Shown one piece after another: positions 1 through 64,000 of a stretch of 64,000 nucleotides of DNA. The notes under the pieces are model-generated. The model ran no database searches. It was not told the origin of the DNA and saw only the letters and a list, made by a program, of their open reading frames with translations. Within the stretch, counting starts at the first letter, position 1. Each line of letters starts with the position of its first letter. The position numbers were made by a program, and so were the translations under genes. The stretch lies in IMG/VR virus record IMGVR_UViG_3300017917_003143, positions 124,001-188,000 of that record; one strand, 5' to 3'.

Positions 1-45
1 TATTTTTCCCAAGGCCATAAGAAAAACCCTAAAACTCGTACGCGA

Positions 46-51
46 TAAATA
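46..51 (+). promoter_or_regulatory. late-type promoter TAAATA
   Basis: core of T4 late consensus TATAAATA, just upstream of ATG. Confidence 0.55.
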
Positions 52-58
52 ATTGACT

Positions 59-223
59 ATGGCAAAATTACACGAAGAAATCATTGTAGTCAAAGTCAGC
101 AAATTGCTCAAGGACAGTGAACAAGCCGCACCCATCATGAGTCCAGAAACAGTGGCCAGTTTAGAAGCAGTAATTCAAGAACTAGCTGGGCAAGCGGTGC
201 TGGTTGAGATTGCGACAGAATGA
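59..223 (+). CDS. small hypothetical protein (54 aa, MAKLHEEII...)
   Basis: ATG at 59, 7 nt after TAAATA; stop overlaps next start (ATGA); not in ORF track. Confidence 0.7.
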   Translation: MAKLHEEIIVVKVSKLLKDSEQAAPIMSPETVASLEAVIQELAGQAVLVEIATE

Positions 224-582
224 AAACCACAGATTTAACTCTGTTACCCTTGACCGTTTATGGAACACCTTCGGGCAACTATGACGGCAGTTCCGACACG
301 GATTTCGCAGGCGAACGTCAAAAAGCAGTGGACTACTATCGTAGACGCACAGGATTGCAGTCTGTGAGATTTATCACAGCTGGATTCGAAGGCACTATCA
401 CCATACAAGCCACATTAGACGCTGATCCACAGGATGACGCAGATTGGTTTGATGTTTATGAATTATCAGGGCCTGTTACCACGGATGTTAGTTATCCTAT
501 CAAGGGCAACTTTACTTGGATACGAGCGTCAGTATCAGGATTCGTCGGCGGCGAAATCACTTCAGTCACTGTCACATATTAA
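220..582 (+). CDS. hypothetical protein, beta-rich, possibly virion-associated
   Basis: 120 aa ORF coupled to upstream gene. Confidence 0.7.
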   Translation: MKTTDLTLLPLTVYGTPSGNYDGSSDTDFAGERQKAVDYYRRRTGLQSVRFITAGFEGTITIQATLDADPQDDADWFDVYELSGPVTTDVSYPIKGNFTWIRASVSGFVGGEITSVTVTY

Positions 583-585
583 CAC

Positions 586-1020
586 ATGGAAAAAGTAAAA
601 TTAAGTCTGGATGTCATCAATTCCTCAGAATTCCATAATATAGGTATAGAATTGTGGCTGGACAAAACAAAATTTTTTGATAATACTGTGAGTCCAGGCA
701 CACATCATATCATACACGAATTTGAAAGCGACAACAGCGATCATTATCTTAAAATAACACTCAAAAATAAAACCGACCAGCACACTAAAATCAACGAATC
801 AGGAGAAATCATTTCTGATGCGCTGATCAATATTTCCAACTTAAACTTAGATGAAATAAACATCGATCAGCTCCTGTACGACAAAGGCGAATATATCCAC
901 AATGGTAACGGTAGTAAAACCATCGCCATACATCCATTTTATGGGGACATGGGGTGCAACGGTCATGTACAACTGAAATTTTCTACTCCAGTGTATCTCT
1001 GGTTGTTAGAGAATATGTAA
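586..1020 (+). CDS. hypothetical protein
   Basis: 144 aa ORF in operon. Confidence 0.7.
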   Translation: MEKVKLSLDVINSSEFHNIGIELWLDKTKFFDNTVSPGTHHIIHEFESDNSDHYLKITLKNKTDQHTKINESGEIISDALINISNLNLDEINIDQLLYDKGEYIHNGNGSKTIAIHPFYGDMGCNGHVQLKFSTPVYLWLLENM

Positions 1021-1025
1021 ATCCA

Positions 1026-1031
1026 TAAATA
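1026..1031 (+). promoter_or_regulatory. late-type promoter TAAATA
   Basis: intergenic, 5 nt before ATG 1037. Confidence 0.6.
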
Positions 1032-1036
1032 CTGGT

Positions 1037-2248
1037 ATGAAAAAATTAGTGATCATCCCTGGTGGATTCCACCCCTATCATGCAGGGCACAAAGCACTGT
1101 ATGATGCCGCACGTGAAGCATTTCCGTCTGCTGATGTCTATGTGGCAGCCACAGATGATACCACAGGACGTCCGTTCCCATTTCGAACAAAGAAATTCTT
1201 GGCCCAGCAGGCAGGCATTCCGGGCAATAGATTTATCCAGGTAAAATCACCTTTCAGTGCTGAAGAAATCACACAGCATTTTGACCCTACGGAAACACAG
1301 TTGATTTTTGTGCGTTCAGAAAAAGATCGCGACCAGAATCCACAGCCTGGACAACCAGGACAGATCGTCACCCGTGGACCACGCAAGGGCATGGCTCCTT
1401 ATTTGCAGCCATACAAGCGCAACGGACTACAACCCATGAAAGATCATGCTTACATGACTTACTTGCCCACTGTGCAGTTTGGTCCTGGCATGACATCGGC
1501 CACAGAAATACGTGCCAAATGGCCTACCATGGATGCCAAACAAAAGGCCGCACTAGCTGGAGTTTTGTATCCTTTGGCTGCCGACAACGAAGCCAAGATA
1601 GCCAAGATAGTAGAAATACTGGACACAGTCATGGGCGGAACTCCAGAAAAAACAGTAGACGAAGCTGTGTTGGTAAATGATCCTGACGCAGGACACCAAA
1701 TCATACCTGATGGTGGCATGGGTACCTGGGACGAAGCTTCCATGGTTTCTAATCTTTCTCGCAAGTTCGCCGACATGGTCAACATGGTCAAGAACAAAAA
1801 CTACACCGGACTACAGTATGTACTGTACAAGGGCGGTGTGGTCAAGAGCTTGGTAGATGCCCTAGCTGAATACGAAGTGTTCATGCAAAAACAAGGCCGC
1901 AGACCCATAGCACGTGGTCGTGAAATAGACATGGGCAAAACTGGAGTGGCCGAGCGTGTGCGTATGCGCATGCCCGTGGACGAAGCTCCGGACTATATCG
2001 AAGAAGGTGATGTGGTCCAATTCCCTGGAGATCGTGCCGCACCACCCGATGTAGCTCAAGCACATCAGTTGGCTACCCAGATCATTGACATAGCCAAAGA
2101 CGAAAAGATCCAGGATCCTGGCCCAAGATTGGCACCGCTACGCCAACAGCTACAACGCCTGGGTTACAGACTGCGCTTGGACAATGGCGGTATGCGATTG
2201 ATCCATAATACTACAAATTGGAATACCATCGTTGACCCAATGAAATAA
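1037..2248 (+). CDS. HxGH (cytidylyltransferase-like) nucleotidyltransferase with modular C-terminal extension
   Basis: PGGFHPYHAGH and TSATEIR motifs; tail punctuated by VDE/VAE/IEE. Confidence 0.7.
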   Translation: MKKLVIIPGGFHPYHAGHKALYDAAREAFPSADVYVAATDDTTGRPFPFRTKKFLAQQAGIPGNRFIQVKSPFSAEEITQHFDPTETQLIFVRSEKDRDQNPQPGQPGQIVTRGPRKGMAPYLQPYKRNGLQPMKDHAYMTYLPTVQFGPGMTSATEIRAKWPTMDAKQKAALAGVLYPLAADNEAKIAKIVEILDTVMGGTPEKTVDEAVLVNDPDAGHQIIPDGGMGTWDEASMVSNLSRKFADMVNMVKNKNYTGLQYVLYKGGVVKSLVDALAEYEVFMQKQGRRPIARGREIDMGKTGVAERVRMRMPVDEAPDYIEEGDVVQFPGDRAAPPDVAQAHQLATQIIDIAKDEKIQDPGPRLAPLRQQLQRLGYRLRLDNGGMRLIHNTTNWNTIVDPMK

Positions 2249-2274
2249 TCTGTCGTATAATAGTGAACTAAATA
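2232..2274 (+). promoter_or_regulatory. sigma70-like (TTGACC-18-TATAAT) plus late TAAATA
   Basis: direct reading. Confidence 0.55.
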
Positions 2275-2299
2275 TACGCACATTATTTCAGAGGAAAAC

Positions 2300-3262
2300 A
2301 TGTCCGAACAACAAAACCCACAACAGCCTGAACAGGCCCAACAAGAGCAGGCTCAGCCTGGTCAACAACAAATCCAAGTCAATATCGACTATCTGCGCCA
2401 ACAGCGTGTGCATATCTGTATGCCTTGTTATGGTGGCATGCTCACTGAATCCACATTCATGAGCTATATCAAATGGTCAAACACTTGCCGACAATTGGGC
2501 CTGGATTGGACCATTGAAACCATGACCAACGAGTCATTGATTTCACGTGCGAGAAATACCTTGGTCGCTAAATTCCTCAATACACCAACATCCACGCACC
2601 TCATGTTCATCGACGCTGACATTGGCTGGGAACCCTGGCATCTCTTGGTCATGCTCAACGCAGACAAAGACGTCATTGGTGGCTTGTACCCAATGAAGAC
2701 CATGCCCGTTAAGTGGGTAGTAAATGGCTTTGAAGGTGCCAAAGAAGAAGGTCCTCTACAGGAAGTTTCCAAGACCGGCACAGGCTTTATGTTGATCAAG
2801 CGCCATGTGTTTGAGAAACTAGCCCGTCATCCTGCGGTAAAAACCTTTGCCAATGACATCGGCTTGCCAAGAGAACTTGATCCACACATGAAGACCTACT
2901 TCGACACAGCAGTACGTGAAAACCGCTACTACTCAGAAGACTGGACTTTCTGTGAAAACTGGCGCGACTTTGGTGGTGAAGTCTGGGTAGACAAGCGTGT
3001 GTTGCTCAAGCATACAGGAACCTATGTGTTTGATTATGCCGCACAGCCTGCCTTGTACGAAGCACTGAAACGCGAACACGATGCTGGACAAGCAGTGATC
3101 GCCGCACAGCAACAGTCTGAACAAGCACAGCAGGCCAATCAGCCCATGACCAGTGATTTTTCAAACTATGAAACAGTCAAGGTCGCGGCTCCACAACCTG
3201 CAGCCAAAGTGGTGGCTAAAACCAACCCTTCAACAAAAAAGGCTAAAGCAAAGTCTAAATAA
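2300..3262 (+). CDS. GT-A fold glycosyltransferase-like protein with Gln-rich termini
   Basis: HLMFIDADIGW (DxD), GTGFMLIKR, YSEDWTFC; SD GAGGA. Confidence 0.7.
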   Translation: MSEQQNPQQPEQAQQEQAQPGQQQIQVNIDYLRQQRVHICMPCYGGMLTESTFMSYIKWSNTCRQLGLDWTIETMTNESLISRARNTLVAKFLNTPTSTHLMFIDADIGWEPWHLLVMLNADKDVIGGLYPMKTMPVKWVVNGFEGAKEEGPLQEVSKTGTGFMLIKRHVFEKLARHPAVKTFANDIGLPRELDPHMKTYFDTAVRENRYYSEDWTFCENWRDFGGEVWVDKRVLLKHTGTYVFDYAAQPALYEALKREHDAGQAVIAAQQQSEQAQQANQPMTSDFSNYETVKVAAPQPAAKVVAKTNPSTKKAKAKSK

Positions 3263-3265
3263 ATA
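3256..3265 (+). promoter_or_regulatory. late-type promoter (overlapping TAAATA x2)
   Basis: 8 nt before ATG 3274. Confidence 0.55.
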
Positions 3266-3273
3266 GATGTACG

Positions 3274-6200
3274 ATGGACATCTATGAATTAGACAGCTAC
3301 CGCCTGTCAGACGCGGTAAAGTTTCACACTGAACTCAATCCTGCACTTTGGGACGGCAAAACCATGCGTCCCGAAGTGCGCGAGGCCCTGCTTAAAATCG
3401 CTGATGATTTTAAGACCTTCATGGGCATCGATGATCTTGCCATAGAAGACATCACTGTTTCAGGCTCCAACACCGCGTTCTCATACACACCACATTCAGA
3501 CATTGATCTACATTTACTGGTTGATTTCAGCAAGCTCAATCCCGACGAAGTTTACCAAGAGCTTTTCAATGCTAAAAAATATCAATACAACGATCAACAC
3601 GATATAAAAATCAGAGGCTATGACGTCGAGCTCTATGTTCAAGACTCGAACAAACCTGTGCGTAGCCTTGGCGAATACAGTATCATCAACAATGACTGGA
3701 CTCGTATTCCAGTACAGCGCCGAGGCAATCTCGACGAAAAATCTACACAATCAAAATATGAAAAATTAAAAGGTTTGATTGAGCTTGCTACCAACAGCGA
3801 TGATCTACAACAAGTCACAGCAGTCACAGACACACTGAAAAAATATCGCCAGGCTGGGTTGGATGAGCATGGTGAATTTGGCCCAGAGAATCTGGCTTAT
3901 AAGATATTGCGAACACAGGGCTATGTAGAAAGATTATTCAAGCACAAGGCCAATCTCGAAGATGCGAAATTGAGCTTGGCTGAACGCAAAAAGAAGAAAA
4001 CAAAATCTAAAAAGAAATTCCGTTATGGTGCCTTTGGCGGATATTATTATCCCGGATACGGTTATTACGGACAGACTGATGCCGTGGCTGACGGTGGTGG
4101 CGATGGCGGTGGTGAATCAGTAAAAGAATCCACAGTCAATGTTGAAAAGAAATCGATTCCATTGGACAAAGTCGTGCGTCGTTTTGTACACTTTGCTGCC
4201 AAGCATCTTAAATTAAAACAATTACCAAAGATTAAATTACGAAAAGGTGAGCTCAGCCACGACATACATTCCATGGGACACTATGTGGATGATAAAAAGA
4301 CCGTGGAAGTAGAAACCAAGGATCGCCATGTCATGGATATCCTGCGTACCCTGGCACACGAACTCACACACTATAGACAGCATGAACGCTTGGGCAAAGA
4401 CATGCCTGACACAGCAGGACGCACAGGCAGTCCCTATGAGAATGAAGCCAACACATTGGCTGGCATCATCATGCGTCATTTCCAGAACAAGTATCCAGAA
4501 TTCTTTGCCAGCACTGTGAGCGAAGATGGTGACAGCGTGGCCGCCCAATACGGAGATCAGACTCCACCTGGACCAGAGTCCAAACCTACCATGCCCAAGG
4601 GAACGGTGCGGGTTGATGTGTCAGACGTTTACGACTGGTATAAACTGGGACAAAATATCAGCAACCTCGATAGAGTGGATCCTAAAATTTTTGGTAAAGG
4701 ACCACCCAGCACTATCGTCAGTTTTGGTGATGAAGAAACTGAACACAAGTACATCGACCATTTAAAAAAATTAGGGTTGACGACCACTGATATCGATCCT
4801 GTTGATCCCAATCAACCTCCTGGTATGCCGCGTCAAAAAGTTGATCCTACCTACAATGTAGACGAAACCATTGATGCTCCTGTGAGCAAAGATGCCAAGG
4901 CCAACCTTGACTACTACAAATTTATCCGTGGCAAACAGCAGTTGGGTCGCCCGCTGACCAAATCAGAAATGCAGTTCCTTAGCAAGTATCAACTCGCACA
5001 GCATCTTAAGAAACAAGTTGGTGAACAAGAACTCGAAGAAGGGATAGGTCGGGCATTGGGCACAGCCGCTGTGGCCGGTGCCATGGCCCTGGGGTCACCT
5101 GCTGCCAAAGCACAAAGCCCACTGCAAACAGCACACAACATTGGCAGTATAATTTACAACAAGAACATCACCCGAGCTGGCGCTGAAGAAGAGATCAAAG
5201 GCATGGCCAGAGATTTGGCACGTGGCGATCAAGAAATACGTGTGGGTGGCAAACGCATCTGGGGAGGCCCTCAAGCACAGGGTGAGCGAGTGGCAGCCAA
5301 TGGTGTAGGTGCCACTCCCGAAGCCGCATTCCAAGATGCGCTGAACAGAGCCTACACAGATGCCAATCGTCGTTACGGTCCTATCTCTGTAGGAGACTGG
5401 CGACCCATTGACCGAGAAAAAGAATTAGAACAAGTGGGTGGACAATATCGTGCGGCTGTGGTCATACAAGGTCCAGCACCTGTAAAAGAAGATGCGTCAG
5501 GTTATATTCCTACAAAAAAGCAGGCCAAGGATCCACGATTTAAAACAGCACTCACAGTGGATATCAAGCCTGGACAGTTAGGCAAAGAAGCCAACAAGCT
5601 GGGATTACAAACAGACAGCCAAGGTCGTCCTGATCTCTTGATGAAAAACTTGGCCAATGCGTTGAAAGAATACAAAGAGACCGGAGTGTTTGAAGCTGTC
5701 AAACCTGTTGCTCCTGTCATACCATCACGAGCACCCAAGACAGAATACCCACCCATGGTCAAGCAAAAGACCAGTCTACCTCAAGATAAACCGACACCGC
5801 GTCCAGACGGCACAGGTCGTATCATCAACTATGAAATACGAGAAGAAGAAGACTTGTTAGAAGTCAAAATGTCACCATCTTCTCTGGAAGCCTGGGCTCG
5901 TAGTCCCGAAGCTGAAGGCATACGTGCTGGATTTGAAGCCGAAATGATCTTCCGTGACACCAAGCGTGAAGACGATGAAGAGGAAATGGAGCCCGACTAC
6001 GACTATGACGAGCGTCCGGATGACATTGATCATGTCGTAGACTTCTTCTCTAATGACGATTATGGTTATGGCTTGAGCTCACGTGGTGCTAGAAGCCTGC
6101 GCGAAGATCTATTCAACGAATTTATTGAATGGGCTGATGAACAAATAGCAGAATCATGGGACAACAATGCTGAGGACCAAGTCAAGGACTACATGGAAAA

Positions 6201-8301
6201 CAACGTCTGGGGCGATGACGAAGAACGTGAAAAACGCATCGCTGACAAAATAGACGAACTGTTTCCTGACGAAGATCCAGAACCAATATTGGCAGCTGGC
6301 GCAGGTGCTCCAAGATTTACCCGTAGTTCAGACCAAACAGCATATACACAAGAAAACGATTTATATGCCAAATACCGAGAAGCTTCAGATGCGGCCTATG
6401 AAGAGTTTGAAGCTGAAGCCGAGAGCGAATACGAAAACCAAGGGCACTACTACGACGAAGCTCGCGACTACTACTTTGAAATGATGCGAGAAGGCGGCGA
6501 CTACGATGAACGAGAGTTCTTGCGTGACAAGTATGGTTACATGAGCGAGATCGCCAGCAGTTTCACTCTTGATTGGCCTTATTGGACCGGGGGTGGTAAT
6601 TCAGGCTACGGCAGTAGAGATTGGGAAGATATCGCCACCAGCTTAGAACGTGCTGTGAGAATGGATGTCAAAGTAGGATCAGGCTATCACTCTGTGACCC
6701 GCCGAGACGATCGTTATATCATAGAACCTGACGGATCGTTAGACCCTGATGACTACGAGGATGCCGGTCTTGAAATCGTAAGTCCGCCAATGCCATTGCC
6801 CACGGCCTTGGACCAGTTGCAGAAAGTCATAGAGTGGGGCAACAATACAGCCGACGCCTATACCAATGATTCAACAGGTCTTCACATGGGCGTGAGCATA
6901 CCTTATGTGGGCGGTGATGTTGACTATGTCAAGCTGGTGTTGTTCATGGGCGACGAATATGTGCTAGAAAAATTTGGCCGTGCGTCAAACACCTACACAG
7001 CATCGGCCATGCAGAAGCTACGTCAAAACATGGCAGGTGCCAGAAACCGTGGCGAACTCACAGAAGCCAAGTTAGACCCCTTGGGTGCATTAGAGTTAGT
7101 ACAAAAGAATCTCATTGAGCTGGCCGCAAGATATGTGCAGAATGGTGTAGGTAATTCAAAATACACTTCAGCCCACATCAAAGATGGCTACATCGAGTTC
7201 CGTAGCCCCGGTGGAGACTACTTGGCCATGGAGAGCCGTGGCGAGTTTGATGACATCAAGAACACCATGTTGCGTTTTGCTCGTGCCATGCAGATCGCTG
7301 GCAACCCTGCTCTTGAGCGCAAAGAGTATGCCAAGAAACTCTACAAATTGATCTCACCAGGCGCACAAGACGATGGGTTAAAACTGTTTTCCCAATACGC
7401 CGCAGGTACTATCAGCCCTGAACAGCTCAAGAAGCAGTGGGCCGACGCTGTGCTACAGAAAGAGCTACCCACCACAGGCAAAGAAGAATACGAAGTCTAT
7501 AGCATGGATAAAAAGAATAGCCCCGACGGCATCATTGATACATTCTATGCCAGAGACTACGACAGTGCCTATGACCAGTACAGGAAGAAATACAGCAATG
7601 ATCCACGCTGGAACCAACTTGATGTGCGTTTAAAGATGCCTTGGTTTGATGTGTATGGACCCGACGGTGAGGAAGTCGCGACCATAAGATCTCGAGATAT
7701 CAATCAAGCCAAAGAAAAGGCCATGAACCAGTTTGAATACTGGTCAGACGATTGGAAAATATATCGCAGGCCCGATAACACACCCGAACCAAAGTTAAGT
7801 GTACGAGCTCAAGTGGCCAAGCGTATCAAAGAGCCTAAAGTAAGCCCAGCACAGGCCGCAGACAATGCCCGGGATTCCCAACAGCTACAAGCTCGCATAG
7901 GAGAACCACGACCCGCTGGTGCTGTGGGCGACACTGGCTACTATCGCGTGACTTGGGATGAACGCAGGGACGGTGAGATACGCAGTGATGCACTGAACAT
8001 AGATGCACCCAACGCCACAGCGGCCATGGATCGTGTGCGTGATGCACTGCAACTGCAAGGTCGAGATATCGTACAGATATCAGCTGATGCACAACAACCT
8101 CCAGCTTGGCGAGATCAATTGGCCCAACAAGTTCGTACAGCATCACCTCGCGCCAACTATGAATTGTATCAATACGATGATCCAACACGAGTAATAGGCG
8201 TGATGCATCATGCCACAGCTGATGAAGTACGTGCATACATTGATCAACAAGAACAAGAAGGCATGCCTCCAGGATTTTTACGAGTAAGACAGGTATCATG
8301 A
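3274..8301 (+). CDS. 1675 aa polyvalent protein: Pol-beta-type nucleotidyltransferase + HExxH zincin + amidoligase-like domain + repeats
   Basis: GS..SDIDLH (DID at 3499-3507); AHELTH (4357-4371); GFEAE/DGSL/GLEIVSPP/STGLHMGVS/IEFR. Confidence 0.75.
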   Translation: MDIYELDSYRLSDAVKFHTELNPALWDGKTMRPEVREALLKIADDFKTFMGIDDLAIEDITVSGSNTAFSYTPHSDIDLHLLVDFSKLNPDEVYQELFNAKKYQYNDQHDIKIRGYDVELYVQDSNKPVRSLGEYSIINNDWTRIPVQRRGNLDEKSTQSKYEKLKGLIELATNSDDLQQVTAVTDTLKKYRQAGLDEHGEFGPENLAYKILRTQGYVERLFKHKANLEDAKLSLAERKKKKTKSKKKFRYGAFGGYYYPGYGYYGQTDAVADGGGDGGGESVKESTVNVEKKSIPLDKVVRRFVHFAAKHLKLKQLPKIKLRKGELSHDIHSMGHYVDDKKTVEVETKDRHVMDILRTLAHELTHYRQHERLGKDMPDTAGRTGSPYENEANTLAGIIMRHFQNKYPEFFASTVSEDGDSVAAQYGDQTPPGPESKPTMPKGTVRVDVSDVYDWYKLGQNISNLDRVDPKIFGKGPPSTIVSFGDEETEHKYIDHLKKLGLTTTDIDPVDPNQPPGMPRQKVDPTYNVDETIDAPVSKDAKANLDYYKFIRGKQQLGRPLTKSEMQFLSKYQLAQHLKKQVGEQELEEGIGRALGTAAVAGAMALGSPAAKAQSPLQTAHNIGSIIYNKNITRAGAEEEIKGMARDLARGDQEIRVGGKRIWGGPQAQGERVAANGVGATPEAAFQDALNRAYTDANRRYGPISVGDWRPIDREKELEQVGGQYRAAVVIQGPAPVKEDASGYIPTKKQAKDPRFKTALTVDIKPGQLGKEANKLGLQTDSQGRPDLLMKNLANALKEYKETGVFEAVKPVAPVIPSRAPKTEYPPMVKQKTSLPQDKPTPRPDGTGRIINYEIREEEDLLEVKMSPSSLEAWARSPEAEGIRAGFEAEMIFRDTKREDDEEEMEPDYDYDERPDDIDHVVDFFSNDDYGYGLSSRGARSLREDLFNEFIEWADEQIAESWDNNAEDQVKDYMENNVWGDDEEREKRIADKIDELFPDEDPEPILAAGAGAPRFTRSSDQTAYTQENDLYAKYREASDAAYEEFEAEAESEYENQGHYYDEARDYYFEMMREGGDYDEREFLRDKYGYMSEIASSFTLDWPYWTGGGNSGYGSRDWEDIATSLERAVRMDVKVGSGYHSVTRRDDRYIIEPDGSLDPDDYEDAGLEIVSPPMPLPTALDQLQKVIEWGNNTADAYTNDSTGLHMGVSIPYVGGDVDYVKLVLFMGDEYVLEKFGRASNTYTASAMQKLRQNMAGARNRGELTEAKLDPLGALELVQKNLIELAARYVQNGVGNSKYTSAHIKDGYIEFRSPGGDYLAMESRGEFDDIKNTMLRFARAMQIAGNPALERKEYAKKLYKLISPGAQDDGLKLFSQYAAGTISPEQLKKQWADAVLQKELPTTGKEEYEVYSMDKKNSPDGIIDTFYARDYDSAYDQYRKKYSNDPRWNQLDVRLKMPWFDVYGPDGEEVATIRSRDINQAKEKAMNQFEYWSDDWKIYRRPDNTPEPKLSVRAQVAKRIKEPKVSPAQAADNARDSQQLQARIGEPRPAGAVGDTGYYRVTWDERRDGEIRSDALNIDAPNATAAMDRVRDALQLQGRDIVQISADAQQPPAWRDQLAQQVRTASPRANYELYQYDDPTRVIGVMHHATADEVRAYIDQQEQEGMPPGFLRVRQVS

Positions 8302-9074
8302 GAGCATCTGAATTTTCAAACTCCAAGCTGGTGATCTTTGACATTGATGATACCTTGGTCAACACAGATACACGGGTAAATGTCGTGCGAGATGGCGAAG
8401 TGATCAAGCAACTCAACAGCCACGATTTTACACACTATAAATTAGGCCCTGGTGAAGAGTTTGACTTTGGTGCGTTCAAAGACGCCAGAGAATTCTTTAC
8501 CAAGGCCAAGCCAATACCTGGTATGATTCGACAACTAAAGCATGACATCGACACAGGAAATAAAGTTATCATGCTCACTGCCCGTAGTGATTTCAATGAC
8601 CGAGACATATTCTTAGATACTTTCCGACGCTTTGGTATAGAAATGGATCGTGTGCATGTGTATCGTGCCGGCAACTTGACCATCAAAGCTGCCACAGAAG
8701 AAAAGAAAAAGATCATGTTGCGTCATTTGTTGGGCAAGACGCACTATGACAAAATTATAATGTATGATGACAGTGTGCCTAATTTAAATGCATTTATAAG
8801 TCTTAAACAAGAATACCCTTGGAGCAAATTTTATGCTTGGCATGTGGATCCCAATGGGCAAGCCAGTGAATACCACAGAACAGATATGGAAGAAAACTTT
8901 CACGATGGCCGAGTAAAAGGCAAAAGTCGCCCAGGACGTGTCAAACGTGCAGGTGCCAGCTGTGCAGGAAGTGTCACGGACCTACGAGCAAAAGCCCGTA
9001 AATATGGCGGCGAGCGAGGCAAGATGTATCACTGGTGTGCCAACATGAAGAGTGGTCGCAAAAAGAATAAGTAA
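8298..9074 (+). CDS. HAD-superfamily phosphatase (PNK-phosphatase-like) plus basic Cys-containing tail
   Basis: LVIFDIDDTLV, MLTAR, MYDD motifs. Confidence 0.75.
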   Translation: MRASEFSNSKLVIFDIDDTLVNTDTRVNVVRDGEVIKQLNSHDFTHYKLGPGEEFDFGAFKDAREFFTKAKPIPGMIRQLKHDIDTGNKVIMLTARSDFNDRDIFLDTFRRFGIEMDRVHVYRAGNLTIKAATEEKKKIMLRHLLGKTHYDKIIMYDDSVPNLNAFISLKQEYPWSKFYAWHVDPNGQASEYHRTDMEENFHDGRVKGKSRPGRVKRAGASCAGSVTDLRAKARKYGGERGKMYHWCANMKSGRKKNK

Positions 9075-9080
9075 TACATT

Positions 9081-9263
9081 ATGCGAGCACAAGAACTCAC
9101 TGGACACAAATGGATCTCCAAGATCACCATCAAGAACCCTAACTACACAGGCAGGGTTGAAGTGTCGGTGTATGCTCACAATCAAAGTGAAGCACGACAA
9201 CTGTTAAAAGCACAGTACGGCATAGAAGATCATCACATTGGCGCCATCAGGAGAGCTCAATGA
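9081..9263 (+). CDS. small MRAxE-type protein
   Basis: 60 aa, starts MRAQEL. Confidence 0.7.
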   Translation: MRAQELTGHKWISKITIKNPNYTGRVEVSVYAHNQSEARQLLKAQYGIEDHHIGAIRRAQ

Positions 9264-9577
9264 GAGCCACTGAATTTGTCGCTGAAGATCTCAATGCCGG
9301 TGGATTCCGTATCCGTGTGAGTCCGCACTTGGAAAACCGCGCAGAGAAGCGTGGCATATCCATGCCCGTGATTGTAGGCATACTCAATAGGCTGGATCGT
9401 GCCCGTAGACATATCAAAGAGTTGGATCCTAACACACAATTTAATATTTTTGATAGCCATCACAACATACACCTTGGCATGATGCGTTCAGCATTTGATC
9501 CCAACAAACTGTTGTTGAACACAGTGTATCAAAATGAAAACTATCACGGGCGTAATCCTGTGTTGAAGGTACGGTAA
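9260..9577 (+). CDS. MRAxE-type protein, possible DUF4258/BECR-like nuclease
   Basis: VSPHLENRAEKRGIS resembles H-x3-R-x3-R-x-I motif. Confidence 0.4.
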   Translation: MRATEFVAEDLNAGGFRIRVSPHLENRAEKRGISMPVIVGILNRLDRARRHIKELDPNTQFNIFDSHHNIHLGMMRSAFDPNKLLLNTVYQNENYHGRNPVLKVR

Positions 9578-10179
9578 TGAGAGCATGGGAGTTGGGTGAG
9601 GTGCAGATACTACGCAAGGTCCAGAAAAAAGGCCGCAATCTCTATCAATTGCCTCGCCGTGGAAAGCCTATACCACAGGGTTGGGAATCTGAATATCTTG
9701 GTTTTCCAGTGGGTCGTACCAGCGGGCTAGAAATATGGCAGTTCAATGAAGGTCCTGTGACATCATACACTGTGTTTGATCCTGAGTCACGCAGAGCCAC
9801 CCTGACTATCAGTGGAAGCAAGTACCCTGACAATCCTGACAGTTTCATCGTGTTTGGTCTATATGCCGCACCTGGCAATCCTGTGCGAGCCGCAGACTTT
9901 TACCGATATCTTATTACCAAGCAAGGCTTGACCATGATATCTGATCGACTGCAGAGTCCAGGTGGATTGCGAGTGTGGCAAGAGTTGGAACGTAGATTTC
10001 CACAGAGCGTCACTGTATACGGGTTTGATACCAAGACCGATGAACCCATAAACATTTCAACACAAGACACATCAGACACACACGTAGAACCCGATGAGGT
10101 AGATCAAGCCGCACCTGGCATGAAGCGAGATCTACAGCATAAAGCACGTTACATTAGATTGGTAGCCACAGCAAGATGA
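9577..10179 (+). CDS. MRAxE-type protein, possible GNAT-like fold
   Basis: FYRYL...SDRLQSPGGLRVWQEL pattern. Confidence 0.35.
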   Translation: MRAWELGEVQILRKVQKKGRNLYQLPRRGKPIPQGWESEYLGFPVGRTSGLEIWQFNEGPVTSYTVFDPESRRATLTISGSKYPDNPDSFIVFGLYAAPGNPVRAADFYRYLITKQGLTMISDRLQSPGGLRVWQELERRFPQSVTVYGFDTKTDEPINISTQDTSDTHVEPDEVDQAAPGMKRDLQHKARYIRLVATAR

Positions 10180-10814
10180 GAGCACAAGATTTTATTCCTA
10201 CCAATCGAGAGTTTATACTCTATATCAACGGACGACCTGCAGTAAAGTATCAGCACGAAGGTGATGCCTTGCGAGACATGGATCACCTACGAAGAAAAGA
10301 TCCTAACACACGATTAGAGCTCAAACATGAAGTGTGTGGCATTGAAACTCTCCGCAAGATCAACGAATACAAGATTAACAATCAATCAGGCATCGGTTCT
10401 GTGCCCAAGAATCAAGACATTGATTATTTTGGACTGCGTGTGGCCATGCGCCCTAGCACGTTCCTTAAGCTCAGTCTGCCTTTGCCCAATACGCCTCAAG
10501 ATCAGCAGTCTATCGAATATGTCAAACAACACAAAGACACCGAAGGTATAGGCGCACCTTTCCTGGAAATAGACGTTCCTCAAGGCTGGGAGTCCGGTGA
10601 TTTATCTAAACCTGCCAGGGTGGTAGGGCACGATGGACGACACAGGATGGCTGCTATATTGCAGAGCGAAGGCGACGATCCTGTGGAAACACACATATTC
10701 CCTTTGGGACTGCGCCGCCGTCATTTTGATGCCAATCCTGAATGGGCCAAAGAACTCAATCAAGTCATCATTGGCCAGCGCGGCAACACTGTGCCAGGCC
10801 CTATTTTTAAGTAA
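10176..10814 (+). CDS. ParB/Srx-like domain protein
   Basis: VVGHDGRHRMAAI (DGxHR). Confidence 0.6.
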   Translation: MRAQDFIPTNREFILYINGRPAVKYQHEGDALRDMDHLRRKDPNTRLELKHEVCGIETLRKINEYKINNQSGIGSVPKNQDIDYFGLRVAMRPSTFLKLSLPLPNTPQDQQSIEYVKQHKDTEGIGAPFLEIDVPQGWESGDLSKPARVVGHDGRHRMAAILQSEGDDPVETHIFPLGLRRRHFDANPEWAKELNQVIIGQRGNTVPGPIFK

Positions 10815-11862
10815 AGTAATCCTCGAGAGTACCTTTGCGTTTCACGTCTAACGTGACACAGTGGAATCCACCGCTGAGGGTGCGGCTCTGGCGCATGGGC
10901 AATCCAATGCTTTCAATACCCCAACGCTGTAGTTCTCGCATGAGTTCTGTTTGATTTTCATCCACTATGACCAAGCGTTCGTTGACGCTGAGCAAGTTCA
11001 ATCCTATGTACTTGCTACAAGGACTGATGCCACCAGCAAGATTGCTGCCAACATCAGGAACTTTTTCTCCGGGCCAAAAGATCTTGTCCCAGGATTCAAA
11101 GATCGGTGGATACCAGTCGGGTGTGCAACGGTCGCCATTGAACAACACCAGGCCTGGACGCAAAGGAATCACTGTAGAGTCAAAGTGTGCGAAACTGTAA
11201 TACTTTTCTGCCAAGTGTATGCGATACTTGTCTCCGATGATGCTCTTGAGCCATTGATAACCTAACAAGTTTCCGCTGTTGCTGACTTGGTACAGCAGGT
11301 CTCGGCCCAGTCGCACGATGTTGGGAGCATCAAACACTATCTCTCGATTGAGCAAAGTTGGATCTTCGAGATTGTCCAGCTGATAGCTGTCATCAGCCAA
11401 GACAGGTTTGGGTGCTGAAATCCATTTGGTACCATCGGCCATCCACTCATACAGCATGTCTCGATAGATGCGTGTTTCAAAATATCGACTGCGCATAGGG
11501 CTTGGACATTCAATGATCATGCCGTCCAATGGCAACAGCAAGTCTCGCGGACAGTAGCTATACCAACCCGACGTGGTCCACTCAGGAGTGGAAAATTTCG
11601 CGCTGTGATCTTGAGGTATGGGCCTGCGTACTTTGACGCCCAATTTTTTGAGCTCATCGCTGAGACGATCAAGATCCTCATTGGCTTCATCGATGATGCG
11701 CCGATCATGTGGTCCTTCGAGATGTTGGATATTTTCCCAAGGTTCGTTGGCATAGCAAAAGCTGTGTGTGCTTTTGTTCAAGGTGGGCAACTGTGCATGG
11801 TCAGCGATTCCGACCACTATTTCTTCCAAGGGATCCCAGTCATTGTGACTGCATACGGGCAT
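10807..11862 (-). CDS. amidinotransferase (glycine/inosamine-phosphate amidinotransferase family)
   Basis: DPLEEIVVG, CPRD, FDAPN, HFDST, GGFHC (Asp/His/Cys triad). Confidence 0.9.
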   Translation of the reverse strand: MPVCSHNDWDPLEEIVVGIADHAQLPTLNKSTHSFCYANEPWENIQHLEGPHDRRIIDEANEDLDRLSDELKKLGVKVRRPIPQDHSAKFSTPEWTTSGWYSYCPRDLLLPLDGMIIECPSPMRSRYFETRIYRDMLYEWMADGTKWISAPKPVLADDSYQLDNLEDPTLLNREIVFDAPNIVRLGRDLLYQVSNSGNLLGYQWLKSIIGDKYRIHLAEKYYSFAHFDSTVIPLRPGLVLFNGDRCTPDWYPPIFESWDKIFWPGEKVPDVGSNLAGGISPCSKYIGLNLLSVNERLVIVDENQTELMRELQRWGIESIGLPMRQSRTLSGGFHCVTLDVKRKGTLEDYFT

Positions 11863-12691
11863 AACGTTCTCCTATTTCTTGTGATATACAAACACGGTTC
11901 CATTGGCTACCGCGGTTAAATTCTTGATATTGTTCTCCCCCGAGCCCAAACAAAATACATTTGGTAGGTTCAAGGTCCAATTCTTTGACTACTTGATCAT
12001 AGATATCTTCGTAGGTTTTCCAGTTCCAATCTATGCTGTGATTCTCCATGAAATCTATGGCACAAGCCATGCTGTGTCCGGGTACTTGATGATTTTTATT
12101 AAAAAAATCAATTCCATCATCGATGTCTTCCCGTTGCCATCTGATGCCTGCACGTAAAAACTGTGCTCCATGGAATGCTTTGCTGATGCTGGATGCCACG
12201 GTTTCGATACAAGCATGAGATAGATCCACTGAGAGATCTTTGCTGATAGCGATGTAAGCCATGTCTACCAACACAGGAATACCCAACTGTGTACATTTCC
12301 TCATGAGTGCATCCATGTCAGGATGCACATCGCCGAGGTCGCTGAATGGGCAACTGATTACCACAGCATCATTTTCGTGCAAAGGTTCATCATCGATATA
12401 ACACCAGTCAATGGCATTTTTCAAGCAGACCTGGTGATACATAAATTCCCCACGGAAAAATCTCATCCTGCGAGTGTGGTGTTTGAGATAAAAATGATCA
12501 AAGGCCTGCACGGATCCGTGGCAAAATGATGCATGGGTGAACTGATCAAAACCGTGGAGTTGGAACGACCCTCCTTTGACCCATGATGTAAAAGTTTTGG
12601 TATAAATTCCCAATAAATCTTCGTGCTGTACCGGCACTGGATTTAATTTTACCGAATCATTTTGTATGGGAAAGGCGCTACGGAGTGGCAT
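11840..12691 (-). CDS. PLP-dependent (fold type I) transferase-like enzyme
   Basis: VLVDMAY and SSISKAF motifs. Confidence 0.65.
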   Translation of the reverse strand: MPLRSAFPIQNDSVKLNPVPVQHEDLLGIYTKTFTSWVKGGSFQLHGFDQFTHASFCHGSVQAFDHFYLKHHTRRMRFFRGEFMYHQVCLKNAIDWCYIDDEPLHENDAVVISCPFSDLGDVHPDMDALMRKCTQLGIPVLVDMAYIAISKDLSVDLSHACIETVASSISKAFHGAQFLRAGIRWQREDIDDGIDFFNKNHQVPGHSMACAIDFMENHSIDWNWKTYEDIYDQVVKELDLEPTKCILFGLGGEQYQEFNRGSQWNRVCISQEIGERYARMQSQ

Positions 12692-12694
12692 GAT

Positions 12695-12731
12695 GATTTA
12701 TATATGGTTATTGTGCTTGCGGACTTAAATA
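12695..12731. promoter_or_regulatory. divergent late-type promoters
   Basis: TATAAATC on minus (12695-12702); TTAAATA on plus (12725-12731). Confidence 0.55.
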
Positions 12732-12735
12732 TATC

Positions 12736-13293
12736 ATGACAAAAGAATACGGATTTTTCAAAAATATCCCCGGCGACTATCAACAAGTGATAGAAAATCT
12801 GCCCTGGAATTTTTCCGATCATTGCATGTGGCCCAGAGAAACATACAAAAAAGATCACGATGGAGAGATCGCTCCATTCTATGACACAGGATATTACACT
12901 CCTGAAAACACACAGCTATGGCAGACCAGATTGGATGAAACCAGCATCGACGTCGCATCATCCGCACAACAAGTTCCCATACTGGATCACACCGTGACTT
13001 TTATCAAGTTGGATCCAGGGCACACTCTACCTTGGCATCGAGACGCATTCTATTTGCTCAAACAAAAACGTCCCAATTGGAAAGAACAAAATCTCAAGCC
13101 CATACGCTATCTGATCTTTCTTGAAGACTGGAAATTGGGCCATTTCGTGCAGTTGGAAGATCAGGTGGTAACACATTGGAAATCCGGTGACTGCTGGTAT
13201 TTCTGCAATGACACTTATCATTTGGGCACCAATGCAGGATTAGAACCATTTGTCAGCATGCAAGTCAGCGGATTCAAACAAACTGCCATTTAG
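12736..13293 (+). CDS. 2OG-Fe(II)/cupin-type hydroxylase-like protein
   Basis: LPWHRD...YHLGTN triad; paralog of 33922..34464. Confidence 0.6.
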   Translation: MTKEYGFFKNIPGDYQQVIENLPWNFSDHCMWPRETYKKDHDGEIAPFYDTGYYTPENTQLWQTRLDETSIDVASSAQQVPILDHTVTFIKLDPGHTLPWHRDAFYLLKQKRPNWKEQNLKPIRYLIFLEDWKLGHFVQLEDQVVTHWKSGDCWYFCNDTYHLGTNAGLEPFVSMQVSGFKQTAI

Positions 13294-13326
13294 ATTAAAT
13301 ACGTTATACCAAACAGCGAGGGTATC

Positions 13327-13590
13327 ATGTACAACTATCAAGCCCTGTTCGAACAGCTCGTTCCAGAGGATTTTGAAAGCTCAGTGGCACCAAGATCTAA
13401 ATCGATCAACACCAAACACAAAGCCGCTGCCTACCTTGGCAAGGACATCGACGAAACGATGAATCCCACAGATTTTAAACGTCTGCGAGCCAAGGCCAAT
13501 AAAATGAAAAAGTCTCAAAACAAAGCCATCCGGGCACGTGGGGCCAAACTCAGTAGACAGCTATCGTGGTACAACAATTTCCATAATTGA
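13327..13590 (+). CDS. small basic hypothetical protein
   Basis: 87 aa, upstream TAAATA and GAGGG. Confidence 0.6.
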   Translation: MYNYQALFEQLVPEDFESSVAPRSKSINTKHKAAAYLGKDIDETMNPTDFKRLRAKANKMKKSQNKAIRARGAKLSRQLSWYNNFHN

Positions 13591-13609
13591 CCAGTCATTA
13601 AACACGCGG

Positions 13610-13623
13610 TAAATATCTTTATG
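13610..13623 (+). promoter_or_regulatory. late promoter/start unit TAAATATCTTTATG
   Basis: identical 14-mer at 63569-63582. Confidence 0.6.
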
Positions 13624-13920
13624 AAAAATAAATTTGTCAAGGTCAATTTTGATTTGCACTGCGACTGGAATAAAGCGCCGCCTGTTTATCGAGTCTATGT
13701 TGGGCATGAGCTTTTTACAGAACGCACTTATATCTGGGGCGTGACACAGTTCCTCCAGGAAATATTACAGTTAAATGCTCCTCCAGGAAAATACACTATC
13801 AGGGTGGATAATCTCGGTGATCCTGAGTGCCAATTTAAAATACGCAACTTGACAGCGTCGCACGGTCCTGTGCGTATACTTGACAGCAAAACCTTTGAGA
13901 TTACCAATGAGAGCGCATGA
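13621..13920 (+). CDS. hypothetical protein
   Basis: 99 aa; TAAATA 5 nt before ATG. Confidence 0.7.
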   Translation: MKNKFVKVNFDLHCDWNKAPPVYRVYVGHELFTERTYIWGVTQFLQEILQLNAPPGKYTIRVDNLGDPECQFKIRNLTASHGPVRILDSKTFEITNESA

Positions 13921-14089
13921 ATTCATAGTGGAAACCACGGTTAGCGGCGGCATAGCCCCTGTGGTCATGCCCATAGGAGACATGCTGTCAAGAACCCAGC
14001 CTACAGCGCCCGTAGATAAATATAAAAAGAATTCAAGAAAGAAGAAACCCAATGCTGTCAGACGATTTGAAAACTCTATTAGCCAGTAA
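13907..14089 (+). CDS. small MRAxE-type protein (MRAHEFIVE)
   Basis: start moved to ATG 13907 on the motif. Confidence 0.65.
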   Translation: MRAHEFIVETTVSGGIAPVVMPIGDMLSRTQPTAPVDKYKKNSRKKKPNAVRRFENSISQ

Positions 14090-14492
14090 CTTTGCTTACT
14101 ACATCAAAGCACAGATGTTCCACTGGAACGTGGAAGGTCCTGATTTCGTGCAACTGCACGAACTCTTTGCCAATGTCTACGAGTTTGCTTACAGTGGACA
14201 TGACAAAGTGGCAGAGTACATCCGTACCATGGATGATTATGCTCCTGGCAGTCTTGAGCGTTTTTCCGAATTAAGTCAGATTCCTGGACAAACAAAGATT
14301 CCACGTGCCCGACTCATGATTGAAGAGCTGTTAAACGATACCGAAACATTGAAGGGCATCGTCATGCAGACTTTCCAGTCAGCACAAGCAGAAGGACGCG
14401 AAGACATCGCCAACTTCATGGCCGAGCGCCAAGATGGTCTGGGCAAATACACATGGCAGATACGTGCCACGCTAAAAGATTCGAGAGCATGA
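14052..14492 (+). CDS. dps: Dps/ferritin-like protein
   Basis: FHWNVEGPDFVQLHELF, DKVAE ferroxidase-type motifs. Confidence 0.9.
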   Translation: MLSDDLKTLLASNFAYYIKAQMFHWNVEGPDFVQLHELFANVYEFAYSGHDKVAEYIRTMDDYAPGSLERFSELSQIPGQTKIPRARLMIEELLNDTETLKGIVMQTFQSAQAEGREDIANFMAERQDGLGKYTWQIRATLKDSRA

Positions 14493-14493
14493 C

Positions 14494-15348
14494 ATGGCTG
14501 ATTTACGCAAGATCCTTGAATCCTTCTCCCGTATAGAACAAGAAAGCCTCAGCTCTCAGCAAAAGAGCGTGAAGCAACTGCCTGCCCTGTTCAAGCCACA
14601 AAAAACATCTCCACAGTTATCAGGCCCATATCCTGGCAAGAATGCCACCTTGGGTTATCTAGTGGGCGAAGGTGATGAGCAAGGTTATGGCAGTGAAGTT
14701 GGGGATACTGGCGCAGATGAAACACCAGATGGCGTAGATCCAGACACCAAATCATTCCTTGAAGGTAGATTAACAAATCCAGGTGAGCAAGACACTCCTG
14801 TGGCACAGGCTATAATACGTCGCATACTCACACAGAGACTTGACCTATTGTCTAAATACGGCCCTGAGTTGGTTGGCAGTGCTGTTGACGATGTCGCTGA
14901 CTGGGTTGGTGATGTAGAAGAAATAGGTACCAGTGATGTCAGTGGGTGGGTCAATCAAGTTGAACGCATGCTCAAAGAAAATCCACCTGAAGCGTTTGGT
15001 CTGTCAGAAGCACAAGCCACCGAAGACGTCATCTCTACAGTAAAGAAAAAGCTGGGCGACTATCTGTCCGACTTATCAAAAGAAATCAAATCAGACTCTG
15101 ACTTAAAAGACAAAATTCCGCAGGATGTAGATAAAATTTCTCCTGCTGTAAAGACCATTACAACTGATGATGGTAAAGAAATCAAGATACACGGCAACGA
15201 AGATGATGGTTTCCGTATCACCATACGAAATAAACCACACTCGGCAACTTTTGAAAGCCTGGACCATGCTGTCATGGCCTGTGAGATGTATTTGAATCGC
15301 CGCAGAATGCGCATGCCACACAACGAAGATTACTTGGAAGAACAATAA
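14494..15348 (+). CDS. modular hypothetical protein
   Basis: 284 aa; segments bounded by VGE/FLE/LSE/LEE. Confidence 0.7.
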   Translation: MADLRKILESFSRIEQESLSSQQKSVKQLPALFKPQKTSPQLSGPYPGKNATLGYLVGEGDEQGYGSEVGDTGADETPDGVDPDTKSFLEGRLTNPGEQDTPVAQAIIRRILTQRLDLLSKYGPELVGSAVDDVADWVGDVEEIGTSDVSGWVNQVERMLKENPPEAFGLSEAQATEDVISTVKKKLGDYLSDLSKEIKSDSDLKDKIPQDVDKISPAVKTITTDDGKEIKIHGNEDDGFRITIRNKPHSATFESLDHAVMACEMYLNRRRMRMPHNEDYLEEQ

Positions 15349-18300
15349 TGAATTTACTGAACTTGATCGAAGACACTACCACAGGTTACGATAACTTACG
15401 AGCCTTGATGCAAGCCTCGCAATCAGGGCAGGATGCTGTGCTTACAGTGGGTGGCGAAACTGTTACCTTGGATCCAATGGAAACACGTTGGATGTTTGGC
15501 AAATACAAAGCGTTCAACAAAGCCGGCCGCCAAGAAGAATTCTTGAATCACTTGGCTGATCCTGTGAAATTTGATCAGCACATGAAACAACTGCGCCAAC
15601 TCATTGACAAACAAAAGAACTTCCGTGGCTCAGTGCCCGGTGAGCGTGGTGTGGAAGAAAACATAGTGGCCGGCATCGTTGGCCATGAGATTAAAAAATT
15701 CCTTGACGAGCCTACCCCCAACAATAATGTAGCAGAAGAAGAAGCAGTAGAAGAAATTGCCATGAACAATCCCGATCAACCCACTGCGCAAACAGCAGGT
15801 AAGATCAACTGGGAACGCATGATCAAAGATTACATGGACAATAAACCCTACAGTGAATTTGAATTCCCTAGTGATCGTCCACTCACACTTTATCGTTCGC
15901 AAGTCTATGCCATACTCAAAGACTTTGGACGCATGAAGCCGCAACAAAAAGTCAACTTGATTCTTAATACCTTTGGTGACAAGTATGCCATGGTTGATTA
16001 CATCGACAAACTGCGTAGCAAAGGCATGATGCCCAAGAAAGTTCCTGCGTACAAAGCTCCCGGTGTTGAAGCGCCAGCTCCTGGTCAGATGACGTTGCCT
16101 GGTATGGATGTTCCCAAGATCAAAGAAGCCCAGGCTCAAAAAAAAAATTCTGACAAAGCAGGTTTAGACCGCGATACCGCGATAAACCCCAGAGTAGCTC
16201 GTGCTCTACAGTTGGCCCGAGCTCGACAGAGCGCAGCCGGCAGTGACATTGAAGCCTTTGTACAAGACGAACTAGAAAAAGCTCAGTCTGCACAGGCGCA
16301 GATCGATCAACTTGAAAAAGACAATCAACAACAGGCTGATCAGATATCACGCTTGTCGTCACAGCTATCTCAGCAAGATCAGGAAATACAACAGATCAAG
16401 AGCCAGCCAGAGCCAGAACCTCAATCACCTGCTCCAGCAGTGCAACCGGCACCTACACCAGCACCTGCTGAGCCTGATGCCAAGGCTCAACCAGCTCCTA
16501 AATCCACCGAGCCTGCCAAGACTGAACCCACAGCAGAACCACAACCCGTGCCTGTGCCACAACGGCAACCTGCGCCCAAGGCCAAGAAAACACCCAAAAA
16601 ACGTACCACTCGTAAAAAGGCTCCAGCAACTACGCCTGACAATGTCATACCATTTCCAGGCAAGAAAAAAACACCCGCAGATGATGAATTGTCAGCGGCC
16701 TTGCAAGGTGTTGACATGGATTCCGACGATCTGTTTGCCCGAGCAGTGGGTATGAACGAAGACACTGGCGATCTGAATGTTGGCGATCCTGTGATCATCC
16801 GTGGCAACGTAGAGTTTGAAGGCAAGACCGGCGATGTCGCAGGTTTTGGACGAGACAAACACTTTGTCATAGTGGATCTGTATAACTTTGGCAAACATGC
16901 GTTCCATGCTTCCAATGTCAAGTACAACGAATATGCTGATCAAGAAGTAGACGAAGGACGTTTAAAAAACGATGAACTCGAGCGCCAGTGGCAAGCTGGA
17001 CAACAGGCCACACGCAGTTTCCAGAATCGCGAACGCACTGCTGGTGAAGAAGAACCAGTAGGTGACTTCCGTGTGGTACGCCGCAAAGATGGTGTAGTAG
17101 GCGATCTCAAACAGCACTACAGTTCCAACGAAGCATTCCGTCATGCACGAGCACTCAAGAAAAAATATCCCAGCATGGAAGTAGGTGTGAAGTGGCCTAC
17201 AGGACAAATCAACTGGGTAGGACTGACCTTTGAGGACGATGTCACAGAGATGCAGACCAAGCTGGACAGATACAATGTCAATCAGCCTCCTCCGGGCGGT
17301 ACCAACAAGCAACGTGAACAGTTTTTAGATGCTCGAGACAAGTTGTTCCGATTGATGAAAAATGCTTCTACAGCAGACAAAGAAGTTATCAGACTCAAGA
17401 TAGCAGATCTAGAAGCCAAGGCACAGGCCAAAGGTATCAAGATACGAGAAGCTGGAGAGTTTAATCGTAGTGGATACAATGCCATCAAAGATGTCAGCGA
17501 CTGGCGTGAAAAAATCCGTGTGATGCAAGAGCTTATGAAGGATCGTGCTCTTATGAGCGATCCCGAAGCCAAAGCGGCCATTGAACAACGCATTGGAGAT
17601 CTGATCCGTGTGGGCCAAGAACAAGGCTATGTCACAGAAGCTCTCAGCGATAAAGCTATGTCTGTATTACGTGGACTCAAGAGCCAACCACAAGCCACCC
17701 AACCTGCCGCAATGGATCCTGCTAAACAAGCAGAGGTTGATGCTTGGGCACGAGATGTTGAGCGCAATCTTGCTCCTAAACTAAAACCACAAGCAGTCGC
17801 AAAGCCTGCGATTGACCTCAATGTTCCTCAACCAAAAAACATTGAAGATACGTTGCCTGATGATTTGCCAACCTTGCAACGTCGCATCAAGCAGTTGGAC
17901 GAGTTGATCAAAATGAAAGAGATGATCGACAAGTTATTCTTGAAAGCACAGAATGTGCGTGGTGGCATCTATCCAGGCTTGCAAAGTGACATCGAAGACG
18001 AAGAGATGTACGGTGTTCCAACCAATGATCAAGACTTTGAGGAATTGAAAAACAAGTACACACGAGACTTGGCAGCACTGCAAAAGTTTTTGGCCATGAA
18101 GAAGGCTGTGTATCGTGAAGATGAAGAACTCGTCGGCGAAAGCGCCGCTCTTGTAAGACTACAACGAGCACGTCAGCAGTTGGCACAGCAAGGCGTGGCA
18201 GAAGCACAAACAGATTATCAAAAGCGTAGACAGCGTGAGCGTGATGTAGACGCAGGTAAGCCTGTGAGCCGTCAACCCAAGAATCCACAGAATGACTATT

Positions 18301-18653
18301 TTGCTCGCCGCAAAAAAGAAAAAAAGCATGACATGGAAGAGCAGAAAGACAAAGCCGGCAATCCAATGTATCGCCGTGAAGAAGTCTACATGGTAGTACA
18401 CAATGGCAAGGAAGTAGCATTCTACAAACCCGAAAGCATGGCACGAGCCTACAGCGATGCCGAAGATCTCGTCAAGCGTTTTGGTGGCGAAGCTCATGTA
18501 AAGAAAGTCATGCGCGAAGCAAAAAAGAAAGATCGCAGTCCAGGTAAGATAACCAAGAGCGAAGATCCTTGCTGGTCAGGTTATCACATGGTAGGCAAGA
18601 AAATAAAGAACGGTCGTGAAGTTCCTAACTGCGTACCGGGTAAGAAAGGTTAA
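15348..18653 (+). CDS. 1101 aa modular protein: coiled coil, Pro/Ala/Gln-rich linker, KOW/SH3-like module, basic C-terminal modules
   Basis: ORF track; VGDPVII..G..G.V pattern; PAP-rich tract about 16390-16630. Confidence 0.75.
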   Translation: MNLLNLIEDTTTGYDNLRALMQASQSGQDAVLTVGGETVTLDPMETRWMFGKYKAFNKAGRQEEFLNHLADPVKFDQHMKQLRQLIDKQKNFRGSVPGERGVEENIVAGIVGHEIKKFLDEPTPNNNVAEEEAVEEIAMNNPDQPTAQTAGKINWERMIKDYMDNKPYSEFEFPSDRPLTLYRSQVYAILKDFGRMKPQQKVNLILNTFGDKYAMVDYIDKLRSKGMMPKKVPAYKAPGVEAPAPGQMTLPGMDVPKIKEAQAQKKNSDKAGLDRDTAINPRVARALQLARARQSAAGSDIEAFVQDELEKAQSAQAQIDQLEKDNQQQADQISRLSSQLSQQDQEIQQIKSQPEPEPQSPAPAVQPAPTPAPAEPDAKAQPAPKSTEPAKTEPTAEPQPVPVPQRQPAPKAKKTPKKRTTRKKAPATTPDNVIPFPGKKKTPADDELSAALQGVDMDSDDLFARAVGMNEDTGDLNVGDPVIIRGNVEFEGKTGDVAGFGRDKHFVIVDLYNFGKHAFHASNVKYNEYADQEVDEGRLKNDELERQWQAGQQATRSFQNRERTAGEEEPVGDFRVVRRKDGVVGDLKQHYSSNEAFRHARALKKKYPSMEVGVKWPTGQINWVGLTFEDDVTEMQTKLDRYNVNQPPPGGTNKQREQFLDARDKLFRLMKNASTADKEVIRLKIADLEAKAQAKGIKIREAGEFNRSGYNAIKDVSDWREKIRVMQELMKDRALMSDPEAKAAIEQRIGDLIRVGQEQGYVTEALSDKAMSVLRGLKSQPQATQPAAMDPAKQAEVDAWARDVERNLAPKLKPQAVAKPAIDLNVPQPKNIEDTLPDDLPTLQRRIKQLDELIKMKEMIDKLFLKAQNVRGGIYPGLQSDIEDEEMYGVPTNDQDFEELKNKYTRDLAALQKFLAMKKAVYREDEELVGESAALVRLQRARQQLAQQGVAEAQTDYQKRRQRERDVDAGKPVSRQPKNPQNDYFARRKKEKKHDMEEQKDKAGNPMYRREEVYMVVHNGKEVAFYKPESMARAYSDAEDLVKRFGGEAHVKKVMREAKKKDRSPGKITKSEDPCWSGYHMVGKKIKNGREVPNCVPGKKG

Positions 18654-18658
18654 TAATA

Positions 18659-18757
18659 ATGAGAACATATAACTTTACTGTCAACGGTGTCATACATACT
18701 ATACTGGCAGAGAACTTCAATGCCGCACTAGATAAACTCAAGCAGTTGATAAAATAA
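18659..18757 (+). CDS. 32 aa microprotein MRTYNFTVNGVIHTILAENFNAALDKLKQLIK
   Basis: fills the gap exactly; stop abuts ATG 18758. Confidence 0.6.
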   Translation: MRTYNFTVNGVIHTILAENFNAALDKLKQLIK

Positions 18758-19165
18758 ATGAGAAACTATATCAATTTGATGGAAGCTCTGGAAAAAGGTT
18801 GTCCACCAGCAACACAGAGCATCAAACTCAATCTTGAAAATCGCCAAAAGGCCATAGATGAGTATGGCCACGGTCCATTGAATCCCAATGAGCCCAATGA
18901 AGAGTTTTGGCAAGCCAAGGCTGACGAGTGGAACATATCTAATCCTGAAGATGCTAAATCAGCACGTTGCGGAAACTGTGCGGCGTTTGACATGAGTGAT
19001 GACATGATGGACTGTATCGCTAAAGGCATTGGTGCAGAACCTGGAAGTGATCCTCATGACACCATTGATGCTGGACATTTAGGTTATTGTAAGTTTCTCA
19101 AGTTTAAGTGTGCGGCCAAACGTACCTGCGATGCTTGGGTAGAAGGCGGACCTGTAACAAAATGA
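18758..19165 (+). CDS. Cys-rich protein, HiPIP-like Fe-S motif
   Basis: CGNCAAF...GYC...CDAW. Confidence 0.5.
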   Translation: MRNYINLMEALEKGCPPATQSIKLNLENRQKAIDEYGHGPLNPNEPNEEFWQAKADEWNISNPEDAKSARCGNCAAFDMSDDMMDCIAKGIGAEPGSDPHDTIDAGHLGYCKFLKFKCAAKRTCDAWVEGGPVTK

Positions 19166-19692
19166 GAGCTCAAGAATTTGTCAGCGAAAAGTGGAGCGAG
19201 AAATACAAACGCTCTATCAACTGTGCCAATCCCAAAGGATTCAGTCAACGAGCCCACTGTCAAGGTCGCAAAAAGAATGAAGATTTAAATGAATTCGCTC
19301 CAAGTGACAGCGGCGATGGTGATGACGGATTCAGTGATGACATGTTAAAACATCTTGCCGCACAGTGGTGGCACGGTGATGAAGACCCTAGAGTAGAACA
19401 AATACTGGCTGCGGCTGGTTGGGAAATAGGTCAAGACGAAGGCTACGACAATGGCGGAGTGTTTGTTGTACGAGCAGGAGATGTCAATGGCAACAGTTTT
19501 ATAAGTTGGCCAGCAGAAGAACTTGAAGTTGATCTGGAAGAACAGTTGACTTTCAAGGGCTCTCCTTGTACAGTAGATTGTTCAGGGCACAGAGCAGGTT
19601 ATGATTGGAGCCGCCGCAAAGGCATGCGTGTTCCAAATTCTTGGAGCCAGAGTTTCAACAACGGCGCCGCACTACACAGAGCAGGCAAATGA
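19162..19692 (+). CDS. MRAxE-type modular protein (MRAQEFVSE)
   Basis: start moved to ATG 19162; three modules split at NE/EE. Confidence 0.7.
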   Translation: MRAQEFVSEKWSEKYKRSINCANPKGFSQRAHCQGRKKNEDLNEFAPSDSGDGDDGFSDDMLKHLAAQWWHGDEDPRVEQILAAAGWEIGQDEGYDNGGVFVVRAGDVNGNSFISWPAEELEVDLEEQLTFKGSPCTVDCSGHRAGYDWSRRKGMRVPNSWSQSFNNGAALHRAGK

Positions 19693-19760
19693 ACGAATAC
19701 CCAGTGTACCCCGAAGATGACGGTTCGGATCGTCCAAGAAATCCCTACAGCCCAGTATGA
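19689..19760 (+). CDS. 23 aa microprotein MNEYPVYPEDDGSDRPRNPYSPV
   Basis: ATGA overlaps at both ends. Confidence 0.55.
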   Translation: MNEYPVYPEDDGSDRPRNPYSPV

Positions 19761-20296
19761 GATTAAACGAGATACAACTAGGTCGTAGCGTAACCTACAA
19801 TTTCTACGATATCTACAAATTAGTACAACAACGACAAGGTCGCCCTGGCTTGACCATACGTCTGCGCGATGACCGTCCGGCAGAAACTCGCAAGAGTGGC
19901 ATCTATGTTTGGAAGCATCCTGACTGGGGTTACTTCTACGTGGGCATTGCCGCTGCCGACAACTTCACAGCACGTTGGCACAAGCACATACAAAAACTCC
20001 TGGATCAATGCACATCGGCCGCACAGATGCACAACTGGAAACAGTTTGCTGACCGGTTTGCCGCGGCTGGTTACGGCATCAATGATTTAAAAGATGTACA
20101 ACTGAGATTCTATCCCATTACCACTGTAGCACAACACGGCAACAAAGAATTGTTAAAACAAGAACTCAAAGCCATAGAGGATCGATTGACTGCTTGGCTC
20201 AACCCGGCATGCAACTATCAGCACGATCCTTCTCGACCCAGTGCTACTAAGTACCCACAACCAAGAAATGTTACACCTGACCAACAACAAGTTTAA
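19757..20296 (+). CDS. GIY-YIG family endonuclease
   Basis: SGIYVW...FYVG...RW..H. Confidence 0.75.
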   Translation: MRLNEIQLGRSVTYNFYDIYKLVQQRQGRPGLTIRLRDDRPAETRKSGIYVWKHPDWGYFYVGIAAADNFTARWHKHIQKLLDQCTSAAQMHNWKQFADRFAAAGYGINDLKDVQLRFYPITTVAQHGNKELLKQELKAIEDRLTAWLNPACNYQHDPSRPSATKYPQPRNVTPDQQQV

Positions 20297-20903
20297 CTCC
20301 GACGGATATTGGCATTCAGCAACAGATTCTATGTTGTTTATTCCGTTGGTTGAAGACTTTGCGCTGTTTGATCAGAATGGATTTGATCTCTGTCCATTGG
20401 AGAAAAGATTTGCCAATGCCAATCGCACACAATTCTTCAATCATAGAGAACACAGACATGCCATCAAAACACCTTGGTTCGAACAAGGTTATCGAATAGA
20501 AGGTGCTGTGTTGAATCACAGTTATCTATTTGAACGCAAAGGCTACACTGATCGGGCCCGCGAACAATTACTACAGTGGAGCCGGGAAATGCCCTTGTGC
20601 CACAAGCTCGTACAACTGCGACCCAAGTGGGGATTAGACTTTTCTATGGATTGGGTAGACCGTGCAGGCAATGCATTTGAAGTCCTGCACTGGGAATACG
20701 ATGGATTTGACTTTGAAGAAGTTGACGCTGTAAGGCAGTACATGGAAGAAAAGATAAAAAGCATAGACTGGCAACAGGCCGGACACGACATACTAAAGAA
20801 CAAAGACCAGTGGCATCATTTGGATTTCTTTGCGCAGAGTGATTGGAAGTGTGATTACTTTGGCGTACCCAAAGAAAGATTTAAAATGGTGGCGTGGGCA
20901 TGA
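20268..20903 (+). CDS. hypothetical protein
   Basis: ATG start within ORF 20241..20903. Confidence 0.7.
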   Translation: MLHLTNNKFNSDGYWHSATDSMLFIPLVEDFALFDQNGFDLCPLEKRFANANRTQFFNHREHRHAIKTPWFEQGYRIEGAVLNHSYLFERKGYTDRAREQLLQWSREMPLCHKLVQLRPKWGLDFSMDWVDRAGNAFEVLHWEYDGFDFEEVDAVRQYMEEKIKSIDWQQAGHDILKNKDQWHHLDFFAQSDWKCDYFGVPKERFKMVAWA

Positions 20904-20904
20904 A

Positions 20905-20985
20905 CACACCTTAGGACCGCTATGGTGCGTGGCCGGCTGCTGGCCTGACTGACGGATTCGCTACCCCTAGGTCAAAAGTGAGCAT
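20905..20985 (+). ncRNA. candidate structured RNA (three hairpins, two possible pseudoknots)
   Basis: GC-rich intergenic island with complementary segments (see findings). Confidence 0.4.
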
Positions 20986-20994
20986 AATTACTGG

Positions 20995-21999
20995 ATGCAA
21001 CAGATTATCAAATTTTCCAATCTCAAACCTGTTCCCAAACCCCACCTCAAAGGAAAATTTTGTCCTGTACCCTTTACTGATATTTCTGTAGATCCTGATG
21101 GAAATTTCACCATGTGCAAATGCCAACTGCACATGCCATTTGTAGTAGGCAACACCAAGTCGACTACTATAGAACAAGCATGGAATTCAGATCTTGCCAA
21201 TGCTGTGCGAGATTCTGTGTTGACCGGAACATTCGATTACTGTAGTTGGAAGTGCCCTGGGCTCAAGGAATTACAAGACAGCGTACCGCCCGGAGTAAAG
21301 TCGTCAGGCTATCCAAAATGGATCAACATCAGCAACGATCTTTCTTGCAATCTAAAATGTCCTAGCTGTAGAGAACAAGTGATCATCGAAAAAGATCCTG
21401 CGGTGCTGGAAAAACAAAATCGACTCATTGATCAGATAGTTGGATTCAAAGAACCAGTGATAGTCAATCCCTGCAACAACGGTGAACCCTTGGTCAGCCC
21501 GTCTACCATGTATCTACTGAAGAACATAGACCAGATGGATCTCAAGCACGTGAAGCTGTACCTATCTACCAATGGTACATTGATCTATCGATATCGAGAG
21601 TTGATAGAATCGATCAGCGATCGCATAGTAGGCTTTGGCATCAGTATCGATGCGGCCACGGAACAAACCTATCAAAAGGTAAGAGGAGACTTGTGGAACG
21701 ATCTGATGCAAGGCATACGATGGTTGGGTACGCTGAACAAACCATTGCATCTGACTGCACGATTTGTAGTGCAAGGAAAGAACTATCACGAAATGCGAGA
21801 TTTTGTGCTCATGGTCAAAGAATTAGGATTCAAGGACGTGCATTTCCAATTGATAAGAGATTGGGGCCATTGGTCCGATCAGTGGTGGAATGAAAATCGA
21901 TTGTCTTTGGAAGAAATGCGATGTGTACAGCAACAGTCTCAGGCCATGAAAGAAGAATTTGGCAATTTTATCACGTTCGATTCGGAGTTTTTGATCTAA
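20995..21999 (+). CDS. radical SAM protein with N-terminal SPASM/Twitch-like Cys cluster
   Basis: CNLKCPSC; GEPL; STNG; CPVPF..DG...C. Confidence 0.8.
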   Translation: MQQIIKFSNLKPVPKPHLKGKFCPVPFTDISVDPDGNFTMCKCQLHMPFVVGNTKSTTIEQAWNSDLANAVRDSVLTGTFDYCSWKCPGLKELQDSVPPGVKSSGYPKWINISNDLSCNLKCPSCREQVIIEKDPAVLEKQNRLIDQIVGFKEPVIVNPCNNGEPLVSPSTMYLLKNIDQMDLKHVKLYLSTNGTLIYRYRELIESISDRIVGFGISIDAATEQTYQKVRGDLWNDLMQGIRWLGTLNKPLHLTARFVVQGKNYHEMRDFVLMVKELGFKDVHFQLIRDWGHWSDQWWNENRLSLEEMRCVQQQSQAMKEEFGNFITFDSEFLI

Positions 22000-22034
22000 A
22001 TAGTGTTGCATATTATCAAAACATAGTGTACAAT
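21997..22034 (+). promoter_or_regulatory. late TAAATA plus sigma70-like TTGCAT-17-TACAAT for replication operon
   Basis: direct reading. Confidence 0.55.
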
Positions 22035-22059
22035 AATTAAACTTTACGGAGAGTATCAA

Positions 22060-22317
22060 ATGGACAAAACATTCAACAACGAACAAAAAATCAAACTCAC
22101 ACAGATCATCAATGAAGGCATGCAGGTCATGCACGAGATTGAAACACTCAACGGTGGACTTAATGATACCATCAAAGCCGTGGCAGAGGAAATGGAAATC
22201 AAGCCTTCGATCCTCAAGAAAGCCATCAAGCTGGCACACAAAGCAGAGTTTGGTCGTGAGCAACAGGATCATGCCTTGCTTGAAACAATTTTGACCACTG
22301 TTGGCAAAACTCTATAA
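22060..22317 (+). CDS. small DNA-binding protein, T4 DsbA/GapR-like
   Basis: 85 aa helical protein upstream of pol; SD GGAG. Confidence 0.5.
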   Translation: MDKTFNNEQKIKLTQIINEGMQVMHEIETLNGGLNDTIKAVAEEMEIKPSILKKAIKLAHKAEFGREQQDHALLETILTTVGKTL

Positions 22318-22398
22318 TTACTGTTATCTCAACAGCGTCTCGCCCACGTCACGGGCATGAAGAACGGTATGTGTGGGCCATAAGCCACCGGGAGAACA

Positions 22399-25059
22399 AT
22401 GAGTTACGTAGACGCACTATTTGATCGTGAACACGATCGCATACATGTAGTAGAACGCAAGAATGGTCTTCGCGAGTATCGCGAATATCCAGCAACTTAT
22501 GTGTTCTACTATGATGATCCTCGAGGCAAGTTCCGTAGTATCCACGGCAATCCTGTTTCGAGATTTTCCACCCGCAACAACAAAGAGTTCCGCAAAGAAC
22601 TACGCATCCAATCAGGTAAAGGTATCTATGAGTCAGATATCAACCCTGTGTTCCGGTGCTTTGAAGAAAACTACAAAGGACAGGACGCACCTCGACTGCA
22701 GACATGCTTCTTCGACATTGAGGTAGACTTTGATCCTGTGCGTGGATTCAGCCGCCCAGAAGATCCTTTCAACCCTATCACAGCTATTTCTGTGTATCTT
22801 GACTGGCTTGACCAACTCGTGACCTTGGTCATACCGCCCAAGTCAATGAGCCGAGAAACTGCCCAAGAGATCGCTGGCCAGTTTGAAAATACCATGATCT
22901 TTGATCGAGAAGAGGACATGCTCAACACATTCCTGGATCTCATCGATGACGCTGATGTGCTGTCGGGTTGGAACTCAGAGGGTTTCGATATTCCATATAC
23001 GGTACAACGTATCACTCGTGTGCTGAGCAAGGATGACACACGGCGCATGTGTTTGTGGAATCAGTTTCCCAAGCAAAGAACTTTTGAACGTTTTGGTGCA
23101 GAGAACTTGACCTTTGATTTGATTGGTCGGGTACACATGGACTATATGCAACTTTATAGGAAGTACACATATGAAGAACGACACAGTTACTCGCTGGATG
23201 CCATCGGCGATCATGAGCTTGGAGAGAGAAAAACTCAGTTTGAGGGAACGCTTGATCAGTTATACAATCAAAACTTCAAGACGTTCATCGACTACAACCG
23301 GCAGGACACCATGTTGCTTGCCCGCTTGGACAAAAAGTTACGATTTTTAGATCTTGCCAATGAACTGGCACATGCCAATACTGTGTTGTTGCAGACCACC
23401 ATGGGTGCTGTGGCAGTGACAGAGCAGGCCATCATCAATGAAGCCCACGAACGTGGCTTGGTAGTTCCCAACCGTAAAGAGAGACTCACAGATGAAGACA
23501 CGCAAGCCGCAGGTGCCTATGTTGCTTATCCCAAAAAAGGCATCCACGAATGGGTCGGTGCCATTGACATCAACTCGCTGTATCCCTCGGCTATTAGAGC
23601 CCTCAACATGGCTCCAGAAACAATCATTGGACAACTCCGTCCAACAATGACTGATAGGTACATCCGAGAGAAAATGAACTCTGGTGCCAGCTTCGCGGCC
23701 GCCTGGGAAGGTTTGTTTGGTAGCCTTGAGTACACAGCCGTGATGGAACAACAGCGTGGCACAGAGATCACTATAGACTGGCAAGATGGAGAAGAGACTG
23801 TACATTCTGCTCCTGAAGTTTGGAAGATGATATTTGATAGCAATCAACCTTGGATCCTATCAGCCAATGGCACGATATTCACATTTGAAAAAGAAGGTGT
23901 GATCCCTGGCTTGCTGGCACGTTGGTATAGAGAGCGCAAAGAGCTACAGGCCAAACTTAAAGAAGCTACCAGCAAGGCCGACCAGGAGTTCTGGGACAAG
24001 CGACAACTGGTCAAGAAGATTAACTTGAACTCATTGTATGGCGCTATTCTTAATCCTGGCTGCCGCTTTTTTGATAAGCGCATTGGACAGTCAACTACGC
24101 TAACTGGTCGTGCCATTGCATATCACATGGATGCCTATGTCAACGAGTGTATCACTGGCAAATATGATCATGTAGGCGAAGCTATCATCTATGGTGACAC
24201 AGACTCTGTGTACTTCAGTGCTTGGCCAGTGTTGGCCAAAGAAGTCAAAGAAGGCCGCATGGAATGGTCAAAAGAGATGTGCGTACAACTCTACGACAAC
24301 ATAGCTGATCAGGTCAATGACAGTTTTCCTGGCTTCATGGAGCGAGCGTTCCATTGTCCTAGAGAGATGGGTTCTATCATCAAGGGCGGTCGTGAACTGG
24401 TAGCAGATCGCAGTCTGTTTATCACCAAGAAGCGTTACGCTGTCAACATCTATGACAAAGAAGGCAAGCGCAAGGACACCGAAGGCAAGACTGGTTCGAT
24501 CAAGGCCATGGGCTTGGACTTGAAACGCAGTGATACACCCAAGGTCATCCAAGACTTCTTGTGGGACTTGCTGGAACGTGTGCTAAATGGTAGCCAGAAG
24601 GACGAGATTGTAGAACGCATCCGTGAATTCAAGTATGAGTTCAAGGAGCGACCAGGTTGGGAGAAAGGTAGTCCCAAGCGTGTAAACAACTTGACTACCT
24701 ATCAGAAGAAAGAAGAACGTGAAGGACGTGCCAACATGCCAGGGCATGTGCGAGCCGCACTGAACTGGAACAACATGCGTCGCATGAACAGCGATAACTA
24801 TTCATTGCAGATTGTTGATGGTATGAAGACCATTGTGTGTAAGTTAAAGTCTAATGCGTTAGGATGGACATCAATTGGTTATCCCACTGACGAAATGCAT
24901 CTTCCGCAATGGTTCAAAGACTTGCCGTTTGACGATGCAGAAATGGAAGCCACTGTAGTAGATCAGAAGATCGACAACTTGTTGGGTGTGCTGGGTTGGG
25001 ATCTGCAATCAGCAACGAATACCACTAACACTTTCCAATCTCTATTTGATTTCGAATGA
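22399..25059 (+). CDS. polB: family B DNA polymerase (T4 gp43-like)
   Basis: FDIE, GWNSEGFDIPY, YNRQD, DINSLYPS, KINLNSLYG, YGDTDS. Confidence 0.97.
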   Translation: MSYVDALFDREHDRIHVVERKNGLREYREYPATYVFYYDDPRGKFRSIHGNPVSRFSTRNNKEFRKELRIQSGKGIYESDINPVFRCFEENYKGQDAPRLQTCFFDIEVDFDPVRGFSRPEDPFNPITAISVYLDWLDQLVTLVIPPKSMSRETAQEIAGQFENTMIFDREEDMLNTFLDLIDDADVLSGWNSEGFDIPYTVQRITRVLSKDDTRRMCLWNQFPKQRTFERFGAENLTFDLIGRVHMDYMQLYRKYTYEERHSYSLDAIGDHELGERKTQFEGTLDQLYNQNFKTFIDYNRQDTMLLARLDKKLRFLDLANELAHANTVLLQTTMGAVAVTEQAIINEAHERGLVVPNRKERLTDEDTQAAGAYVAYPKKGIHEWVGAIDINSLYPSAIRALNMAPETIIGQLRPTMTDRYIREKMNSGASFAAAWEGLFGSLEYTAVMEQQRGTEITIDWQDGEETVHSAPEVWKMIFDSNQPWILSANGTIFTFEKEGVIPGLLARWYRERKELQAKLKEATSKADQEFWDKRQLVKKINLNSLYGAILNPGCRFFDKRIGQSTTLTGRAIAYHMDAYVNECITGKYDHVGEAIIYGDTDSVYFSAWPVLAKEVKEGRMEWSKEMCVQLYDNIADQVNDSFPGFMERAFHCPREMGSIIKGGRELVADRSLFITKKRYAVNIYDKEGKRKDTEGKTGSIKAMGLDLKRSDTPKVIQDFLWDLLERVLNGSQKDEIVERIREFKYEFKERPGWEKGSPKRVNNLTTYQKKEEREGRANMPGHVRAALNWNNMRRMNSDNYSLQIVDGMKTIVCKLKSNALGWTSIGYPTDEMHLPQWFKDLPFDDAEMEATVVDQKIDNLLGVLGWDLQSATNTTNTFQSLFDFE

Positions 25060-26000
25060 AGCTCAGCAGACTAATCACTTACAAACACATGGTTGATGGA
25101 TTAACTGTCAATCATATACACGACGAGATTGAAACTTTGCTCGGTCATGTCAGCACGGATTTGGCCATACAAAAAATAGACTTTGACAATCTTAAAAATA
25201 AAATAGATCAAAACAGCCAGTTAGTGCTTGACAAATTACAAGAGATCAATGCTGATCTATTATCGTTCAAAGAAAAGTTACAAGAGTTTGTTACTGGCAT
25301 AGAGGCTCCCTATTACGCAAAGAGTCATACTATCTATCAAGAAGGTCTCAAGGATTCTGCTGACTATATCTTAGATCGTCACAATTTTAAAAAGTTACTG
25401 TATCAAGAAGAAACACTGGACTTTTTCAAGAGCCGTGTCTTGATGCATTCCAGCTGGAAATGGCCTGCCTTGGAAATACGTCCATGCTATGGCGAGATCA
25501 CTGACAGCTTGATAGCCTGTGATCCATTGTACCTTGTCGACACTGACAAAGACATGTTCAAGCAGGTAAAGCAAAAATGGACTCCCGAGTATCAGCAAAG
25601 ATTGAGATACTATACCGTCAATGAGACAGATAAAAAAATATTACATCAACTACCACTCATGCAGTTTGGCGTTGTAGTAGCAGTTGATTTCTTCAACTTC
25701 AGACCTTTGGAACTCATAAAACGTTATCTCGAAGAGATATTTGGAGTGCTGAGACCCGGAGGAGTAGCGATCTTTACTTACAATAATTGTGATCACCCGA
25801 TAGGGGTTGACAATTTTGAGAATTCGTATTATTGTTATACACCAGGCCGTGAAATCAAAGCCATGTGTGAACAGATAGGATTCAGAGTGGCTGCCAGTTT
25901 CGATCTTGAAAACAACGTGAGTTGGTTGGAAATACAAAGACCAGGAACAAGAAACAGTTTGCGTGGCGGACAAACATTAGGCAAAATACAACACATTTAA
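25056..26000 (+). CDS. class I SAM-dependent methyltransferase-like protein with N-terminal coiled coil
   Basis: YLEEIFGVLRPGGVAIFTY. Confidence 0.6.
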   Translation: MKLSRLITYKHMVDGLTVNHIHDEIETLLGHVSTDLAIQKIDFDNLKNKIDQNSQLVLDKLQEINADLLSFKEKLQEFVTGIEAPYYAKSHTIYQEGLKDSADYILDRHNFKKLLYQEETLDFFKSRVLMHSSWKWPALEIRPCYGEITDSLIACDPLYLVDTDKDMFKQVKQKWTPEYQQRLRYYTVNETDKKILHQLPLMQFGVVVAVDFFNFRPLELIKRYLEEIFGVLRPGGVAIFTYNNCDHPIGVDNFENSYYCYTPGREIKAMCEQIGFRVAASFDLENNVSWLEIQRPGTRNSLRGGQTLGKIQHI

Positions 26001-26012
26001 ACGGAGAAAAAG

Positions 26013-26744
26013 ATGAGAGATTATTTGTTAGATTTGGTAGAACACAGCTACGATCTTGGCTGTATTGATTTGATCAAGATCACAGGCACAGACAAAGAAA
26101 CCACAGTGGATGGTTTGGCCGAAGACAAGAGCGTGGTATTACAGGCCAAGTTCGCTACTCCAGTGGCAGAATTTATTGGTACCTTTGGTATGCCAAACTT
26201 GAGCAAACTCAAAATCTTATTGAACCTACAAGAGTACAAGGAAGATGCACAGATCACTGTGTTGCGCCAGGATCGCAACGGAGTAGACTCGCCAGTGGGC
26301 TTGCACTTTGAAAACAAGACAGGCGACTTTAAAAACGATTATCGTTTCATGGTTTCTGAAATCGTCAGTGAAAAACTCAAGACAGCCAAGATGAAACCTT
26401 TGACTTGGCACGTGGAATTTGAACCCACTGTGGCAGCCATCCAGCGTCTCAAGATGCAGGCACAGGCCAATGCTGAAGAAGTCAATTTCATGGCCAAGAC
26501 TGAAAACGGTGACTTGAAGTTCTTCTTTGGTGATCATTCCACACATGCTGGTAACTTTGTGTTCCACCCAGGCACCACAGGCAAACTGAGCCGCTCATGG
26601 TTATGGCCTGTGTCGCAGTTTATCGCTATCATGAATCTCACAGGAGATAAAACTGTCCGCATCAGCGATGACGGGGCAGCCAAGATCACCGTGAATTCGG
26701 GCATAGCTGTCTATGACTATATCCTGCCAGCCTTGACCAAGTGA
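26013..26744 (+). CDS. probable DNA polymerase sliding clamp (gp45-like)
   Basis: 243 aa beta-rich protein next to pol; size and position fit. Confidence 0.55.
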   Translation: MRDYLLDLVEHSYDLGCIDLIKITGTDKETTVDGLAEDKSVVLQAKFATPVAEFIGTFGMPNLSKLKILLNLQEYKEDAQITVLRQDRNGVDSPVGLHFENKTGDFKNDYRFMVSEIVSEKLKTAKMKPLTWHVEFEPTVAAIQRLKMQAQANAEEVNFMAKTENGDLKFFFGDHSTHAGNFVFHPGTTGKLSRSWLWPVSQFIAIMNLTGDKTVRISDDGAAKITVNSGIAVYDYILPALTK

Positions 26745-27391
26745 TTAGAGACGTCGTCCGATACAAGGCACCCCCGGTATGGGGAGTGCTTTGCATTGAC
26801 GTTTGGCACCGAGATGGCGCAAATGAACAGTTTTACCAAACTGCCATAGACCATCTATCTAAATACAATGTACAGGCAGTGGTAAACTGCACCATGGACT
26901 TGCGTCTTGACTATCAAGACAAAAGTGTGTATAATACACTTAATCAATATCTTTGGACAGATGGTGGCATCGTAGAAGAGCAGAAACGCAGAGTACTATC
27001 AGAGTTGATACATTCTGCAGGACATCAAGAAACTTCCCATGTGTTGCATGAAAAATTATTTGATTCCAACACAGTGCATCTAAGTAGTAGATTCACTTTC
27101 CTTGAACACTGCCATACGTTTTTTCCAACAGTCAAAGATTGGATCATGTTAGGCAGTGCCTGGGGCATGTGTTTCCATAGAGGTCCTATGGGTGTTGACA
27201 CAGTGGTTGACGTTGGAGACATGAAGTTCCATATGTTTCCTGAGTGGAGTGTGCAGACTGAAACCGGTTCGCCGCCTACGCTACAACAACTGCATGATGA
27301 TTTTTATGTATGGGCCCCCATAGATGATGGTGGATATAGATTGATAACGAGAGCACAAAATCACAAATGGTTCGAGAACAAGACGATTTAA
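26741..27391 (+). CDS. isochorismatase/cysteine hydrolase-like protein
   Basis: VLCIDVW and LGSAWGMC patterns. Confidence 0.4.
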   Translation: MIRDVVRYKAPPVWGVLCIDVWHRDGANEQFYQTAIDHLSKYNVQAVVNCTMDLRLDYQDKSVYNTLNQYLWTDGGIVEEQKRRVLSELIHSAGHQETSHVLHEKLFDSNTVHLSSRFTFLEHCHTFFPTVKDWIMLGSAWGMCFHRGPMGVDTVVDVGDMKFHMFPEWSVQTETGSPPTLQQLHDDFYVWAPIDDGGYRLITRAQNHKWFENKTI

Positions 27392-28896
27392 CTTCTAAAC
27401 AAAGCGACTATGCTGTGTTCCTTCCGGCTATCAGCAGTTTCTATGCTGGCTATATTGGACGAGAGCGCCACGGTGTAGGACTTGATCCAGGCCGATTGCC
27501 ACAAGGCATCGGTGACATGGAAGCCATGAACTGGCTCGACCCACAGAAAGCATTGTTTCCCTATCGCTGGAGCCTGTATTCAGCAGGACACGCTAACTTG
27601 GATCTTACCAAGTTTGATGCCAAAGAGGACATGCTACGCAATCGAGATCCTAACACTGTTATGTTAGCCGACTCCGGCGGATTCCAGATTGCCAAGGGTG
27701 TATGGCCCGGTCGTTGGGCAGACCCCACAGATAAAAAAGCCGAAGCACAACGAGAAAAAGTGCTCAAATGGCAGATGGGCATAGCCACATACGGTATGAC
27801 CATGGATATCCCTACCTGGACATTCCGTGACCCCAAAGCCGCCGAAGCATCAGGTATCCATAGCTACGATGATGCTGTGACAGCGACACAATACAACAAC
27901 GAATATTGGATCAACAACCGTTATGGTGACACCAAGATCCTAAACGTGCTACAGGGCGGTAATCACGCCGAAGCAGATCACTGGTATGACTTGATGAAGC
28001 ACTACTGCGATCCTGCCAAGTATCCAGATCGACATTTCAACGGTTGGGGCATGGGAGGTCAGAACATGTGTGACGTACACTTGGTGCTGAAACGCTTGGT
28101 GACCTTGATCCACGATGGCTTGTTGGAAAAAGGTGTACATGATTGGATGCACTTCTTGGGCACATCAAAGCTGGAGTGGGCATGTTTGCTCACTGATGTA
28201 CAACGTGCCATCCGCAAGTATCATAACTCAAACTTCACTATCTCCTTTGATTGTGCATCGCCATTCTTGGCCACTGCCAACGGACAGATCTACACACAGT
28301 TGAGAACAGAAGATCGAGGCAAATGGTCTTACATGATGAGTCCCACCGCTGATGATAAAAAGTATGCCACCGATTCAAGATCTTTCCGTGATGCTGTGCT
28401 ACAAGATCGGATACATGACATTTTTGAAGACAGTCCAATTTCATCTAGGATGGCTATCAAGGATGTGTGCATATACAAACCGGGCGATCTAAACAAAATC
28501 GGTAAAGAAGGAAAAACCTCTTGGGACTCATTCTCTTATGCTCTAATGATGGGCCATAATGTTTGGCACCATATCCGGGCAGTACAAGAAGCAAATCGGA
28601 GATATGACCAAGGTTTAGTGCCCGGAATGCTTGTACAAGAAACCTTTGATCGTGTATACTTTAGAGACTTAGTAGATACAATCTTCAAACAGCAAGATCG
28701 AGCAAAGAGTTTGAGCATCATTGACAACAATTCTAAATTTTGGGATCAGATCATTGGCACACGTGGGTTCACTGGCAAGAAAACTACCAACGCTCATACC
28801 CAATACAACAACTTGTTCGAAGTCGATGACGAAGAAACCGAAACAGAAGAATTTGACGAATCATTGTTAGATCAACTGGAGAATCAAAATGTATGA
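27367..28896 (+). CDS. dpdA: tRNA-guanine transglycosylase-like protein (DpdA-like)
   Basis: DSGGFQ (27670-27687), MTMD, VLQGG, HFLG, SFDCASP. Confidence 0.85.
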   Translation: MVREQDDLTSKQSDYAVFLPAISSFYAGYIGRERHGVGLDPGRLPQGIGDMEAMNWLDPQKALFPYRWSLYSAGHANLDLTKFDAKEDMLRNRDPNTVMLADSGGFQIAKGVWPGRWADPTDKKAEAQREKVLKWQMGIATYGMTMDIPTWTFRDPKAAEASGIHSYDDAVTATQYNNEYWINNRYGDTKILNVLQGGNHAEADHWYDLMKHYCDPAKYPDRHFNGWGMGGQNMCDVHLVLKRLVTLIHDGLLEKGVHDWMHFLGTSKLEWACLLTDVQRAIRKYHNSNFTISFDCASPFLATANGQIYTQLRTEDRGKWSYMMSPTADDKKYATDSRSFRDAVLQDRIHDIFEDSPISSRMAIKDVCIYKPGDLNKIGKEGKTSWDSFSYALMMGHNVWHHIRAVQEANRRYDQGLVPGMLVQETFDRVYFRDLVDTIFKQQDRAKSLSIIDNNSKFWDQIIGTRGFTGKKTTNAHTQYNNLFEVDDEETETEEFDESLLDQLENQNV

Positions 28897-29074
28897 ATCT
28901 CGCATCAAGCATCTTGAAGAAGCACACCATGCCTTGGACAAACAGATCAAAGGTCTGGAACTCACAGGTGTTTTTGAAGATGAACGCTTGCATGAACTCA
29001 AAAAACTCAAGCTCAAACTAAAAGACGACATCGAATCTTTGCGCCGTAAACAACAAGAAGAAAATGAAAACTGA
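28889..29074 (+). CDS. DUF465/YdcH-like coiled-coil protein
   Basis: LKKLKLKLKDDI. Confidence 0.6.
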   Translation: MYESRIKHLEEAHHALDKQIKGLELTGVFEDERLHELKKLKLKLKDDIESLRRKQQEENEN

Positions 29075-29453
29075 TCTCGATCAACTGCTGTGTGAGAAAT
29101 ATCCTAAAATCTTTGCCGACAGGCACAAGACAATGACAGAAACCTGTATGTGTTGGGGCTTTGAGCACGGAGACGGTTGGTACAACATCATCGATCAACT
29201 ATGCTCCAACATCCAACATCACATTGATTGGAAAGAAAAGCAAGGACATGTTGTACCTCAAGTAGTGGCTGAACAGGTCAAAGAAAAGTTTGGCACACTA
29301 CGATTTTATTATCGTGGCGGCGATGATGCTATTGACGGTATGGTGCGTATGGCCGAATCCATGAGTGGTGTGACTTGTGAAGAGTGCGGAGCACCAGGCA
29401 CCACAGGCGGTCAAGGTTGGATCTCAACTCTTTGTGAAACTCATAGGAAATAA
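29064..29453 (+). CDS. conserved phage protein with CxxC
   Basis: QVKEKFGTLRFYY...CEECG. Confidence 0.7.
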   Translation: MKTDLDQLLCEKYPKIFADRHKTMTETCMCWGFEHGDGWYNIIDQLCSNIQHHIDWKEKQGHVVPQVVAEQVKEKFGTLRFYYRGGDDAIDGMVRMAESMSGVTCEECGAPGTTGGQGWISTLCETHRK

Positions 29454-29454
29454 C

Positions 29455-29970
29455 ATGGATAGACCCGGACACGAAACTGTTAAGTTTTTTATTGGTACTG
29501 AAGTAGAGCATACTCCAGCGTTTGGTCTTAAAACCTTGTTCGTGGTGGGTGTACATGATCACGACACTATCATGGACATAGCATTAGCCAATGATTGCAC
29601 ACATATCTATTTTGGTGCCAACCAGAGTTTTCCTCGACTGCCAGTTAATGATGCCGAAGGGTGGCGTCAGTGGGAAACCATGATCGATCAATGCTTGGAC
29701 GGAGGATTCTTGTGTACCTTGGATCTTGATGTATCCTGTGCCGAAGGCTTGCTGGAATCATTCCTGGTTGAAAAAAATAACTTTATTCCCATGCTGTCGG
29801 TCAAGCTCCCTTATATCCGGCAGTTCAATTACAATGCCACACTGAAGATCGATGACCGTGATTTCCAAGCTACCAATCCTGGAGTCTGGTGCCACAGTCT
29901 ACAAGATTTACAAAAAAGGTCAGTATTCACTGACTGGTCTAAATACACCCAAGACAAGGTAATAGAATAA
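29455..29970 (+). CDS. hypothetical protein in dpdA cluster
   Basis: ATG 29455 right after upstream stop. Confidence 0.7.
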   Translation: MDRPGHETVKFFIGTEVEHTPAFGLKTLFVVGVHDHDTIMDIALANDCTHIYFGANQSFPRLPVNDAEGWRQWETMIDQCLDGGFLCTLDLDVSCAEGLLESFLVEKNNFIPMLSVKLPYIRQFNYNATLKIDDRDFQATNPGVWCHSLQDLQKRSVFTDWSKYTQDKVIE

Positions 29971-30488
29971 TGGCACAACTATATCGTATCACACCGCTGG
30001 AAAAAAAGTCAATGGAATATTTCGTTGACGTGTTTGAGCGTCGAGAGGACGGTAGCATCCGTGGATTCCAAGTCACCGAAACCTGGCGTTGGGGTCAAGC
30101 GTTCCGTGAACTCGACGATCCTGTGTATGAAACAGAAATGGACCGTGTGCATTGCCGACCTGAAATTGGTTGGGGGTGCGAGCTTGACGATCTCTGTGCT
30201 GTCTGGGTAGAGTTCGACGAAGATGAGTTTACCGAAGAAGAAATGGACGAAATCCGCAGTATCCTGAATTGGGAGTCTGAAGACGAAGATGGACGTTGTG
30301 GCACTGCTTGGTTATACGATGGCGATCACAATTGGGAAATCGAAGATGATCATGTTGCTGTTTTGGGCCCAGTAAAGATTGACCTTATCGACGAAGATTC
30401 GTATAATGAGATTATTGAAGAAAATGTAAAACCTACCAAACTGGAACCATCCACTGGATGGCCGTTTAAGCCCAAGGAATCAGAATGA
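29970..30488 (+). CDS. acidic hypothetical protein
   Basis: 172 aa coupled ORF. Confidence 0.7.
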   Translation: MAQLYRITPLEKKSMEYFVDVFERREDGSIRGFQVTETWRWGQAFRELDDPVYETEMDRVHCRPEIGWGCELDDLCAVWVEFDEDEFTEEEMDEIRSILNWESEDEDGRCGTAWLYDGDHNWEIEDDHVAVLGPVKIDLIDEDSYNEIIEENVKPTKLEPSTGWPFKPKESE

Positions 30489-30934
30489 ATCAAGAACAAA
30501 GAGCCACAGTAGACCGTATCATAGAATCAGCAGATCGCAAGATCTGGGTCACATTCCGTAGAGAAGGCATCCATAAATATCCTGCGGCGCTGACGGATCC
30601 TGCGCTGGCCACAGGAGATGAATATGATGTATCGTTTTTGGGTTATCCTCATCGCCACATCTTTCATTTCAGGGTGTGGATCGATGTGTTCCACAATGAT
30701 CGGGACATCGAGTTCATCCAGTTCAAACGATGGATCGAGTCGCTGTATAATGGTCAAGGTTCCGTTTTAAGCCTTGATTACAAGTCTTGCGAAATGATCG
30801 CAGACGATCTGTATCTACAAATAGCCGGTCGTTATCCAGGCCGTGCTGTGTGGATTGAAGTAGCCGAAGATGGTGAGAACGGCTGCCTCATTAAGTATGA
30901 AACTCACCGTCCCTATAATTCAATCGTTATCTAA
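30485..30934 (+). CDS. QueD-like T-fold protein, DpdL-like (putative CDG decarboxylase)
   Basis: LGYPHRHIF = LxxxHRHxF (30638-30664); SCEMIA; EDGENG. Confidence 0.7.
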   Translation: MNQEQRATVDRIIESADRKIWVTFRREGIHKYPAALTDPALATGDEYDVSFLGYPHRHIFHFRVWIDVFHNDRDIEFIQFKRWIESLYNGQGSVLSLDYKSCEMIADDLYLQIAGRYPGRAVWIEVAEDGENGCLIKYETHRPYNSIVI

Positions 30935-30945
30935 AGGAAATCATC

Positions 30946-31215
30946 ATGGGCCGAACCTTGTTCAAACCCAATCCTCGCAGTCGTCAGGTCTGGGAAGACC
31001 TCGATCGTTATCTCAACTTTTGTGTGGACTATGGCTATCGCTATGATCCAGCAGATCTCTATAACAACCGGAGTTATCCATTCCAGCAGTTCCGTAAATT
31101 AGAAGCTGGCAAGGATCCTAAAGACATGTGGACTGAAGACAGCCGCAGATTTGCAGGCTATCGTCCAGATTTCAAGCGTGACGATCGCCGCCCTCGTGGA
31201 GATCGCCGTGCGTAA
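30946..31215 (+). CDS. hypothetical protein
   Basis: 89 aa, SD AAGGA. Confidence 0.7.
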   Translation: MGRTLFKPNPRSRQVWEDLDRYLNFCVDYGYRYDPADLYNNRSYPFQQFRKLEAGKDPKDMWTEDSRRFAGYRPDFKRDDRRPRGDRRA

Positions 31216-32401
31216 ACTATACTACATGGGCCTTGAGTCATACGAGGCTCGTTATACACTACAACTCACAGAATGGAATCGACGTGTTTTTGACCGCCGT
31301 GGCCTAGATGTTGTGTATGTGCCTGGATCAACTATTGACAATACCAAGAGTATTTCAGTAGGTCAGGTTTTAGACGCACACGGTCGCAGTTATTTTGGCA
31401 TGAGCCAGATGATGAATCTTGTACAGATGATGCGAAATGGAGAGGTCACAAATGAAGATGTCATTTATTTCGAAGATATGTTCCAGCCCGGTATCGAGAG
31501 CTTACCTTACATTATGGATCAGATCCCTGCAAATGATCGCCCTCGCATTTACGTTCGCTGTCTTGCTCAATCCATTGATCCTGATGATTTCGTACATGTA
31601 TGGGGTATGGCGAAATGGATGGGACTCTACGAACAAATGGTTAACGAGTTTGTTACAGGAGTTCTCGCCACAAACGAAGAGATGGTTGCTCATATGCGGA
31701 TTGCTGGATGGACTGCTCCTATATACAATATTAGTGGTCTAGCATTTGGCAAAGATGAAGTTCTCAGTCGAGTACAACTTCCTACTCCTTTTGAACAAAG
31801 ACCCAAGCGTGTGGGTTTTGCCGCGAGATTCGATCAAGAAAAGCAACCAGGATTCTTCATGGACTTGGTAGAAGAATATCAAAAGGTCTACCCAGATGTA
31901 CAGTTTGCTATCTATCAGGGCGGACCATTGCGTTCGAACAATCCTGAATACATCGATCGCGCTCGTCGATTAGAGTCCGAAGGTAAACTTTTGATTTTTG
32001 AAAATCTAAGCAAGAACGAATACTACCATCATCTGGCACACAACACTCGAGTGTTGTTTAACTGTGCCTTGCAAGACTGGGTTTCAAACACTGTCAGCGA
32101 AGCAGATACCTTGGGCTGTAATGTGCTGTATCCTGCTTATCGTAGTTTCCCAGAAACCTTTGCCAATGATCCTGATCGTTTGTATATTCCTTGGAGCGAA
32201 GACGATGCCTTCAACAAGTTGACAAATCTCTTGCGCACTCCACATCACAACATGGGATTGATTTCTGAATGGAACAATCGAACCATCGATCGTATCGTAG
32301 ATATCATCGAAGGCAATGGTGAACAATGGAATCGTAGCGGTAATCGTTACAGAGATCACGTTCCATACGCCAAATACCCAGTGGTCAAGATTGAAGAATG
32401 A
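31208..32401 (+). CDS. GT-B fold glycosyltransferase
   Basis: ARFDQEKQP; SEADTLGCNVLYP; likely GTG start 31208. Confidence 0.75.
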   Translation: MRKLYYMGLESYEARYTLQLTEWNRRVFDRRGLDVVYVPGSTIDNTKSISVGQVLDAHGRSYFGMSQMMNLVQMMRNGEVTNEDVIYFEDMFQPGIESLPYIMDQIPANDRPRIYVRCLAQSIDPDDFVHVWGMAKWMGLYEQMVNEFVTGVLATNEEMVAHMRIAGWTAPIYNISGLAFGKDEVLSRVQLPTPFEQRPKRVGFAARFDQEKQPGFFMDLVEEYQKVYPDVQFAIYQGGPLRSNNPEYIDRARRLESEGKLLIFENLSKNEYYHHLAHNTRVLFNCALQDWVSNTVSEADTLGCNVLYPAYRSFPETFANDPDRLYIPWSEDDAFNKLTNLLRTPHHNMGLISEWNNRTIDRIVDIIEGNGEQWNRSGNRYRDHVPYAKYPVVKIEE

Positions 32402-33351
32402 GTAGAATAATTGTAACAGGCGCAGGTGGATACATCGGAGGCCAGACAGTATTGAAACTGTTAGATCAAGGTCATAGTGTATATGCAGTTGATCAAACAC
32501 TTCCGCCACCTCATCTAATGGACGTCGGATGCAAATGGCTCACAGGTGACTTTGCCGGAGAAGTATTTTTAAGCTCTATCAAAAGTTTCAATCCAGAAGC
32601 CATCATCCATTGCGCCGGGACCAGTCTAGTAGGCCCTAGTGTAACCAATCCAATGTTGTACTATGACAATAACTTTGTCAAAACTAAAACAATGTTGGAT
32701 TACTTGATCCAAAACAAACTCACTGACATTCGTGTGATTTTTAGTTCTTCAGCGGCTACATATGGAGAACCGATAATGACTCCGTGCCAAGAAGAAGATC
32801 CAGCATTGCCGATCAGTCCTTATGGTGAAAGCAAACTCATGATCGAAATGATGATGAAAGCCTACGCCAATGCTTACGACTTGGATTTTGTTGCCTTCCG
32901 TTACTTCAATGCTTGCGGTGCTGATAGCCAAGCTCGTCATGGGCAAGCACCAGGTGCCACGCATATCATTGCTCGGGTACTTGAAAGTATTAGAGACGGC
33001 AAAGATTTTACTTTGTATGGCGATAACTATCCCACTCCTGATGGAACATGTATAAGAGATTACATACACGTGGAAGACATCGCTAATGCACACATCATGG
33101 CGATAAACTCGTCCGTTCCTGCAGGTGTTTATAACCTTGGCACGAATCAAGGCGCCAGCAATCGAGAAATCATTGCCATGTCTGAAAAAGTAACAGGACA
33201 ACAGGTTGATCTTGCAGTGGGTCCTATCCGTGCTGGAGATCCTGCTGTGCTCACTGCGTCAGCTGAACGATTTAACTCTATCAGTGGGTGGGCACCACAG
33301 TTTAATCTCGAAGACATGGTCCGACATGCCTGGACTTGGTATGTTCGATAA
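32398..33351 (+). CDS. galE: UDP-glucose 4-epimerase
   Basis: TGAGGYIG, SSSAATYG, YGESK, FRYFNACG, RDYIHVED. Confidence 0.92.
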   Translation: MSRIIVTGAGGYIGGQTVLKLLDQGHSVYAVDQTLPPPHLMDVGCKWLTGDFAGEVFLSSIKSFNPEAIIHCAGTSLVGPSVTNPMLYYDNNFVKTKTMLDYLIQNKLTDIRVIFSSSAATYGEPIMTPCQEEDPALPISPYGESKLMIEMMMKAYANAYDLDFVAFRYFNACGADSQARHGQAPGATHIIARVLESIRDGKDFTLYGDNYPTPDGTCIRDYIHVEDIANAHIMAINSSVPAGVYNLGTNQGASNREIIAMSEKVTGQQVDLAVGPIRAGDPAVLTASAERFNSISGWAPQFNLEDMVRHAWTWYVR

Positions 33352-33919
33352 GATACTAAAGTTTGAAAATGAGTTGGCAGAGTACACAGGTGCTCCCTAT
33401 GCCATCATGACTGACTGCTGTACACATGCCATCGAACTGTGTTTGCGGCATGACAAGATCAGAGAATGCCAGTTCACTGCTTATACATATCTTTCAATAC
33501 CCATGCTCATGCACAAGTTGGGCATAGAGTATCAATTGATAGATCAGACTTGGACTGGCGAATATCATTTTATCAATACCAGAGTCTGGGATAGTGCTCG
33601 CAGATTAGAAAGAGGAATGTATCGCCCTGGATCCATGCAGTGCTTGAGCTTTGGTTACGGAAAACCCCTGGAGATTGGCCGTGGCGGAGCGATATTGTTG
33701 GATGATCAACGAGCTTACGAAATCATGATAAAGCAACGCTATGATGGGCGAGACTTGTCTATCATGCCCTGGCAAGATCAGCGAGAATTCAGTGTTGGAT
33801 ATCATTACAAACCCACCATCGAAGAAGCCGTGCGAGGTTCAGAATTATTGCCTCTGGTCAATGAGGAACCTAAATATGTACAGTACCCAGACTGTAGAAA
33901 TTTTATAATTAAGGATTAA
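33341..33919 (+). CDS. short DegT/DnrJ-type PLP aminotransferase
   Basis: CTHAIEL, DSA, SFGYGKPLEIGRGGAI; 192 aa only. Confidence 0.7.
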   Translation: MFDKILKFENELAEYTGAPYAIMTDCCTHAIELCLRHDKIRECQFTAYTYLSIPMLMHKLGIEYQLIDQTWTGEYHFINTRVWDSARRLERGMYRPGSMQCLSFGYGKPLEIGRGGAILLDDQRAYEIMIKQRYDGRDLSIMPWQDQREFSVGYHYKPTIEEAVRGSELLPLVNEEPKYVQYPDCRNFIIKD

Positions 33920-33921
33920 AA

Positions 33922-34464
33922 ATGTTTAACGCGGTTCATCTCGATTTTGATTTTAAACCCCTGCTCGATGCTGACTATTCAGTACACATGGGCAGTTGTA
34001 TCAAGCACCAGGTCTACGAACTAACTGATATACACGAAAAGTATGGCGGTTTTCCTGACAGCTATAATATACACAATACCAAGATACACCAACTATGGTG
34101 GGACAAGACACAGGTGGATTACGACGAGCTTGGCCGACAGCTGGGCATGGAAGTGATCACAGTGTCAACCATCAAGCAACCACCAGGGTGCGTGGTTCCG
34201 TTCCATAGAGATACCTTTTTCCAGATCGGCAAACAATACCCAGATCGTACTGAAACCAAAGTCCGAGCCAACATCTATATGGAAGACTATCGCATGGGAC
34301 AGTTTATACAGTACGAGCTCAATGGTAAATTTGAAACCAGTACCAATTGGAAAGCTGGCGATGGATTCATATGGGGTAGTGATGTACTACATGTGAGTTC
34401 AAACGCTGGATTTCAGGACAAGTACACCATGCAGGTTTCTGGATTTCTATTGACAACGGCCTAA
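33922..34464 (+). CDS. 2OG-Fe(II)/cupin-type hydroxylase-like protein
   Basis: VPFHRD...LHVSSN; paralog of 12736..13293. Confidence 0.6.
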   Translation: MFNAVHLDFDFKPLLDADYSVHMGSCIKHQVYELTDIHEKYGGFPDSYNIHNTKIHQLWWDKTQVDYDELGRQLGMEVITVSTIKQPPGCVVPFHRDTFFQIGKQYPDRTETKVRANIYMEDYRMGQFIQYELNGKFETSTNWKAGDGFIWGSDVLHVSSNAGFQDKYTMQVSGFLLTTA

Positions 34465-34478
34465 ATAAACTTTACAAT
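34450..34478 (+). promoter_or_regulatory. folE promoter TTGACA-17-TACAAT with TAAATA in spacer
   Basis: direct reading. Confidence 0.65.
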
Positions 34479-34521
34479 AGCAACAAGACTGGTCATCCTC
34501 GACCCTAACTCGGAGAAAAAA

Positions 34522-35355
34522 TTGACAACATTTACATCAGAAGATCTAGAAAATTCTAAAAAATTAGTAGCAGAAGCACCATACCATCCCGGCTATGAAG
34601 ATGCAGTGATAGACAATGTCCTTGTCGGAGCAGAGCAACAAGGCGATGACGACAAAAATTATCAAGAAGCCTATCTCGGTGATGCTATCCGTTTCAAGAT
34701 GAAGCGTGATCGCAAACGTTTCTGGGCAGGAGACAACATCAGCGACTATGTCAGCGAAGAAGATAAAAAAATCTTGATCGACGAAGCCGCAGAGGCGTTT
34801 GAACTGGTTCTTGATCGTTTGCTGATCGATCGTGAAAACGACCCCAACTCCAAAGGCACAGCACGACGCTTGGCCAAGATGTACTTCAATGAAATAATGG
34901 CAGGACGTTATGACCCAGCACCCAGTGCCACAGCATTTCCAAATGATTCGGAGGACCGTTACGAAGGTATGTTGGTTGTCCGTAGTGAGCTTCGCAGTAT
35001 GTGTAGCCATCATCACCAGCCCGTTAGTGGTGTTGCTTATATTGGTATTATTGCCGCTCATAAACTTATCGGTCTATCAAAGTACACACGCATCGCACAG
35101 TGGTGTGCCCGACGTGGTACTCTCCAGGAGGAACTTGCTAATGATATTTGCAGGGAAATCAGCAAAGCAACCGACAGTCAAAACGTAGGGGTGTATATCC
35201 AAGCAATACATGGTTGCTGTGAGAATCGTGGTATCATGGCACACTCAAGTCTTACACAGACCACTGTGCTCACAGGAGTATTCAAAACAGATCCTGCTGT
35301 GAAAAAAGAGTTCATGGATAATATCAAACTGCAACAAGAGTTTGCACCACGATGA
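34522..35355 (+). CDS. folE: GTP cyclohydrolase I
   Basis: SMCSHHHQP, GLSK, QEEL, HGCCENRG; TTG start with GGAG. Confidence 0.93.
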   Translation: MTTFTSEDLENSKKLVAEAPYHPGYEDAVIDNVLVGAEQQGDDDKNYQEAYLGDAIRFKMKRDRKRFWAGDNISDYVSEEDKKILIDEAAEAFELVLDRLLIDRENDPNSKGTARRLAKMYFNEIMAGRYDPAPSATAFPNDSEDRYEGMLVVRSELRSMCSHHHQPVSGVAYIGIIAAHKLIGLSKYTRIAQWCARRGTLQEELANDICREISKATDSQNVGVYIQAIHGCCENRGIMAHSSLTQTTVLTGVFKTDPAVKKEFMDNIKLQQEFAPR

Positions 35356-36026
35356 CATATTGTCTGAGTCCAATGACCACAAAAGAAATTAGCACCCTGG
35401 TTGGTGCTAATTTTGTTTCTACTTTCCAAACAGAGATGGATGCTGTGTTGGCACCACTGAGAAAATATATTGCGTTGGGCCGACCGTTGAGCTTAGGCAA
35501 AGAACTTTGGGAATACGCAGTAAGCGATAGTATACCCGGTGCTGTTTGGAATGGTGCAGGACACAGTCTCATCGATGTTAAAATTGGATCAGACATTGGC
35601 ATCGACGTTAAAAGTGTGAGCAAACAAGAAAAGTCAAAATTGACCACTGAAGCCAGCATATTCCAAAATTTTAATCAAGATGCCAAGACACATTTTTCTA
35701 ACAAGAATACCCAAGGTGTTTGGGACATACATGTCCAGGGGTGGCTTGATAAAATATCCACGATCAAAAAATACTATATGCTAGGCATTATTCGAGACAA
35801 AGCCACATTGGATTGTTGTCTCTGTGGATTTAAAGTAGTCAGTACTTCTGCCATTTTGTCTGAGTGTCAGCATAGATACACAGGGGCTACTATCAAGTTC
35901 CATGATTTGGTAGATCCAGATTTTGCCGATGTACACTACTACAACAGCAAAAGCCGGTTGGAAATCAAATTTAAAAAACGGTGCTGGTCCGATCCAAATT
36001 ATCATCTCCCAATTTACCAATTTTGA
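35352..36026 (+). CDS. putative PD-(D/E)XK restriction-like endonuclease
   Basis: ELWE...IDVKIGSDIGIDVKS. Confidence 0.45.
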   Translation: MTYCLSPMTTKEISTLVGANFVSTFQTEMDAVLAPLRKYIALGRPLSLGKELWEYAVSDSIPGAVWNGAGHSLIDVKIGSDIGIDVKSVSKQEKSKLTTEASIFQNFNQDAKTHFSNKNTQGVWDIHVQGWLDKISTIKKYYMLGIIRDKATLDCCLCGFKVVSTSAILSECQHRYTGATIKFHDLVDPDFADVHYYNSKSRLEIKFKKRCWSDPNYHLPIYQF

Positions 36027-36042
36027 TTTGGACAGTTAGAAT

Positions 36043-36071
36043 TTGACTTATAATCGGTTTTCACGTATTAT
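36043..36071 (+). promoter_or_regulatory. sigma70 promoter TTGACT-17-TATTAT for subtilase
   Basis: intergenic, optimal spacing. Confidence 0.6.
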
Positions 36072-36100
36072 ATTAAAAGTCATATCGTCTTGGAGAAACT

Positions 36101-38005
36101 ATGCGTAAAACCATTTTGGCTGTCATTGCAATGGCCGCCTTTCCGGTTTATAGCCAAACACCACAGTCCTTTTTAGATATAGAAACCAATAGGACTTCGG
36201 CCGCGGCTGTGGGTGCCAATTGGGCTTGGAGCCGTGGATATACCGGCAAGGGTGCCACTATCTTGATCATGGACTCGGGTATCGATGTCAACAATCGAGA
36301 GTTTGCAGGGCGTATCAAATATTCCATTGACTATACTGCAACAGGATTACAAGACAAAGTAGGACACGGTACCCATGTGGCCGGTATTGCGGCCGCAGCC
36401 AACAATGGATTGGGCACACAAGGTATCGCATATGATGCCAACATCGCAGTGGCCAAGATAACCAATACCAGTTCCGTGAGCATGCAATCAGCGCAGAGAG
36501 CATTGGTCTGGGCCGGACAGTACAGTGATATAGTAGTAGCCAATCTTTCTGCCAACGTCAACTATAGCACCGCATATCTATCAGCCATGCGCCAAGTGGC
36601 ACCAGGCATGTTTGTCAACACAGACAGGATCTATGGCGGTAAAAATTATTACAATCTTGAAAATCCAGGCTCGTGGAAGCTACCAGCCGAAATGGTTCTC
36701 ACGGTGTCTGCTGGTAACAGCCGAGCTGGATTTGTACAAAGTCCGGCAGTATTCGCCACAGCAACAGATGCCTCAGGTAACTTGGTCTTGGGCGGTCGCA
36801 TGTTGGTAGTAGGCAACTGGAACACCAGCCTCAATGTAGTAGAAGGTGCCCAGGCAGGGCATATATGTAAAGACTTTGTCAACAACACTTGCCAAGATCG
36901 TTATCGTACCAGTGATTTTTATATCCTAGCACCAGGATCTGGTATCGTCAGCACTGGTATCGGAGATACCACCCGTACTATGAGTGGTACCAGCCAAGCC
37001 GCGCCTACTGTGGCCGGAGCAGTGGCGGTGATCAATCAAATGTGGCCTTATATGAAAGGTGAGCAGATCGCACAGTTATTGCTCAAGACTGCCAACAAAA
37101 ATCTTCCTGGATATCGTGTTGAAGTCATGGGACAAGGTCTTTTAGATCTTAACAGAGCAACTCAACCCATAGGCAACCTAGGTATCTCAACTACAGGACG
37201 CACTGGTCCTGCTAGACCCATCACAGGATCGATCAGTGTGGCTAATGTGGGTGCTGTAGCTGGTAAATTAAGCTCAGTCACTGTGGTCGATGAATTCCAG
37301 AGAGATTACCGCGTAGACATCAGCAGTATGGCCACTAAAAACATGTGGACGCAGTCAGCGTTCCTACTTGATGCCGCTCCAGGACAAAGCTGGTCAAGTC
37401 GTTGGACCGGAGTTCCAGTGGCATCAAACATGGGTGTATATGGTCAAACATTAGGAAACAATTCTACAGTGACTATTGACACAAGGCATCTCAACCCTAC
37501 TGCACAGTTCAGTCATCAAGTCACTGTGACCAACACAGAAGTCAATCCATTTATACAATTTTCAGGCATGTGGGGCACTGTGCAAGGGGCGACTACATTT
37601 GAATACTCTACAATGTATCGTCCCAAACCCGAAGGGTGGTATGGTCAGATGGGAGTTATGCAAACTTCCACCCGATATCAACCAGGCATGATCGAACGGG
37701 TAGATCCAATTTACAGCGTTCACGCCATGGCCGGTTACCAGATACAAGGTTGGAACCTATTTGGCGGAATCAAACCCACAGTGATCCACGGAAATATAAC
37801 CATGCGATTACCGGGCGATGTTGACAGTGATGGCAATTTACAGTATAATACTACAAAAGTAAGTCTGGCAGGTGCCCGACCAGTGAGTTACATTGGTACC
37901 GGTTGGCAACATCAGTGGCGAGGCGGTCATGGATTTGCTTTCCGTACCATGCTTGCCGAAGACAAATCTAACATGACCCGGGTCAACTATACATATAGGT
38001 TTTAA
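36101..38005 (+). CDS. S8 subtilase with signal peptide and autotransporter-like C-terminal barrel
   Basis: MDSG, HGTHVAG, GTSQAAP; ends VNYTYRF. Confidence 0.85.
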   Translation: MRKTILAVIAMAAFPVYSQTPQSFLDIETNRTSAAAVGANWAWSRGYTGKGATILIMDSGIDVNNREFAGRIKYSIDYTATGLQDKVGHGTHVAGIAAAANNGLGTQGIAYDANIAVAKITNTSSVSMQSAQRALVWAGQYSDIVVANLSANVNYSTAYLSAMRQVAPGMFVNTDRIYGGKNYYNLENPGSWKLPAEMVLTVSAGNSRAGFVQSPAVFATATDASGNLVLGGRMLVVGNWNTSLNVVEGAQAGHICKDFVNNTCQDRYRTSDFYILAPGSGIVSTGIGDTTRTMSGTSQAAPTVAGAVAVINQMWPYMKGEQIAQLLLKTANKNLPGYRVEVMGQGLLDLNRATQPIGNLGISTTGRTGPARPITGSISVANVGAVAGKLSSVTVVDEFQRDYRVDISSMATKNMWTQSAFLLDAAPGQSWSSRWTGVPVASNMGVYGQTLGNNSTVTIDTRHLNPTAQFSHQVTVTNTEVNPFIQFSGMWGTVQGATTFEYSTMYRPKPEGWYGQMGVMQTSTRYQPGMIERVDPIYSVHAMAGYQIQGWNLFGGIKPTVIHGNITMRLPGDVDSDGNLQYNTTKVSLAGARPVSYIGTGWQHQWRGGHGFAFRTMLAEDKSNMTRVNYTYRF

Positions 38006-38006
38006 T

Positions 38007-38387
38007 ATGACAGCAACACTAAAACAAGCCCAAGAACAAGGCATCGCTCCCTGGGACGATGTTTACTTCGAAGACAAAACACTTTGGATTTTCCGAGATC
38101 GGTATCCAGTGAGCCCAGGGCATTTGCTCTTTGTCCCTAAGATCAACAACGACGATAACATCCTGGACTGTTTCCGGTTGGCTCGTAGATACGGTGAATG
38201 GGCAGTACTCAAAGGCGAAGCTGATGGTTACAATGTTGGAATCAACTCAGGTGAGGCAGGCGGACAGACTGTGATGTATCCGCACGTACACATGATTCCT
38301 CGACGGCACGGCGACTGTGAAGATCCTGTGGGCGGTGTGCGTAATGTGATCCCAGGACAAGGAAATTATCGTAAATGGAAATCTTGA
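38007..38387 (+). CDS. HIT family hydrolase
   Basis: PVSPGHLLFVPK, GQTVMYPHVHMIPR. Confidence 0.88.
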   Translation: MTATLKQAQEQGIAPWDDVYFEDKTLWIFRDRYPVSPGHLLFVPKINNDDNILDCFRLARRYGEWAVLKGEADGYNVGINSGEAGGQTVMYPHVHMIPRRHGDCEDPVGGVRNVIPGQGNYRKWKS

Positions 38388-38563
38388 CCGCACTCATGGT
38401 TGTGTTATTGGGCTACCAGGTGACCATGCCTGCGGTAGACAATGCCAAATACACATTCACGGTACACAATGGACAAATCATACGCATGAATACTCAGAAC
38501 GGTTCGTTCGAACGATGCGACGAAGAGCTGAAATGCACACCAGTAAAAGACAACAATAAATAA
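38375..38563 (+). CDS. small exported/membrane protein
   Basis: hydrophobic N-terminus, two Cys. Confidence 0.6.
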   Translation: MEILTALMVVLLGYQVTMPAVDNAKYTFTVHNGQIIRMNTQNGSFERCDEELKCTPVKDNNK

Positions 38564-38617
38564 TGACCTCGACAGCGGCCTTCCTGGCACTTCATCCCGC
38601 TATACAAATTCTGCAGG

Positions 38618-38642
38618 CCTATGCTATAATCTAACATAGGAG
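38618..38642 (+). promoter_or_regulatory. queD extended -10 (TGCTATAAT) inside an SD-occluding hairpin
   Basis: CCTATG 38618-23 / CATAGG 38635-40; SD AGGAG 38638-42. Confidence 0.5.
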
Positions 38643-38649
38643 AATTAAC

Positions 38650-39189
38650 ATGGCAAAATATCTTTCTACAAAAACATATGGCAACGATCGTGGACTATCA
38701 TGCTGTTTCCGCCAATGGCGTTCAACACATAGTCACTGCTCATTGCTACATGGATATTCCATCGGTATCAAACTAATCTTTGAAAGTGAAACACTAGACG
38801 ACCGTAATTGGGTCATGGACTTCGGTGGACTCAAAGCATTCAAAGAATGGAGCGAATACATGTTCGATCACACACTGGTCATTGCTGAAGATGATCCTCA
38901 TCGTGAAATGTTTGAAAAAATGGCCGAGCTTGGTTTACAAGATCAAGGCGGAGTATGTGACATTCGTATTGTGCCAGCTGTAGGTTGTGAAAAGTTTAGT
39001 GAACTGGCTTACAAAACTATGGAAAATATTCTCCGAGCATTCCAAGCAGGCAATTCTTGGTTCCTTGTAGCACAAGATGGAATTACCTTAAAAGAATTCA
39101 ATTGCCGTTACCCTGTTGGTCAAGGTGTCAAGTTACGTTCTGTAGAAGTATTCGAACACAACGCAAACTCAGCAGTCTACGAAGGTTAA
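38650..39189 (+). CDS. queD: 6-carboxy-5,6,7,8-tetrahydropterin synthase
   Basis: CSLLHGY, MDFGG, FDH, E..ANSA; SD AGGAG. Confidence 0.9.
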   Translation: MAKYLSTKTYGNDRGLSCCFRQWRSTHSHCSLLHGYSIGIKLIFESETLDDRNWVMDFGGLKAFKEWSEYMFDHTLVIAEDDPHREMFEKMAELGLQDQGGVCDIRIVPAVGCEKFSELAYKTMENILRAFQAGNSWFLVAQDGITLKEFNCRYPVGQGVKLRSVEVFEHNANSAVYEG

Positions 39190-39191
39190 TC

Positions 39192-40049
39192 ATGAGCACA
39201 ACGCCAAAAGTAGGTATCAACAAAATATGGTCTCAACCAGCCACTCATCAAATATCAGTTTTGCTCCCCACTCGGGGCAGGACTGACATGCTGAAAAGAA
39301 GCCTAATGAGTTTGCTTGATTTGGCCAGCGATCCTACCGAGATAGAGTTGATGATGGCGTTTGACAACGATGACAAAGAGTCTCTTGCATGGTGTCAACA
39401 AAACATTTTTCCTGAATTAGAAAAACGTGGAGTTGACGCCATGGTAATCGAGTTTACTCCGTTAGGGTATCTTAGATTGCATGAATATCTCAATGCCTTG
39501 GCCGGATTGGCCAATGGCGGTTGGTTGATGTTTTGGAACGATGATGCAGTGATGCAAACCCAAGACTGGGATAAAAAAATTACCGAGCACAATGGAAAGT
39601 TCTTGTGTTTGCGTATGCCCACACACAATCAACATCCTTATGCTATCTTTCCTATCGTACCTAGAGACTGGTACTACTTGTTGGGACATCTCAGCAATCA
39701 TCAGCTCACTGATGCCACTATCAGCCAAATATCCTATGTGCTGAATATCATGAAAAACATTGATGTCGAAGTTTTGCATGATAGATTTGACATCACTGGC
39801 AACAACGGTGATACAACATTTAAAAATCGTCCAATGCTGGAAGGGAATCATGAGGATCCTCGAGACTTCAATCATGTGATTTTCCGCAACAAACGCATAG
39901 CAGATGCCAATCGCATCGCATGGTATCTCGAGCGCATCGGTCAGCCCAGCGAATGGTTTACGGAAGTGATGACAGGAAAAAAAGACCCCTGGGAATACAT
40001 GCTCAGTGAAGAACAAGATCCAAATGGACAAGTAAGAATACATGCTTAA
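39192..40049 (+). CDS. GT2 family glycosyltransferase
   Basis: ISVLLPTRGR, MFWNDD. Confidence 0.75.
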   Translation: MSTTPKVGINKIWSQPATHQISVLLPTRGRTDMLKRSLMSLLDLASDPTEIELMMAFDNDDKESLAWCQQNIFPELEKRGVDAMVIEFTPLGYLRLHEYLNALAGLANGGWLMFWNDDAVMQTQDWDKKITEHNGKFLCLRMPTHNQHPYAIFPIVPRDWYYLLGHLSNHQLTDATISQISYVLNIMKNIDVEVLHDRFDITGNNGDTTFKNRPMLEGNHEDPRDFNHVIFRNKRIADANRIAWYLERIGQPSEWFTEVMTGKKDPWEYMLSEEQDPNGQVRIHA

Positions 40050-40830
40050 TATCGATCAACACTTATTAGATAAAATCAAGGCTTACTGGAATCGCCAGCC
40101 TTGTAACATATTACACGGTCGTAGCGAGCTTGGGACTCCTGAGTTTTATCAAGAAGTGTCCGAGCGCCGTTATCGTGTAGAACCACACATCAGAGAGTTT
40201 GCTGGATTCCATCTATGGGCTGGCAAGCGAGTGCTGGAGATTGGCTCAGGCATCGGCAGTGATGCTGAAGAGTTTGCCAAGCGTGGTGCTGAATACGTAG
40301 GTGTGGACTACAGCGATCAGAGTGTAGAGATTTCCCGACAACGGTTCCAAGTCCTTGAACTTGATGGCGAGTTCCACAATATTGACGCCAGCGATACCTC
40401 GGCTTTAGAGTCATTGGGACAGTTCGATCTTGTGTACAGTTATGGTGTGATACATCACTTTCCTGCCATTGACACCATCATCGACAATGTACATCGTGTG
40501 CTCAAACCCGATGGAGAATTCCGATTCATGGTGTATGCCAAGAACTCTTGGAAATATGCTATGATACAAAAAGGTCTGGATCAATTTGAAGCACAAAGCG
40601 GTTGTCCTTATGCACAGGCATATACCAGAGAAGATATCTATCGCATGCTGGAAGGTCAATTCCATGTGGAACGACTACGCCAGGATCATTGCTTTATGTA
40701 CAATGTACCTGCGTACAAACGTGGTGAATATGAACTAGAACCGTGGTTTGAAGCCATGCCTGAAGATGTTCGACAAGCAGTAAAAGAATACTTGGGATGG
40801 CATTTGCTGGTCAAGGCTAAAAAGATATAA
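40042..40830 (+). CDS. class I SAM methyltransferase
   Basis: VLEIGSGIG, FDLVYSYGVIHH, LKPDG. Confidence 0.85.
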   Translation: MLNIDQHLLDKIKAYWNRQPCNILHGRSELGTPEFYQEVSERRYRVEPHIREFAGFHLWAGKRVLEIGSGIGSDAEEFAKRGAEYVGVDYSDQSVEISRQRFQVLELDGEFHNIDASDTSALESLGQFDLVYSYGVIHHFPAIDTIIDNVHRVLKPDGEFRFMVYAKNSWKYAMIQKGLDQFEAQSGCPYAQAYTREDIYRMLEGQFHVERLRQDHCFMYNVPAYKRGEYELEPWFEAMPEDVRQAVKEYLGWHLLVKAKKI

Positions 40831-41573
40831 TGAGAAACTTACAACGATACCTACAAGATGTTGCCAACGCCAGGAGGCAAGAACTACTTCCTTATATGTT
40901 CCATGTCACTGATGCCCAGGTACAGACTGGGCCATTCGCTGGGATCACTCTTATACCCAGATACATGTGGGGCGATGGAGACACAGCGGCCAAGCTCATG
41001 GGCGTCTATGAAGATGAACTACATGACTTTGTTGAACAAGCGATCAAACAAGATCCGGACACTGTGATCAATGTTGGCTGTGCCGAAGGTTATTACAGCG
41101 TGGGATTCGCAAAGCGTTTGCCCAAGGCCAAAGTGCTGGCAGTAGACATCGATCTAAGAGCGGCGCTGATAGTGAGAGACACAGCATCGGCTAACCAGCT
41201 TACGAATCTTGAAGCTGTAACTTATACTGTAGATCATTCTTGGTTGGAACAAAAATGCCAACCTACAACAAATCCTTTGTTGGTATTTGACTGTGAAGGT
41301 GCCGAGTTGGATCTGCTTGATCCTGTCAAAGTTCCTTCCTTGACCAAGTGTTCGATCATGGTTGAGTGTCATGACTGCATGAATCTGCCAATCACATCTA
41401 CACTGCTGTCACGATTTGGATCTACACACGACATCCAGCAAGTGTCTCAGACCTACAAAGATTCTTACCAATTTGAGTTTTTAAAACATCTCAGTGACTG
41501 CGACAAGTGGGCCTTGGTCCATGAAGGAAGACCCAGCACTATGAGTTGGTTATACATGGTGCCCAAACAATGA
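40830..41573 (+). CDS. FkbM-like methyltransferase
   Basis: INVGCAEGYY, FDCEGAE. Confidence 0.7.
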   Translation: MRNLQRYLQDVANARRQELLPYMFHVTDAQVQTGPFAGITLIPRYMWGDGDTAAKLMGVYEDELHDFVEQAIKQDPDTVINVGCAEGYYSVGFAKRLPKAKVLAVDIDLRAALIVRDTASANQLTNLEAVTYTVDHSWLEQKCQPTTNPLLVFDCEGAELDLLDPVKVPSLTKCSIMVECHDCMNLPITSTLLSRFGSTHDIQQVSQTYKDSYQFEFLKHLSDCDKWALVHEGRPSTMSWLYMVPKQ

Positions 41574-42295
41574 AAAACTATCTATTCAAAAGTTTGTTCC
41601 AAGTACGCGATCCAAACTGGCATTTCAAAGACCGCAGTGGCGAACAAGATCTACATAAAAAATATGTAGAGATGCATCAAATTTCCGTTGGCAGTTACAC
41701 ACGTCATCTCAAAGGCAACTGGGAACTAAAATTCATACAAGGCACGGTTGACAACATCAATGATGCGTTCAAACGAACCTTTAGAGAAATTTACGACCTG
41801 TGGCGGCAAGGCAACACAAACATCTTTTATACAGATCCTGATACCATTGCTATCAAAGACATTGATCCTTGGCAAATATCTGATCAGTTTATGATGTTTA
41901 ATTTTACAGATCCTAAGAGTTTGGGAACCAACAATCAATACGGTCGCAAGTTTCCACACTTTTTCAATGCTGGTGTAAGATTCTTCCCTGCAGGCATGGA
42001 ACAGCGGATCTGGGACATTGGGCTAGAAATGCTTGACAACTGGGAAGAAGGCACATATAACACAGAACAAACCATACTCAATGCCATGCTTTGGGATCAA
42101 GGAGTCACCTTAGATCAAGTGTTGCGCCCCGAATGGGCATACCAAGCGCAATGGTTGCCTAATCAAGCACCGCTGTGGGTACAGGATACATGGAATGGTG
42201 TTGATATCAATCGAAGCTTGATCATACACACCCATAGCAGTAGAGACATCGATGAGAAGCTGGCCTTCATGAAACAACTGTCTGGACAGGCATGA
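41570..42295 (+). CDS. nucleotide-diphospho-sugar transferase (GT-A)
   Basis: FYTDPD, FNAGV, EQTILN. Confidence 0.6.
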   Translation: MKNYLFKSLFQVRDPNWHFKDRSGEQDLHKKYVEMHQISVGSYTRHLKGNWELKFIQGTVDNINDAFKRTFREIYDLWRQGNTNIFYTDPDTIAIKDIDPWQISDQFMMFNFTDPKSLGTNNQYGRKFPHFFNAGVRFFPAGMEQRIWDIGLEMLDNWEEGTYNTEQTILNAMLWDQGVTLDQVLRPEWAYQAQWLPNQAPLWVQDTWNGVDINRSLIIHTHSSRDIDEKLAFMKQLSGQA

Positions 42296-42897
42296 AAGAT
42301 ATATTCACCAACATCGTTGAGCACGGACAGTGGAGAGCAGGCCACACAGTGTGTGGTAATGGTAGCACCATGCACTACACTGATTATCTGCGCCAACACC
42401 TCAGCGCATTCCTAGAGAAGCACCAAATCAGTTCGATGTTTGATGCACCTTGTGGGGATTACACATGGATGAGCCAAATCCAGCTTTCAGCTAACTTACG
42501 TTATATCGGCGGGGACATTGTTGACAGTTTGATTGAAAAAAACAAGCAATCTTATCCAACTGTAGATTTTCGTGTAGTTGACATAGCCCAAGATGATTTA
42601 CCTGATGTAGATTTGCTTTTTTGTCGAGATTGTTTGATACATTTTAGTCATGCTGATATACGCAGAGTGTTTGAAAATATCTCTCGTAGCAGTATAAAAT
42701 ATGTGTTGATGACTAACTATGCTCATTCAGACAACTCAGACATTGCCACCGGAGGATTCCGTGGAGTTAATTTTCTTCAGGCACCGTACGAATTTGAAGC
42801 ACCCATAGACAGTATCGAAGATTGGGTACCAGGGTATGCACCAAGAAGTATGTGCCTTTGGAACCGTGAAACCATTATTGGATATTTAGAAAAATGA
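42292..42897 (+). CDS. class I SAM methyltransferase
   Basis: FDAPCGD, YIGGDIV, CRDCLIH. Confidence 0.8.
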   Translation: MKDIFTNIVEHGQWRAGHTVCGNGSTMHYTDYLRQHLSAFLEKHQISSMFDAPCGDYTWMSQIQLSANLRYIGGDIVDSLIEKNKQSYPTVDFRVVDIAQDDLPDVDLLFCRDCLIHFSHADIRRVFENISRSSIKYVLMTNYAHSDNSDIATGGFRGVNFLQAPYEFEAPIDSIEDWVPGYAPRSMCLWNRETIIGYLEK

Positions 42898-43472
42898 AAA
42901 AAGTTTATGTAAGCTGGACCGATGTACAAAGACAAACACAAGAAATCATAAGACAGATGTATCTAGATGAGTGGCGCCCAGACTACATCGTAGGTATCAC
43001 TCGAGGAGGCTTGGTACCGGCCAATCTTATCAGTCAATATCTTGACGTACCAATGTATGCTCTGCAAGTACGATTAAGAGATGGCGGCGATGAAGATTGT
43101 GAAAGCAATCTCTGGATGAGCGAAGAAGCATTTGGATATCACAGAACCGATGACTTGCCTGGGGCAAGCAATCCTACCCTTAGGAAAAATATTCTCATCG
43201 TAGACGATATAAACGACTCAGGCGCCACTATAAACTGGATACGCCAAGACTGGCAAACAACTTGCTTGCCCGACGACCCGGCCTGGGCCAATATCTGGGG
43301 CAACAATGTACGTATAGCCACACTGTATGACAACGAGACCAGTGCCGCGGAAATTTATGTAAATTACACAGCCGAAACAGTAAACAAATTCGAAGATCCG
43401 CAGTGGATAGTATTCCCCTGGGAAGAGTGGTGGAAGAAATGGCATCCCAATGAAGAACACATCAAGTCCTGA
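42894..43472 (+). CDS. purine phosphoribosyltransferase (Gpt-like)
   Basis: GITRGGLVP, LIVDDINDSGAT, WIVFPWE. Confidence 0.85.
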   Translation: MKKVYVSWTDVQRQTQEIIRQMYLDEWRPDYIVGITRGGLVPANLISQYLDVPMYALQVRLRDGGDEDCESNLWMSEEAFGYHRTDDLPGASNPTLRKNILIVDDINDSGATINWIRQDWQTTCLPDDPAWANIWGNNVRIATLYDNETSAAEIYVNYTAETVNKFEDPQWIVFPWEEWWKKWHPNEEHIKS

Positions 43473-43941
43473 AATACTTTTGGTCATGGTGCATGTTTGG
43501 CAGGACATGCCCGAATTAGAAAACATACGCTGGCAAGAATTTAGCCAATTGATAGTAGACAAGGCCAACAGTATCAATTGGCCAAAAATTTGGCAATTTG
43601 ATTTTATCGATAAAAATACATTCAATTCGTTGAAACAAAACAAGATCGTTCAAAACAGCCAGGTGATGCCTCAAGGAAAAGTACCACACACCGATATCGT
43701 ATATGGACCCAATGATTGGATCTCTACTTCAGATTCGCAAACTGCCCAGATCATAAAATCGATAAATCCCACGATAGTCATCTTCGGCGGGCTACACAAA
43801 GATCTATGTGTGACCGGAGTAAAACTGGCTGTAGAGGATGATCAAAGAGAATATTTTGTTAGTGACAGACTGGCGTACACTTGGAAAGAAACCGCAGCCG
43901 CTGTTTACAAGGATTGGGGAAATGATACAACCGTTACGTGA
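43450..43941 (+). CDS. isochorismatase-like (possibly degenerate) protein
   Basis: IVIFGGLHKDLCV. Confidence 0.35.
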   Translation: MKNTSSPEILLVMVHVWQDMPELENIRWQEFSQLIVDKANSINWPKIWQFDFIDKNTFNSLKQNKIVQNSQVMPQGKVPHTDIVYGPNDWISTSDSQTAQIIKSINPTIVIFGGLHKDLCVTGVKLAVEDDQREYFVSDRLAYTWKETAAAVYKDWGNDTTVT

Positions 43942-44347
43942 TGACTTGATGGTACAGCAACAGCTACCAAAGATAACCGATTGGACGCATCGTTGGTTAC
44001 ACATGGTGGCTGTGATAATGCTCAATCAAACAGGACGCAAGCCCGTGAAAACAGTGTTTCCAGTATTTGCCGAACGCTGGCCACATCCACTGAATTTCCT
44101 GGAAGCTACCGAAACTGAAGTCAAAGATGTGATCTGGCCCTTGGGCATGGTCAATGTTCGGTACAATAGGTTAAGAAGAATGACCCAAGACTACTTTACT
44201 TGGGACGGAGAAGATGCTACAATGTTATATGGTATTGGCAAATATGGGTCGGACAGCTATGAGATATTCTTCAAACAGAACTATGCTGTTGAGCCCACAG
44301 ACAAAGAACTAAAAAGGTACTTAGATGAAGAAGTATTCGTTTCATGA
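43922..44347 (+). CDS. MBD4-like HhH-GPD DNA glycosylase
   Basis: IMLNQT, PLG...R, LYGIGKYGSDSYEIF. Confidence 0.85.
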   Translation: MIQPLRDDLMVQQQLPKITDWTHRWLHMVAVIMLNQTGRKPVKTVFPVFAERWPHPLNFLEATETEVKDVIWPLGMVNVRYNRLRRMTQDYFTWDGEDATMLYGIGKYGSDSYEIFFKQNYAVEPTDKELKRYLDEEVFVS

Positions 44348-44666
44348 TGTTGGTGGCGAGATAGTCAAAGACAACGAAGTTTATTTGTTGAAAGACAATC
44401 ACGATCTAAATAATCTCGTGCTGAGCTCTACCAAGCTCTACAGGCATCAACAAACTCGTGGGCACAGGCACCCTGGACAAGAAGAAGTATATTTCTTTAT
44501 ACAAGGCACAGGAAAGATGATCGTAGGCGAAGAAACCGATGAACCTTTTTCTGTCAGTGCTGGAGATATTGTGTTGATCCCTGATGGTGCATTTCATCGT
44601 GTGATCAACGATGGAGAGACACATTTAATTTTTAATTGCGTATTTGATGGCAAAAGGAATCATTGA
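44325..44666 (+). CDS. cupin domain protein
   Basis: GHRHPGQEEVY...G; GDIVLIP.G.FH. Confidence 0.85.
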   Translation: MKKYSFHDVGGEIVKDNEVYLLKDNHDLNNLVLSSTKLYRHQQTRGHRHPGQEEVYFFIQGTGKMIVGEETDEPFSVSAGDIVLIPDGAFHRVINDGETHLIFNCVFDGKRNH

Positions 44667-45547
44667 TGGAAAAGATTACATACACAGAGATATTTTACAG
44701 CATCCAAGGTGAAGGACGTTGGGCAGGTGTGCCCAGTGTATTCTTCCGCACATATGGATGCAACTTCCGCTGTCGTAAGTTTGGTCGTCCGCGAGACGAA
44801 CAGCTGGAAGGACACAATCCTGAAGTGATCGAGATCATCAAGAACATCGATCAATACAAAAAGTTTGAAGACTTGCCTTTGGCCAAAACTGGCTGTGACA
44901 GCTATGCCAGCATTTACCCTGAGTTCAAGCGATTCAACGAACAAGACAGCGTAGAAACTATCGTAGACAAGATGCATGCTCTCATACCCAACAATCGTTG
45001 GGATCAAGGCATAGGTGATGACGTGCATCTCGTGATTACAGGTGGTGAGCCATTGCTGGGTTATCAGCAACTGTATCCTGATCTCATCGAATACTGTCGT
45101 CGAGCTGGTCTACGCAATCTAACATTCGAGACCAACGGCAGCCAGCCTTTGCATCCAGAAGTGTATGAATATTTGTTTGAAGAGTTTACACGTCATGGCA
45201 GAGACTACGACAAGCTGACATTCAGTGTGAGCCCAAAACTACCTTGCTCGGGCGAAGCATGGGATGTAGCAATCAATCCCAAAGTGGTCAAGAGCTATGA
45301 AATGGTAGGCATGACTTATCTCAAGTTTGTTGTGGCCACACCACAGGATGTGGCAGATGCTGAACGTGCTGTGGAAGAATATCGAGAAGCCGGTTTTGGC
45401 GGCCCTGTGTATCTCATGCCCATGGGCGGTGTACCTGATGTATACAATCTCAACACACAGCAAGTGGCAACATTGGCCATGGAACGTGGATGGCGTTACA
45501 GTCCTAGACTACAAGTGGATATCTGGCGTAATGCTTGGGGTACCTGA
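44663..45547 (+). CDS. queE: 7-carboxy-7-deazaguanine synthase (radical SAM)
   Basis: SIQGEG, FRTYGCNFRC...CDS, ITGGEP, ETNG, SPK, YSPRLQ. Confidence 0.9.
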   Translation: MMEKITYTEIFYSIQGEGRWAGVPSVFFRTYGCNFRCRKFGRPRDEQLEGHNPEVIEIIKNIDQYKKFEDLPLAKTGCDSYASIYPEFKRFNEQDSVETIVDKMHALIPNNRWDQGIGDDVHLVITGGEPLLGYQQLYPDLIEYCRRAGLRNLTFETNGSQPLHPEVYEYLFEEFTRHGRDYDKLTFSVSPKLPCSGEAWDVAINPKVVKSYEMVGMTYLKFVVATPQDVADAERAVEEYREAGFGGPVYLMPMGGVPDVYNLNTQQVATLAMERGWRYSPRLQVDIWRNAWGT

Positions 45548-45548
45548 C

Positions 45549-45785
45549 ATGGGTGACGTGATGGCAGCCCCACGTGAAGAAGACTGGGGTCTGCAACAAG
45601 CACGTGGTTGGAAGTTGAAGCTATGCTGGCGGCCACAGACATGTTTCTTGACTGGAAAACAGTTATGGGGACGTCGTGCCTATCACGGTGTACGTATGAT
45701 CACAGGCCCGGGTGAACCGGTGTTTGATCATTATTGGGTCGAGCGTGATCAGTTCTTGTTGTGGAACTTAATGCGTGGAAAATAA
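45549..45785 (+). CDS. hypothetical protein
   Basis: ATG after queE stop within ORF 45327..45785. Confidence 0.6.
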   Translation: MGDVMAAPREEDWGLQQARGWKLKLCWRPQTCFLTGKQLWGRRAYHGVRMITGPGEPVFDHYWVERDQFLLWNLMRGK

Positions 45786-46257
45786 CAACGCCAAAGGCCG
45801 AAACAGTTTTGATGTTACTACCGGTAATGTAGTAGTTCAGTTCTTTAACAGAAACATAACTCCCTACCCTACAGAAGCTGGCGGGCCTAAGTTTGACCTC
45901 ATACCAGTTGAAAAACAAAAAGACATCATGGTCAATGTGGCCAGGATGCATGCCCAACAAGAATACGACCGCATACTTGAACTGGTTGCAGTGCTACAGC
46001 GTCAGGCGGCCGGAATTAAACGACGTCTAGACATCACTGACATGGTACATTCGGCTCAATATCAATTCCAAACTTACCATGGACAGGTCTATTGGTTAGT
46101 ACAAGACACACGACACAATAAAATTATACTGTCACATCTTGGTCCCAGCGACTGGAGCACTGGTTCTCCAGAAAACTATCAATACATCGCCAGAGTAAAA
46201 TGGCTGGGTGATTATACATGGTGTGAAGTAGATGAATATGGAAATCCAGTAGAATGA
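45775..46257 (+). CDS. DUF2452-like protein
   Basis: IKRR...YQFQ..GQVYWL...LS..P.DW. Confidence 0.55.
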   Translation: MENNNAKGRNSFDVTTGNVVVQFFNRNITPYPTEAGGPKFDLIPVEKQKDIMVNVARMHAQQEYDRILELVAVLQRQAAGIKRRLDITDMVHSAQYQFQTYHGQVYWLVQDTRHNKIILSHLGPSDWSTGSPENYQYIARVKWLGDYTWCEVDEYGNPVE

Positions 46258-46964
46258 CAGTGATGTTTAACGGTTGCAGTTTTGTAGAACAAAGCCATCT
46301 TGAACTGGAAAGCGATCAGTGGAGGCAACAATACTGGCCTGCACTGCTGTTTGATCATCACGACAACATATCAGCATCAGGAGCATCAAACACTAGGATC
46401 TTCCGCACCACGATAGATTATTTGTACACCCATTCTCCCAGTGTTGTTTTTATTGGGTGGACTGGTTTAGATCGAGAAGAACTACCCTGTGCCAATGGCG
46501 ATCGCATGCGATTGAGAGCTGACTGCACCAGCTTTGAAAATGACCAGGATTCCATCTCTCGAGAAGTACACAAGACATGGTATGTGGAAAACCACAATGA
46601 GTGGTTGAGTTTTGAGCAACTGCTAAGACAAATATTGATCATCCAAGATCTATGTAGCATGCGAGGCATCACGTGTTGGATGTTCAATGCGTTCCATCAC
46701 AATTACATCGCTTACCCTGGACAACTGCTACAGCACAATTTCAATGTAAAGAATGAAAAATGGTTCCATAAGAGAATAGATGATCTCGAGCATGTAAAAC
46801 AGTTGATATCAAACATCAATCAGGACCAGTGGATATGGCCGTTTAAATCTTCCCTGGGTGGCTGGGCAAGACAACAGAATCTTGAGTTTGAATCTGCTGG
46901 GCACCCTGCACTGTCTGCACAAGCATCAATCGCTAATTTTATAAAAAGTCGAATCAATGAGTAA
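46254..46964 (+). CDS. SGNH/GDSL-like protein
   Basis: GCSF, GASNTRIFR, GHP. Confidence 0.6.
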   Translation: MTVMFNGCSFVEQSHLELESDQWRQQYWPALLFDHHDNISASGASNTRIFRTTIDYLYTHSPSVVFIGWTGLDREELPCANGDRMRLRADCTSFENDQDSISREVHKTWYVENHNEWLSFEQLLRQILIIQDLCSMRGITCWMFNAFHHNYIAYPGQLLQHNFNVKNEKWFHKRIDDLEHVKQLISNINQDQWIWPFKSSLGGWARQQNLEFESAGHPALSAQASIANFIKSRINE

Positions 46965-47322
46965 AGTCTATATAGAACCACCGGATCATCGAGCAAAGAT
47001 AGTTTACGAAATTGAAGAGCCCGATGGAGGTTGGCGTAGAGTATTTACTGACGAAGAAAAGCGAAAGCTCAAACCCATAGCCGAAACCTTGGCCATGCTG
47101 GATGGCAATGCTTTTTTTGGTATCAGCATAGATCACTATGAAGGCTACTTGGCCGAGGCCGATGCTGTATATCGTAACAATGGTGGAGATGACGGTTGGG
47201 CATCAACAGCGAGTTGGGTGCAGGATTTTAAGATGATCCAAGAAGATCCTACTCTCAAGGATGCATATGATAAATTACAAGTGCTATTAGAACTTAAAAG
47301 GAAAGAAAATGGGGATATTTGA
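46957..47322 (+). CDS. hypothetical protein
   Basis: coupled ORF. Confidence 0.7.
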   Translation: MSKVYIEPPDHRAKIVYEIEEPDGGWRRVFTDEEKRKLKPIAETLAMLDGNAFFGISIDHYEGYLAEADAVYRNNGGDDGWASTASWVQDFKMIQEDPTLKDAYDKLQVLLELKRKENGDI

Positions 47323-47725
47323 TCTATTCAAAAGAAAAGAAAAAGTTGGCAAAACCGCGGATTCTAAAGAAAAAGTAGAAGAAGGTACGAAAAAGTCTGC
47401 AGAACCAACAAAAAGTAAGAAAAAGTCTGACAAGGACTTGGCCACAGAACGCGGCGAACCTTACATCGCCATACTCAGCATGGATGTAGACCCTAACGAT
47501 ATCAACTCAGGTGCATTTGAGTTCGACTGGAACGATAAATTTATCGCTAATCTTTCACGTGCAGGTTACCAAGGTAAAACTGATGCTGACTTGGTAGATC
47601 AATGGTTCCAGGCTGTGTGCCGCAACGTGGTCTTGGAAACCTATGAGCAAGCCGAAGCCATCAACAACTCCATGCGTTTTACACAAAGCAGAGACATCGG
47701 CGACGGACGTAGAGAACATTCCTGA
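47309..47725 (+). CDS. hypothetical protein
   Basis: coupled ORF. Confidence 0.7.
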   Translation: MGIFDLFKRKEKVGKTADSKEKVEEGTKKSAEPTKSKKKSDKDLATERGEPYIAILSMDVDPNDINSGAFEFDWNDKFIANLSRAGYQGKTDADLVDQWFQAVCRNVVLETYEQAEAINNSMRFTQSRDIGDGRREHS

Positions 47726-47728
47726 TCG

Positions 47729-48433
47729 ATGTATAAACAGATCCTGGTTTTTGGTGACAGCGTTGTTTTTGGTGATGAGCTCACTGATCACTACGATCCA
47801 CCTACACAAAACTCTTTGGCTTTTCCCGGTGTGCTTGGACAAGCACTGGACATACCTGTGATCAACTGTGCCATGATCGGTGGTAGTAATGTGCGCAGTC
47901 TTAGATTACTGCCCGAGATGCTGTTGAGTTACCCTGACAGCTTGGTACTGTTTTGTTATACATCCTTTGACAGATCTGAATTCTATCTGCCCACTGCCGG
48001 CAGAGACATACCCAATGATCGTTTCCATGTTCCATTGGGCATCAATTTTTCACATGTTGATGTAGGGCAAGAACATCGCACCTACAATGATGTTTACCTT
48101 AAATACTTTTGTCATCCAGTGCATGAAAAATTCAACTGGAGAGAGTACAATGCTTTGTTTACTGTGCAGACTTTCTGCGATCAGTATGCCATTGACTATA
48201 GACACATATTCCTCTATAATGATATGATATACCAACACAACAGCGAACAGCGCATTGTTTTAGAAAACATCAACAAAGAAAAAATAGTTAAGTTTGGAAA
48301 CTTTGAAGACAATCTTGGCAAGGGCAGTGTATACGGCTGGTTGCAACAACAACAGGCAGGATTCTGCCCTGGCGGCCATCCTGACCAGCGATCACATGAA
48401 TTGATAGCAAAACACATACAACAACAATTATGA
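47729..48433 (+). CDS. SGNH/GDSL-like protein
   Basis: FGDS, GGSNVRSLR, GHP. Confidence 0.6.
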   Translation: MYKQILVFGDSVVFGDELTDHYDPPTQNSLAFPGVLGQALDIPVINCAMIGGSNVRSLRLLPEMLLSYPDSLVLFCYTSFDRSEFYLPTAGRDIPNDRFHVPLGINFSHVDVGQEHRTYNDVYLKYFCHPVHEKFNWREYNALFTVQTFCDQYAIDYRHIFLYNDMIYQHNSEQRIVLENINKEKIVKFGNFEDNLGKGSVYGWLQQQQAGFCPGGHPDQRSHELIAKHIQQQL

Positions 48434-48891
48434 TATTCAACCACATCAAAGAACTTAAACAACAAGGTAAAAAAGTAGGTATCACCTTCTCTACCTTTGA
48501 CATGCTACATGCTGGACACATAGCCATGCTGAGTGAAGCCAAGAATCACTGCGACTATCTCATCGCAGGGTTACAAACAGATCCTACCATAGATCGTCCT
48601 GACACCAAGAACAAACCCATACAGAGCATCGTGGAACGCCAGATACAGTTGGCCGCTTGTCGCTATGTGGACGAAGTAGTGGTGTATTCCACAGAGCAAG
48701 ACCTACGTGACTTGTTGTTGATCCTACCTGTGGATGTGCGTATCCTGGGTATAGAATATCAAGGTACCAACTTCTCGGGTCAAGCCGAGTGCGAAAAACG
48801 CAACATCGACATAGTGTTCAACGGCAGAGATCACTCTTTTTCAAGCTCAAGTTTACGCAAACGTGTGGCCGAATCGGAATCTAAAAAATGA
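48430..48891 (+). CDS. cytidylyltransferase (TagD/RfaE-like)
   Basis: FDMLHAGH, CRYVDEV, SSSSLR. Confidence 0.85.
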   Translation: MIFNHIKELKQQGKKVGITFSTFDMLHAGHIAMLSEAKNHCDYLIAGLQTDPTIDRPDTKNKPIQSIVERQIQLAACRYVDEVVVYSTEQDLRDLLLILPVDVRILGIEYQGTNFSGQAECEKRNIDIVFNGRDHSFSSSSLRKRVAESESKK

Positions 48892-50813
48892 CAAAGAAAA
48901 AAGTAAGTTTCGTGCAGGTCAATTTCCAAATGGGGCCGAAGTCCTGTAACTCATTCCATTTGCCTTACAGCGTGGGATGTCTATGGGCGTATGCATCAAG
49001 CCATGATTCGATAAAAGAAAATTTCCAGTTGGAGCATATCTTTTGGCGCAGAGGATCTGTGGAAGAAGTAGCACATCAGCTCAAAGATTCTCATGTGGTA
49101 GGATTCAGCACATACATCTGGAACAGGAATTACAATGCTGGCGTGGCCAAACGACTCAGAGAGCTCAATCCCAACTGTGTGATCATATTTGGAGGCCCTG
49201 AACCTGCCATCAGCGATCCAGAAATCTTCAAAAAGAACCCTTGGATCACTGCCATCATCAAAAACGAAGGCGAGATTACTTTCAAGAATGTGCTGGAAAA
49301 TCTCGACGACCTTTATTCTGTGCCCGGCCTGTTGATCAACCAAGATGGCGCAGTCAAAGACACAGGCGATGCCGAACGCATCACAGACTTGTCTATATTG
49401 CCGAGTCCGTATCTCACTGGATTGTTTGATCACTTGATCGAGCAACATCCTGAAGTCGAGTGGACTGCCACTGTAGAAACCAATCGCGGGTGCCCATATC
49501 AGTGTACCTTCTGCGACTGGGGCAGTCTTACCTACAGTAAAGTCAAAGTATTCCCCATGGAGAGAGTGTTCGCAGAGCTTGAGTGGGCGTCTGAAAAGCG
49601 TGTGGCTTTCTTGAGCTTGGCCGATGCTAACTTTGGTATTTTTCCTGATCGAGATCCTCTCATAGCAGAAAAGTTCGTTGAGCTACAGAACAAACACGAT
49701 TTCCCTTATGGGTTCGTCACCAGCTTTGCTAAGAATCAAAAGAAAGAAGTGGTTGACATCATTGAAACCCTGATCAAGAAAAGCAAGAACTACAACACTG
49801 GTCTCATGGTCAGCCTGCAGACCTTGGACGAAAACACCCTGGACATCATCAAGAGGAAGAATCTTGAAACCAACAAGATCGAACAGATATTAAAGATAGC
49901 TAGAGAGCGTGACCTACCAGTGGGCACAGAACTCATACTTGGATTGCCCGGAGAGACATTACAGACCTGGAGCCGCAACATCTGGAAACTGCTTGAACTA
50001 AACATGCACGACGGTGTGGATATCTACTACAGCCAGATGCTGGAAAATTCAGAACTCAATCAAGTACAAAAACAAATCTATGACATCAAGGCCGTGGAGA
50101 TATATGATTATTTCAGCCCGTCCACAGATGAAAACGTCGGTGAATATGCTGAATCTATATTGGTGACCAAACAGACTGCCGATCTTCCCTTTGAAGACAT
50201 GCTCAAGGCCAGCATACTGAACTGGTTTATTTTTACTTGGCACGTGGGTGGTCTCAGCGACATAGTCAGCAGATTCTTGCGCCGCTATCTTGATGTAGAA
50301 TATGAAAAGTTTTACACAGATCTATTCGCCGAGCTAGAACAACAGGCATGGTATCAAGATCTCAAACACAATCAAGAACAGATGATCATTGACTGGTTCG
50401 ATCATGGTCGTGTGACCAAGCCCAACGAGCTGGGTATAAAGGTCTATGGTAACAGCATTATTTTTTACACACGACAGTTGCTACATGCCCGTCCTGAAAA
50501 GCGAGAGCAATGGTATGTGTTCCTTGATCAGTATCTAAAAAAGTATCAGCTCGACGATCAGCTACATCAAGAACTGGTCAGGCTACAGAGAGAACAGATA
50601 ATCGACATGCCCAACAGAGATCAGTATCCTGTACACAGTGAGTACAGCTACAACCTCTGGAACTATGTCATGAAAGATCAAGAGCTCAAACAAGGATCAT
50701 TCAAGCTGGAATACTACTATCCTGAAAAGGCCATGAGTGACAGCGAGTACATAGATCGTCTGTTCTGGAATCGCAAACGCAAGTTTGGTCGTGTGTGGGT
50801 AAACGTGCTATGA
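48888..50813 (+). CDS. cobalamin-binding radical SAM protein
   Basis: GFSTYIWN, IFGGP, ETNRGCPYQCTFC, LGLPGET. Confidence 0.9.
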   Translation: MTKKKVSFVQVNFQMGPKSCNSFHLPYSVGCLWAYASSHDSIKENFQLEHIFWRRGSVEEVAHQLKDSHVVGFSTYIWNRNYNAGVAKRLRELNPNCVIIFGGPEPAISDPEIFKKNPWITAIIKNEGEITFKNVLENLDDLYSVPGLLINQDGAVKDTGDAERITDLSILPSPYLTGLFDHLIEQHPEVEWTATVETNRGCPYQCTFCDWGSLTYSKVKVFPMERVFAELEWASEKRVAFLSLADANFGIFPDRDPLIAEKFVELQNKHDFPYGFVTSFAKNQKKEVVDIIETLIKKSKNYNTGLMVSLQTLDENTLDIIKRKNLETNKIEQILKIARERDLPVGTELILGLPGETLQTWSRNIWKLLELNMHDGVDIYYSQMLENSELNQVQKQIYDIKAVEIYDYFSPSTDENVGEYAESILVTKQTADLPFEDMLKASILNWFIFTWHVGGLSDIVSRFLRRYLDVEYEKFYTDLFAELEQQAWYQDLKHNQEQMIIDWFDHGRVTKPNELGIKVYGNSIIFYTRQLLHARPEKREQWYVFLDQYLKKYQLDDQLHQELVRLQREQIIDMPNRDQYPVHSEYSYNLWNYVMKDQELKQGSFKLEYYYPEKAMSDSEYIDRLFWNRKRKFGRVWVNVL

Positions 50814-51514
50814 TATTGTATGTCAATGGTGACAGCCATGCCGCGGCAGCCGAAGCAGTGAATCCTCATGCATTTGCCGAGGATGATCCCAAGCTGGCAC
50901 ATCTAAAGAGATTGCCTCATCCAGACAATCTGGCTGTGAGCTGGGGCAAAATCCTGAGTGATCTTTTCAAAGCTATTTTTATATGCCATGCAGAATCTGC
51001 ATCCAGTAACACACGGATCCTTCGCACCACCCGTGCCTGGGTTGAACAAAACAAACACGAGTGGCATCGTGCATTCATCGTCATTGGTTGGAGCACATGG
51101 GAGCGAGAAGAGTGGTTACACAACGGTACTTACTATCAAGTCGGATCTAGTGGCATCGACGATGTACCAGCAGAACTGCAAGAAAAATATCGCAACTTTG
51201 TCATAGGAACCGACTGGCGATTCAAGACCGAACAAGCACACAAAGAGATCTGGGAATTACATCAGGAACTGTCTGAAAAAGGAATCAAGCATTTCTTCTT
51301 CAACTGCAACAACGACTTTTCAAAAATAACGGAACGACAGGACTGGGCAGGCTGTTACTTGGATCCCTACGATCCTGGTATGACCTATCACAGCTTGTTA
51401 AAAACCTCTGGGCATGACACAGTGTCTACTGACAGCTGGCACTATGATCAACATGCGCACAGCTGGTGGGCGAGATACGTCCTCAATCACTTGTTAAAAA
51501 CAAAAATGGTATGA
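50810..51514 (+). CDS. SGNH/GDSL-like protein
   Basis: NGDS, ASSNTRILR, WH. Confidence 0.6.
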   Translation: MILYVNGDSHAAAAEAVNPHAFAEDDPKLAHLKRLPHPDNLAVSWGKILSDLFKAIFICHAESASSNTRILRTTRAWVEQNKHEWHRAFIVIGWSTWEREEWLHNGTYYQVGSSGIDDVPAELQEKYRNFVIGTDWRFKTEQAHKEIWELHQELSEKGIKHFFFNCNNDFSKITERQDWAGCYLDPYDPGMTYHSLLKTSGHDTVSTDSWHYDQHAHSWWARYVLNHLLKTKMV

Positions 51515-52614
51515 TAACCGTCTGTGATCCGAAAAATTGGATGAGGGATCATCAATTCAATGTCAAGGGTCAAATATTATCAAACCCAGTTGACATACAT
51601 CGCTTTACTGGACCCAGGGTACTGATCAACAGATACATCGAGCCCTTTGACTACGAACCCAGAGACTATGATCTAACAATCTGGACTGGGCTGGAAAACT
51701 TAGATGTACATTTAAAGAATTTGTTGCCGTATCTGTGTGCAGGAAAACATGTGTTTGTCAGTGATTCTTATATCGAAAAACTGGAGACCATTTGCCATCC
51801 TGGATATCTTTATCCCTTGGCCAGCATGCCTGACATACCACGACCTCGTGCCAATTATCAAGCCAAATACACAGCAGACGTGCTGATAGGACGCATCGAT
51901 GCATGGCACAAGATAAACCGAGCTTGGTGCTACTACGAGATCAAGAAAAGGAATCTACAATCCAAGATGCTGATGCCAGTGAGACAAGACATCAGGCTAT
52001 GGGATCTGCTGGGCACGATAAAACATCCTGACATAGCCAGCGATCTTAAAAATTCTTTGGAAATGTTTGGAGATATAAAAGCATCATACGATCAAGACAT
52101 TGATTCTTTGGAACACCCGCAAGTCATGACAGAATTCCGCCAGGGACTTGACCCGCACGACGTGTTTGGATCAGTGTTTGAACACAGCGCACAAAAAAAC
52201 ATCCCCGAGGGCATATACCAGCAGGCAGCCTACAGCCTGGTCATGCCTGACTGGAATGTGCCCATGATCTGCGAAAAAGTATCTAAGGCACTGATCATGG
52301 GCAGGCCATTTATCGCAGTGGGTCCACAAGGATATCTGGCTAACTTACGAGACTTAGGGTTCCAGACTTTCCATCCGATAATCGATGAGAGTTACGACAA
52401 CGAACCAGATCATCTGAAACGCTGGCAACAGGCCATGGACTCTTTGGAAGAACTCTCCCAAAAATCGGTCCAAAGTGTGTACGATAGGTTGAAAAAAAGG
52501 TTGAAACACAACCGGAAAATGTCGTATAATAACTTATATTGGATCAATCGATTGAAAACTTGGTTGAATTTTAAAATAGAAAAATACACAGGAATCGAAT
52601 GCGCTATCTACTGA
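51511..52614 (+). CDS. glycosyltransferase-like protein (paralog of 54898..55890)
   Basis: EKVSKAL..GRPF...LRDLGFQTF..IDESYD. Confidence 0.5.
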   Translation: MITVCDPKNWMRDHQFNVKGQILSNPVDIHRFTGPRVLINRYIEPFDYEPRDYDLTIWTGLENLDVHLKNLLPYLCAGKHVFVSDSYIEKLETICHPGYLYPLASMPDIPRPRANYQAKYTADVLIGRIDAWHKINRAWCYYEIKKRNLQSKMLMPVRQDIRLWDLLGTIKHPDIASDLKNSLEMFGDIKASYDQDIDSLEHPQVMTEFRQGLDPHDVFGSVFEHSAQKNIPEGIYQQAAYSLVMPDWNVPMICEKVSKALIMGRPFIAVGPQGYLANLRDLGFQTFHPIIDESYDNEPDHLKRWQQAMDSLEELSQKSVQSVYDRLKKRLKHNRKMSYNNLYWINRLKTWLNFKIEKYTGIECAIY

Positions 52615-53600
52615 TTGACACTGCCAACATGTTCTTCCGTGCCCGACATGTGGCATTCCGTGCTGAAGATCCTTGGGAAAAAGTAGGCTATGCCCTACAC
52701 ATTACCTTGAGTGCTGTAAACAAGGTATTCAATAAATTCCAAGCAGACCATGTGGTGTTTGCCTTGGAAGGTCGTAGCTGGCGAAAAGATTTTTACACAC
52801 CTTACAAAAAGAATCGCAGTGATGCCCGTGCCGCGCATACAGAAAAAGAAGCCGAAGAAGACAAGCTGTTCTGGGAAACATTTGACATGTTCAAAGAGTA
52901 TCTAGAAAAGCGCACCAACTGCTCTGTGATCCGTGAGCCCAATGCTGAAGCTGATGACATCATCGCCCGCTGGATCGCCTTGCATCCGCAAGATGAACAC
53001 TATATTATTTCGTCAGACACAGATTTTGTGCAACTCCTGGCAGAAAATGTGCATCAATACAATGGCATCACAGATGAGCTACTCACTGTCAAGGGTATCT
53101 TTGATGCCCGGGGCAAAGCAGTGATCGACAAAAAGACCAAAGAGCCCAAGATCATTCCTGATCCTGAATGGCTACTTTTTGAGAAGTGTATGCGTGGCGA
53201 TACATCAGACAATGTATTTTCAGCATATCCTGGAGTGCGTACCAAGGGTACCAAAAACAAAGTGGGTCTGCTGGAAGCCTTTGCTGATCGCAATGCCAAG
53301 GGCTATAACTGGAACAATTTGATGCTACAACGCTGGACTGATCACAATGGCGAAGAGCACCGTGTGCTGGACGATTATCTGCGCAATCGCAGCCTCATTG
53401 ATCTAACAGCACAGCCCGAGCCTGTAAAAGCGGCTGTAGACGGTGCTATCCGCGAGCAGATCAGCCACAAAGATGTAGGGCAAGTTGGTAGCCACTTCAT
53501 GAAATTCTGCGGTAAATACGAACTTAACCGCGCGAGCGAAAACGCTGAACAATTTGGGCGATGGCTCAACAAAACGTACCAAGGAGTGTTGAATAAATGA
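52599..53600 (+). CDS. rnh: 5'-3' exonuclease / T4-type RNase H
   Basis: LIDTAN, YKKNR, EADDII, SSDTDF, GDTSDN. Confidence 0.9.
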   Translation: MRYLLIDTANMFFRARHVAFRAEDPWEKVGYALHITLSAVNKVFNKFQADHVVFALEGRSWRKDFYTPYKKNRSDARAAHTEKEAEEDKLFWETFDMFKEYLEKRTNCSVIREPNAEADDIIARWIALHPQDEHYIISSDTDFVQLLAENVHQYNGITDELLTVKGIFDARGKAVIDKKTKEPKIIPDPEWLLFEKCMRGDTSDNVFSAYPGVRTKGTKNKVGLLEAFADRNAKGYNWNNLMLQRWTDHNGEEHRVLDDYLRNRSLIDLTAQPEPVKAAVDGAIREQISHKDVGQVGSHFMKFCGKYELNRASENAEQFGRWLNKTYQGVLNK

Positions 53601-54040
53601 TTTTAGCTAAACCCGTAGTAGCAAACAAATATTGGATCCTTAAAGAAAATGATCAGAAAATTGGAACAGTAGAAGCCAGTTCCAGCGGATTTACTGTTCG
53701 CATGTACAATGATGCAGTGGAATTTAAAACCATCCGCACCATAAAGAACAAAACAAAAATCACTTTCGAAGAACCACCTGCACGAAAGAAAGAAAAGAAA
53801 GAGCACTCAGTAAATGGGTTTGCCACTGATGCCACACCATACAATGCCATTTACGATGTGCAACGCAGATTGCCCATTTATACCAAACAAAAGAAATCTA
53901 AATCATGGTTTGCCGCAGGTTGGTATCAGATCAATGCCAATGGGCACTGGACCACTGAGTTCTGCCCCAAGCTGATTTTATTGCAGAGATATGAATATCG
54001 CGGTCCTGCTCACTCTGCTGATTCGTTCACATTCCAATAA
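53597..54040 (+). CDS. hypothetical protein
   Basis: coupled ORF. Confidence 0.7.
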   Translation: MILAKPVVANKYWILKENDQKIGTVEASSSGFTVRMYNDAVEFKTIRTIKNKTKITFEEPPARKKEKKEHSVNGFATDATPYNAIYDVQRRLPIYTKQKKSKSWFAAGWYQINANGHWTTEFCPKLILLQRYEYRGPAHSADSFTFQ

Positions 54041-54246
54041 TGAGTGGACTTTACATAAAGAAATTCGTGGATCGACTGCAACATTTTGAAAGTCGTGGCA
54101 CCAAGGACTTTTCTTGTCCTTTGCACGATGCCAAAATGTTGCACAGCGAGATAACTAAATTGTTGTTAGATATCGAGCAGTTACGCACCCAACCTCAACC
54201 AACATCTGAGGTCATCACAGTGGAAATGCAAGGAGGATCATTTTAA
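54040..54246 (+). CDS. hypothetical protein
   Basis: coupled ORF. Confidence 0.65.
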   Translation: MSGLYIKKFVDRLQHFESRGTKDFSCPLHDAKMLHSEITKLLLDIEQLRTQPQPTSEVITVEMQGGSF

Positions 54247-54284
54247 TCTACGTAGTTTATCATAAATAAACTGGAGAGATTATT

Positions 54285-54581
54285 ATGAGCCGACCAAAAC
54301 CTAAAGTTCTTGTAGAACTCACAAACAAAAGCACTTACAAAACTGAACAGGTATTAGCCAGCGAAGGTATCTGGGCTGTGTTCTTTGATGACAAGCCCAT
54401 CAACCTCAAGACTTCCAACTATCTGGTACAGTACCCAGGTCCCAAGTACAAAAAGGTTTCCTTCTCCAATCCTGGACATGCCATCAACTTGGCTAAAAAA
54501 TTAAACACACAATTCAAGACCGACAAGTTTTCGGTAGTGTTACTCAAAAGCGGGGATCGTATCTACCCCGATGAGAAATAA
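54285..54581 (+). CDS. hypothetical basic protein
   Basis: TAAATA and GGAG upstream. Confidence 0.75.
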   Translation: MSRPKPKVLVELTNKSTYKTEQVLASEGIWAVFFDDKPINLKTSNYLVQYPGPKYKKVSFSNPGHAINLAKKLNTQFKTDKFSVVLLKSGDRIYPDEK

Positions 54582-54927
54582 GTTAGAACTCACCCGCACC
54601 ATAATGGAACTGTTGCCCGACGGGCACGGACAGACCATTGAAGCTGTGATGAAACTGTGGTGGATGAACATACGCAGTACCGGCGGCTTGAGATTGACCA
54701 GCATAGGATATCAGGTACTCAAGACCTTGGACATGCAGAGTTGGATGATCAACATCGATGACCCTCGCAAAATAAACAAACGTGTGATCTTGGAACTGGA
54801 TCACAAACTACAGTACCCCTACTATCTGGATACCAAGAAGCGTCAGTTGATATTGTTCAGCAGTCGCGAAGCCATGATGGCCACGCTGTACGGGGACTTA
54901 GAAGCGTGGCTCAAAAATCTTCCTTAG
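54571..54927 (+). CDS. hypothetical protein
   Basis: coupled ORF. Confidence 0.7.
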   Translation: MRNKLELTRTIMELLPDGHGQTIEAVMKLWWMNIRSTGGLRLTSIGYQVLKTLDMQSWMINIDDPRKINKRVILELDHKLQYPYYLDTKKRQLILFSSREAMMATLYGDLEAWLKNLP

Positions 54928-55890
54928 ATCATCTTCGGCCCGCTGGCGTATGCTCTCAGCATAACCGCCCATGAGCCAGTCAAAATTCTCATTGATTTTT
55001 TCTTGTACATGATCCACGTTGACCAAGTCAGCTAGGTTCTTTTTGTTTTTCTCTATGGCTGAATACATCCTGGTAGCACGGTCTTCTGAATCATAGTTGA
55101 GATCAAACACATCACTGTAGTTTTTGAATCCCAAGCGAGCCACATCCTCGTGACAGTATCTATGTCCGATGCACATGAATGGATGTCGTGCCGCTATGGC
55201 CAGCAGGGTTTTTTCTGTGACTATGCCGCCCACATCTTGATACAGGCTTTCTGTTATGACAGAAGCATGGGCTGATTGATAAACCGGTTGGAGTTTGATG
55301 AAATTATCTACGTTGTTGAAATTGTAGTCTTGATATGGGTGTATGGGTATAGGGTTGAATATAGAATGGCTACAAAATCCCTGCGGTTCATGACGCAACA
55401 TATTGTAGACTTCCTGGCGATATTCCCTGGCTCGTCCATTCAGACAGATCCAATTATATTGTATGTTCTTTTTGTGTACGTCCTTCCACTCACTCCAGCG
55501 GGCTTTTAATTGATGCACCAGTTCATAACTGTGGCTGGCAAAGTTCACTATCTTGATATTGCCTTCATATATTTCTCCCAGCCTGTGATCCCAACACACA
55601 AAAATGATCTTGCTCTGTTGCTCGGGCGTGAACTGTTGTTCCAGCCAATGTAGTTCCACACAAAGATTATCATAAAAATGGATAAAATCCTGTGCGTGTA
55701 TGACCAAGCGAAAATTCTTCTGATTCCAGCGATAGGCAGGAATATCGGGCAGATTGATGTTCCAGCGACTGCTGACTATGGGTCGGCCCAGAGCACAGGG
55801 CAAGAACTCAAAATCCAGCCCTCGTGCTTTTAACAGCAATATCATTTCTTTGTTGAAGTTGGGTTCTGTGTAATTGGGCACGGTTGACAA
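54898..55890 (-). CDS. glycosyltransferase-like protein (paralog of 51511..52614)
   Basis: TEKTLLAI..RHPF...LGFKNY..FDLNYD; start uncertain. Confidence 0.55.
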   Translation of the reverse strand: MSTVPNYTEPNFNKEMILLLKARGLDFEFLPCALGRPIVSSRWNINLPDIPAYRWNQKNFRLVIHAQDFIHFYDNLCVELHWLEQQFTPEQQSKIIFVCWDHRLGEIYEGNIKIVNFASHSYELVHQLKARWSEWKDVHKKNIQYNWICLNGRAREYRQEVYNMLRHEPQGFCSHSIFNPIPIHPYQDYNFNNVDNFIKLQPVYQSAHASVITESLYQDVGGIVTEKTLLAIAARHPFMCIGHRYCHEDVARLGFKNYSDVFDLNYDSEDRATRMYSAIEKNKKNLADLVNVDHVQEKINENFDWLMGGYAESIRQRAEDDLRKIFEPRF

Positions 55891-55912
55891 GTAATTCAGA
55901 ATTTCGTATAAT
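55884..55912 (+). promoter_or_regulatory. consensus sigma70 promoter TTGACA-17-TATAAT
   Basis: perfect consensus. Confidence 0.75.
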
Positions 55913-55987
55913 TGTGGCGAAAATACAACACCAAAAACCCCCTAAAATACAGGGTTAGTACGCACTAACTTACAGGATTTTTGCTGG

Positions 55988-56016
55988 TTGACCAGAAACG
56001 CCATTTCGGTTATAAT
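55988..56016 (+). promoter_or_regulatory. sigma70 early promoter TTGACC-17-TATAAT
   Basis: shares GGTTGACCAGAAA with 56520. Confidence 0.75.
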
Positions 56017-56022
56017 ATATGT

Positions 56023-56364
56023 ATGGAAAGTAAAAAAGCAACCCGCAAAAAACGAGTAGATCGCTTGCATATCATCTATGTGATACGCTCGGGCGAGGAC
56101 TTCTACATTGGTGTCACTGCTAAAACAGAAAGCACTGTGGCCAAAAGTCTACGAGTCCGAATGAACAAGCATCTCTATCGTAGCCGTTCAGAAGACAAAT
56201 CCTGGGCACTCTACGAAGCCTTGCGTGAGCGTGGTACTGAGTCGTTCAACTACGGTATTCTAGAAGTGGTGCGCGGCAAGGCAGATGCTCACCGATTAGA
56301 GCGTGAACTGATCCGCACTCACCGCCCAAACCTGAACACCGATGTACGTGAAAGGAAAGCATGA
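56023..56364 (+). CDS. GIY-YIG-like nuclease
   Basis: IIYVI...FYIGVT...R...H...E; ATG 6 nt after TATAAT. Confidence 0.7.
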   Translation: MESKKATRKKRVDRLHIIYVIRSGEDFYIGVTAKTESTVAKSLRVRMNKHLYRSRSEDKSWALYEALRERGTESFNYGILEVVRGKADAHRLERELIRTHRPNLNTDVRERKA

Positions 56365-56525
56365 TGGGATATTTTTCAAACTTGGCCCTGGACATCGAAG
56401 AGGCCTTTTGTCAAGGTGCCACTGTAGATCAACTGGCCAGACAGTTCAATCTCAGCAGGGAAGATGTACGAGAGTTCATTGATCAGCTGGACGAGTGTGA
56501 TCGCGACCCTGCGGAATTGGGTTGA
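56361..56525 (+). CDS. small hypothetical protein (54 aa), possible HTH
   Basis: VDQLARQFNLSREDV; ATGA overlap. Confidence 0.6.
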   Translation: MMGYFSNLALDIEEAFCQGATVDQLARQFNLSREDVREFIDQLDECDRDPAELG

Positions 56526-56550
56526 CCAGAAATGGCCCATTTGTTATAAT
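56522..56550 (+). promoter_or_regulatory. sigma70 early promoter TTGACC-17-TATAAT
   Basis: second GGTTGACCAGAAA copy. Confidence 0.75.
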
Positions 56551-56571
56551 AAAGAAAATAAAGGAGCAGAC

Positions 56572-56799
56572 ATGTATAGATCAGACATTGAAGAATACGA
56601 CACACGGCACGGTGGTGCATTTGATCGTGGTAGTGCAGACAGTTATTATGGCCGTCCACGCCGTCCTCACCTGTATCTAGGTGGCACTGGCAACAGTCCC
56701 GAAATCACAGCAGACGTCATGGACCCTGCAGACATCGAAGCCTACAATGCAGGCTACGATTGGAACGAGCGTTATGGTGACAAAAAGAATTGGGATTGA
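56572..56799 (+). CDS. hypothetical early protein
   Basis: SD AAGGAG, promoter upstream. Confidence 0.75.
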   Translation: MYRSDIEEYDTRHGGAFDRGSADSYYGRPRRPHLYLGGTGNSPEITADVMDPADIEAYNAGYDWNERYGDKKNWD

Positions 56800-56800
56800 A

Positions 56801-56989
56801 ATGACAGAAGTAAATTCATTGGAAGCCATGTTGGTCCACAAGGACATGCAGGACAAAGGATATACCAATTTTAGCATCCGTCCAGGCAACGATTGTGTCT
56901 GGGCCAGTGTAAGTCGTGGCAACGGCATTTGGTTGGATTTTTATTATATTTTCCGTGAAGGGCGGATCGTAGACATACAGGTGGACTAA
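56801..56989 (+). CDS. hypothetical protein
   Basis: ATG right after upstream stop. Confidence 0.6.
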   Translation: MTEVNSLEAMLVHKDMQDKGYTNFSIRPGNDCVWASVSRGNGIWLDFYYIFREGRIVDIQVD

Positions 56990-56990
56990 A

Positions 56991-57143
56991 ATGGTCAGTG
57001 TGATGAAGCGAGCGAAACAACGCAACTGGGTAGCGAAGAACAACTTCAATCGCCCTGTGCGCCATCGCGACCCTACACAATATCGTCGTAACGAAAAACA
57101 TCGGGTGGACTATGCAAAAGAAGCGAGCAATGACACGAAATAA
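56991..57143 (+). CDS. small Arg/Lys-rich protein (50 aa)
   Basis: RNWVAKNNFNR..RHRD..YRRNEKH; not in ORF track. Confidence 0.55.
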   Translation: MVSVMKRAKQRNWVAKNNFNRPVRHRDPTQYRRNEKHRVDYAKEASNDTK

Positions 57144-57483
57144 ACTCATAGACTGGGATCTTGCAGACGATCGGTTCATGATGATGCAGTTCAGTGAAGA
57201 CTTCAAAGGTAGTACGGAACGCTATTTGTTGAATGGCTATGCTCCAGGTGGATTCGCCACTGCCATGCTGGCCTGCGACATGGAACGTGCATTGTATTCA
57301 GCCGATGTGCATAACCGCAAAGTATTTTGGGCCATAGCCATGTGGGTGCGTGAACGGGCACCTGAGGGTTCGTGGGGTAGTTACGAAGCAGTAGATGCTT
57401 GGTGCCGTGACACAGACGGTCGCCGTAGCAGATTCAAAGAGCAATATGACAAGGAGTCAGTATGGCTGACACTGGTAAAATGA
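57130..57483 (+). CDS. hypothetical protein
   Basis: coupled ORF. Confidence 0.65.
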   Translation: MTRNKLIDWDLADDRFMMMQFSEDFKGSTERYLLNGYAPGGFATAMLACDMERALYSADVHNRKVFWAIAMWVRERAPEGSWGSYEAVDAWCRDTDGRRSRFKEQYDKESVWLTLVK

Positions 57484-57914
57484 GATTCCTAAAACGCTTT
57501 CCCGAAAGCAAGCATGAGCAAATCAAACAGCTCATGAGCTACATCACTATGTGTGGTGTGAGTGGTCGCGACCTTGTGAGCATTGGTGGTTACATTGACC
57601 GCCAACGTGCCAACGAGCAATATCAACTGGCCAAGGCTCGTGTACAAGAATACATTGATCAGAAAACTATCCGACCCATTGGTGCAGATCGTCCTGATCA
57701 GATCGTCAATCGTTTCAAGTTCAAAACCATCAGCGGCGACTATAACTTTAGTGGCGATTGGGGTAGTTGGGAAGTGGTCAGTGCCAAGACCAAGGTACGG
57801 CAACGATACCACTCAACATCTCGCTCATGGCCCAGTCACTTGCATTATAACCGTCGCAGTTTTTACGACATGGTGCTGGATATCATTGAAGGCAACATTC
57901 AACTAAACTTTTAA
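57480..57914 (+). CDS. hypothetical protein
   Basis: ATGA overlap. Confidence 0.65.
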   Translation: MRFLKRFPESKHEQIKQLMSYITMCGVSGRDLVSIGGYIDRQRANEQYQLAKARVQEYIDQKTIRPIGADRPDQIVNRFKFKTISGDYNFSGDWGSWEVVSAKTKVRQRYHSTSRSWPSHLHYNRRSFYDMVLDIIEGNIQLNF

Positions 57915-57922
57915 GGTAGTAT

Positions 57923-58369
57923 ATGAAGATTGGTTTTAGTTATAGCCGTTGTGTTCGTGACATCGTTGATGGTGTAGTCAACATTGATGATGTTCTGGTC
58001 ATTATCTCTCGCACGGATTTTGATCCCAATGATGATGGACAGTGGGCCAGCATCTGGAAGGGCTACGGTGGTGGCGAAGGTGGCAGTGAACTCCGCGGAC
58101 TGTTCAGTGGTAGTCTTCCAGAATGGGGCAAGTATGGTGACGACATGGAGCAACAGGTTCGGGATATTAGCCGGCAACTCTGGAATGAAGGCAAACTACA
58201 TCAGCCTAGAAAGTTTGGTGCCCATCCTCGCCGTAGTTCCTATATTTGGGTAGACACAGGTCCTATTGGACACGAACAATATCAACAACCCGAGGCAGTG
58301 CAACAGGCATGGCAAAACTATCTTGTACTCAATGCCCTGACTCGCAACAAGGAGTATGACCATGGATGA
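57923..58369 (+). CDS. hypothetical protein
   Basis: ORF track. Confidence 0.7.
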   Translation: MKIGFSYSRCVRDIVDGVVNIDDVLVIISRTDFDPNDDGQWASIWKGYGGGEGGSELRGLFSGSLPEWGKYGDDMEQQVRDISRQLWNEGKLHQPRKFGAHPRRSSYIWVDTGPIGHEQYQQPEAVQQAWQNYLVLNALTRNKEYDHG

Positions 58370-58580
58370 CATGCTTTATCGAGTAGTACGCAATCGGTGC
58401 CAGTGCCGTCAATGTGATGATATCATTGAGAGCCGGCATAGGCACGATTTTGTGTCGTGCAAGTGCGGTGCTATCTTTACAGATGGCGGTACTGCCTACA
58501 TCCGTCGTGGTGCCAAGGACTTTGCTGACATTATTGACCTTTCTGAATACGAACTCAAGGAGATTAACCATGGAGTATAA
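58356..58580 (+). CDS. small zinc-finger protein
   Basis: CRQC...HDFVSCKCG..DGG. Confidence 0.7.
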   Translation: MTMDDMLYRVVRNRCQCRQCDDIIESRHRHDFVSCKCGAIFTDGGTAYIRRGAKDFADIIDLSEYELKEINHGV

Positions 58581-58800
58581 GATCGACGGCTTGACCAAAA
58601 AGCAGGTAGCTCTGTTGGACATCATGTGGACTCTAGATGACGAACAATCAGTTGAAAACTTTGTCCGTAGTTTGCCTGTGGCAGATCAGCAACAAGCACA
58701 GAGTCTCAAAACTTTGCTGATACACGAAGCCCTGGAAGAATGGTTGGAAGGCATCACCGAGTTTCCTGATGCCGCAGAAGTGATCGAAAGGGTGAAATAA
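58570..58800 (+). CDS. hypothetical protein
   Basis: SD AAGGAG; internal start. Confidence 0.65.
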   Translation: MEYKIDGLTKKQVALLDIMWTLDDEQSVENFVRSLPVADQQQAQSLKTLLIHEALEEWLEGITEFPDAAEVIERVK

Positions 58801-59471
58801 TGTTGGCCTATGAAAACATCTACGCTATCCGCGATGCAGAAGAACGCCTGCGTGGGAACTATCGATGGGGCACAGGTAATCACACCCGAGACAGCGATAC
58901 TCTGTTGGTGTTTACCATTGGACCCAAAGCCGAAAAGGATGCCACCAACAACTTGGAGTTCTTGATAGCTCTGGGCCAAAAACACAAGGCCAGTCATCTT
59001 GTGTTGCATGGAAACAAGATCCAATATCTAGCTGATCATGCCAACAATGGACTGGAACAAGATCTGTTGCCGCGAGAATGGGTCAAAAAATATCTGGAAT
59101 GGGTGGATTCTAAAAATCTAGAGTTTGGAATACAAGATTCCGGGCAGGGTTTTTGCCACAGTTTCAGACCCTGGCGACGTGCTTTTGCCACACGCAAGAC
59201 ACACGGCATCTATGATTTGGCCACTGGTCGTAGACTGACCAATCGACAAGAAATCATCGAGCGCATGTGGGATCATGGCTTTGCGGCCTGGCGCGGTCGT
59301 CCACTCAGTGTGGCCAATATCAAGTGGTCTGGTTCTAGAGAAGATCTGGAAGATCTTACCCATATCGCTGATCGATACTGGAGTAGGCGCCATAAAAGCG
59401 ACATGGCCAAAAAGATGTGTTCGGCTTATACTTCGATCAATCGCTATTGTGCTTGGCCAGGGGCTTGGTAA
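58800..59471 (+). CDS. hypothetical protein
   Basis: coupled ORF. Confidence 0.65.
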   Translation: MLAYENIYAIRDAEERLRGNYRWGTGNHTRDSDTLLVFTIGPKAEKDATNNLEFLIALGQKHKASHLVLHGNKIQYLADHANNGLEQDLLPREWVKKYLEWVDSKNLEFGIQDSGQGFCHSFRPWRRAFATRKTHGIYDLATGRRLTNRQEIIERMWDHGFAAWRGRPLSVANIKWSGSREDLEDLTHIADRYWSRRHKSDMAKKMCSAYTSINRYCAWPGAW

Positions 59472-59472
59472 C

Positions 59473-59709
59473 ATGAGCATCGTACGCAACACAGATACTT
59501 GGATTCCCAACGAAACAGGACTGTATGAGTTGGCTGAAGATCGAAAAAATACCATAACCTGTTTGGCCGGGTCCGAAGAAATGTTACGCATTGGTCCGGA
59601 TGGGTTTTGGGTACGTGGTGTCAAAGTCGAGCAGGATGACAAGGAAGCTGAAACCGTGTATAATGCTTTCAAAGAGTTCCTAACATGGTCGCAACTGACC
59701 CGTAGATGA
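59473..59709 (+). CDS. hypothetical protein
   Basis: internal ATG after upstream stop. Confidence 0.6.
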   Translation: MSIVRNTDTWIPNETGLYELAEDRKNTITCLAGSEEMLRIGPDGFWVRGVKVEQDDKEAETVYNAFKEFLTWSQLTRR

Positions 59710-60165
59710 ATGACTACACTATACAAAAAAGTCGGACGTAGATATGAGCCCGTTGCCGAATACAGCAACGAAGCCATAGATAGTTTTCCTCGAGGTACGC
59801 ATCTTGTGATGTGTTATCCTGGCGGACAAAGTCGACGTTTCAACATTGATCCTGCCTATGCTCCCTTGATTGCGGCTGGCCGAGTAGCAGAAGATGCTAT
59901 CTGCCGTGCTATCAGTAAAGCCAGCGAACTACGTCCACAAACAACACCGCTGACCAAAAAGCAGAAAGAGGCATGGGAAGCTCTAAAAGAATCGTTCGGA
60001 GACGAGATCAGTACCCTTCGAGGTCTCAGCATACATGACTGCGCCGAAGCAGGTGTGCAGGCCATGATCGCAGAAGCAGAAAAACTCATGACTCATCAAA
60101 GTGTGCGACAAGCATACGATCATTTTTTATTGGTATGCGAATTAGCCCGAAACCCAACGACATGA
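59710..60165 (+). CDS. hypothetical protein
   Basis: ORF track. Confidence 0.7.
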   Translation: MTTLYKKVGRRYEPVAEYSNEAIDSFPRGTHLVMCYPGGQSRRFNIDPAYAPLIAAGRVAEDAICRAISKASELRPQTTPLTKKQKEAWEALKESFGDEISTLRGLSIHDCAEAGVQAMIAEAEKLMTHQSVRQAYDHFLLVCELARNPTT

Positions 60166-60437
60166 TCAAGATGCCACACAGTACGTGGCAAGATATCATG
60201 TTGATCCTTACACAAGAGTACCGGGATGAGCCCAGTGTGCTGTTGATACGCGACAAGATGCGTCGTGTGTTGGGTTTCACTCAACGCTATCACAAGGAAT
60301 GGGTAGAAAAAGGCACCCGAGAAGATGGCCGAAATTATGGCTATTATCGAGAATACACTGTGTTAGACTTTTACAACGAGTCAGCCAAAAGCTGGTTCCT
60401 GATCAAGTTTGCTGAACAACTCAACATTATGAAATAG
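60162..60437 (+). CDS. hypothetical protein
   Basis: ATGA overlap. Confidence 0.65.
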   Translation: MIKMPHSTWQDIMLILTQEYRDEPSVLLIRDKMRRVLGFTQRYHKEWVEKGTREDGRNYGYYREYTVLDFYNESAKSWFLIKFAEQLNIMK

Positions 60438-60443
60438 GATTAA

Positions 60444-60659
60444 GTGAATTTTTGGTCATTGTTAATCGCTCGTGTGATATCAGGTGTGATGAGCATCTTG
60501 GATGCCAGCAACCTTCGCAACCGTGTGTATGACCTACAAGACGAACATGAGCTGATGTGGACTGCCTTGGATGATATCAAGCGCATGTATCCTGATCATG
60601 GGAGTGCCGAATTTGCCCGCAGAACGCTAGAAAAAATAAAAAGGACTTACGGACGATGA
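60444..60659 (+). CDS. hypothetical protein
   Basis: GTG start. Confidence 0.55.
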   Translation: MNFWSLLIARVISGVMSILDASNLRNRVYDLQDEHELMWTALDDIKRMYPDHGSAEFARRTLEKIKRTYGR

Positions 60660-60928
60660 TAGATTACTACTACGAATTTCCGCACGGACATAGTGTGTTT
60701 GGTGAACACACACGCTATGCTCTCATGCGAGGATATCATCCTGAACAAGCATCTACTTCACAACACTTGTTTCATAGCCAGTGTTGCATTGAAGCTACCA
60801 GAGTATGGTTGGAAAACGCCAACGGCGCTGTGTTGGTACGACAGCATGGTCGAGACACTCATGAAAAGATCCAACCCAAGGAGTTGACATGGATCAAACT
60901 ACAAGCCCGAGAGATAGAAATACTCTAA
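60656..60928 (+). CDS. hypothetical protein
   Basis: ATGA overlap. Confidence 0.6.
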   Translation: MIDYYYEFPHGHSVFGEHTRYALMRGYHPEQASTSQHLFHSQCCIEATRVWLENANGAVLVRQHGRDTHEKIQPKELTWIKLQAREIEIL

Positions 60929-61356
60929 AAGGCAAGACACTGCGGCGCAGAGTCATACTGCGTGAGCGTGATTATTTGACCTTACATCGTGAGGCCTTGG
61001 CCTGCGGATATCACAGAACTGACTGGGAACCTGTGACCTACGAGAACATACGTCGAGAAATGACCTGGCAAGTGTTACGTGGTGCGGATTTTGAAAATAC
61101 TTTGTTTTTTAGTACACGAGAACAACGTTACCGAGACAACCTATCTGAGTGGCAAAAGAGCTTGCTCAAAGTCATCGACGATGAAGAAAAGTTTATGCGT
61201 CAGTACATACATTGGCTCAAACAAAACAATCGACTGTATAATAAACGTTGGGATCATTGGTCCTGGCGAGTGCAAGACAGTGGCATTGAAATACGTTGGG
61301 CGCAAAATCGCGAGTATGAACCCTTGGGTGTGGCCACCCTGGAGAGAGATTATTGA
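60889..61356 (+). CDS. hypothetical protein
   Basis: SD AAGGAG. Confidence 0.6.
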   Translation: MDQTTSPRDRNTLKGKTLRRRVILRERDYLTLHREALACGYHRTDWEPVTYENIRREMTWQVLRGADFENTLFFSTREQRYRDNLSEWQKSLLKVIDDEEKFMRQYIHWLKQNNRLYNKRWDHWSWRVQDSGIEIRWAQNREYEPLGVATLERDY

Positions 61357-61610
61357 TGGATCTTGAAAAAGCCATACTTGATGAAATGAGCCAGCAGTTG
61401 GCCAATGAAATGGACCAACACATCCTGATTGGTTTCATGATCGAGCTGGGCTGGTATGAAATCATAGTGGATCCTTGGCAACACGGAAGTTTATCGGCTA
61501 TACAGGGTTGGATCAAAAACAACATCACAAATCCACACATGAATATGGGCAACCGTTGGGTGTTTGAAAATGAAAAAGATGCTACAATGTTTGCATTAAA
61601 GTGGAGTTGA
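61353..61610 (+). CDS. hypothetical protein ending F-x-L-K-W
   Basis: coupled ORF. Confidence 0.65.
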   Translation: MMDLEKAILDEMSQQLANEMDQHILIGFMIELGWYEIIVDPWQHGSLSAIQGWIKNNITNPHMNMGNRWVFENEKDATMFALKWS

Positions 61611-61611
61611 C

Positions 61612-62172
61612 ATGACAGCAGATGAACTACGACAAGGTATCTTTTTATTGAATACAAGACGATTTGGCAAAGTGGCCGAAGTCATGATCAAGCTGATCAA
61701 GCAGTTGGGCAAAGGTAAAAACATCTTCCATGATTTGTACGACGAAACAAAGAAACAGCGAGTAGAAGTCAAGTTCTCCACTGTGCGACAGAGCTTGCCC
61801 CCGATCACAGAAGCAAACATCCTGGAAAGCATACAAGCAGAGATGCTGGCCAATCGTGCTGTAAAGTTTAAGAACTGGAAAAAGCACGATTTCTGGTGCA
61901 ACATACAGCAGGTAAAGAAAACTGAATTTGAAGTCTTGTACTACGGATTGTTTTTTGATGACTGCATCAAGATCTTCCGCATCACACCTGATCGCATTGA
62001 CGCCACCATTGGATACAACAACAAACAGCACAAAGGCAATGTGGGAGAAGGTCAATTCCATATCAACCCGGAAACCTTACAGACTCACTTAGACAACTAC
62101 TTGATACAGACACTGAGCTATCAAGATCTATTAAATCTATTATCACCATGTACACCTCCAACATCCGAGTAG
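61612..62172 (+). CDS. putative PD-(D/E)XK endonuclease
   Basis: FGKVAE...HDLYD...VEVKFS. Confidence 0.55.
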   Translation: MTADELRQGIFLLNTRRFGKVAEVMIKLIKQLGKGKNIFHDLYDETKKQRVEVKFSTVRQSLPPITEANILESIQAEMLANRAVKFKNWKKHDFWCNIQQVKKTEFEVLYYGLFFDDCIKIFRITPDRIDATIGYNNKQHKGNVGEGQFHINPETLQTHLDNYLIQTLSYQDLLNLLSPCTPPTSE

Positions 62173-62429
62173 ATTATGACGATCCTCCAGTGGGTCGTGC
62201 TTACATAGTCAATAAAAAAATTTGGAACGATGACACACAACAATTTGAACCTCGTGTGTTTATACGTATCCATTGTACTTCTGCTGAGCTAAGAACGCAG
62301 AAGGAATGGATGACTGCACAGTTTGGGGAAGCTCGTTATCAAGGATCATGGTGGTACCAAGAACTCACTAATGATCTTTGGATGGCCGATAGTTTGGCTA
62401 CATTTTGGTATCTCAAAAACGGTAAATGA
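62148..62429 (+). CDS. hypothetical protein
   Basis: overlapping ORF. Confidence 0.6.
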   Translation: MYTSNIRVDYDDPPVGRAYIVNKKIWNDDTQQFEPRVFIRIHCTSAELRTQKEWMTAQFGEARYQGSWWYQELTNDLWMADSLATFWYLKNGK

Positions 62430-62443
62430 CGCCAAAAAAATTA

Positions 62444-62472
62444 TTGCTCTCTAAAGATTATTCCAGTATAAT
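62444..62472 (+). promoter_or_regulatory. sigma70-like promoter TTGCTC-17-TATAAT
   Basis: intergenic, A-rich upstream element. Confidence 0.55.
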
Positions 62473-62502
62473 AAAAACATTATTAGTTTCAAAGGTTGTA
62501 CA

Positions 62503-63561
62503 ATGTCCTATTTCCTCAAGTCAGGCAACACTTTCCGAGTAAGTTCCAAAGAAGCCATGGATCTACATGATCGGCTGCCTGCTGGCAACTACGTGATCAA
62601 ACAGGATCCATTCAAAAACTTTTACCTTGAGCAGATCGAATCGTTTGAGATCACGGGCAAGATCTACGGTGACACTTTAAAGAACACCGACCGTATCCTT
62701 ACCACCTTTGCTGATCGTCCCAACTCCACTGGTGTCATGCTCACTGGCGAAAAAGGTTCAGGCAAAACACTCTTGGCCAAGAATATCTGTGCCCAGGCCT
62801 ACCACAATGGTATCCCTACTATCGTGATCAATGCTGATTGGCAGGGAGATGCGTTCAATGCCTTGATCCAAAGCATCGAACAACCCACTATCATCTTGTT
62901 TGATGAATTTGAAAAGGTCTACGATCGCGAAGGCCAAGAAGCTATCCTCACACTATTAGATGGTGTGTTTCCTTCAAAGAAATTGTTCGTGCTGACCTGC
63001 AACGACAAATGGCGTGTTGACAGCCACATGCGTAACCGCCCTGGCCGTATCTTCTACATGCTGGACTTCAAAGGTCTGGATGCAGAGTTCATCCGCGAAT
63101 ACTGCGTTGACAACTTGAAAGAAAAACAGCATACCGAACAGATCTGCCGCATCGCTACCATGTTTGACGAGTTCAACTTTGACATGCTCAAGGCTGTGGT
63201 GGAAGAGATGAATCGTTTCAACGAAACACCGCAGGATGCCATGAAGATGTTGAACGCTCGTCCGGAGTTTGCTAACGAAATCCGGTATTCTGTGGAACTC
63301 ACTGTGGATGGTGAAATCGTACCCAAAGATCGTCTTGAAGACGATGTGTGGCACGGCAATCCTCTGAGCCAGGTCATCAGCACAGATTATCGGGTGCCCG
63401 GACTGGATGGTGATTTTGACTGGGAGAATGTACGTTTCTTCACAGAAGATCTCAAACGTGTAGATGCCAATGGCGGCAATTTTGTGTTTGAGAACGACAG
63501 TGGCAAACGCCTCAAACTAACTAAAATCAAATCCAAGGGCTTTAACTACTGGGCTTTTTAA
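62503..63561 (+). CDS. AAA+ ATPase
   Basis: Walker A GEKGSGKT, Walker B ILFDEFEK, TCN, RPGR. Confidence 0.92.
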   Translation: MSYFLKSGNTFRVSSKEAMDLHDRLPAGNYVIKQDPFKNFYLEQIESFEITGKIYGDTLKNTDRILTTFADRPNSTGVMLTGEKGSGKTLLAKNICAQAYHNGIPTIVINADWQGDAFNALIQSIEQPTIILFDEFEKVYDREGQEAILTLLDGVFPSKKLFVLTCNDKWRVDSHMRNRPGRIFYMLDFKGLDAEFIREYCVDNLKEKQHTEQICRIATMFDEFNFDMLKAVVEEMNRFNETPQDAMKMLNARPEFANEIRYSVELTVDGEIVPKDRLEDDVWHGNPLSQVISTDYRVPGLDGDFDWENVRFFTEDLKRVDANGGNFVFENDSGKRLKLTKIKSKGFNYWAF

Positions 63562-63579
63562 TTTTTGTTAAATATCTTT

Positions 63580-63861
63580 ATGAGCAAAGAAGAAGATAAA
63601 ATCAAACACTCTCGGCGTTTGCTCAAAGATGAAAACGCCATTAAAAAGCAATCCAAGATTGCTAAATCACATGGATTTCCCACTGGTCCTGAGCATAGAT
63701 TATCAAAGATCCATGCTACCACTTGCGGAGATCCCAACTGTGCTATGTGTGGTAATCCTAGAAAGTTTTTCAAAGAGCCCACAGTACAAGAAAAACGTCT
63801 ATTCCAAGACATTGACACACCCACCGACCGCAAGAGCAATGGATTAAAAACTGATGAGTGA
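63580..63861 (+). CDS. small basic Cys/His protein
   Basis: H..TCGDPNCAMCGNPRK; TAAATA 5 nt before ATG. Confidence 0.7.
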   Translation: MSKEEDKIKHSRRLLKDENAIKKQSKIAKSHGFPTGPEHRLSKIHATTCGDPNCAMCGNPRKFFKEPTVQEKRLFQDIDTPTDRKSNGLKTDE

Positions 63862-64000
63862 TTTGTTCGACGATGCAGATGCCGCAACAGAATTTTGGCT
63901 ACAAACAAACTTAAATCGTAGACCCAAGGTGCCAGCCACCACAGGCTACTGTTTGGTATGCGAAGAGCCTACCCCTGGAGCATTTTGTTCCAAAGAATGC
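63854..64000 (+). CDS. TraR/DksA-like C4 zinc-finger protein (partial)
   Basis: DDADAA acidic tip; CLVC...FCSKEC; runs off window. Confidence 0.6.
   Translation, partial: MSDLFDDADAATEFWLQTNLNRRPKVPATTGYCLVCEEPTPGAFCSKEC

What the first reader, a model, noticed from the sequence alone, without database searches (positions are those of the whole stretch)
3274..8301. 1675-aa polyvalent protein apparently built as a protease-cut polyprotein
Seen: consecutive modules are a Pol-beta-type NTase (DID 3499), a Tyr/Gly-rich linker, a zincin HExxH (4357), low-complexity blocks, an amidoligase-like domain (about 5900-7300) and C-terminal repeats. Apparent module borders fall at hydrophobic-x-Glu sites: SLAE, SVKE, TVSE, NVDE, ELEE, PVKE, GVFE, DLLE, ELTE. 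Known: T4 gp21 and phiKZ gp175 cleave after x-x-E; phage polyvalent proteins combine zincins and other conflict domains. Inference: one gene yields several injected effectors. The NTase + peptidase + amidoligase combination suggests a host-modifying kit.
Basis: partly seen in the sequence, partly recalled or inferred. Interest (0 to 1): 0.8.

Follow-up and report, generated by a model that had tools for sequence, protein, structure and literature searches.

The report
Jumbo-phage polyprotein with protease-site junctions
A giant phage encodes one 1675-residue protein made of several enzymes and small modules, and every joint between modules carries the cut-site motif of the phage's own T4-type head protease, so it is very probably chopped into separate proteins, one of which would then start with an export signal.

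Summary
The ORF (window 3274-8301, +, 1675 aa) is real. It belongs to a family of over 1,200 proteins of 1,300-2,600 aa, many on 320-350 kb phage contigs. The "acidic low-complexity" part is a confidently predicted helical insert, and the C-terminal "repeats" are not significant by sequence.

The cut-site idea gains strong comparative support. In this protein alone, [LIVM]-x-E is not enriched overall (29 sites against 25 expected). Across 119 homologues the middle modules are shuffled, yet every junction keeps E at P1 and L/V/I at P3 with a variable P2: 77/77, 82/82, 18/18 and 83/84 distinct contexts. Sec- or lipoprotein-type signal peptides start directly after such a Glu in 56 of 60 contexts.

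The genome encodes a T4 gp21 orthologue. Seven other proteins carry T4-CTS-like leaders ending in [VIL]-x-E.

Seven of the nine proposed sites are supported, and ELTE is rejected. Cleavage itself, packaging and injection remain inferred. Self-cleavage by the embedded zincin is the main rival.

The parts
3274..8301 (+). Whole ORF, 1675 aa plus stop: the polyprotein
   Evidence: More than 1,270 homologues, many on 320-350 kb contigs.
3274..3288 (+). N-terminal M-D-I-Y-E5 | L. An I/L-x-E motif with variable P2, and a possible short propeptide.
   Evidence: The pattern M-[ND]-[IL]-x-E-L holds in about 97% of homologues with 10 or more different P2 residues. Stand-alone NTase homologues lack it. 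It resembles the T4 Alt N-terminus MELITE|LF. This is a weak lead only.
3274..3984 (+). Module 1: Pol-beta-type nucleotidyltransferase with a helical C-terminal half (aa 1-237), ending in S-L-A-E237
   Evidence: G64-S65, D76-x-D78 and D117/E119 are invariant or nearly so. PHROG 36119 matches at E 1e-41. The fold resembles AadA/ANT/MNT (Foldseek prob 0.94; VIA Z 6-7). It occurs as a stand-alone protein of about 240-265 aa in cyanophages, Maribacter phages and Lak phages.
3985..4128 (+). Module 2: a 48-aa peptide (aa 238-285) with a Lys-rich start, a Tyr/Gly-rich middle and an acidic Gly-rich end, finishing in S-V-K-E285
   Evidence: pLDDT is below 50 over aa 246-284, yet the stretch is conserved (occupancy 0.9, identity 0.5-0.6). 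The VKE motif is kept in 92% of homologues.
4129..4524 (+). Module 3: minimal gluzincin metallopeptidase (aa 286-417) with H362-E-x-x-H366 and E389, ending in T-V-S-E417
   Evidence: H362, E363, H366 and E389 are invariant in 69 sequences. The fold matches the minigluzincins 4jiu/4jix (prob 1.0, Z 7.2, model residues 291-398). Profile matches are weak: M78, DUF6782 and MPTase-PolyVal. In 83 of 84 distinct contexts the domain end has [LIVMF]xE within 4-19 aa.
4525..4866 (+). Module 4 ('M428', aa 418-531): small alpha/beta domain of unknown function, ending in N-V-D-E531
   Evidence: pLDDT is 60-76 over aa 438-529. The module lies before the zincin, after it, or after C740 in different homologues. 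Its end, DPTYNV[DN]E, is kept in all contexts.
4867..5040 (+). Module 5 ('M533', aa 532-589): two predicted helices, ending in E-L-E-E589
5041..5112 (+). Sec-type signal-peptide-like segment G590-IGRALGTAAVAGAMALGSPAAKA613 | Q614, starting directly after E589
   Evidence: Direct reading shows an n-region with Arg, a 14-aa h-region, and A-K-A at positions -3 to -1. In homologues the segment always follows [LVMI]-x-E (18 of 18 contexts). Lipobox-like versions occur in other subfamilies. Overall, 56 of 60 distinct hydrophobic stretches lie 9 aa or less after xxE, against a background of 0.16.
5113..5490 (+). Module 6: small alpha/beta domain behind the signal peptide (aa 614-739), ending in P-V-K-E739
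   Evidence: pLDDT is 80-89 over aa 670-733. The best structural match is the secreted protein HP1454 (Z 6.9, rmsd 2.3, model residues 669-733). That match is weak.
5491..5694 (+). Module 7 ('C740', aa 740-807): the most conserved stretch of the protein, (D)ASGYIPTKKQAKDPRF...TVDIKPG, followed by helix-loop-helix
   Evidence: Identity is 82% over aa 751-775. It is preceded by E at P1 in 82 of 82 distinct contexts, with P3 being V in 38, L in 28, I in 3, Q in 8, T in 4 and A in 1. A SAP/Rho_N-like helix-extended-helix motif is only a lead (atlas score below 0.7).
5695..5862 (+). Pro-rich disordered linker (aa 808-863) with twin sites I-R-E857 and L-L-E863
   Evidence: pLDDT is below 50. Just before V-K-M-S-P, P1 is E in 77 of 77 distinct contexts, with P3 being L in 75 and I in 2.
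5863..7473 (+). Module 8: carboxylate-amine ligase (Amidoligase_2, glutamine-synthetase fold; aa 864-1400) with a helical acidic insert (aa 936-1100)
   Evidence: Pfam PF12224 scores 24.3 bits against a cut-off of 22. AFDB 'Amidoligase enzyme' matches at E 4.7e-5. The ten best of 48,161 PDB chains are all glutamine synthetases (Z 8.0-9.9), followed by Dop at 7.6 and PafA at 7.2. Many Glu, His and Arg columns are invariant. It is a stand-alone 523-aa protein in Ralstonia phage RsoM2USA.
7474..8298 (+). C-terminal region (aa 1401-1675): several small predicted beta-beta-alpha units and a conserved helix (RAQVAKRI). No well-conserved [LIV]xE junctions.
   Evidence: The content varies between homologues.

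Best explanation
The gene encodes a polyprotein of a clade of T4-related jumbo phages.

Its cassettes, in order, are:
- an AadA/MNT-like nucleotidyltransferase
- a basic Tyr/Gly peptide
- a minigluzincin peptidase
- two small unknown modules
- a signal peptide followed by a small alpha/beta domain
- a very conserved peptide with a helix-loop-helix
- a glutamine-synthetase-fold amidoligase with small C-terminal domains

The cassettes are joined by short exposed linkers. Each linker carries [Leu/Val/Ile]-x-Glu.

Proposed mechanism: the phage's own T4 gp21-type prohead protease cuts after these Glu residues, at E237, E285, E417, E531, E589, E739 and E863, and possibly at E5, E807 and E857. This would release about eight products. 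One product then begins exactly with a Sec-type signal peptide (a lipoprotein-type one in other subfamilies), so cleavage would unmask its export.

What is shown:
- the modules, their shuffling and the junction motif
- the position of the signal peptides directly after the motif
- the presence of the protease and of T4-CTS-like leaders in the genome

What is inferred:
- that cleavage happens
- that gp21 is the enzyme (my estimate about 0.55)
- that it happens inside the prohead, so that the pieces travel with the DNA into the next cell as T4 Alt and the internal proteins do (about 0.35)

The alternative is late cytoplasmic cleavage by the same protease.
For: (1) Modularity. In 119 homologues the frame NTase - YG - zincin ... 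amidoligase is constant. C740, M428, M533 and the signal-peptide domain are permuted, lost, or joined by inserts of up to about 900 aa. M428 lies before the zincin in P0033 and P0042. Stand-alone NTase proteins end at ...LSL, exactly where the polyprotein has SLAE|R.

(2) Junction motif over distinct sequence contexts.
- Amidoligase start: 77/77 have E at P1, with P3 being L in 75 and I in 2.
- C740 start: 82/82 have E, with P3 being V/L/I in 69.
- Signal-peptide start: 18/18.
- NTase end: 17/17 have S-L-x-E.
- Zincin end: 83/84.
- P2 and P4-P6 vary, and the upstream modules differ.

(3) Hydrophobic stretches were found without reference to the motif. Of 60 distinct ones, 56 lie 9 aa or less after [LIVMF]xE, against a background of 0.16. 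None of the predicted new N-termini is a Met, so internal initiation cannot make these pieces.

(4) In this protein the sites fall in or beside pLDDT<50 segments.

(5) Protease. Peptidase_S77 matches at E 1e-27. The protein is 34% identical to T4 gp21, and its DHP and GVSSRG motifs align with NHP and GVSSRG of T4 gp21. The major capsid protein has YLKE|NASAG near the position of the T4 gp23 site FLTE|AEIGG.

(6) Seven of 380 predicted proteins start with MRAxEF[VI]xE or MKTxxEY[IL]TE, like the T4 capsid targeting sequence MKTYQEFIAE. None of 2,122 internal Met positions does. Several of these proteins lie just downstream of this gene, and the same holds next to homologue P0056.

(7) Literature. 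gp21 cuts after I/L-x-E and more weakly after other xxE (PMC12991175). Residues 8 and 10 of the targeting sequence govern processing, and Asp at position 10 blocks it (PMC9026906).

(8) A TAAATA late-promoter-like motif, enriched about 10-fold upstream of genes including the large structural genes, lies 8-12 nt before the ATG.
Against: - There are no protein data. No cultured relative carries the polyprotein, so no virion proteome can be consulted.
- The N-terminus (MDIYELDSY) is not the MRAxEF-type leader. It only loosely resembles the T4 Alt N-terminus.
- The gene lies about 155 kb from the head-gene cluster. T4 alt also lies outside that cluster.
- Val is as common as Leu at P3, and Gln or Thr occur in some junctions. 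That is looser than the I/L-x-E reported for T4.
- Conserved [LIV]xE also occurs inside the amidoligase core (IIE1151, LIE1282), so conservation alone does not mark a site.
- Homologues are related, so the context counts are not independent trials.
- The embedded zincin is invariant at its catalytic residues and could be the processing enzyme.
- The signal peptides were judged by eye and by simple patterns, not with SignalP or LipoP.
Confidence: 0.5

Rival explanations
1. The polyprotein is cut by its own minigluzincin domain, in cis or in trans, in the cytoplasm or after delivery. This is what Iyer et al. proposed for the MPTase domain of polyvalent proteins. The prohead protease plays no part.
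For: The HExxH...E residues are invariant in all 69 aligned homologues, and every full-length homologue among the 119 examined has the zincin. There is a weak profile match to MPTase-PolyVal PF18818 (E 0.033). The autoprocessing concept is in PMC5512222.
Against: The conserved determinants are P1 Glu and P3 Leu/Val/Ile, with variable P1' (R, S, D, T, G, D, V). That is the signature of gp21-type serine proteases. From general knowledge, thermolysin-like gluzincins usually read a hydrophobic P1'. The same [VIL]-x-E ends the CTS-like leaders of proteins that have no zincin. The specificity of minigluzincins is unknown, so this rival is not excluded.
Confidence: 0.2
2. The protein is not cleaved and works as one multidomain chain. 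The [LIV]xE motifs are linker or domain-capping features. The hydrophobic segment is an internal membrane anchor.
For: There is no overall excess of the motif in this protein. Some conserved copies lie inside folded domains. Large uncleaved multidomain phage proteins exist: N4 vRNAP-type polyvalent proteins are packaged whole (PMC5512222).
Against: An internal signal anchor would place the downstream ~1,060 aa outside the cytoplasm, including an ATP-dependent ligase (inference from the order of the modules). Lipobox- and AxA-type signals make sense mainly at a free N-terminus. A motif that stays at every junction while modules are reshuffled and P2 drifts is hard to explain by folding alone.
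Confidence: 0.15
3. The gp21-type protease does cut it, but in the cytoplasm late in infection and without packaging. The pieces act in the producing cell, for example an exported lipoprotein and metabolic enzymes.
For: T4 gp21 cleaves a cytosolic host protein during infection and when it is expressed alone (PMC12991175). The polyprotein lacks the MRAxEF-type leader. The gene lies among non-structural genes such as DNA polymerase and a HAD phosphatase.
Against: Neighbouring genes carry CTS-like leaders. There is an Alt-like short N-terminal I-x-E. Nothing decisive separates this rival from the packaged version.
Confidence: 0.2

Closest known systems
T4 internal head proteins and Alt, which are substrates of the gp21 prohead protease
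   Same: The phage is T4-type, with a gp21 orthologue, a gp23-type capsid protein and CTS-like leaders. The cut motif is hydrophobic-x-Glu. Enzymes are made as precursors, as Alt is. The short N-terminal I-x-E resembles MELITE|L of Alt (PMC9026906).
   Different: In T4 each packaged protein is a separate gene and loses only terminal propeptides. Here about eight unrelated modules sit in one chain with internal sites at every junction, one module carries a signal peptide, and packaging is unproven.
Polyvalent proteins of phages and conjugative elements (Iyer et al. 2017, PMC5512222)
   Same: Many conflict-type catalytic domains sit in one polypeptide (Pol-beta NTase and zincin peptidase). Domain composition varies between relatives. 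Processing into separate units is predicted.
   Different: The hallmark MPTase-PolyVal profile is matched only weakly (E 0.033, below threshold). In the passages of that paper that I read, ligases appear only as RNA ligases, and signal-peptide-bearing modules are not mentioned. The predicted processing enzyme is the prohead protease, not the embedded zincin. The junction motif has not been described for that class.
phiKZ / 201phi2-1 / SPN3US head and ejection proteins cut by gp175- or gp245-type proteases
   Same: Several cuts are made after Glu in head proteins of jumbo phages, with redundant sites in propeptides. One processed ejection protein (SPN3US gp47) has a predicted transmembrane helix (PMC5694885).
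   Different: Those proteases read S/A/G-x-E or A-x-E and mostly remove propeptides. Here P3 is L/V/I, as for T4, and the cuts would separate functional modules.
Pup ligase PafA and depupylase Dop (glutamine-synthetase-fold ligases acting on a C-terminal Glu)
   Same: The amidoligase has the same superfamily fold (Z 7.2-7.6). Every predicted cleavage product would end in a C-terminal Glu.
   Different: Glutamine synthetases score higher (Z 8-9.9). There is no Pup-like sequence and no evidence of protein conjugation. This is a resemblance only.

Membership tests
Substrates of T4 gp21-type (Peptidase_S77) prohead protease | The same genome encodes an S77 protease with catalytic His and Ser | tested here: met
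   PF03420 matches at E 1.2e-27, above the cut-off. The protein is 34% identical to T4 gp21, and its DHP and GVSSRG motifs align with NHP and GVSSRG of T4 gp21. The assignment of these motifs to the catalytic His and Ser rests on my own knowledge.
Substrates of T4 gp21-type (Peptidase_S77) prohead protease | Accessible I/L-x-E sites (Glu at P1, aliphatic residue at P3) | tested here: met
   Junction logos. The sites lie in or beside pLDDT<50 segments. Val is frequent at P3, which is looser than in T4.
Substrates of T4 gp21-type (Peptidase_S77) prohead protease | N-terminal capsid targeting sequence, or another route into the prohead | tested here: inconclusive
   The N-terminus MDIYE|LDSY is not the MRAxEF[VI]xE leader found on seven other proteins. 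It only loosely resembles the T4 Alt N-terminus.
Substrates of T4 gp21-type (Peptidase_S77) prohead protease | Cleaved fragments present in proheads or virions | not testable with these tools
   No cultured phage carries the polyprotein. The RsoM2USA proteome covers only ten bands.
Polyvalent proteins (Iyer et al. 2017) | 2-15 domains in one polypeptide of a phage or plasmid, among them conflict-type catalytic domains, with variable architecture | tested here: met
   The definition is taken from PMC5512222.
Polyvalent proteins (Iyer et al. 2017) | Zincin-like MPTase of the PolyVal type (PF18818) | tested here: inconclusive
   E 0.033 and 14.7 bits against a cut-off of 27.5. M78 and DUF6782 score slightly better. 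The fold matches minigluzincins best.
Polyvalent proteins (Iyer et al. 2017) | Delivered with the DNA (late or virion gene context, or proteomic evidence) | tested here: inconclusive
   A late-promoter-like TAAATA lies 8-12 nt upstream, and CTS-like neighbours are present. The gene is not in the structural cluster, and there are no protein data.
Amidoligase_2 / glutamine-synthetase-fold carboxylate-amine ligases | Profile match above threshold, and the GS-type fold | tested here: met
   PF12224 scores 24.3 bits against 22. The top ten PDB matches are all GS (Z 8-9.9). AFDB 'Amidoligase enzyme' matches at E 4.7e-5.
Amidoligase_2 / glutamine-synthetase-fold carboxylate-amine ligases | Metal- and ATP-binding Glu, His and Arg residues in place | tested here: inconclusive
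   Columns E888, E890, H1139, E1151, E1167, H1204, E1282, E1308 and R1310 are invariant in 75 sequences. They were not mapped residue by residue onto a solved GS.
Pol-beta superfamily nucleotidyltransferases (ANT/AadA/MNT type) | The G-S ... D-x-D motif plus a third acidic residue on the NTase fold | tested here: met
   G64, D76, D78 and E119 are invariant, and S65 and D117 nearly so. The fold matches AadA, AAD(9), MNT and TUTases. The Pfam NTP_transf_2 match is not significant (E 0.1).
Minigluzincins (proabylysin / projannalysin type) | A catalytic domain of about 100 aa with HExxH and a downstream Glu ligand | tested here: met
   H362, E363, H366 and E389 are invariant. Foldseek prob 1.0, TM 0.59 by target; Z 7.2 over model residues 291-398. 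Peptidase activity was not tested.
Sec / lipoprotein signal peptides | n-h-c organisation with AxA or a lipobox, located at a free N-terminus | tested here: inconclusive
   The n-h-c pattern with A-K-A|Q is read directly here. Lipobox-like L-S-G-C, L-T-G-C and T-P-G-C occur in homologues. No SignalP or LipoP was available. The N-terminus would be free only after the proposed cut.

The most novel reading that the evidence does not exclude
Head-protease cleavage is used as a switch that unmasks signal peptides. The polyprotein, and small neighbours whose CTS-like leader is directly followed by a hydrophobic segment, would be packaged and cut after [LIV]-x-E in the prohead. On injection, one fragment would present a free Sec or lipoprotein signal to the new host's export machinery. 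A ready-made envelope protein would then be installed within seconds of infection, while the NTase, zincin and amidoligase act in the cytoplasm. A further step the data do not exclude: every fragment ends in a C-terminal Glu and the chain carries a GS/PafA-fold ligase, so the fragments could be ligated to amines or lysines in a Pup-like way.
Probability: 0.12. Interest if true: 0.9.

Novelty: new variant of a known kind. Interest (0 to 1): 0.68.

Why it matters
If this is true, tailed phages use a true polyprotein strategy. One gene would hold about eight cassettes, with a uniform protease site at every joint and free shuffling of cassettes, a way of building proteins best known from RNA viruses. 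It would extend the role of the T4-type prohead protease from trimming propeptides to releasing whole enzymes and an exported protein.

It would also give a simple sequence rule for finding cargo proteins in uncultured jumbo phages: [L/V/I]-x-E at module joints, and MRAxEF[VI]xE leaders. More than a thousand family members exist in metagenomes, so this is a widespread and unstudied piece of jumbo-phage biology.

Signal peptides and lipoboxes placed directly behind cleavage sites are, as far as I know, undescribed. They can be tested with ordinary co-expression and reporter assays.

Tried and rejected
- Nucleotide search of the phage collection found nothing.
- Protein-level search found only the NTase and amidoligase modules as separate genes in cultured phages. 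No cultured carrier exists, so no virion proteome is available.
- Sequence searches of the PDB with three modules found nothing.
- The canonical T4 late promoter TATAAATA is absent from the window. The shorter TAAATA core is the motif actually enriched upstream of genes. The copy before this gene overlaps the upstream stop codon and leaves almost no leader, so I treat it as weak evidence.
- The RsoM2USA virion proteome covers only ten abundant bands and says nothing about its amidoligase homologue.
- PA5oct, a relative with MS-annotated virion proteins, has no MRAxEF leaders. The single pattern hit lies inside a gene. The leader-as-CTS idea could therefore not be checked there.
- ESM Atlas look-ups for C740 and for the exported domain gave only low scores, below 0.7.
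- The 'C-terminal repeats' failed a shuffling test.
- ELTE1264 was rejected as a border. It lies in a loop inside the amidoligase that 70% of homologues lack.
- phiKZ gp175 was rejected as the relevant protease, because the genome's enzyme is gp21-type.
- Internal translation starts were rejected as the way to make the pieces, because none of the predicted new N-termini is a Met.
Full report
**1. The object**

Window 3274-8301 (+) is a single ORF of 1675 codons plus stop. The window is part of a 343,632-bp single-contig virus record.

That genome encodes three T4-type head proteins:
- a T4-type prohead protease (Peptidase_S77, E 1e-27)
- a 362-aa ORF between the protease and capsid genes, which is scaffold-like by its position only
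- a gp23-type major capsid protein (E 3e-100)

The capsid protein is 67% identical to those of Vibrio phage 2.275.O, Sinorhizobium phage Phosso and Pseudomonas phage PA5oct. The phage is therefore a T4-related jumbo phage.

The protease is 34% identical to T4 gp21, and its DHP and GVSSRG motifs align with NHP and GVSSRG of T4 gp21. The capsid protein has YLKE|NASAG, and PA5oct has FLVE|NASAG, close to the position of the T4 gp23 site FLTE|AEIGG.

**2. The modules**

A search of 5.8 billion proteins returned more than 1,270 relatives of 1,300-2,600 aa, many on contigs of 320-350 kb. I worked with the best 119. Two AlphaFold models built on these alignments, together with profile and fold searches, give the following parse.

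| aa | Module | Evidence |
|---|---|---|
| 1-237 | Pol-beta nucleotidyltransferase with a helical second half | G-S...D-x-D plus a third acidic residue conserved. Fold like AadA/ANT/MNT. PHROG 36119 at E 1e-41. |
| 238-285 | Disordered but conserved peptide: Lys-rich, then Tyr/Gly-rich, then acidic | |
| 286-417 | Minimal gluzincin | HExxH plus E389 invariant. Best fold matches proabylysin and projannalysin. Weak profile matches to M78, DUF6782 and MPTase-PolyVal. |
| 418-531 and 532-589 | Two small modules of unknown function | |
| 590-613 | Signal-peptide-like segment | direct reading; |
| 614-739 | Confident small alpha/beta domain | |
| 740-807 | The best-conserved stretch of the protein: ASGYIPTKKQAKDPRF...TVDIKPG, then helix-loop-helix | |
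| 808-863 | Pro-rich linker | |
| 864-1400 | Glutamine-synthetase-fold amidoligase | Pfam above threshold. The ten best of 48,161 PDB chains are all GS, Z 8-9.9. AFDB 'Amidoligase enzyme' at E 4.7e-5. |
| 1401-1675 | Small beta-beta-alpha units | |

The 'acidic low-complexity' insert of the amidoligase is predicted as long helices with pLDDT above 90. The C-terminal units are not significantly alike in sequence.

**3. Is the xxE pattern more than chance?**

In this one protein, no. [LIVM]xE occurs 29 times against 25.3 expected. There is a modest excess in or next to low-confidence segments: 14 of 29 against 8.5 expected, p=0.025. The same test with D, K or Q in place of E shows no excess.

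The family gives a much stronger answer. The middle cassettes are shuffled:
- In this protein the order is zincin - M428 - M533 - signal domain - C740.
- Most distant relatives have zincin - (signal domain) - C740 - M428 - M533.
- Two have M428 before the zincin.
- Some carry inserts of up to about 900 aa.

Whatever the neighbours are, the junction keeps Glu at P1 and an aliphatic residue at P3, while P2 and P4-P6 drift.

| Junction | Distinct contexts with the motif | P3 residues |
|---|---|---|
| Before V-K-M-S-P of the amidoligase | 77/77 | L in 75, I in 2 |
| Before ASGYIPT | 82/82 | V in 38, L in 28, I in 3, Q in 8, T in 4, A in 1 |
| Before the signal peptide | 18/18 | L in 11, V in 4, M in 2, I in 1 |
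| End of the NTase (S-L-x-E) | 17/17 | L in 17 |
| End of the zincin | 83/84 | L in 37, V in 35, I in 9, M in 2 |

Further points:
- M428 ends in DPTYNV[DN]E in every context.
- Stand-alone NTase proteins of a cyanophage and a Maribacter phage stop exactly at ...LSL, where the polyprotein continues with AE|RKKK.
- GVFE807 is conserved only in the close subfamily.
- ELTE1264 lies in an optional loop inside the amidoligase.

**4. An independent line: internal signal peptides**

I scanned all 119 homologues for uncharged hydrophobic stretches without looking at the motif. Of 60 distinct stretches, 56 begin 9 aa or less after [LIVMF]xE. The chance rate is 0.16. The four exceptions lie inside the amidoligase core or in an aberrant sequence.

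In this protein the segment reads E589 | GIGRALGTAAVAGAMALGSPAAKA | QS. That is an n-region with Arg, a 14-residue h-region, and A-x-A before the predicted cut.

In other subfamilies it reads, for example:
- VEE | GWKEKAAGLAAAACIAGTPGC | ATT
- LDE | SLKTSAGTVAVLTCLLAGGSLSGC | AS
- VEE | GIKQQAAATALAACLAAGGTLTGC | AT

These are lipobox-like.

Such signals make sense at a free N-terminus. If the segment were an uncleaved internal anchor, everything downstream, including an ATP-dependent ligase, would lie outside the cytoplasm. None of the predicted new N-termini is a Met, so internal translation starts cannot produce these pieces. This is the strongest argument that the chain is cut at these positions.

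**5. Which protease?**

The determinants are P1 Glu and P3 Leu/Val/Ile, with no constraint at P1'. These are the determinants reported for T4 gp21: I/L-x-E, and more weakly other xxE (PMC12991175). Residues 8 and 10 of the T4 capsid targeting sequence govern processing, and Asp at position 10 blocks it (PMC9026906).

The same genome gives a second read-out of its protease's taste. Seven of 380 predicted proteins begin with MRATEFVAE, MRAQEFVSE, MRAREFVTE, MRAREFITE, MKTFAEYLTE, MKTLREYITE or MRASEF. These are close to the T4 targeting sequence MKTYQEFIAE. None of 2,122 internal Met positions has this pattern.

Several of these genes lie directly downstream of the polyprotein (window 8298, 9260 and 19162). 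The same leaders (MRASEFIVE, MRAQEFIVE, MRANEFTTE, MRAEEFITE) follow the homologue P0056 on an unrelated contig.

The embedded zincin is the obvious alternative. Iyer et al. proposed exactly this role for the MPTase of polyvalent proteins (PMC5512222). I cannot exclude it, because nothing is known about minigluzincin specificity. The shared motif on proteins that lack a zincin favours gp21.

**6. Packaged and injected?**

In favour:
- CTS-bearing neighbours are present.
- A TAAATA late-promoter-like element lies 8-12 nt before the ATG. This core is enriched about 10-fold upstream of genes, including the large structural genes at 279-321 kb.
- The conserved N-terminus M-[ND]-[IL]-x-E|L has a freely varying P2. 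It resembles the N-terminus of T4 Alt, MELITE|LF. Alt is T4's large packaged enzyme, and its gene also lies outside the head cluster.

Against:
- The N-terminus is not the MRAxEF leader.
- The gene sits among replication and metabolism genes.
- T4 gp21 is now known to cut a cytosolic host protein (PMC12991175). Late cytoplasmic processing is therefore possible.

**7. Function of the pieces**

All three enzymes keep their catalytic residues in every homologue examined, so they are probably active. Their substrates are unknown. I found no evidence that they work on a common substrate. 'Host-modifying kit' remains a guess.

C740 may contain a SAP/Rho_N-like helix-extended-helix, which is a low-score lead only. 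The exported domain weakly resembles a secreted Helicobacter protein (Z 6.9).

**8. Comparison and novelty**

The protein works like a cross between two known things: T4's protease-processed internal proteins, and the polyvalent proteins of Iyer et al.

Features I did not find described in the papers I read:
- a uniform [L/V/I]-x-E joint at every cassette border
- free permutation of cassettes around a fixed frame
- signal peptides or lipoboxes directly behind the joints
- a GS-fold amidoligase as cargo

I rate it a new variant of a known kind. Everything beyond sequence and predicted structure is still inference.

Noticed in passing
window 8298-9074, 9260-9577, 19162-19692; genome C1:320444-324464: A family of T4-CTS-like N-terminal leaders (MRAxEF[VI]xE, MKTxxEY[IL]TE) occurs on 7 of 380 predicted proteins, against 0 of 2,122 internal Met positions. 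They cluster just downstream of the polyprotein and next to the structural genes. The same leaders follow the homologue on contig L006. They are probably packaged internal proteins. One carrier is a HAD/PNK-like phosphatase whose start overlaps the polyprotein's stop.
   Followed up: partly
genome-wide; for example window 3255-3265, and genome 282348 and 292884 upstream regions: The TAAATA core (NTAAATA) is enriched about 10-fold in the 60 nt upstream of genes. The full T4 late promoter TATAAATA is not. There are two spacing classes: 15-29 nt before the ATG with a Shine-Dalgarno sequence, and 5-9 nt before the ATG without one. The second class suggests leaderless or near-leaderless late mRNAs.
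   Followed up: partly
L006:18499-18690 and genome C1:51586-51864 (-): Small proteins have a short leader ending in xxE (MRFKEFME|, MDFFKLVAE|) that is directly followed by a hydrophobic, signal-like segment. This is the same 'cut site then signal' arrangement seen inside the polyprotein.
   Followed up: no
window 15348-18653 (+) and 14494-15348 (+): A 1101-aa ORF and a 284-aa ORF have no Pfam match. Their N-termini carry an early L-x-E (MNLLNLIE|D, MADLRKILE|S). They may be further protease substrates.
   Followed up: no
genome C1:246741-261476 (-): A single ORF of 4,911 aa lies upstream of the structural region. It was not examined.
   Followed up: no
window 1037-2248 (+) and 2300-3262 (+): Two conserved upstream neighbours of the polyprotein are syntenic with L006. 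One is a cytidylyltransferase-like protein (it starts MKKLVIIPGGFHPYHAGHK, and the L006 orthologue has a weak CTP_transf_like hit). The other is a PHROG 1574 protein with a faint glycosyltransferase-like (Anp1) match.
   Followed up: no
L006:3276-6401: The related jumbo-phage contig encodes DnaJ- and ClpB-like chaperones a few kb upstream of its polyprotein.
   Followed up: no
window 5491-5694: The C740 peptide is the most conserved part of the whole protein (82% identity over aa 751-775 across 119 homologues). It is nevertheless predicted with low confidence and matches no profile. A conserved binding partner is likely.
   Followed up: partly

What the first reader, a model, noticed from the sequence alone, without database searches (positions are those of the whole stretch)
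8298..19790. Shared N-terminal 'address tag' (M-R-A-x-E-F/L) on unrelated proteins: a capsid-targeting cargo system
Seen: eight ORFs with unrelated bodies start alike. They are MRASEF (8298, HAD), MRAQEL (9081), MRATEFVAE (9260), MRAWELGE (9577), MRAQDF (10176, ParB-like), MRAHEFIVE (13907), MRAQEFVSE (19162) and MRLNEI (19757, GIY-YIG). None occurs in the 21-64 kb zone. Known: T4 internal proteins carry a roughly 10-aa capsid-targeting sequence (MKTYQEFIAE) that the prohead protease removes after Glu. Inference: this phage tags a set of enzymes for head packaging and injection at infection.
Basis: partly seen in the sequence, partly recalled or inferred. Interest (0 to 1): 0.85.

Follow-up and report, generated by a model that had tools for sequence, protein, structure and literature searches.

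The report
Shared capsid-address tag on phage proteins
Eight unrelated proteins of an uncultured 344-kb relative of phage T4 start with the same short peptide (M-R-A-x-E-F), which closely resembles T4's capsid-targeting leader and probably marks proteins that are loaded into the phage head, so it could be used to list such cargo proteins in uncultured phages.

Summary
In a six-frame scan of the window, M-R-A-x-[E/D]-[F/L] follows an ATG seven times, against 0.14 expected. All seven are on the + strand between 8298 and 19162. MRLNEI at 19757 is a diverged eighth copy.

The protein bodies are unrelated. Synonymous codons vary within the tag, so selection acts on the peptide.

The window comes from a 343,632-bp metagenomic contig of a jumbo phage related to T4. 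Its DNA polymerase is 50% identical to that of Sinorhizobium phage Phosso.

The tag is common elsewhere. More than 120 viral contigs carry MRAxEF(I/L/V)xE on at least 83 unrelated protein families. Conservation stops at residue 9. These contigs carry T4-type gp17, gp18, gp19, gp4, gp32 and UvsX.

T4's experimentally proven capsid-targeting leader (MKTYQEFIAE, MKTFKEF...) shares the EF-hydrophobic-x-E core. A parallel MKTFK(Q/E)F tag is common in cyanophage-like T4 relatives, sometimes between the portal and prohead-protease genes. It sits on the same cargo families as the MRA tag.

One MRA-tagged family is homologous to a virion protein of phage PA5oct that was detected by mass spectrometry.

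Packaging, cleavage and injection were not tested, and this phage's own prohead protease was not found. Verdict: a new variant of the T4 capsid-targeting system. Confidence 0.65.

The parts
8298..9074 (+). Tagged protein 1 (258 aa), starts MRASEF. HAD/PNK-phosphatase-like, with DxDxT at residues 15-19. Has a basic C-terminal 60-aa module that is shuffled among relatives.
9081..9263 (+). Tagged protein 2 (60 aa, pI 9.9), starts MRAQEL with a CGA Arg codon. Homologues L017 and L118 start MKAQDF and MRA...
9260..9577 (+). Tagged protein 3 (105 aa, pI 10.2), with the full tag MRATEFVAE.
9577..10179 (+). Tagged protein 4 (200 aa), starts MRAWELGE. Weakest match to the tag profile.
10176..10814 (+). 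Tagged protein 5 (212 aa), starts MRAQDF. A 55-aa inserted module is followed by a ParB/sulfiredoxin-like core with the GHDGRHR motif. In about 100 homologues the tag is fused directly to the core.
13907..14089 (+). Tagged protein 6 (60 aa, pI 10.4), with the full tag MRAHEFIVE. Not called by JGI. Overlaps both neighbouring genes. Conserved in L017, L077, L089 and L117.
19162..19692 (+). Tagged protein 7 (176 aa), with the full tag MRAQEFVSE followed by the Cys module WSEKYKRSINCANPKGFSQRAHC. In T4-like cyanophages this module sits behind MKTFKQFQE or MKSFKQFQE.
19757..20296 (+). Tagged protein 8 (179 aa), starts MRLNEI. GIY-YIG nuclease family. Its orthologues keep M-[RK]-[IL]-x-E-[IV], and a few carry MRSQEFVSE or MRAKDFTVE.
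3274..8301 (+). Untagged 1675-aa multi-domain ('polyvalent-like') protein directly upstream. Contains a nucleotidyltransferase, an HExxH zincin-like module (about residues 298-411) and an amidoligase (about 1119-1386). In relatives the last two modules occur as separate MRA-tagged proteins.
15348..18653 (+). Untagged 1101-aa low-complexity protein. Its modules, including the C-terminal CWxGY...NCVP motif, recur in tagged proteins elsewhere. Starts MNLLNLIE, with a hydrophobic-x-E ending at residue 8.
13327..13590 (+). Untagged basic 87-aa protein, starts MYNYQALFE (L-F-E ending at residue 9). The same module forms the C-terminal extension of tagged homologues P0002 and P0024. Possible looser member.
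14494..15348 (+). Untagged acidic 284-aa protein, starts MADLRKILE (I-L-E ending at residue 9). Possible looser member.
18758..19165 (+). Untagged 135-aa protein, starts MRNYINLME. Its orthologue in L209 starts MRNLIDLVE. Possible looser member.

Best explanation
The N-terminal peptide M-R-A-x-E-F-(I/L/V)-x-E, often shortened to M-R-A-x-E-F, is this lineage's version of the T4 capsid-targeting sequence. It is a short, flexible leader that binds the scaffolding core of the prohead. Any protein carrying it is therefore enclosed when the shell forms.

Where the leader ends in hydrophobic-x-Glu, a T4-type prohead protease probably removes it. Where it does not, it probably stays on.

The cargo is a shuffled set of small modules: a HAD/PNK-like phosphatase, a ParB/sulfiredoxin-like domain, a GIY-YIG nuclease, basic Cys-rich peptides and, in relatives, zincin-like, amidoligase and lysozyme-like domains. 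In other phages these modules are fused into large multi-domain proteins. They are presumably released into the next host together with the DNA.

Shown here: the tag exists, it is under peptide-level selection, it is strictly N-terminal, it is independent of the protein body, it is specific to one lineage of T4 relatives, and it shares cargo families with T4-type leaders.

Inferred: binding to the scaffold, cleavage, presence in virions, and ejection.
For: 1. Seven exact copies against 0.135 expected, confined to one 12-kb cluster, on unrelated bodies.

2. Synonymous codons vary, and flanking DNA is unrelated.

They hold 203 tagged ORFs in 83 non-redundant families. Information content is high at positions 1-3, 5-7 and 9 and at background from position 10. 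In 41 MRA-starting ORFs that the search pattern did not select, 34 have E/D5 with F/L/I6 and 19 have E9.

4. The tag is never internal. It stays at residue 1 when modules are inserted behind it or when linker length varies. AlphaFold gives residues 1-8 pLDDT below 50, consistent with a flexible leader.

5. T4-superfamily context: DNA polymerase is 50% identical to Phosso and 47% to Atu_ph07. Tag loci carry gp17 (23 loci), gp18 (8), gp19, gp4 (11), gp13, gp32 and UvsX. Their TerL is about 50% identical to Phosso's.

6. In the T4 record, ipII and ipIII start MKTYQEFIAE, ipI starts MKTFKEFTST, and gp24 starts MAKINELLRE. These leaders direct packaging and are removed by gp21 (PMC5694885, PMC3012670, PMC12373910).

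7. An MKTFK(Q/E)F scan gave more than 120 loci and 86 non-redundant bodies, with E10 in 78 of 132. 56 loci carry T4 or cyanophage hallmark genes, including gp20-gp23. Tagged ORFs lie between gp20 and gp21 in L289, L310 and L320, and next to gp23 in L225.

8. The same cargo sits behind both tags. 27 MKTF-tagged proteins match MRA-tagged bodies or window-cluster proteins, and six PHROG families are shared. No MRA tag occurs in the MKTF loci.

9. PA5oct EST35_0205 is a structural protein found by ESI-MS/MS and starts MKLFEVF. It is homologous (E 1e-17 to 1e-21) to the MRA-tagged proteins L001 (429 aa), L105 (448 aa) and L209:9117, the last of which lies in the syntenic counterpart of the window cluster. 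PA5oct encodes a prohead core scaffold/protease, gp152.

10. Modules that are tagged as separate proteins in relatives are domains of the window's untagged 1675-aa and 1101-aa proteins. This fits the logic that each separate protein needs its own address.
Against: - No prohead protease, scaffold, portal or major capsid gene of this phage or of any MRA-tag locus was seen. Only contig positions 114-198 kb were read.
- No MRA-tagged gene was found inside a head-gene cluster. Eighty loci around Phosso-type capsid genes hold only one MRA tag.
- Five of the eight window tags lack the hydrophobic-x-E ending at residue 9.
- The cluster sits among chaperone and replication genes, not structural genes.
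- There is no T4 late-promoter consensus in the window.
- The virion evidence comes from a distant cultured phage whose own leader differs.
- A ClpA gene is syntenic with the cluster, which leaves room for a different reader of the tag.
Confidence: 0.65

Rival explanations
1. The tag is read by the phage's own Clp machinery rather than by the scaffold. It would be an N-terminal recognition signal for the phage-encoded ClpA-like unfoldase, with ClpS, serving either timed degradation of these proteins or unfolding and threading.
For: - A 756-aa ClpA-like gene (Clp_N, two AAA modules, ClpB_D2-small) lies with DnaJ and peptide deformylase. It ends about 4 kb upstream of the 1675-aa gene and about 9 kb upstream of the first tagged gene.
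- The same order is kept in the relative L209.
- ClpA homologues occur in 5 MRA-tag loci and in none of about 200 T4 or MKTF loci.
- A ClpS gene lies next to gp13 in L335 and L336.
- If the tag were cut after Glu5, the new N-terminus would be Phe or Leu. These are the classical ClpS N-degron residues (own knowledge).
- Iyer et al. suggested that jumbo-phage ClpA or ClpX may translocate proteins during assembly (PMC7824862).
Against: - The tag is equally common in loci of about 171-kb T4-like contigs where no Clp gene was seen nearby.
- The parallel MKTF leader works in T4, which has no ClpA.
- ClpA was found in only 5 of 120 tag loci.
- No known Clp recognition motif matches M-R-A-x-E-F (own knowledge).
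Confidence: 0.12
2. The tag targets proteins somewhere other than the head interior, for example to another assembly intermediate, the membrane or a replication compartment, or it is bound by a dedicated chaperone.
For: - The tag is N-terminal, independent of the protein body, and disordered.
- In relatives, tagged genes lie next to tail and neck genes (gp18, gp19, gp4, gp13) as well as gp17.
- No head gene was found adjacent.
Against: - It shares the EF-hydrophobic-x-E core with the one leader whose target is known, the T4 prohead core.
- It shares cargo with MKTF-tagged genes that lie between gp20 and gp21.
- The tag is charged, not hydrophobic, so it is not a membrane or secretion signal.
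Confidence: 0.1
3. The similarity reflects a constraint on the mRNA or on translation initiation (a favoured start region with ATGA coupling and an A-rich second codon), not a function of the peptide.
For: - Codon 2 is AGA in 7 of the 8 starts.
- 4 of the 8 starts overlap the upstream stop as ATGA.
- Upstream Shine-Dalgarno motifs are weak.
Against: - All four Ala codons are used, as are both Glu and both Phe codons, in proportions close to the gene bodies.
- Arg is also encoded by CGA.
- Leu6 is encoded by CTC and TTG, so what is conserved is the residue class.
- 75 other genes of the window, with the same translation needs, lack the motif.
Confidence: 0.04
4. The shared 5' ends are inherited rather than functional. 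They would be leftovers of duplication followed by replacement of the body, or short homologies that mediate cassette exchange.
For: - Modules are clearly shuffled behind a constant start.
- The T-even internal-protein loci are known hotspots of gene replacement (PMC12373910).
Against: - The shared DNA is at most 27 nt with degenerate third positions, and the flanks are unrelated. This is too little for homologous exchange.
- The motif persists across TerL divergence of about 50% and on at least 83 families. That requires purifying selection on the peptide.
Confidence: 0.04

Closest known systems
Capsid-targeting sequence (CTS) of the phage T4 internal proteins IPI, IPII and IPIII, and the short propeptides of gp24 and Alt
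   Same: - A leader of about 10 residues at residue 1 of otherwise unrelated, non-essential proteins encoded in clusters.
- The same core: T4 has M-K-T-Y-Q-E-F-I-A-E, and this phage has M-R-A-x-E-F-(I/V)-x-E.
- Both have a full form ending in hydrophobic-x-Glu and a short form. T4 ipI starts MKTFKEFTST; here, for example, MRASEFSNSK.
- Both occur in phages of the T4 superfamily.
   Different: - One residue shorter, with Arg-Ala in place of Lys-Thr.
- A different, deep-branching lineage: TerL is about 30% identical to T4 gp17 and about 50% to Phosso's.
- A much larger and more enzymatic cargo set: 8 genes in 12 kb here and at least 83 families overall, against 3 in T4 and about 10 described in T-even phages.
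- Cargo is built from modules that are elsewhere fused into giant proteins.
- No experimental evidence exists for this tag.
MKTFK(Q/E)F-type leaders in cyanophage-like T4 relatives (seen here in viral contigs; no description was found in the searched literature)
   Same: - The same architecture and the same cargo families: the WSxKYKxSIxCxNPKGFSQRAHC module, 95-aa and 87-aa basic proteins, and PHROGs 727, 3477 and 10346.
- Also ends in Glu, at position 10.
   Different: - The sequence class is that of T4 itself.
- It is found next to gp20, gp21 and gp23 in some contigs.
- It never occurs together with MRA tags in the loci read.
Long N-terminal propeptides of ejection and inner-body proteins in phiKZ-like giant phages (SPN3US, 201phi2-1)
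   Same: N-terminal targeting regions on head-internal proteins. They are removed by a prohead protease that cuts after Glu. Paralogues share conserved N-termini (PMC5694885).
   Different: Those propeptides are 80-130 residues long and variable. The cleavage motif is (S/A/G)-x-E. The phages are not close relatives of T4.
Polyvalent proteins of phages and conjugative elements (Iyer et al. 2017, as cited in PMC7824862)
   Same: The same kinds of domains (zincin-like peptidase, ParB-like, GNAT, nucleotidyltransferase) and the same presumed fate, delivery into the host with the DNA. The window's 1675-aa protein has that architecture.
   Different: Here most modules are separate small proteins, each with its own short leader, rather than one long fusion.
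Cargo-loading peptides of encapsulins and bacterial microcompartments (own knowledge)
   Same: A short, transferable peptide that docks unrelated enzymes inside a protein shell.
   Different: Encapsulin cargo peptides are typically C-terminal. They bind the shell protein, not a scaffold. They are not evolutionarily related and are not ejected.

Membership tests
T4-type capsid-targeting sequence | A short leader at residue 1 shared by proteins with unrelated bodies | tested here: met
   Eight window proteins, with no body similarity at E below 0.05. At least 83 non-redundant tagged families in other contigs. The tag is never internal.
T4-type capsid-targeting sequence | Sequence resembles the T4 leader M-K-T-[YF]-x-E-F-hydrophobic-x-E | tested here: met
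   T4 ipII and ipIII start MKTYQEFIAE. The tag consensus is MRAxEF[ILV]xE. Met, the basic residue, the small residue, E-F, the aliphatic residue and the final E all match with a one-residue gap. This resemblance was not given a statistical score.
T4-type capsid-targeting sequence | Leader ends in a prohead-protease site (Leu/Ile-x-Glu) | tested here: inconclusive
   3 of the 8 window tags end in V/I-x-E at residue 9, and one has L-G-E ending at residue 8. 19 of 41 MRA starts not selected by the search pattern have E9. T4 ipI also lacks the site at residue 10.
T4-type capsid-targeting sequence | The phage has a T4-type head assembly system (gp21 protease, gp22 scaffold core, gp23 shell) | tested here: inconclusive
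   T4-type gp43, gp17, gp18, gp19, gp4, gp13, gp32 and UvsX are present in the lineage. No gp20-gp24 was found in the 83 kb of this contig or in the 120 tag loci. Related cultured jumbo phage PA5oct has a prohead scaffold/protease.
T4-type capsid-targeting sequence | Tagged proteins are found in virions with the leader removed | not testable with these tools
   Indirect only. PA5oct EST35_0205 and EST35_0202 were detected in virions by ESI-MS/MS. They are homologues of an MRA-tagged and an MKTF-tagged family respectively.
T4-type capsid-targeting sequence | The leader is sufficient to package a foreign protein | not testable with these tools
   Needs a tag-reporter fusion in a phage that uses this tag.
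Polyvalent (multi-domain, injected) phage proteins | A very large protein that strings together several unrelated enzymatic or anti-defence domains | tested here: met
   Window 3274-8301 (1675 aa) contains a nucleotidyltransferase (its L209 orthologue hits NTP_transf_2 at 19.8 bits, just under the 21-bit cut-off), an HExxH module and an amidoligase (21.8 bits, just under the 22-bit cut-off). Each also occurs as a separate protein elsewhere. This applies to the neighbouring gene, not to the eight tagged proteins.
Polyvalent (multi-domain, injected) phage proteins | Contains a virion-anchoring domain (such as MuF) or is shown to be packaged | tested here: not met
   Pfam and PHROG searches found no MuF-like or other head-anchoring domain.

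The most novel reading that the evidence does not exclude
The tag may be read twice. First it would act as a capsid address. Then the phage's own ClpA/ClpS system would read it. One version has the syntenic ClpA-like unfoldase loading tagged proteins into the prohead. The other has a cut after Glu5 exposing Phe or Leu, an N-degron, so that injected effectors are destroyed on a timer. Either version would be a new link between Clp chaperones and phage cargo delivery.
Probability: 0.1. Interest if true: 0.85.

Novelty: new variant of a known kind. Interest (0 to 1): 0.68.

Why it matters
If the tag is a capsid address, a nine-residue pattern is enough to list the head-packaged, probably injected proteins of a large, uncultured lineage of T4 relatives. 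A sister pattern would do the same for cyanophage-like T4 relatives.

Injected proteins are the first phage products to meet host defences. In T4, all three internal proteins turned out to be inhibitors of Type IV restriction enzymes (PMC12373910). A sequence-only handle on at least 83 such families (nucleases, a phosphatase, ParB/sulfiredoxin-like, lysozyme-like and zincin-like domains, and many small basic proteins) would give a ready candidate list for counter-defence and host-takeover functions.

It would also extend the T4 protein-packaging vector idea to other capsids. And it would show how multi-domain 'polyvalent' proteins and sets of small tagged proteins convert into one another.

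Tried and rejected
- Megablast of window 8-20 kb against 50,697 phage records: no match.
- tblastn of a common 131-aa tagged protein against cultured phages: no match.
- T4 late promoter TATAAATA: 0 sites in the window. The generic promoter and terminator scans were not above shuffles.
- Search for gp20-gp24 in the window and in 120+ tag loci, using BLAST and jackhmmer profiles built from about 200 T4-like loci: nothing found.
- The search for related loci with T4 gp21 returned only close T4 relatives and cyanophage-like contigs, with no MRA tags.
- The search for related loci with the Phosso major capsid protein returned 80 loci at 70-86% identity, with a single MRA tag. This did not reach the tag-using lineage.
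- Walking the source contig 10 kb to the left and 9.5 kb to the right found no head genes and no tags.
- One contig look-up failed because the ORF start was wrong.
- A profile of the ParB-like family against PDB sequences gave no hit. Foldseek gave only weak sulfiredoxin and ParB-like matches.
- Literature searches for the tag strings MRAxEF and MKTFKQF found no paper describing them.
- Paralogy of the eight bodies was rejected.
- A post-hoc count of hydrophobic-x-E ending at residues 7-12 gave 8 of 22 genes before 20.3 kb against 8 of 65 after it (p = 0.02). This is suggestive only.

Full report
**1. The observation**

The mechanical ORF list and a six-frame scan confirm all eight starts at the stated coordinates. 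M-R-A-x-[ED]-[FLIV] directly after an ATG occurs seven times in the 64 kb. All seven are on the + strand between 8298 and 19162. 200 shuffles give a mean of 0.135 and at most 2.

The eighth start, MRLNEI at 19757, is looser. Its orthologues conserve M-[RK]-[IL]-x-E-[IV] ahead of a linker of variable length. A few of them carry MRSQEFVSE or MRAKDFTVE, so it is a diverged member rather than chance.

A weight-matrix scan of 3,228 candidate starts adds no further strong member. About 91 genes can be drawn in the window, and none beyond 20.3 kb has the tag. Nor does the 10 kb upstream or the 9.5 kb downstream on the source contig.

The eight bodies are unrelated by BLASTP.

At the DNA level the shared stretch is ATG AGA/CGA GCN NNN GAR/GAT TTY/CTC/TTG. 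All four Ala codons are used, and the flanks are unrelated. In 168 tags from other contigs, synonymous codon use at Ala3, Glu5, Phe6 and Glu9 is roughly like that of the gene bodies. Selection therefore acts on the peptide. The AGA preference at codon 2 is partly a by-product of ATGA stop/start overlaps, seen at four of the eight starts.

**2. What the window is**

The window is positions 124,001-188,000 of a 343,632-bp JGI metagenome contig. It has no close DNA relative among 50,697 phage records.

Its family-B DNA polymerase is of the T4 gp43 type. The best matches are the jumbo phages Sinorhizobium phage Phosso (50%), Agrobacterium phage Atu_ph07 (47%), Vibrio phage 2.275.O, XaC1, CBB and GAP32.

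The tagged cluster lies between two blocks. On one side are a chaperone block (DnaJ, peptide deformylase, a 756-aa ClpA-like protein) and a 1675-aa multi-domain protein. On the other side are replication genes. Contig L209, from another sample, is syntenic with the window. It keeps the same order and has its own set of MRA-tagged genes.

**3. The tag outside the window**

Many loci hold 2-5 tagged ORFs. The 203 tagged ORFs fall into 83 non-redundant body families.

Information content is near maximal at positions 1-3 and 5-6, high at position 7 (I/L/V) and position 9 (E), and at background from position 10 on.

The search pattern fixed several of those positions, so I also examined 41 MRA-starting ORFs in the same loci that the pattern had not selected:
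- 34 have E/D5 with F/L/I6.
- 29 have I, L or V at position 7.
- 19 have E9.

There is therefore a full form and a short form of the tag, in the same proportion as in the window.

The tag is never internal. In the family of the 10176 protein, about 100 of 120 homologues carry M-[RK]-[AS]-x-E-F-[IL]-x-E fused directly to the conserved core. The window copy and its closest relatives have a 55-aa module inserted between the tag and the core. AlphaFold models the core confidently (mean pLDDT 80) and leaves residues 1-8 below 50, as expected for a flexible leader.

**4. Lineage**

The tag loci carry T4-type genes:
- large terminase (23 loci), sheath (8), tube and gp4 head-completion protein (11);
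- on longer contigs, gp13, gp32 and UvsX.

Their terminase is about 50% identical to Phosso's, about 33% to a cyanophage's and about 30% to T4 gp17. The tag therefore belongs to a deep branch of the T4 superfamily. That branch includes genomes from about 170 kb to more than 500 kb.

**5. Link to the T4 capsid-targeting sequence**

From the T4 record itself:
- ipII and ipIII start MKTYQEFIAE.
- ipI starts MKTFKEFTST.
- gp24 starts MAKINELLRE.
- gp22 starts MLKEQLIAE.

The literature states that these N-terminal leaders direct packaging into the scaffolding core and are removed by the gp21 protease. It also states that T-even internal proteins share nothing but the leader, and that new ip genes have been found by detecting it (PMC5694885, PMC3012670, PMC12373910).

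With a one-residue gap, the window's consensus matches the T4 leader at Met, the basic residue, the small residue, Glu-Phe, the aliphatic residue and the final Glu.

A bridge between the two exists in nature. The N-terminal module of the 19162 protein (WSEKYKRSINCANPKGFSQRAHC) occurs in T4-like cyanophages as a 40-52-aa protein starting MKTFKQFQE or MKSFKQFQE. It is encoded just upstream of the large terminase gene, between a tail-fibre gene and the terminase in phage Bellamy.

- 132 tagged ORFs with 86 non-redundant bodies, and Glu at position 10 in 78 of them.
- 56 of 120 loci carry T4 or cyanophage hallmark genes, including gp20, gp21, gp22 and gp23.
- In three contigs the tagged ORF lies between the portal and protease genes, where T4 keeps its prohead-core genes 67 and 68.
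- In another contig an RlpA-like tagged protein follows gp23.

The two tag classes do not mix, since no MRA tag occurs in the MKTF loci. They do sit on the same cargo. 27 MKTF-tagged proteins match MRA-tagged bodies or window-cluster proteins in at least five families, and six PHROG families are shared. A leader that changes with the phage lineage while the cargo stays the same is what a signal read by a lineage-specific receptor should look like.

**6. Experimental anchor**

Two proteins of the cultured jumbo phage PA5oct are annotated as structural on the basis of ESI-MS/MS of virions:
- EST35_0205 starts MKLFEVF. It is homologous (E 1e-17 to 1e-21) to MRA-tagged proteins of 429 and 448 aa, and to the MRAQELLSE protein in the syntenic counterpart of the window cluster.
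- EST35_0202 starts MKSFRDY. It is homologous to an MKTF-tagged protein, and to an MKTLNEY protein in an MRA-lineage contig.

PA5oct encodes a prohead core scaffold/protease (PMC7318152).

**7. The cargo**

- 8298 is a HAD/PNK-phosphatase-like protein.
- 10176 has a ParB/sulfiredoxin-like core (GHDGRHR motif; weak Foldseek matches to sulfiredoxin and PadC).
- 19757 is a GIY-YIG protein.
- The other five have no recognisable fold.
- Six of the eight are basic, with pI 9.1-10.4.

Modules are shuffled freely. The C-terminal 60 residues of 8298, the C-terminal domain of 19162 and the core of 10176 each occur elsewhere as 'tag plus module' mini-proteins or inside larger tagged proteins. The HExxH and amidoligase domains of the untagged 1675-aa protein, and pieces of the 1101-aa protein, occur in relatives as separate MRA-tagged proteins.

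This is the domain repertoire of the 'polyvalent' proteins that are thought to be injected with phage DNA (PMC7824862). Elsewhere, tagged proteins include lysozyme/chitinase-like enzymes and members of PHROG families annotated as 'virion structural protein'.

**8. What remains open**

I did not find the prohead protease, scaffold, portal or capsid genes of this phage or of any MRA-tag locus. No MRA-tagged gene was seen inside a head-gene cluster.

Only 3-4 of the eight window tags end in a protease-type site. For the HAD protein, a cut beyond the tag would damage the active site. Some tags probably stay on.

Expression timing is unknown.

A ClpA gene is syntenic with the cluster. ClpA occurs in five other MRA loci and in none of about 200 T4 or MKTF loci, and a ClpS gene occurs in another MRA-lineage contig. 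A Clp-read tag is therefore the main rival. It could also be an additional layer on top of capsid targeting.

**9. Verdict**

It rests on convergent comparative evidence, not on any direct test. This is a new sequence variant, in a new lineage and with a much larger cargo set, of a mechanism known from T4. The searched literature holds no description of either the MRAxEF tag or the environmental MKTFKQF tags.

Noticed in passing
L207:5667-9169 (source contig 119.9-123.4 kb, just upstream of the window); also L209:1-2430; L094, L051, L066, L010, L004; L335:3553-3906: A phage-encoded DnaJ, peptide deformylase and 756-aa ClpA-like unfoldase lie just upstream of the window; ClpA ends about 9 kb before the first tagged gene. 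The order is kept in a relative. ClpA occurs in 5 MRA-tag loci and in none of about 200 T4 or MKTF loci. A ClpS gene lies beside gp13 in another contig of the tag-using lineage.
   Followed up: partly
window 3274-8301: A 1675-aa protein combining a nucleotidyltransferase domain (a separate protein in cyanophages and Maribacter phages), an HExxH zincin-like module and an amidoligase domain (shared with RsoM2USA and Atu_ph07). At the spot where relatives have 'tag then KKRKRK...WAAY', this protein reads ...LSLAE-RKKKKTKSKKKFRYGAFGGYYYPGYGYYG. The junction therefore keeps a Leu-x-Glu.
   Followed up: partly
window 18560-18650 (C-terminus of the 1101-aa protein); window 19189-19260; L249, L239, L232: Small Cys-containing modules (CWxGY...G(K/R)xVPNCVP and WSxKYKxSIxCxNPKGFSQRAHC) recur at about 60-90% identity across very distant phages, including cultured cyanomyophages. 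They occur both free behind a leader and inside larger proteins such as Bellamy gp123.
   Followed up: partly
window 13907-14089: A conserved 60-aa tagged gene that the JGI annotation missed. It overlaps the end of 13621-13920 by 14 nt and the annotated start of the ferritin/Dps-like gene 14052-14492 by 38 nt, so the true start of one of these genes may differ.
   Followed up: no
window 10807-12691, minus strand: Two minus-strand genes interrupt the otherwise + strand tagged cluster. One (351 aa) has no family hit. The other (283 aa) is weakly aminotransferase-like.
   Followed up: no
L289, L310, L320 (between gp20 and gp21); L225:5138-5554: In cyanophage-like T4 relatives, MKTFKEF-tagged small proteins sit between the portal and prohead-protease genes. 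An MKTFKQF-tagged RlpA-like (double-psi beta-barrel) protein follows the major capsid gene, which hints at a head-packaged cell-wall enzyme.
   Followed up: partly
window 18659-18757: A 32-aa ORF starting MRTYNFTVNG has a 40-aa counterpart (MRTYTFNHTN) at the same position in the syntenic relative L209, so it is probably a real small gene.
   Followed up: no
window 2232-2261: A near-consensus sigma-70-type promoter (TTGACC, 18 nt, TATAAT; 11 of 12) lies upstream of gene 2300. From there, tightly packed + strand genes run into the tagged cluster. No T4 late-promoter consensus occurs anywhere in the window.
   Followed up: no
window 36101-38005 and 38-53 kb: A subtilase (Peptidase_S8) with a signal-peptide-like N-terminus, followed by a long run of small genes. 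The window also holds two radical-SAM enzymes: a SPASM-domain one upstream at 20995-21999 and a B12-binding one at 48888-50813. This looks like an auxiliary-metabolism or modification island.
   Followed up: no
L421:14712-19080 (source contig 191-195.6 kb): Peroxiredoxin (AhpC-TSA), a carboxymuconolactone-decarboxylase-family protein, and two periplasmic solute-binding proteins (TctC, DctP) are encoded on the phage contig.
   Followed up: no

What the first reader, a model, noticed from the sequence alone, without database searches (positions are those of the whole stretch)
10807..13293. Divergent amidinotransferase + PLP enzyme + dioxygenase cassette in a phage
Seen: an intact Asp/His/Cys amidinotransferase overlaps a PLP enzyme on the minus strand, one of only two minus-strand loci here. 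It is back-to-back with an HxD...H oxygenase, with late-type promoters between them. Known: this family transfers the amidino group of Arg to an amine (glycine in GATM; aminocyclitol in StrB1, paired with an aminotransferase). Inference: the phage makes a guanidino compound, possibly a guanidino-sugar or hydroxylated amine for virion glycans or DNA hypermodification.
Basis: partly seen in the sequence, partly recalled or inferred. Interest (0 to 1): 0.78.

Follow-up and report, generated by a model that had tools for sequence, protein, structure and literature searches.

The report
Phage oxygenase–aminotransferase–amidinotransferase cassette
A 343-kb pond phage carries three intact, linked genes (a small iron-oxygenase-like protein, a short vitamin-B6 enzyme and a streptomycin-type amidinotransferase) that recur as a virus-only module in hundreds of aquatic phage contigs, usually among sugar-building genes, so it most likely adds a guanidino group to a sugar-like building block whose identity and destination are unknown.

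Summary
Gene A (10807-11862, minus strand) is a full-length amidinotransferase. Its best solved match is StrB1 (E 1e-100), and the Asp178/His226/Cys335 triad is intact. Gene B (11840-12691, minus strand) overlaps A by 23 nt. It is a short (283 aa) fold-type-I PLP enzyme with an invariant Schiff-base lysine. Gene C (12736-13293, plus strand) is a 185-aa double-stranded beta-helix protein with an invariant HxD...H triad.

C>B>A is the commonest gene order in IMG/VR phage contigs that carry B. None of about 77 bacterial homologue loci carries B or C. All three genes are under purifying selection.

The neighbours in relatives are radical SAM enzymes, further 2OG oxygenases, sugar-nucleotide enzymes, carbamoyltransferases and a virus-only ~390-aa family. 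The host genome has three more A paralogues and two more C paralogues beside sugar genes. It lacks the known entry enzymes for DNA hypermodification.

Best reading, at moderate confidence: oxidation, then transamination, then amidination of a sugar or cyclitol-type precursor, in the manner of streptidine synthesis. Substrate and target are not determined. Phage amidinotransferases were already annotated in CP220 and S-SCSM2R; the conserved module appears undescribed.

The parts
10807..11862 (-). Gene A: StrB1-clade L-arginine amidinotransferase homologue, 351 aa, with Asp178/His226/Cys335
   Evidence: PDB 1bwd E 1.3e-100. The triad columns are conserved. A lies in a phage-only clade with 98/98 support. 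dN/dS against a 94% relative is 0.007, with dS saturated.
11840..12691 (-). Gene B: short (283 aa) virus-specific class-I/II fold-type-I PLP enzyme with Lys171 as Schiff base; overlaps A by 23 nt
   Evidence: Pfam PF00155 at 21.3 bits. Model pLDDT 94.8, with HisC and CobD as top folds. Invariant residues are SxPFSDxG, D143, SxSK171, R180, R260 and R266. The family is virus-only in the Atlas. dN/dS is 0.12.
12736..13293 (+). Gene C: 185-aa double-stranded beta-helix protein with an invariant H101-x-D103...H162 triad; a probable Fe(II)/2OG oxygenase
   Evidence: Model pLDDT 91.8. Foldseek matches AsqJ, EasH, SnoN and AspH in the PDB, and JmjC, PhyH and AspH clusters in AFDB at TM 0.66-0.68. A profile hit to the distal-His motif of AtsK has E 0.002. 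dN/dS is 0.06.
12692..12735 (.). 44-bp divergent intergenic region. It holds TAAATA at 12726-12731 (plus strand, 4 nt before the start of C) and TATAAATC on the minus strand before B.
   Evidence: Sequence. The TAAATA motif is enriched upstream of ORFs genome-wide. Its function as a promoter is inferred, not shown.
32398..34464 (+). Second, possibly related sugar set in the same window: NDP-sugar 4,6-dehydratase/epimerase (32398-33351), a short DegT-like aminotransferase (33206-33919) and a C-family paralogue (33922-34464)
   Evidence: Pfam hits. The C-family membership of this ORF (genome coordinates 157922-158464) comes from BLAST clustering. A functional link to the cassette is inferred only.

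Best explanation
C, B and A form a three-enzyme tailoring cassette that ends in a guanidino group on a sugar-like or cyclitol-like (probably phosphorylated or nucleotide-linked) precursor. The phage then uses this precursor in a glycan or glycoconjugate.

Proposed steps, all inferred:
1. C, an Fe(II)/2-oxoglutarate oxygenase, oxidises or hydroxylates the precursor and creates or exposes a carbonyl.
2. B, a PLP aminotransferase, converts the carbonyl to an amine.
3. A takes the amidino group of L-arginine onto Cys335 and passes it to that amine, releasing ornithine.

This is the dehydrogenase, aminotransferase, StrB1 logic of streptidine synthesis, carried out with virus-specific partner enzymes.

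What is shown: the three folds, intact catalytic residues, purifying selection, and conserved linkage in phages among sugar-nucleotide and radical SAM genes.

What is not shown: the chemistry, the order of steps, the acceptor, and where the product ends up.
For: - A is far closer to StrB1 (inosamine-phosphate amidinotransferase, E 1e-100, nearly gap-free alignment) than to GATM, SxtG or HsvA (1e-60 to 1e-66).
- B's nearest solved folds are HisC and CobD, which act on phosphorylated substrates. Its PLP residues are invariant.
- C has an invariant HxD...H triad on a 2OG-oxygenase-like fold.
- Linkage: in 57 IMG/VR loci with at least 3 kb on both sides of B, C lies within 3 kb in 48, A in 41, and both in 38. 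C is immediately upstream on the same strand in 46.
- All pairwise sub-combinations occur: C-B without A, C-A without B, and B-A without C. This is what a modular oxidise/aminate/amidinate toolkit would give.
- Sugar context: 53 of 87 loci have a recognisable sugar-nucleotide enzyme within 10 kb. These include an RfaE-domain-II-like nucleotidyltransferase fused to a PMI cupin, 4,6-dehydratases, carbamoyltransferases, a nucleotide-sugar dehydrogenase, and a twitch radical SAM protein. From my own knowledge, the twitch radical SAM dehydrogenase BtrN belongs to that class.
- In the isolated cyanophage S-SCSM2R, a C-family protein sits directly upstream of the amidinotransferase among five glycosyltransferases.
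- CP220 has an A-like gene beside two GT-A genes and a PAP2 phosphatase.
- This genome has a second cassette, NDP-sugar dehydrogenase / C paralogue / A paralogue, and a third A paralogue beside a dehydratase, DegT and a carbamoyltransferase.
- The known DNA-hypermodification entry enzymes were not detected.
Against: - No enzyme assay, metabolite or expression data exist. The only sequencing run holding the locus is the source pond DNA metagenome.
- In this window the cassette stands alone, away from the sugar clusters of the genome.
- B is not of the DegT/StsC type used in known amino-sugar and aminocyclitol pathways. It could be a decarboxylase or lyase rather than an aminotransferase; CobD and C-S lyases are among its best fold matches.
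- C scores below the Pfam threshold. Its 2OG-binding residue is not established, and small cupins can also be sugar isomerases or epimerases.
- The genome shows no canonical NTP_transferase or GT1 and only a weak GT2.
- The glycosyltransferase reading of the ~390-aa X397 family rests on a 0.80 Atlas score and on a motif recalled from memory.
- The same islands also hold enzymes typical of peptide tailoring: B12-radical SAM, SPASM/twitch radical SAM, P4H-like oxygenases and a Trp halogenase.
Confidence: 0.45

Rival explanations
1. The cassette makes a free, small, non-sugar guanidino metabolite. Examples would be a hydroxylated or cyclised guanidino amino acid (the oxygenase plus PLP-enzyme logic of capreomycidine or enduracididine, VioC/VioD and MppO/MppP) or an amidinated polyamine (HsvA logic). 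The product would serve as an inhibitor, a signal or a DNA counter-ion.
For: HsvA, SxtG and GATM are also strong matches to A. The PLP-dependent arginine oxidase MppP is among B's fold matches. An oxygenase directly upstream of A recurs even when it belongs to a different 2OG family (L026). The authors of the S-SCSM2R paper suggested 'antibiotic synthesis genes' (PMC12801897).
Against: A is much closer to StrB1 than to the amino-acid or polyamine enzymes. No NRPS, ATP-grasp or exporter genes are linked. The most frequent recognisable partners are sugar-nucleotide enzymes. C and B are not orthologues of VioC/VioD or MppO/MppP; no sequence hits were found.
Confidence: 0.2
2. The enzymes modify a protein or peptide. 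This could be virion protein side chains (for example Lys or hydroxy-Lys to a homoarginine-like residue) or a RiPP-like peptide, together with the linked P4H-like oxygenases and radical SAM/SPASM enzymes.
For: Linked genes include P4H-type 2OG oxygenases, SPASM/twitch and B12 radical SAM enzymes, and a Trp halogenase. In S-SCSM2R, a second amidinotransferase and a prolyl dihydroxylase were detected in purified virions (PMC12801897). C's nearest named folds are Asp/Asn/Pro hydroxylases and JmjC.
Against: No precursor peptide, protease or leader-binding (RRE) gene was seen. Known members of the GATM/StrB1 family act on small molecules. A class-I aminotransferase acting on a protein has no precedent that I know of. 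Sugar-nucleotide genes are frequent partners.
Confidence: 0.12
3. The cassette hypermodifies phage DNA, for example formyl base to aminomethyl base to guanidinomethyl base, or amidination of a 7-aminomethyl-7-deazaguanine.
For: Phage DNA hypermodification pathways do use PLP enzymes, radical SAM enzymes and 2OG oxygenases (my own knowledge of the thymidine-hypermodification and TET literature). In T4-like contigs the module lies next to UvsX and gp32. The window also encodes GTP cyclohydrolase I and a PTPS/QueD homologue.
Against: No ThyA-type hydroxymethylase, C5-methyltransferase or TGT/DpdA was detected, and QueC gave only a sub-threshold match. No Tet/JBP was detected, but that control was uninformative. 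C's fold matches are not TET, JBP or AlkB. FolE and QueD are not adjacent to the cassette.
Confidence: 0.1
4. A works alone as an auxiliary metabolic gene in arginine, ornithine or guanidinoacetate metabolism, or merely as a hydrolase. Its linkage with B and C would then have no shared pathway.
For: Source databases auto-name many homologues 'dimethylarginine dimethylaminohydrolase' or 'glycine amidinotransferase'. A survey of viral auxiliary metabolic genes discusses creatine-pathway genes in ocean viruses (PMC11360552).
Against: No DDAH or arginine deiminase structure matched A even at E up to 10, while StrB1 matched at 1e-100. The adjacency is tight and conserved, B and A overlap by 23 nt here and in relatives, and B and C are virus-only families. 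These points argue for a shared pathway.
Confidence: 0.08

Closest known systems
StrB1, L-arginine:inosamine-phosphate amidinotransferase of streptomycin biosynthesis (PDB 1bwd), working after a dehydrogenase and the aminotransferase StsC
   Same: It is the best solved match to A: E 1.3e-100 and 340 bits, aligned end to end with only two short gaps, with the same Cys/His/Asp triad. The pathway logic is also the same, with a linked PLP enzyme that could supply the amine.
   Different: A belongs to a separate, phage-only clade (98/98 support) and is only about 44-47% identical to Streptomyces homologues. Its partner B is a truncated class-I/II enzyme, not a DegT/StsC-type one. The oxidant is a small 2OG-oxygenase-like cupin, not an inositol dehydrogenase. 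No kinase is linked.
Amidinotransferase genes already annotated in isolated phages: Synechococcus phage S-SCSM2R ORF309 ('inosamine amidinotransferase', PMC12801897) and Campylobacter phage CP220 gp086 ('possible glycine amidinotransferase')
   Same: They belong to the same family: 37% and 26% identity over at least 96% of A. Both sit among radical SAM and glycosyltransferase genes. S-SCSM2R ORF308 is a C-family protein directly upstream of ORF309.
   Different: Neither isolate has a B homologue; tblastn of B against 50,697 phage records found nothing. CP220 gp085 and gp082 are not C-like or B-like. No function has been shown for either gene. The S-SCSM2R authors call the reason for the genes 'unclear'.
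Hypervariable 'host recognition cluster' islands of pelagimyophages and cyanomyophages, which hold glycosyltransferases, rfaE, UDP-glucose dehydrogenase and radical SAM cassettes (PMC7029224)
   Same: The IMG/VR contigs carrying C>B>A are T4-like (terminase, gp32 SSB and UvsX lie next to the module). They carry the same kinds of partner genes.
   Different: That paper does not mention an amidinotransferase or this aminotransferase (0 occurrences of either term). Here the cassette lies in a 343-kb jumbo phage whose DNA polymerase is nearest to the Atu_ph07/Phosso group at 47-50% identity. It also lies outside that phage's own sugar clusters.
Histidinol-phosphate aminotransferase HisC and threonine-phosphate decarboxylase CobD (class-I/II fold-type-I PLP enzymes)
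   Same: They are the best structural matches to B, at E 1e-10 and TM 0.55-0.67. The PLP-binding Asp, Tyr, SxSK and Arg are shared.
   Different: Sequence identity is only 14-16%. B is 40-100 residues shorter. The usual NPTG motif reads PFSDxG. No solved structure matches B by sequence alone.

Membership tests
GATM/StrB1 amidinotransferase family (pentein superfamily) | Full-length sequence similarity to solved members | tested here: met
   1bwd E 1.3e-100 over residues 3-349. 5wpi, 6u1r and 1jdw match at 1e-60 to 1e-66.
GATM/StrB1 amidinotransferase family (pentein superfamily) | Catalytic Cys-His-Asp triad | tested here: met
   C335 and H226 are invariant. D178 is D, or E in 3 of 27 sequences. 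All align with the StrB1 motifs.
GATM/StrB1 amidinotransferase family (pentein superfamily) | Match to the Pfam model of the superfamily (PF02274) | tested here: not met
   No Pfam or NCBIfam family matched A at E up to 0.1 or 0.01. The paralogue at genome 55834-56754 hits PF02274 weakly. This reflects the coverage of the model and does not outweigh the PDB matches.
GATM/StrB1 amidinotransferase family (pentein superfamily) | Transfer of the amidino group of L-arginine to an amine, not hydrolysis | not testable with these tools
   Needs an enzyme assay.
Orthologue of StrB1 (streptidine pathway) | Groups with Streptomyces StrB1-type sequences, and is linked to an StsC/DegT-type aminotransferase, an inositol dehydrogenase and a kinase | tested here: not met
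   A falls in a separate phage clade. Its partner B matches PF00155, not DegT. No dehydrogenase or kinase lies in the cassette.
Class I/II aminotransferases (Pfam PF00155, fold type I) | Family model score over the curated cut-off | tested here: met
   21.3 bits against a cut-off of 19.7, E 1.8e-4, covering residues 106-211 only. This is marginal.
Class I/II aminotransferases (Pfam PF00155, fold type I) | Fold-type-I architecture | tested here: met
   Model pLDDT 94.8. There are 734 PDB matches at E<=0.001, led by HisC, CobD, C-S lyases and AspAT.
Class I/II aminotransferases (Pfam PF00155, fold type I) | PLP-binding residues: Schiff-base Lys, Asp to the pyridine N, Tyr, and the phosphate Ser/Arg | tested here: met
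   K171, D143, S168, S170 and R180 are invariant, and Y146 is conserved in at least 90% of 45 sequences. The D..AY and FSxSK motifs align with aminotransferase 3if2.
Class I/II aminotransferases (Pfam PF00155, fold type I) | Usual length (about 330-420 aa) and the NPTG motif | tested here: not met
   B is 283 aa, and the whole family is 275-311 aa. The motif reads PFSDxG.
Class I/II aminotransferases (Pfam PF00155, fold type I) | Transamination rather than decarboxylation or lyase chemistry | not testable with these tools
   A decarboxylase (CobD) and C-S lyases are among the best fold matches.
Fe(II)/2-oxoglutarate oxygenases | Double-stranded beta-helix fold | tested here: met
   Model pLDDT 91.8. 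PDB matches are AsqJ, EasH, FtmOx1, SnoN and AspH at E about 1e-5 and TM about 0.45. AFDB clusters JmjC, PhyH and AspH match at TM 0.66-0.68.
Fe(II)/2-oxoglutarate oxygenases | HxD/E...H iron-binding triad | tested here: met
   H101, D103 and H162 are invariant in 20 sequences down to 19% identity.
Fe(II)/2-oxoglutarate oxygenases | Basic residue binding the C5 carboxylate of 2OG | tested here: inconclusive
   R124 is invariant, but its position relative to the metal site was not examined. The usual Arg after the distal His is Q176 here.
Fe(II)/2-oxoglutarate oxygenases | Pfam family score over the cut-off | tested here: not met
   PF05118 scores 16.2 bits against a cut-off of 22.6. The profile matches only the distal-His motif of AtsK, at E 0.002.
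Known phage DNA hypermodification systems | An entry enzyme in the genome: ThyA-type hydroxymethylase, C5-methyltransferase plus TET, or DpdA/TGT | tested here: not met
   PF00303, PF00145 and PF01702 gave no match in the 343-kb genome. PF12851 also gave none, but that search rang in no control genome and is uninformative. Divergent DpdA could be missed.

The most novel reading that the evidence does not exclude
Aquatic T4-like and jumbo phages use a virus-only enzyme set to build a streptidine-like guanidinylated sugar or cyclitol. The set comprises the C oxygenase, the mini-aminotransferase B, the phage-clade amidinotransferase A, twitch radical SAM enzymes and the X397 transferase-like family. 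The phages would install the product on virions or on the infected cell surface. That would be a new class of viral glycan chemistry and would explain part of the 'host recognition cluster' islands of pelagiphages and cyanophages.
Probability: 0.3. Interest if true: 0.8.

Novelty: new variant of a known kind. Interest (0 to 1): 0.6.

Why it matters
Hypervariable islands rich in glycosyltransferase, radical SAM and 2OG-oxygenase genes are a large unexplained part of the genomes of abundant marine and freshwater myophages. This cassette gives a concrete handle on them. It is a compact, conserved, virus-specific trio, and one of its members has a well-understood chemistry: amidino transfer from arginine.

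If the product is a guanidino sugar or cyclitol, it would be the first such viral glycan component. It would also add two new enzyme subfamilies, a 283-aa aminotransferase and a 185-aa oxygenase. Finally, it would bear on how these phages alter virions or host surfaces.

A cultured phage, S-SCSM2R, carries the C-A pair, so the idea can be tested at the bench.

Tried and rejected
Searches that found nothing or added nothing:
- Megablast of 10000-14500 against 50,697 phage records gave no match.
- tblastn of B and of C against the same records gave no match.
- phmmer of B against the PDB found nothing, and C gave only noise.
- The single-protein scan of GTDB genomes with A found no relative. The profile scan then found 583, none with B or C nearby except phage-like MAG contigs.
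- C-domain fusion proteins of 520-595 aa were checked as Rosetta-stone clues. The remaining parts have no Pfam family.
- X397 has no Pfam or PDB match by profile. Only a weak Atlas lead to GT10 exists.
- CP220 gp085 and gp082 were tested as C-like and B-like proteins and rejected.
- The 247-aa Asp_Arg_Hydrox protein of L010 is not a close C homologue.
- c6, the radical SAM gene next to A in relatives, was tested as QueE. It gave only generic radical SAM or MoaA-like hits far below the cut-offs.
- A search for RNA evidence found only the source pond DNA run.

Ideas considered and set aside:
- DNA hypermodification markers were not detected. The Tet/JBP search also found nothing, but its control failed and it is uninformative.
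- The exact T4 late promoter TATAAATA is absent from the window. The sigma-70-type scan was not above chance.
- Chance ORFs or pseudogenes are excluded by homology and by dN/dS.


Full report
**1. What is there**

The window is bases 124001-188000 of a 343,632-bp virus record that CheckV rates 99% complete. The only sequencing run that holds the locus is a pond DNA metagenome. Its family-B DNA polymerase is T4-type. The nearest isolates are Sinorhizobium phage Phosso (50%) and Agrobacterium phage Atu_ph07 (47%), followed by Vibrio phage 2.275.O (45%) and the CBB/GAP32 group of jumbo myophages (about 43%).

- A: 10807-11862, minus strand, 351 aa.
- B: 11840-12691, minus strand, 283 aa, overlapping A by 23 nt.
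- C: 12736-13293, plus strand, 185 aa, divergent from B across 44 bp.

**2. The three proteins**

*Gene A.* A matches the solved amidinotransferases over its whole length. StrB1 (1bwd) scores E 1.3e-100. HsvA, SxtG and GATM score 1e-60 to 1e-66. No arginine deiminase or DDAH structure appears even at E up to 10. The active-site motifs align, and D178, H226 and C335 are conserved in 27 relatives, including three paralogues from the same genome. Pfam and NCBIfam models do not recognise A. PHROGs places it in phrog_25854, of unknown function.

*Gene B.* B is barely seen by Pfam: Aminotran_1_2 scores 21.3 bits against a cut-off of 19.7. No solved structure matches it by sequence. A 45-sequence alignment gives an AlphaFold model with pLDDT 94.8 and a fold-type-I architecture. 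The best matches are histidinol-phosphate aminotransferase, threonine-phosphate decarboxylase CobD, C-S lyases and aspartate or alanine aminotransferases.
- The PLP residue set is invariant: D143, S168-x-S170-K171 and R180. Y146 is conserved in at least 90% of sequences.
- Two C-terminal arginines, R260 and R266, are also invariant.
- The usual NPTG motif reads PFSDxG.
- The whole family is only 275-311 aa long.

*Gene C.* C folds with pLDDT 91.8 into a double-stranded beta-helix. It matches 2OG oxygenases in the PDB (AsqJ, EasH, FtmOx1, SnoN, AspH). It matches JmjC, PhyH and Asp/Asn-hydroxylase clusters in AFDB at TM 0.66-0.68. H101-x-D103...H162 is invariant down to 19% identity, as are R124, N166 and Q176. 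The Pfam Asp_Arg_Hydrox hit is below threshold.

Both B and C families are essentially virus-only in the ESM Atlas. A profile of C finds 1,235 representative clusters in the 1.84-billion-protein library.

**3.

- Close relatives with A at 94% identity keep the same divergent C | B-A layout and the same neighbours. In one of those contigs, L017, B is split into two ORFs.
- More distant phage contigs show C-B-A-dehydrogenase-epimerase, C-B-dehydrogenase-A, or C-A with B 4 kb away.
- A profile of B finds 323 IMG/VR viral contigs. In the 80 fetched, the commonest order is: 2OG oxygenase (c5) > C > B > A > radical SAM (c6) > X397 > twitch radical SAM < c10 < 2OG oxygenase (c7) < nucleotidyltransferase-cupin (c11). 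This block lies next to terminase, gp32-type SSB and UvsX genes.
- Among 57 loci with at least 3 kb on both sides of B, C is within 3 kb in 48, A in 41, and both in 38. Many of these contigs are near-duplicates, but several distinct architectures are represented.
- None of about 77 bacterial loci with an A homologue (41-54% identity) has B or C within 6 kb. The exceptions are two short MAG contigs that look like phage.
- A maximum-likelihood tree puts all phage A sequences in one clade with 98/98 support. This clade is separate from the Streptomyces StrB1-type clade and from a large alphaproteobacterial clade. It also includes three MAG contigs. L024 and L025 carry B and C. L026 lacks both, and its neighbours resemble phage islands.
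- dN/dS against the 94% relative is 0.007 for A (dS saturated), 0.12 for B and 0.06 for C.
- The cassette is therefore a real, selected and mobile phage module.
- The sub-combinations C-B, C-A and B-A all occur without the third gene.

**4. Context that bears on function**

- Recognisable partners within 10 kb of B are:
  - an RfaE-domain-II-like nucleotidyltransferase fused to a mannose-6-phosphate-isomerase cupin, in 23 loci;
  - NDP-sugar 4,6-dehydratase/epimerases, in 17 loci;
  - carbamoyltransferases, in 14 loci;
  - a nucleotide-sugar dehydrogenase, in 3 loci;
  - radical SAM enzymes, including an N-terminal-twitch type scoring over its NCBIfam cut-off.
- The most frequent partner, X397, occurs in 62 of 87 loci and in six copies in this genome. 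It is virus-only and matches nothing by sequence. A GT10 fucosyltransferase is only a weak Atlas lead.
- In the isolated cyanophage S-SCSM2R, a C-family protein (hhalign probability 98.8%) lies directly upstream of the annotated 'inosamine amidinotransferase', among five glycosyltransferases, a short DegT-like protein and a radical SAM enzyme. The authors listed the amidinotransferase, the DegT-like AHBA-synthase protein and the radical SAM enzyme as 'antibiotic synthesis genes' of unclear purpose. They also detected another amidinotransferase and a prolyl dihydroxylase in purified virions (PMC12801897).
- Campylobacter phage CP220 has an A-like gene among five radical SAM genes, two GT-A genes and a PAP2 phosphatase.
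- This genome holds three further A paralogues and two further C paralogues:
  - NDP-sugar dehydrogenase / C' / A' at 54.1-56.8 kb;
  - a further A paralogue at 62.0-63.0 kb;
  - a further A paralogue at 228.9-230.0 kb, beside a dehydratase, DegT, a carbamoyltransferase and a block of five radical SAM matches, two of them below the Pfam cut-off;
  - inside the window, a dehydratase / short DegT-like / C'' set at 32398-34464.
- The genome has 11 radical SAM matches, 9 of them over the Pfam cut-off.
- It has no detectable ThyA homologue, C5-methyltransferase, TGT/DpdA, canonical NTP_transferase or GT1. No Tet/JBP was detected either, but that control failed.

**5. Most likely mechanism**

A is the part with known chemistry. 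From established knowledge of GATM and StrB1, the amidino group of L-arginine is taken onto the active-site cysteine and passed to an amine, releasing ornithine.

The conserved, translationally coupled PLP enzyme upstream is best read as the supplier of that amine. The oxygenase-like C would then create the carbonyl to be aminated, or add a hydroxyl.

Three observations point to a sugar or cyclitol(-phosphate or -nucleotide) acceptor: the StrB1 affinity of A, the HisC/CobD (phospho-substrate) affinity of B, and the sugar-nucleotide neighbourhood. This is the streptidine logic rebuilt with virus-specific enzymes. I put it at 0.45.

The rivals are:
- a free guanidino amino acid or polyamine (0.2);
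- protein or peptide modification (0.12);
- DNA hypermodification (0.1);
- an unlinked metabolic or hydrolytic role for A (0.08).

None is excluded. The order of steps, the acceptor and the destination of the product are all inferred.

**6. Promoter claim**

TAAATA occurs 147 times in the genome, counting both strands, against roughly 300 expected from base composition. Of these, 84 lie within 100 nt upstream of ORF starts, mostly within 30 nt. One copy sits 4 nt before the start of C, and the next three downstream genes have one too. Upstream of B there is only TATAAATC. The motif resembles the T4 late box, but the exact box is absent from the window and no expression timing is known.

**7. 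Novelty and verdict**

Amidinotransferase homologues in phages have been annotated before, in CP220 and S-SCSM2R. Sugar and radical SAM islands of pelagimyophages and cyanomyophages have been described (PMC7029224).

In the searchable literature I found no description of the following:
- the conserved C-B-A module;
- its virus-only partner families;
- its phage-specific A clade;
- its spread from T4-like phages to a 343-kb jumbo phage.

I rate it a new variant of a known kind, with interest 0.6.

Noticed in passing
whole genome; examples in the window at 12726-12731 and upstream of 13327, 13621, 14052, 1037, 2300 and 3274: A TAAATA motif is depleted genome-wide: 147 copies on both strands against about 300 expected. 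Yet 84 copies lie within 100 nt upstream of ORF starts, many only 0-10 nt before the start codon. This suggests a phage-specific promoter element resembling the T4 late box, and possibly very short leaders.
   Followed up: partly
window 34522-35355 (+) and 38650-39189 (+): A GTP cyclohydrolase I (FolE) and a PTPS/QueD homologue are present. These are the first two enzymes of 7-deazaguanine or pterin synthesis. No TGT/DpdA was detected, and QueC gave only a sub-threshold match elsewhere in the genome.
   Followed up: partly
window 33922-34464 (+), with 32398-33351 and 33206-33919: A third C-family paralogue sits directly after an NDP-sugar 4,6-dehydratase/epimerase and a short (237 aa) DegT-like protein. 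The predicted start of the DegT-like ORF overlaps the dehydratase by about 150 nt.
   Followed up: partly
window 48430-48891 (+) and 48888-50813 (+): A 153-aa cytidylyltransferase-like protein is followed at once by a 641-aa B12-binding radical SAM enzyme. A similar 595-aa enzyme lies near the A homologue on MAG contig L026.
   Followed up: no
genome C1:53010-58042, 60868-64210 and 221000-243400 (outside the window): Three more amidinotransferase paralogues lie in the genome. Clusters 1 and 3 are sugar-type; cluster 2 is not: (1) X397 / NDP-sugar dehydrogenase / C paralogue / A paralogue; (2) an A paralogue with a fatty-acid-desaturase-like gene one ORF downstream; (3) dehydratase / DegT / X397 x2 / A paralogue / carbamoyltransferase, followed by five radical SAM matches (two below the Pfam cut-off) and then a 4,911-aa ORF.
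   Followed up: partly
window 3274-8301 (+): A 1,675-aa protein starts with a minimal nucleotidyltransferase-like motif (GS...D.D, judged by eye). Its counterpart in close relatives carries a weak Amidoligase_2 hit. Function unknown.
   Followed up: no
window 14052-14492 (+): A Dps/ferritin-like protein (Pfam Ferritin E 1e-12; PHROG 'DNA binding protein') lies three genes from the cassette. It is syntenic in the close relatives.
   Followed up: no
L017:7233-8023: In one contig of a close relative (A at 94% identity), B is split into ORFs of 182 and 81 aa, while sister contigs have it intact. This is either an assembly error or a recent frameshift.
   Followed up: no
L167-L177 and L183 (IMG/VR): A subgroup of phage contigs has dehydratase > C > B followed by a TPP-dependent E1-like protein and several X397 and dehydratase genes, with no amidinotransferase. 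The C-B pair may therefore feed a different tailoring step there.
   Followed up: no
P0357, P0369, P0399-P0401: Proteins of 520-595 aa carry an N-terminal C-family domain fused to a large region with no Pfam family. They are possible Rosetta-stone partners and were not resolved.
   Followed up: partly
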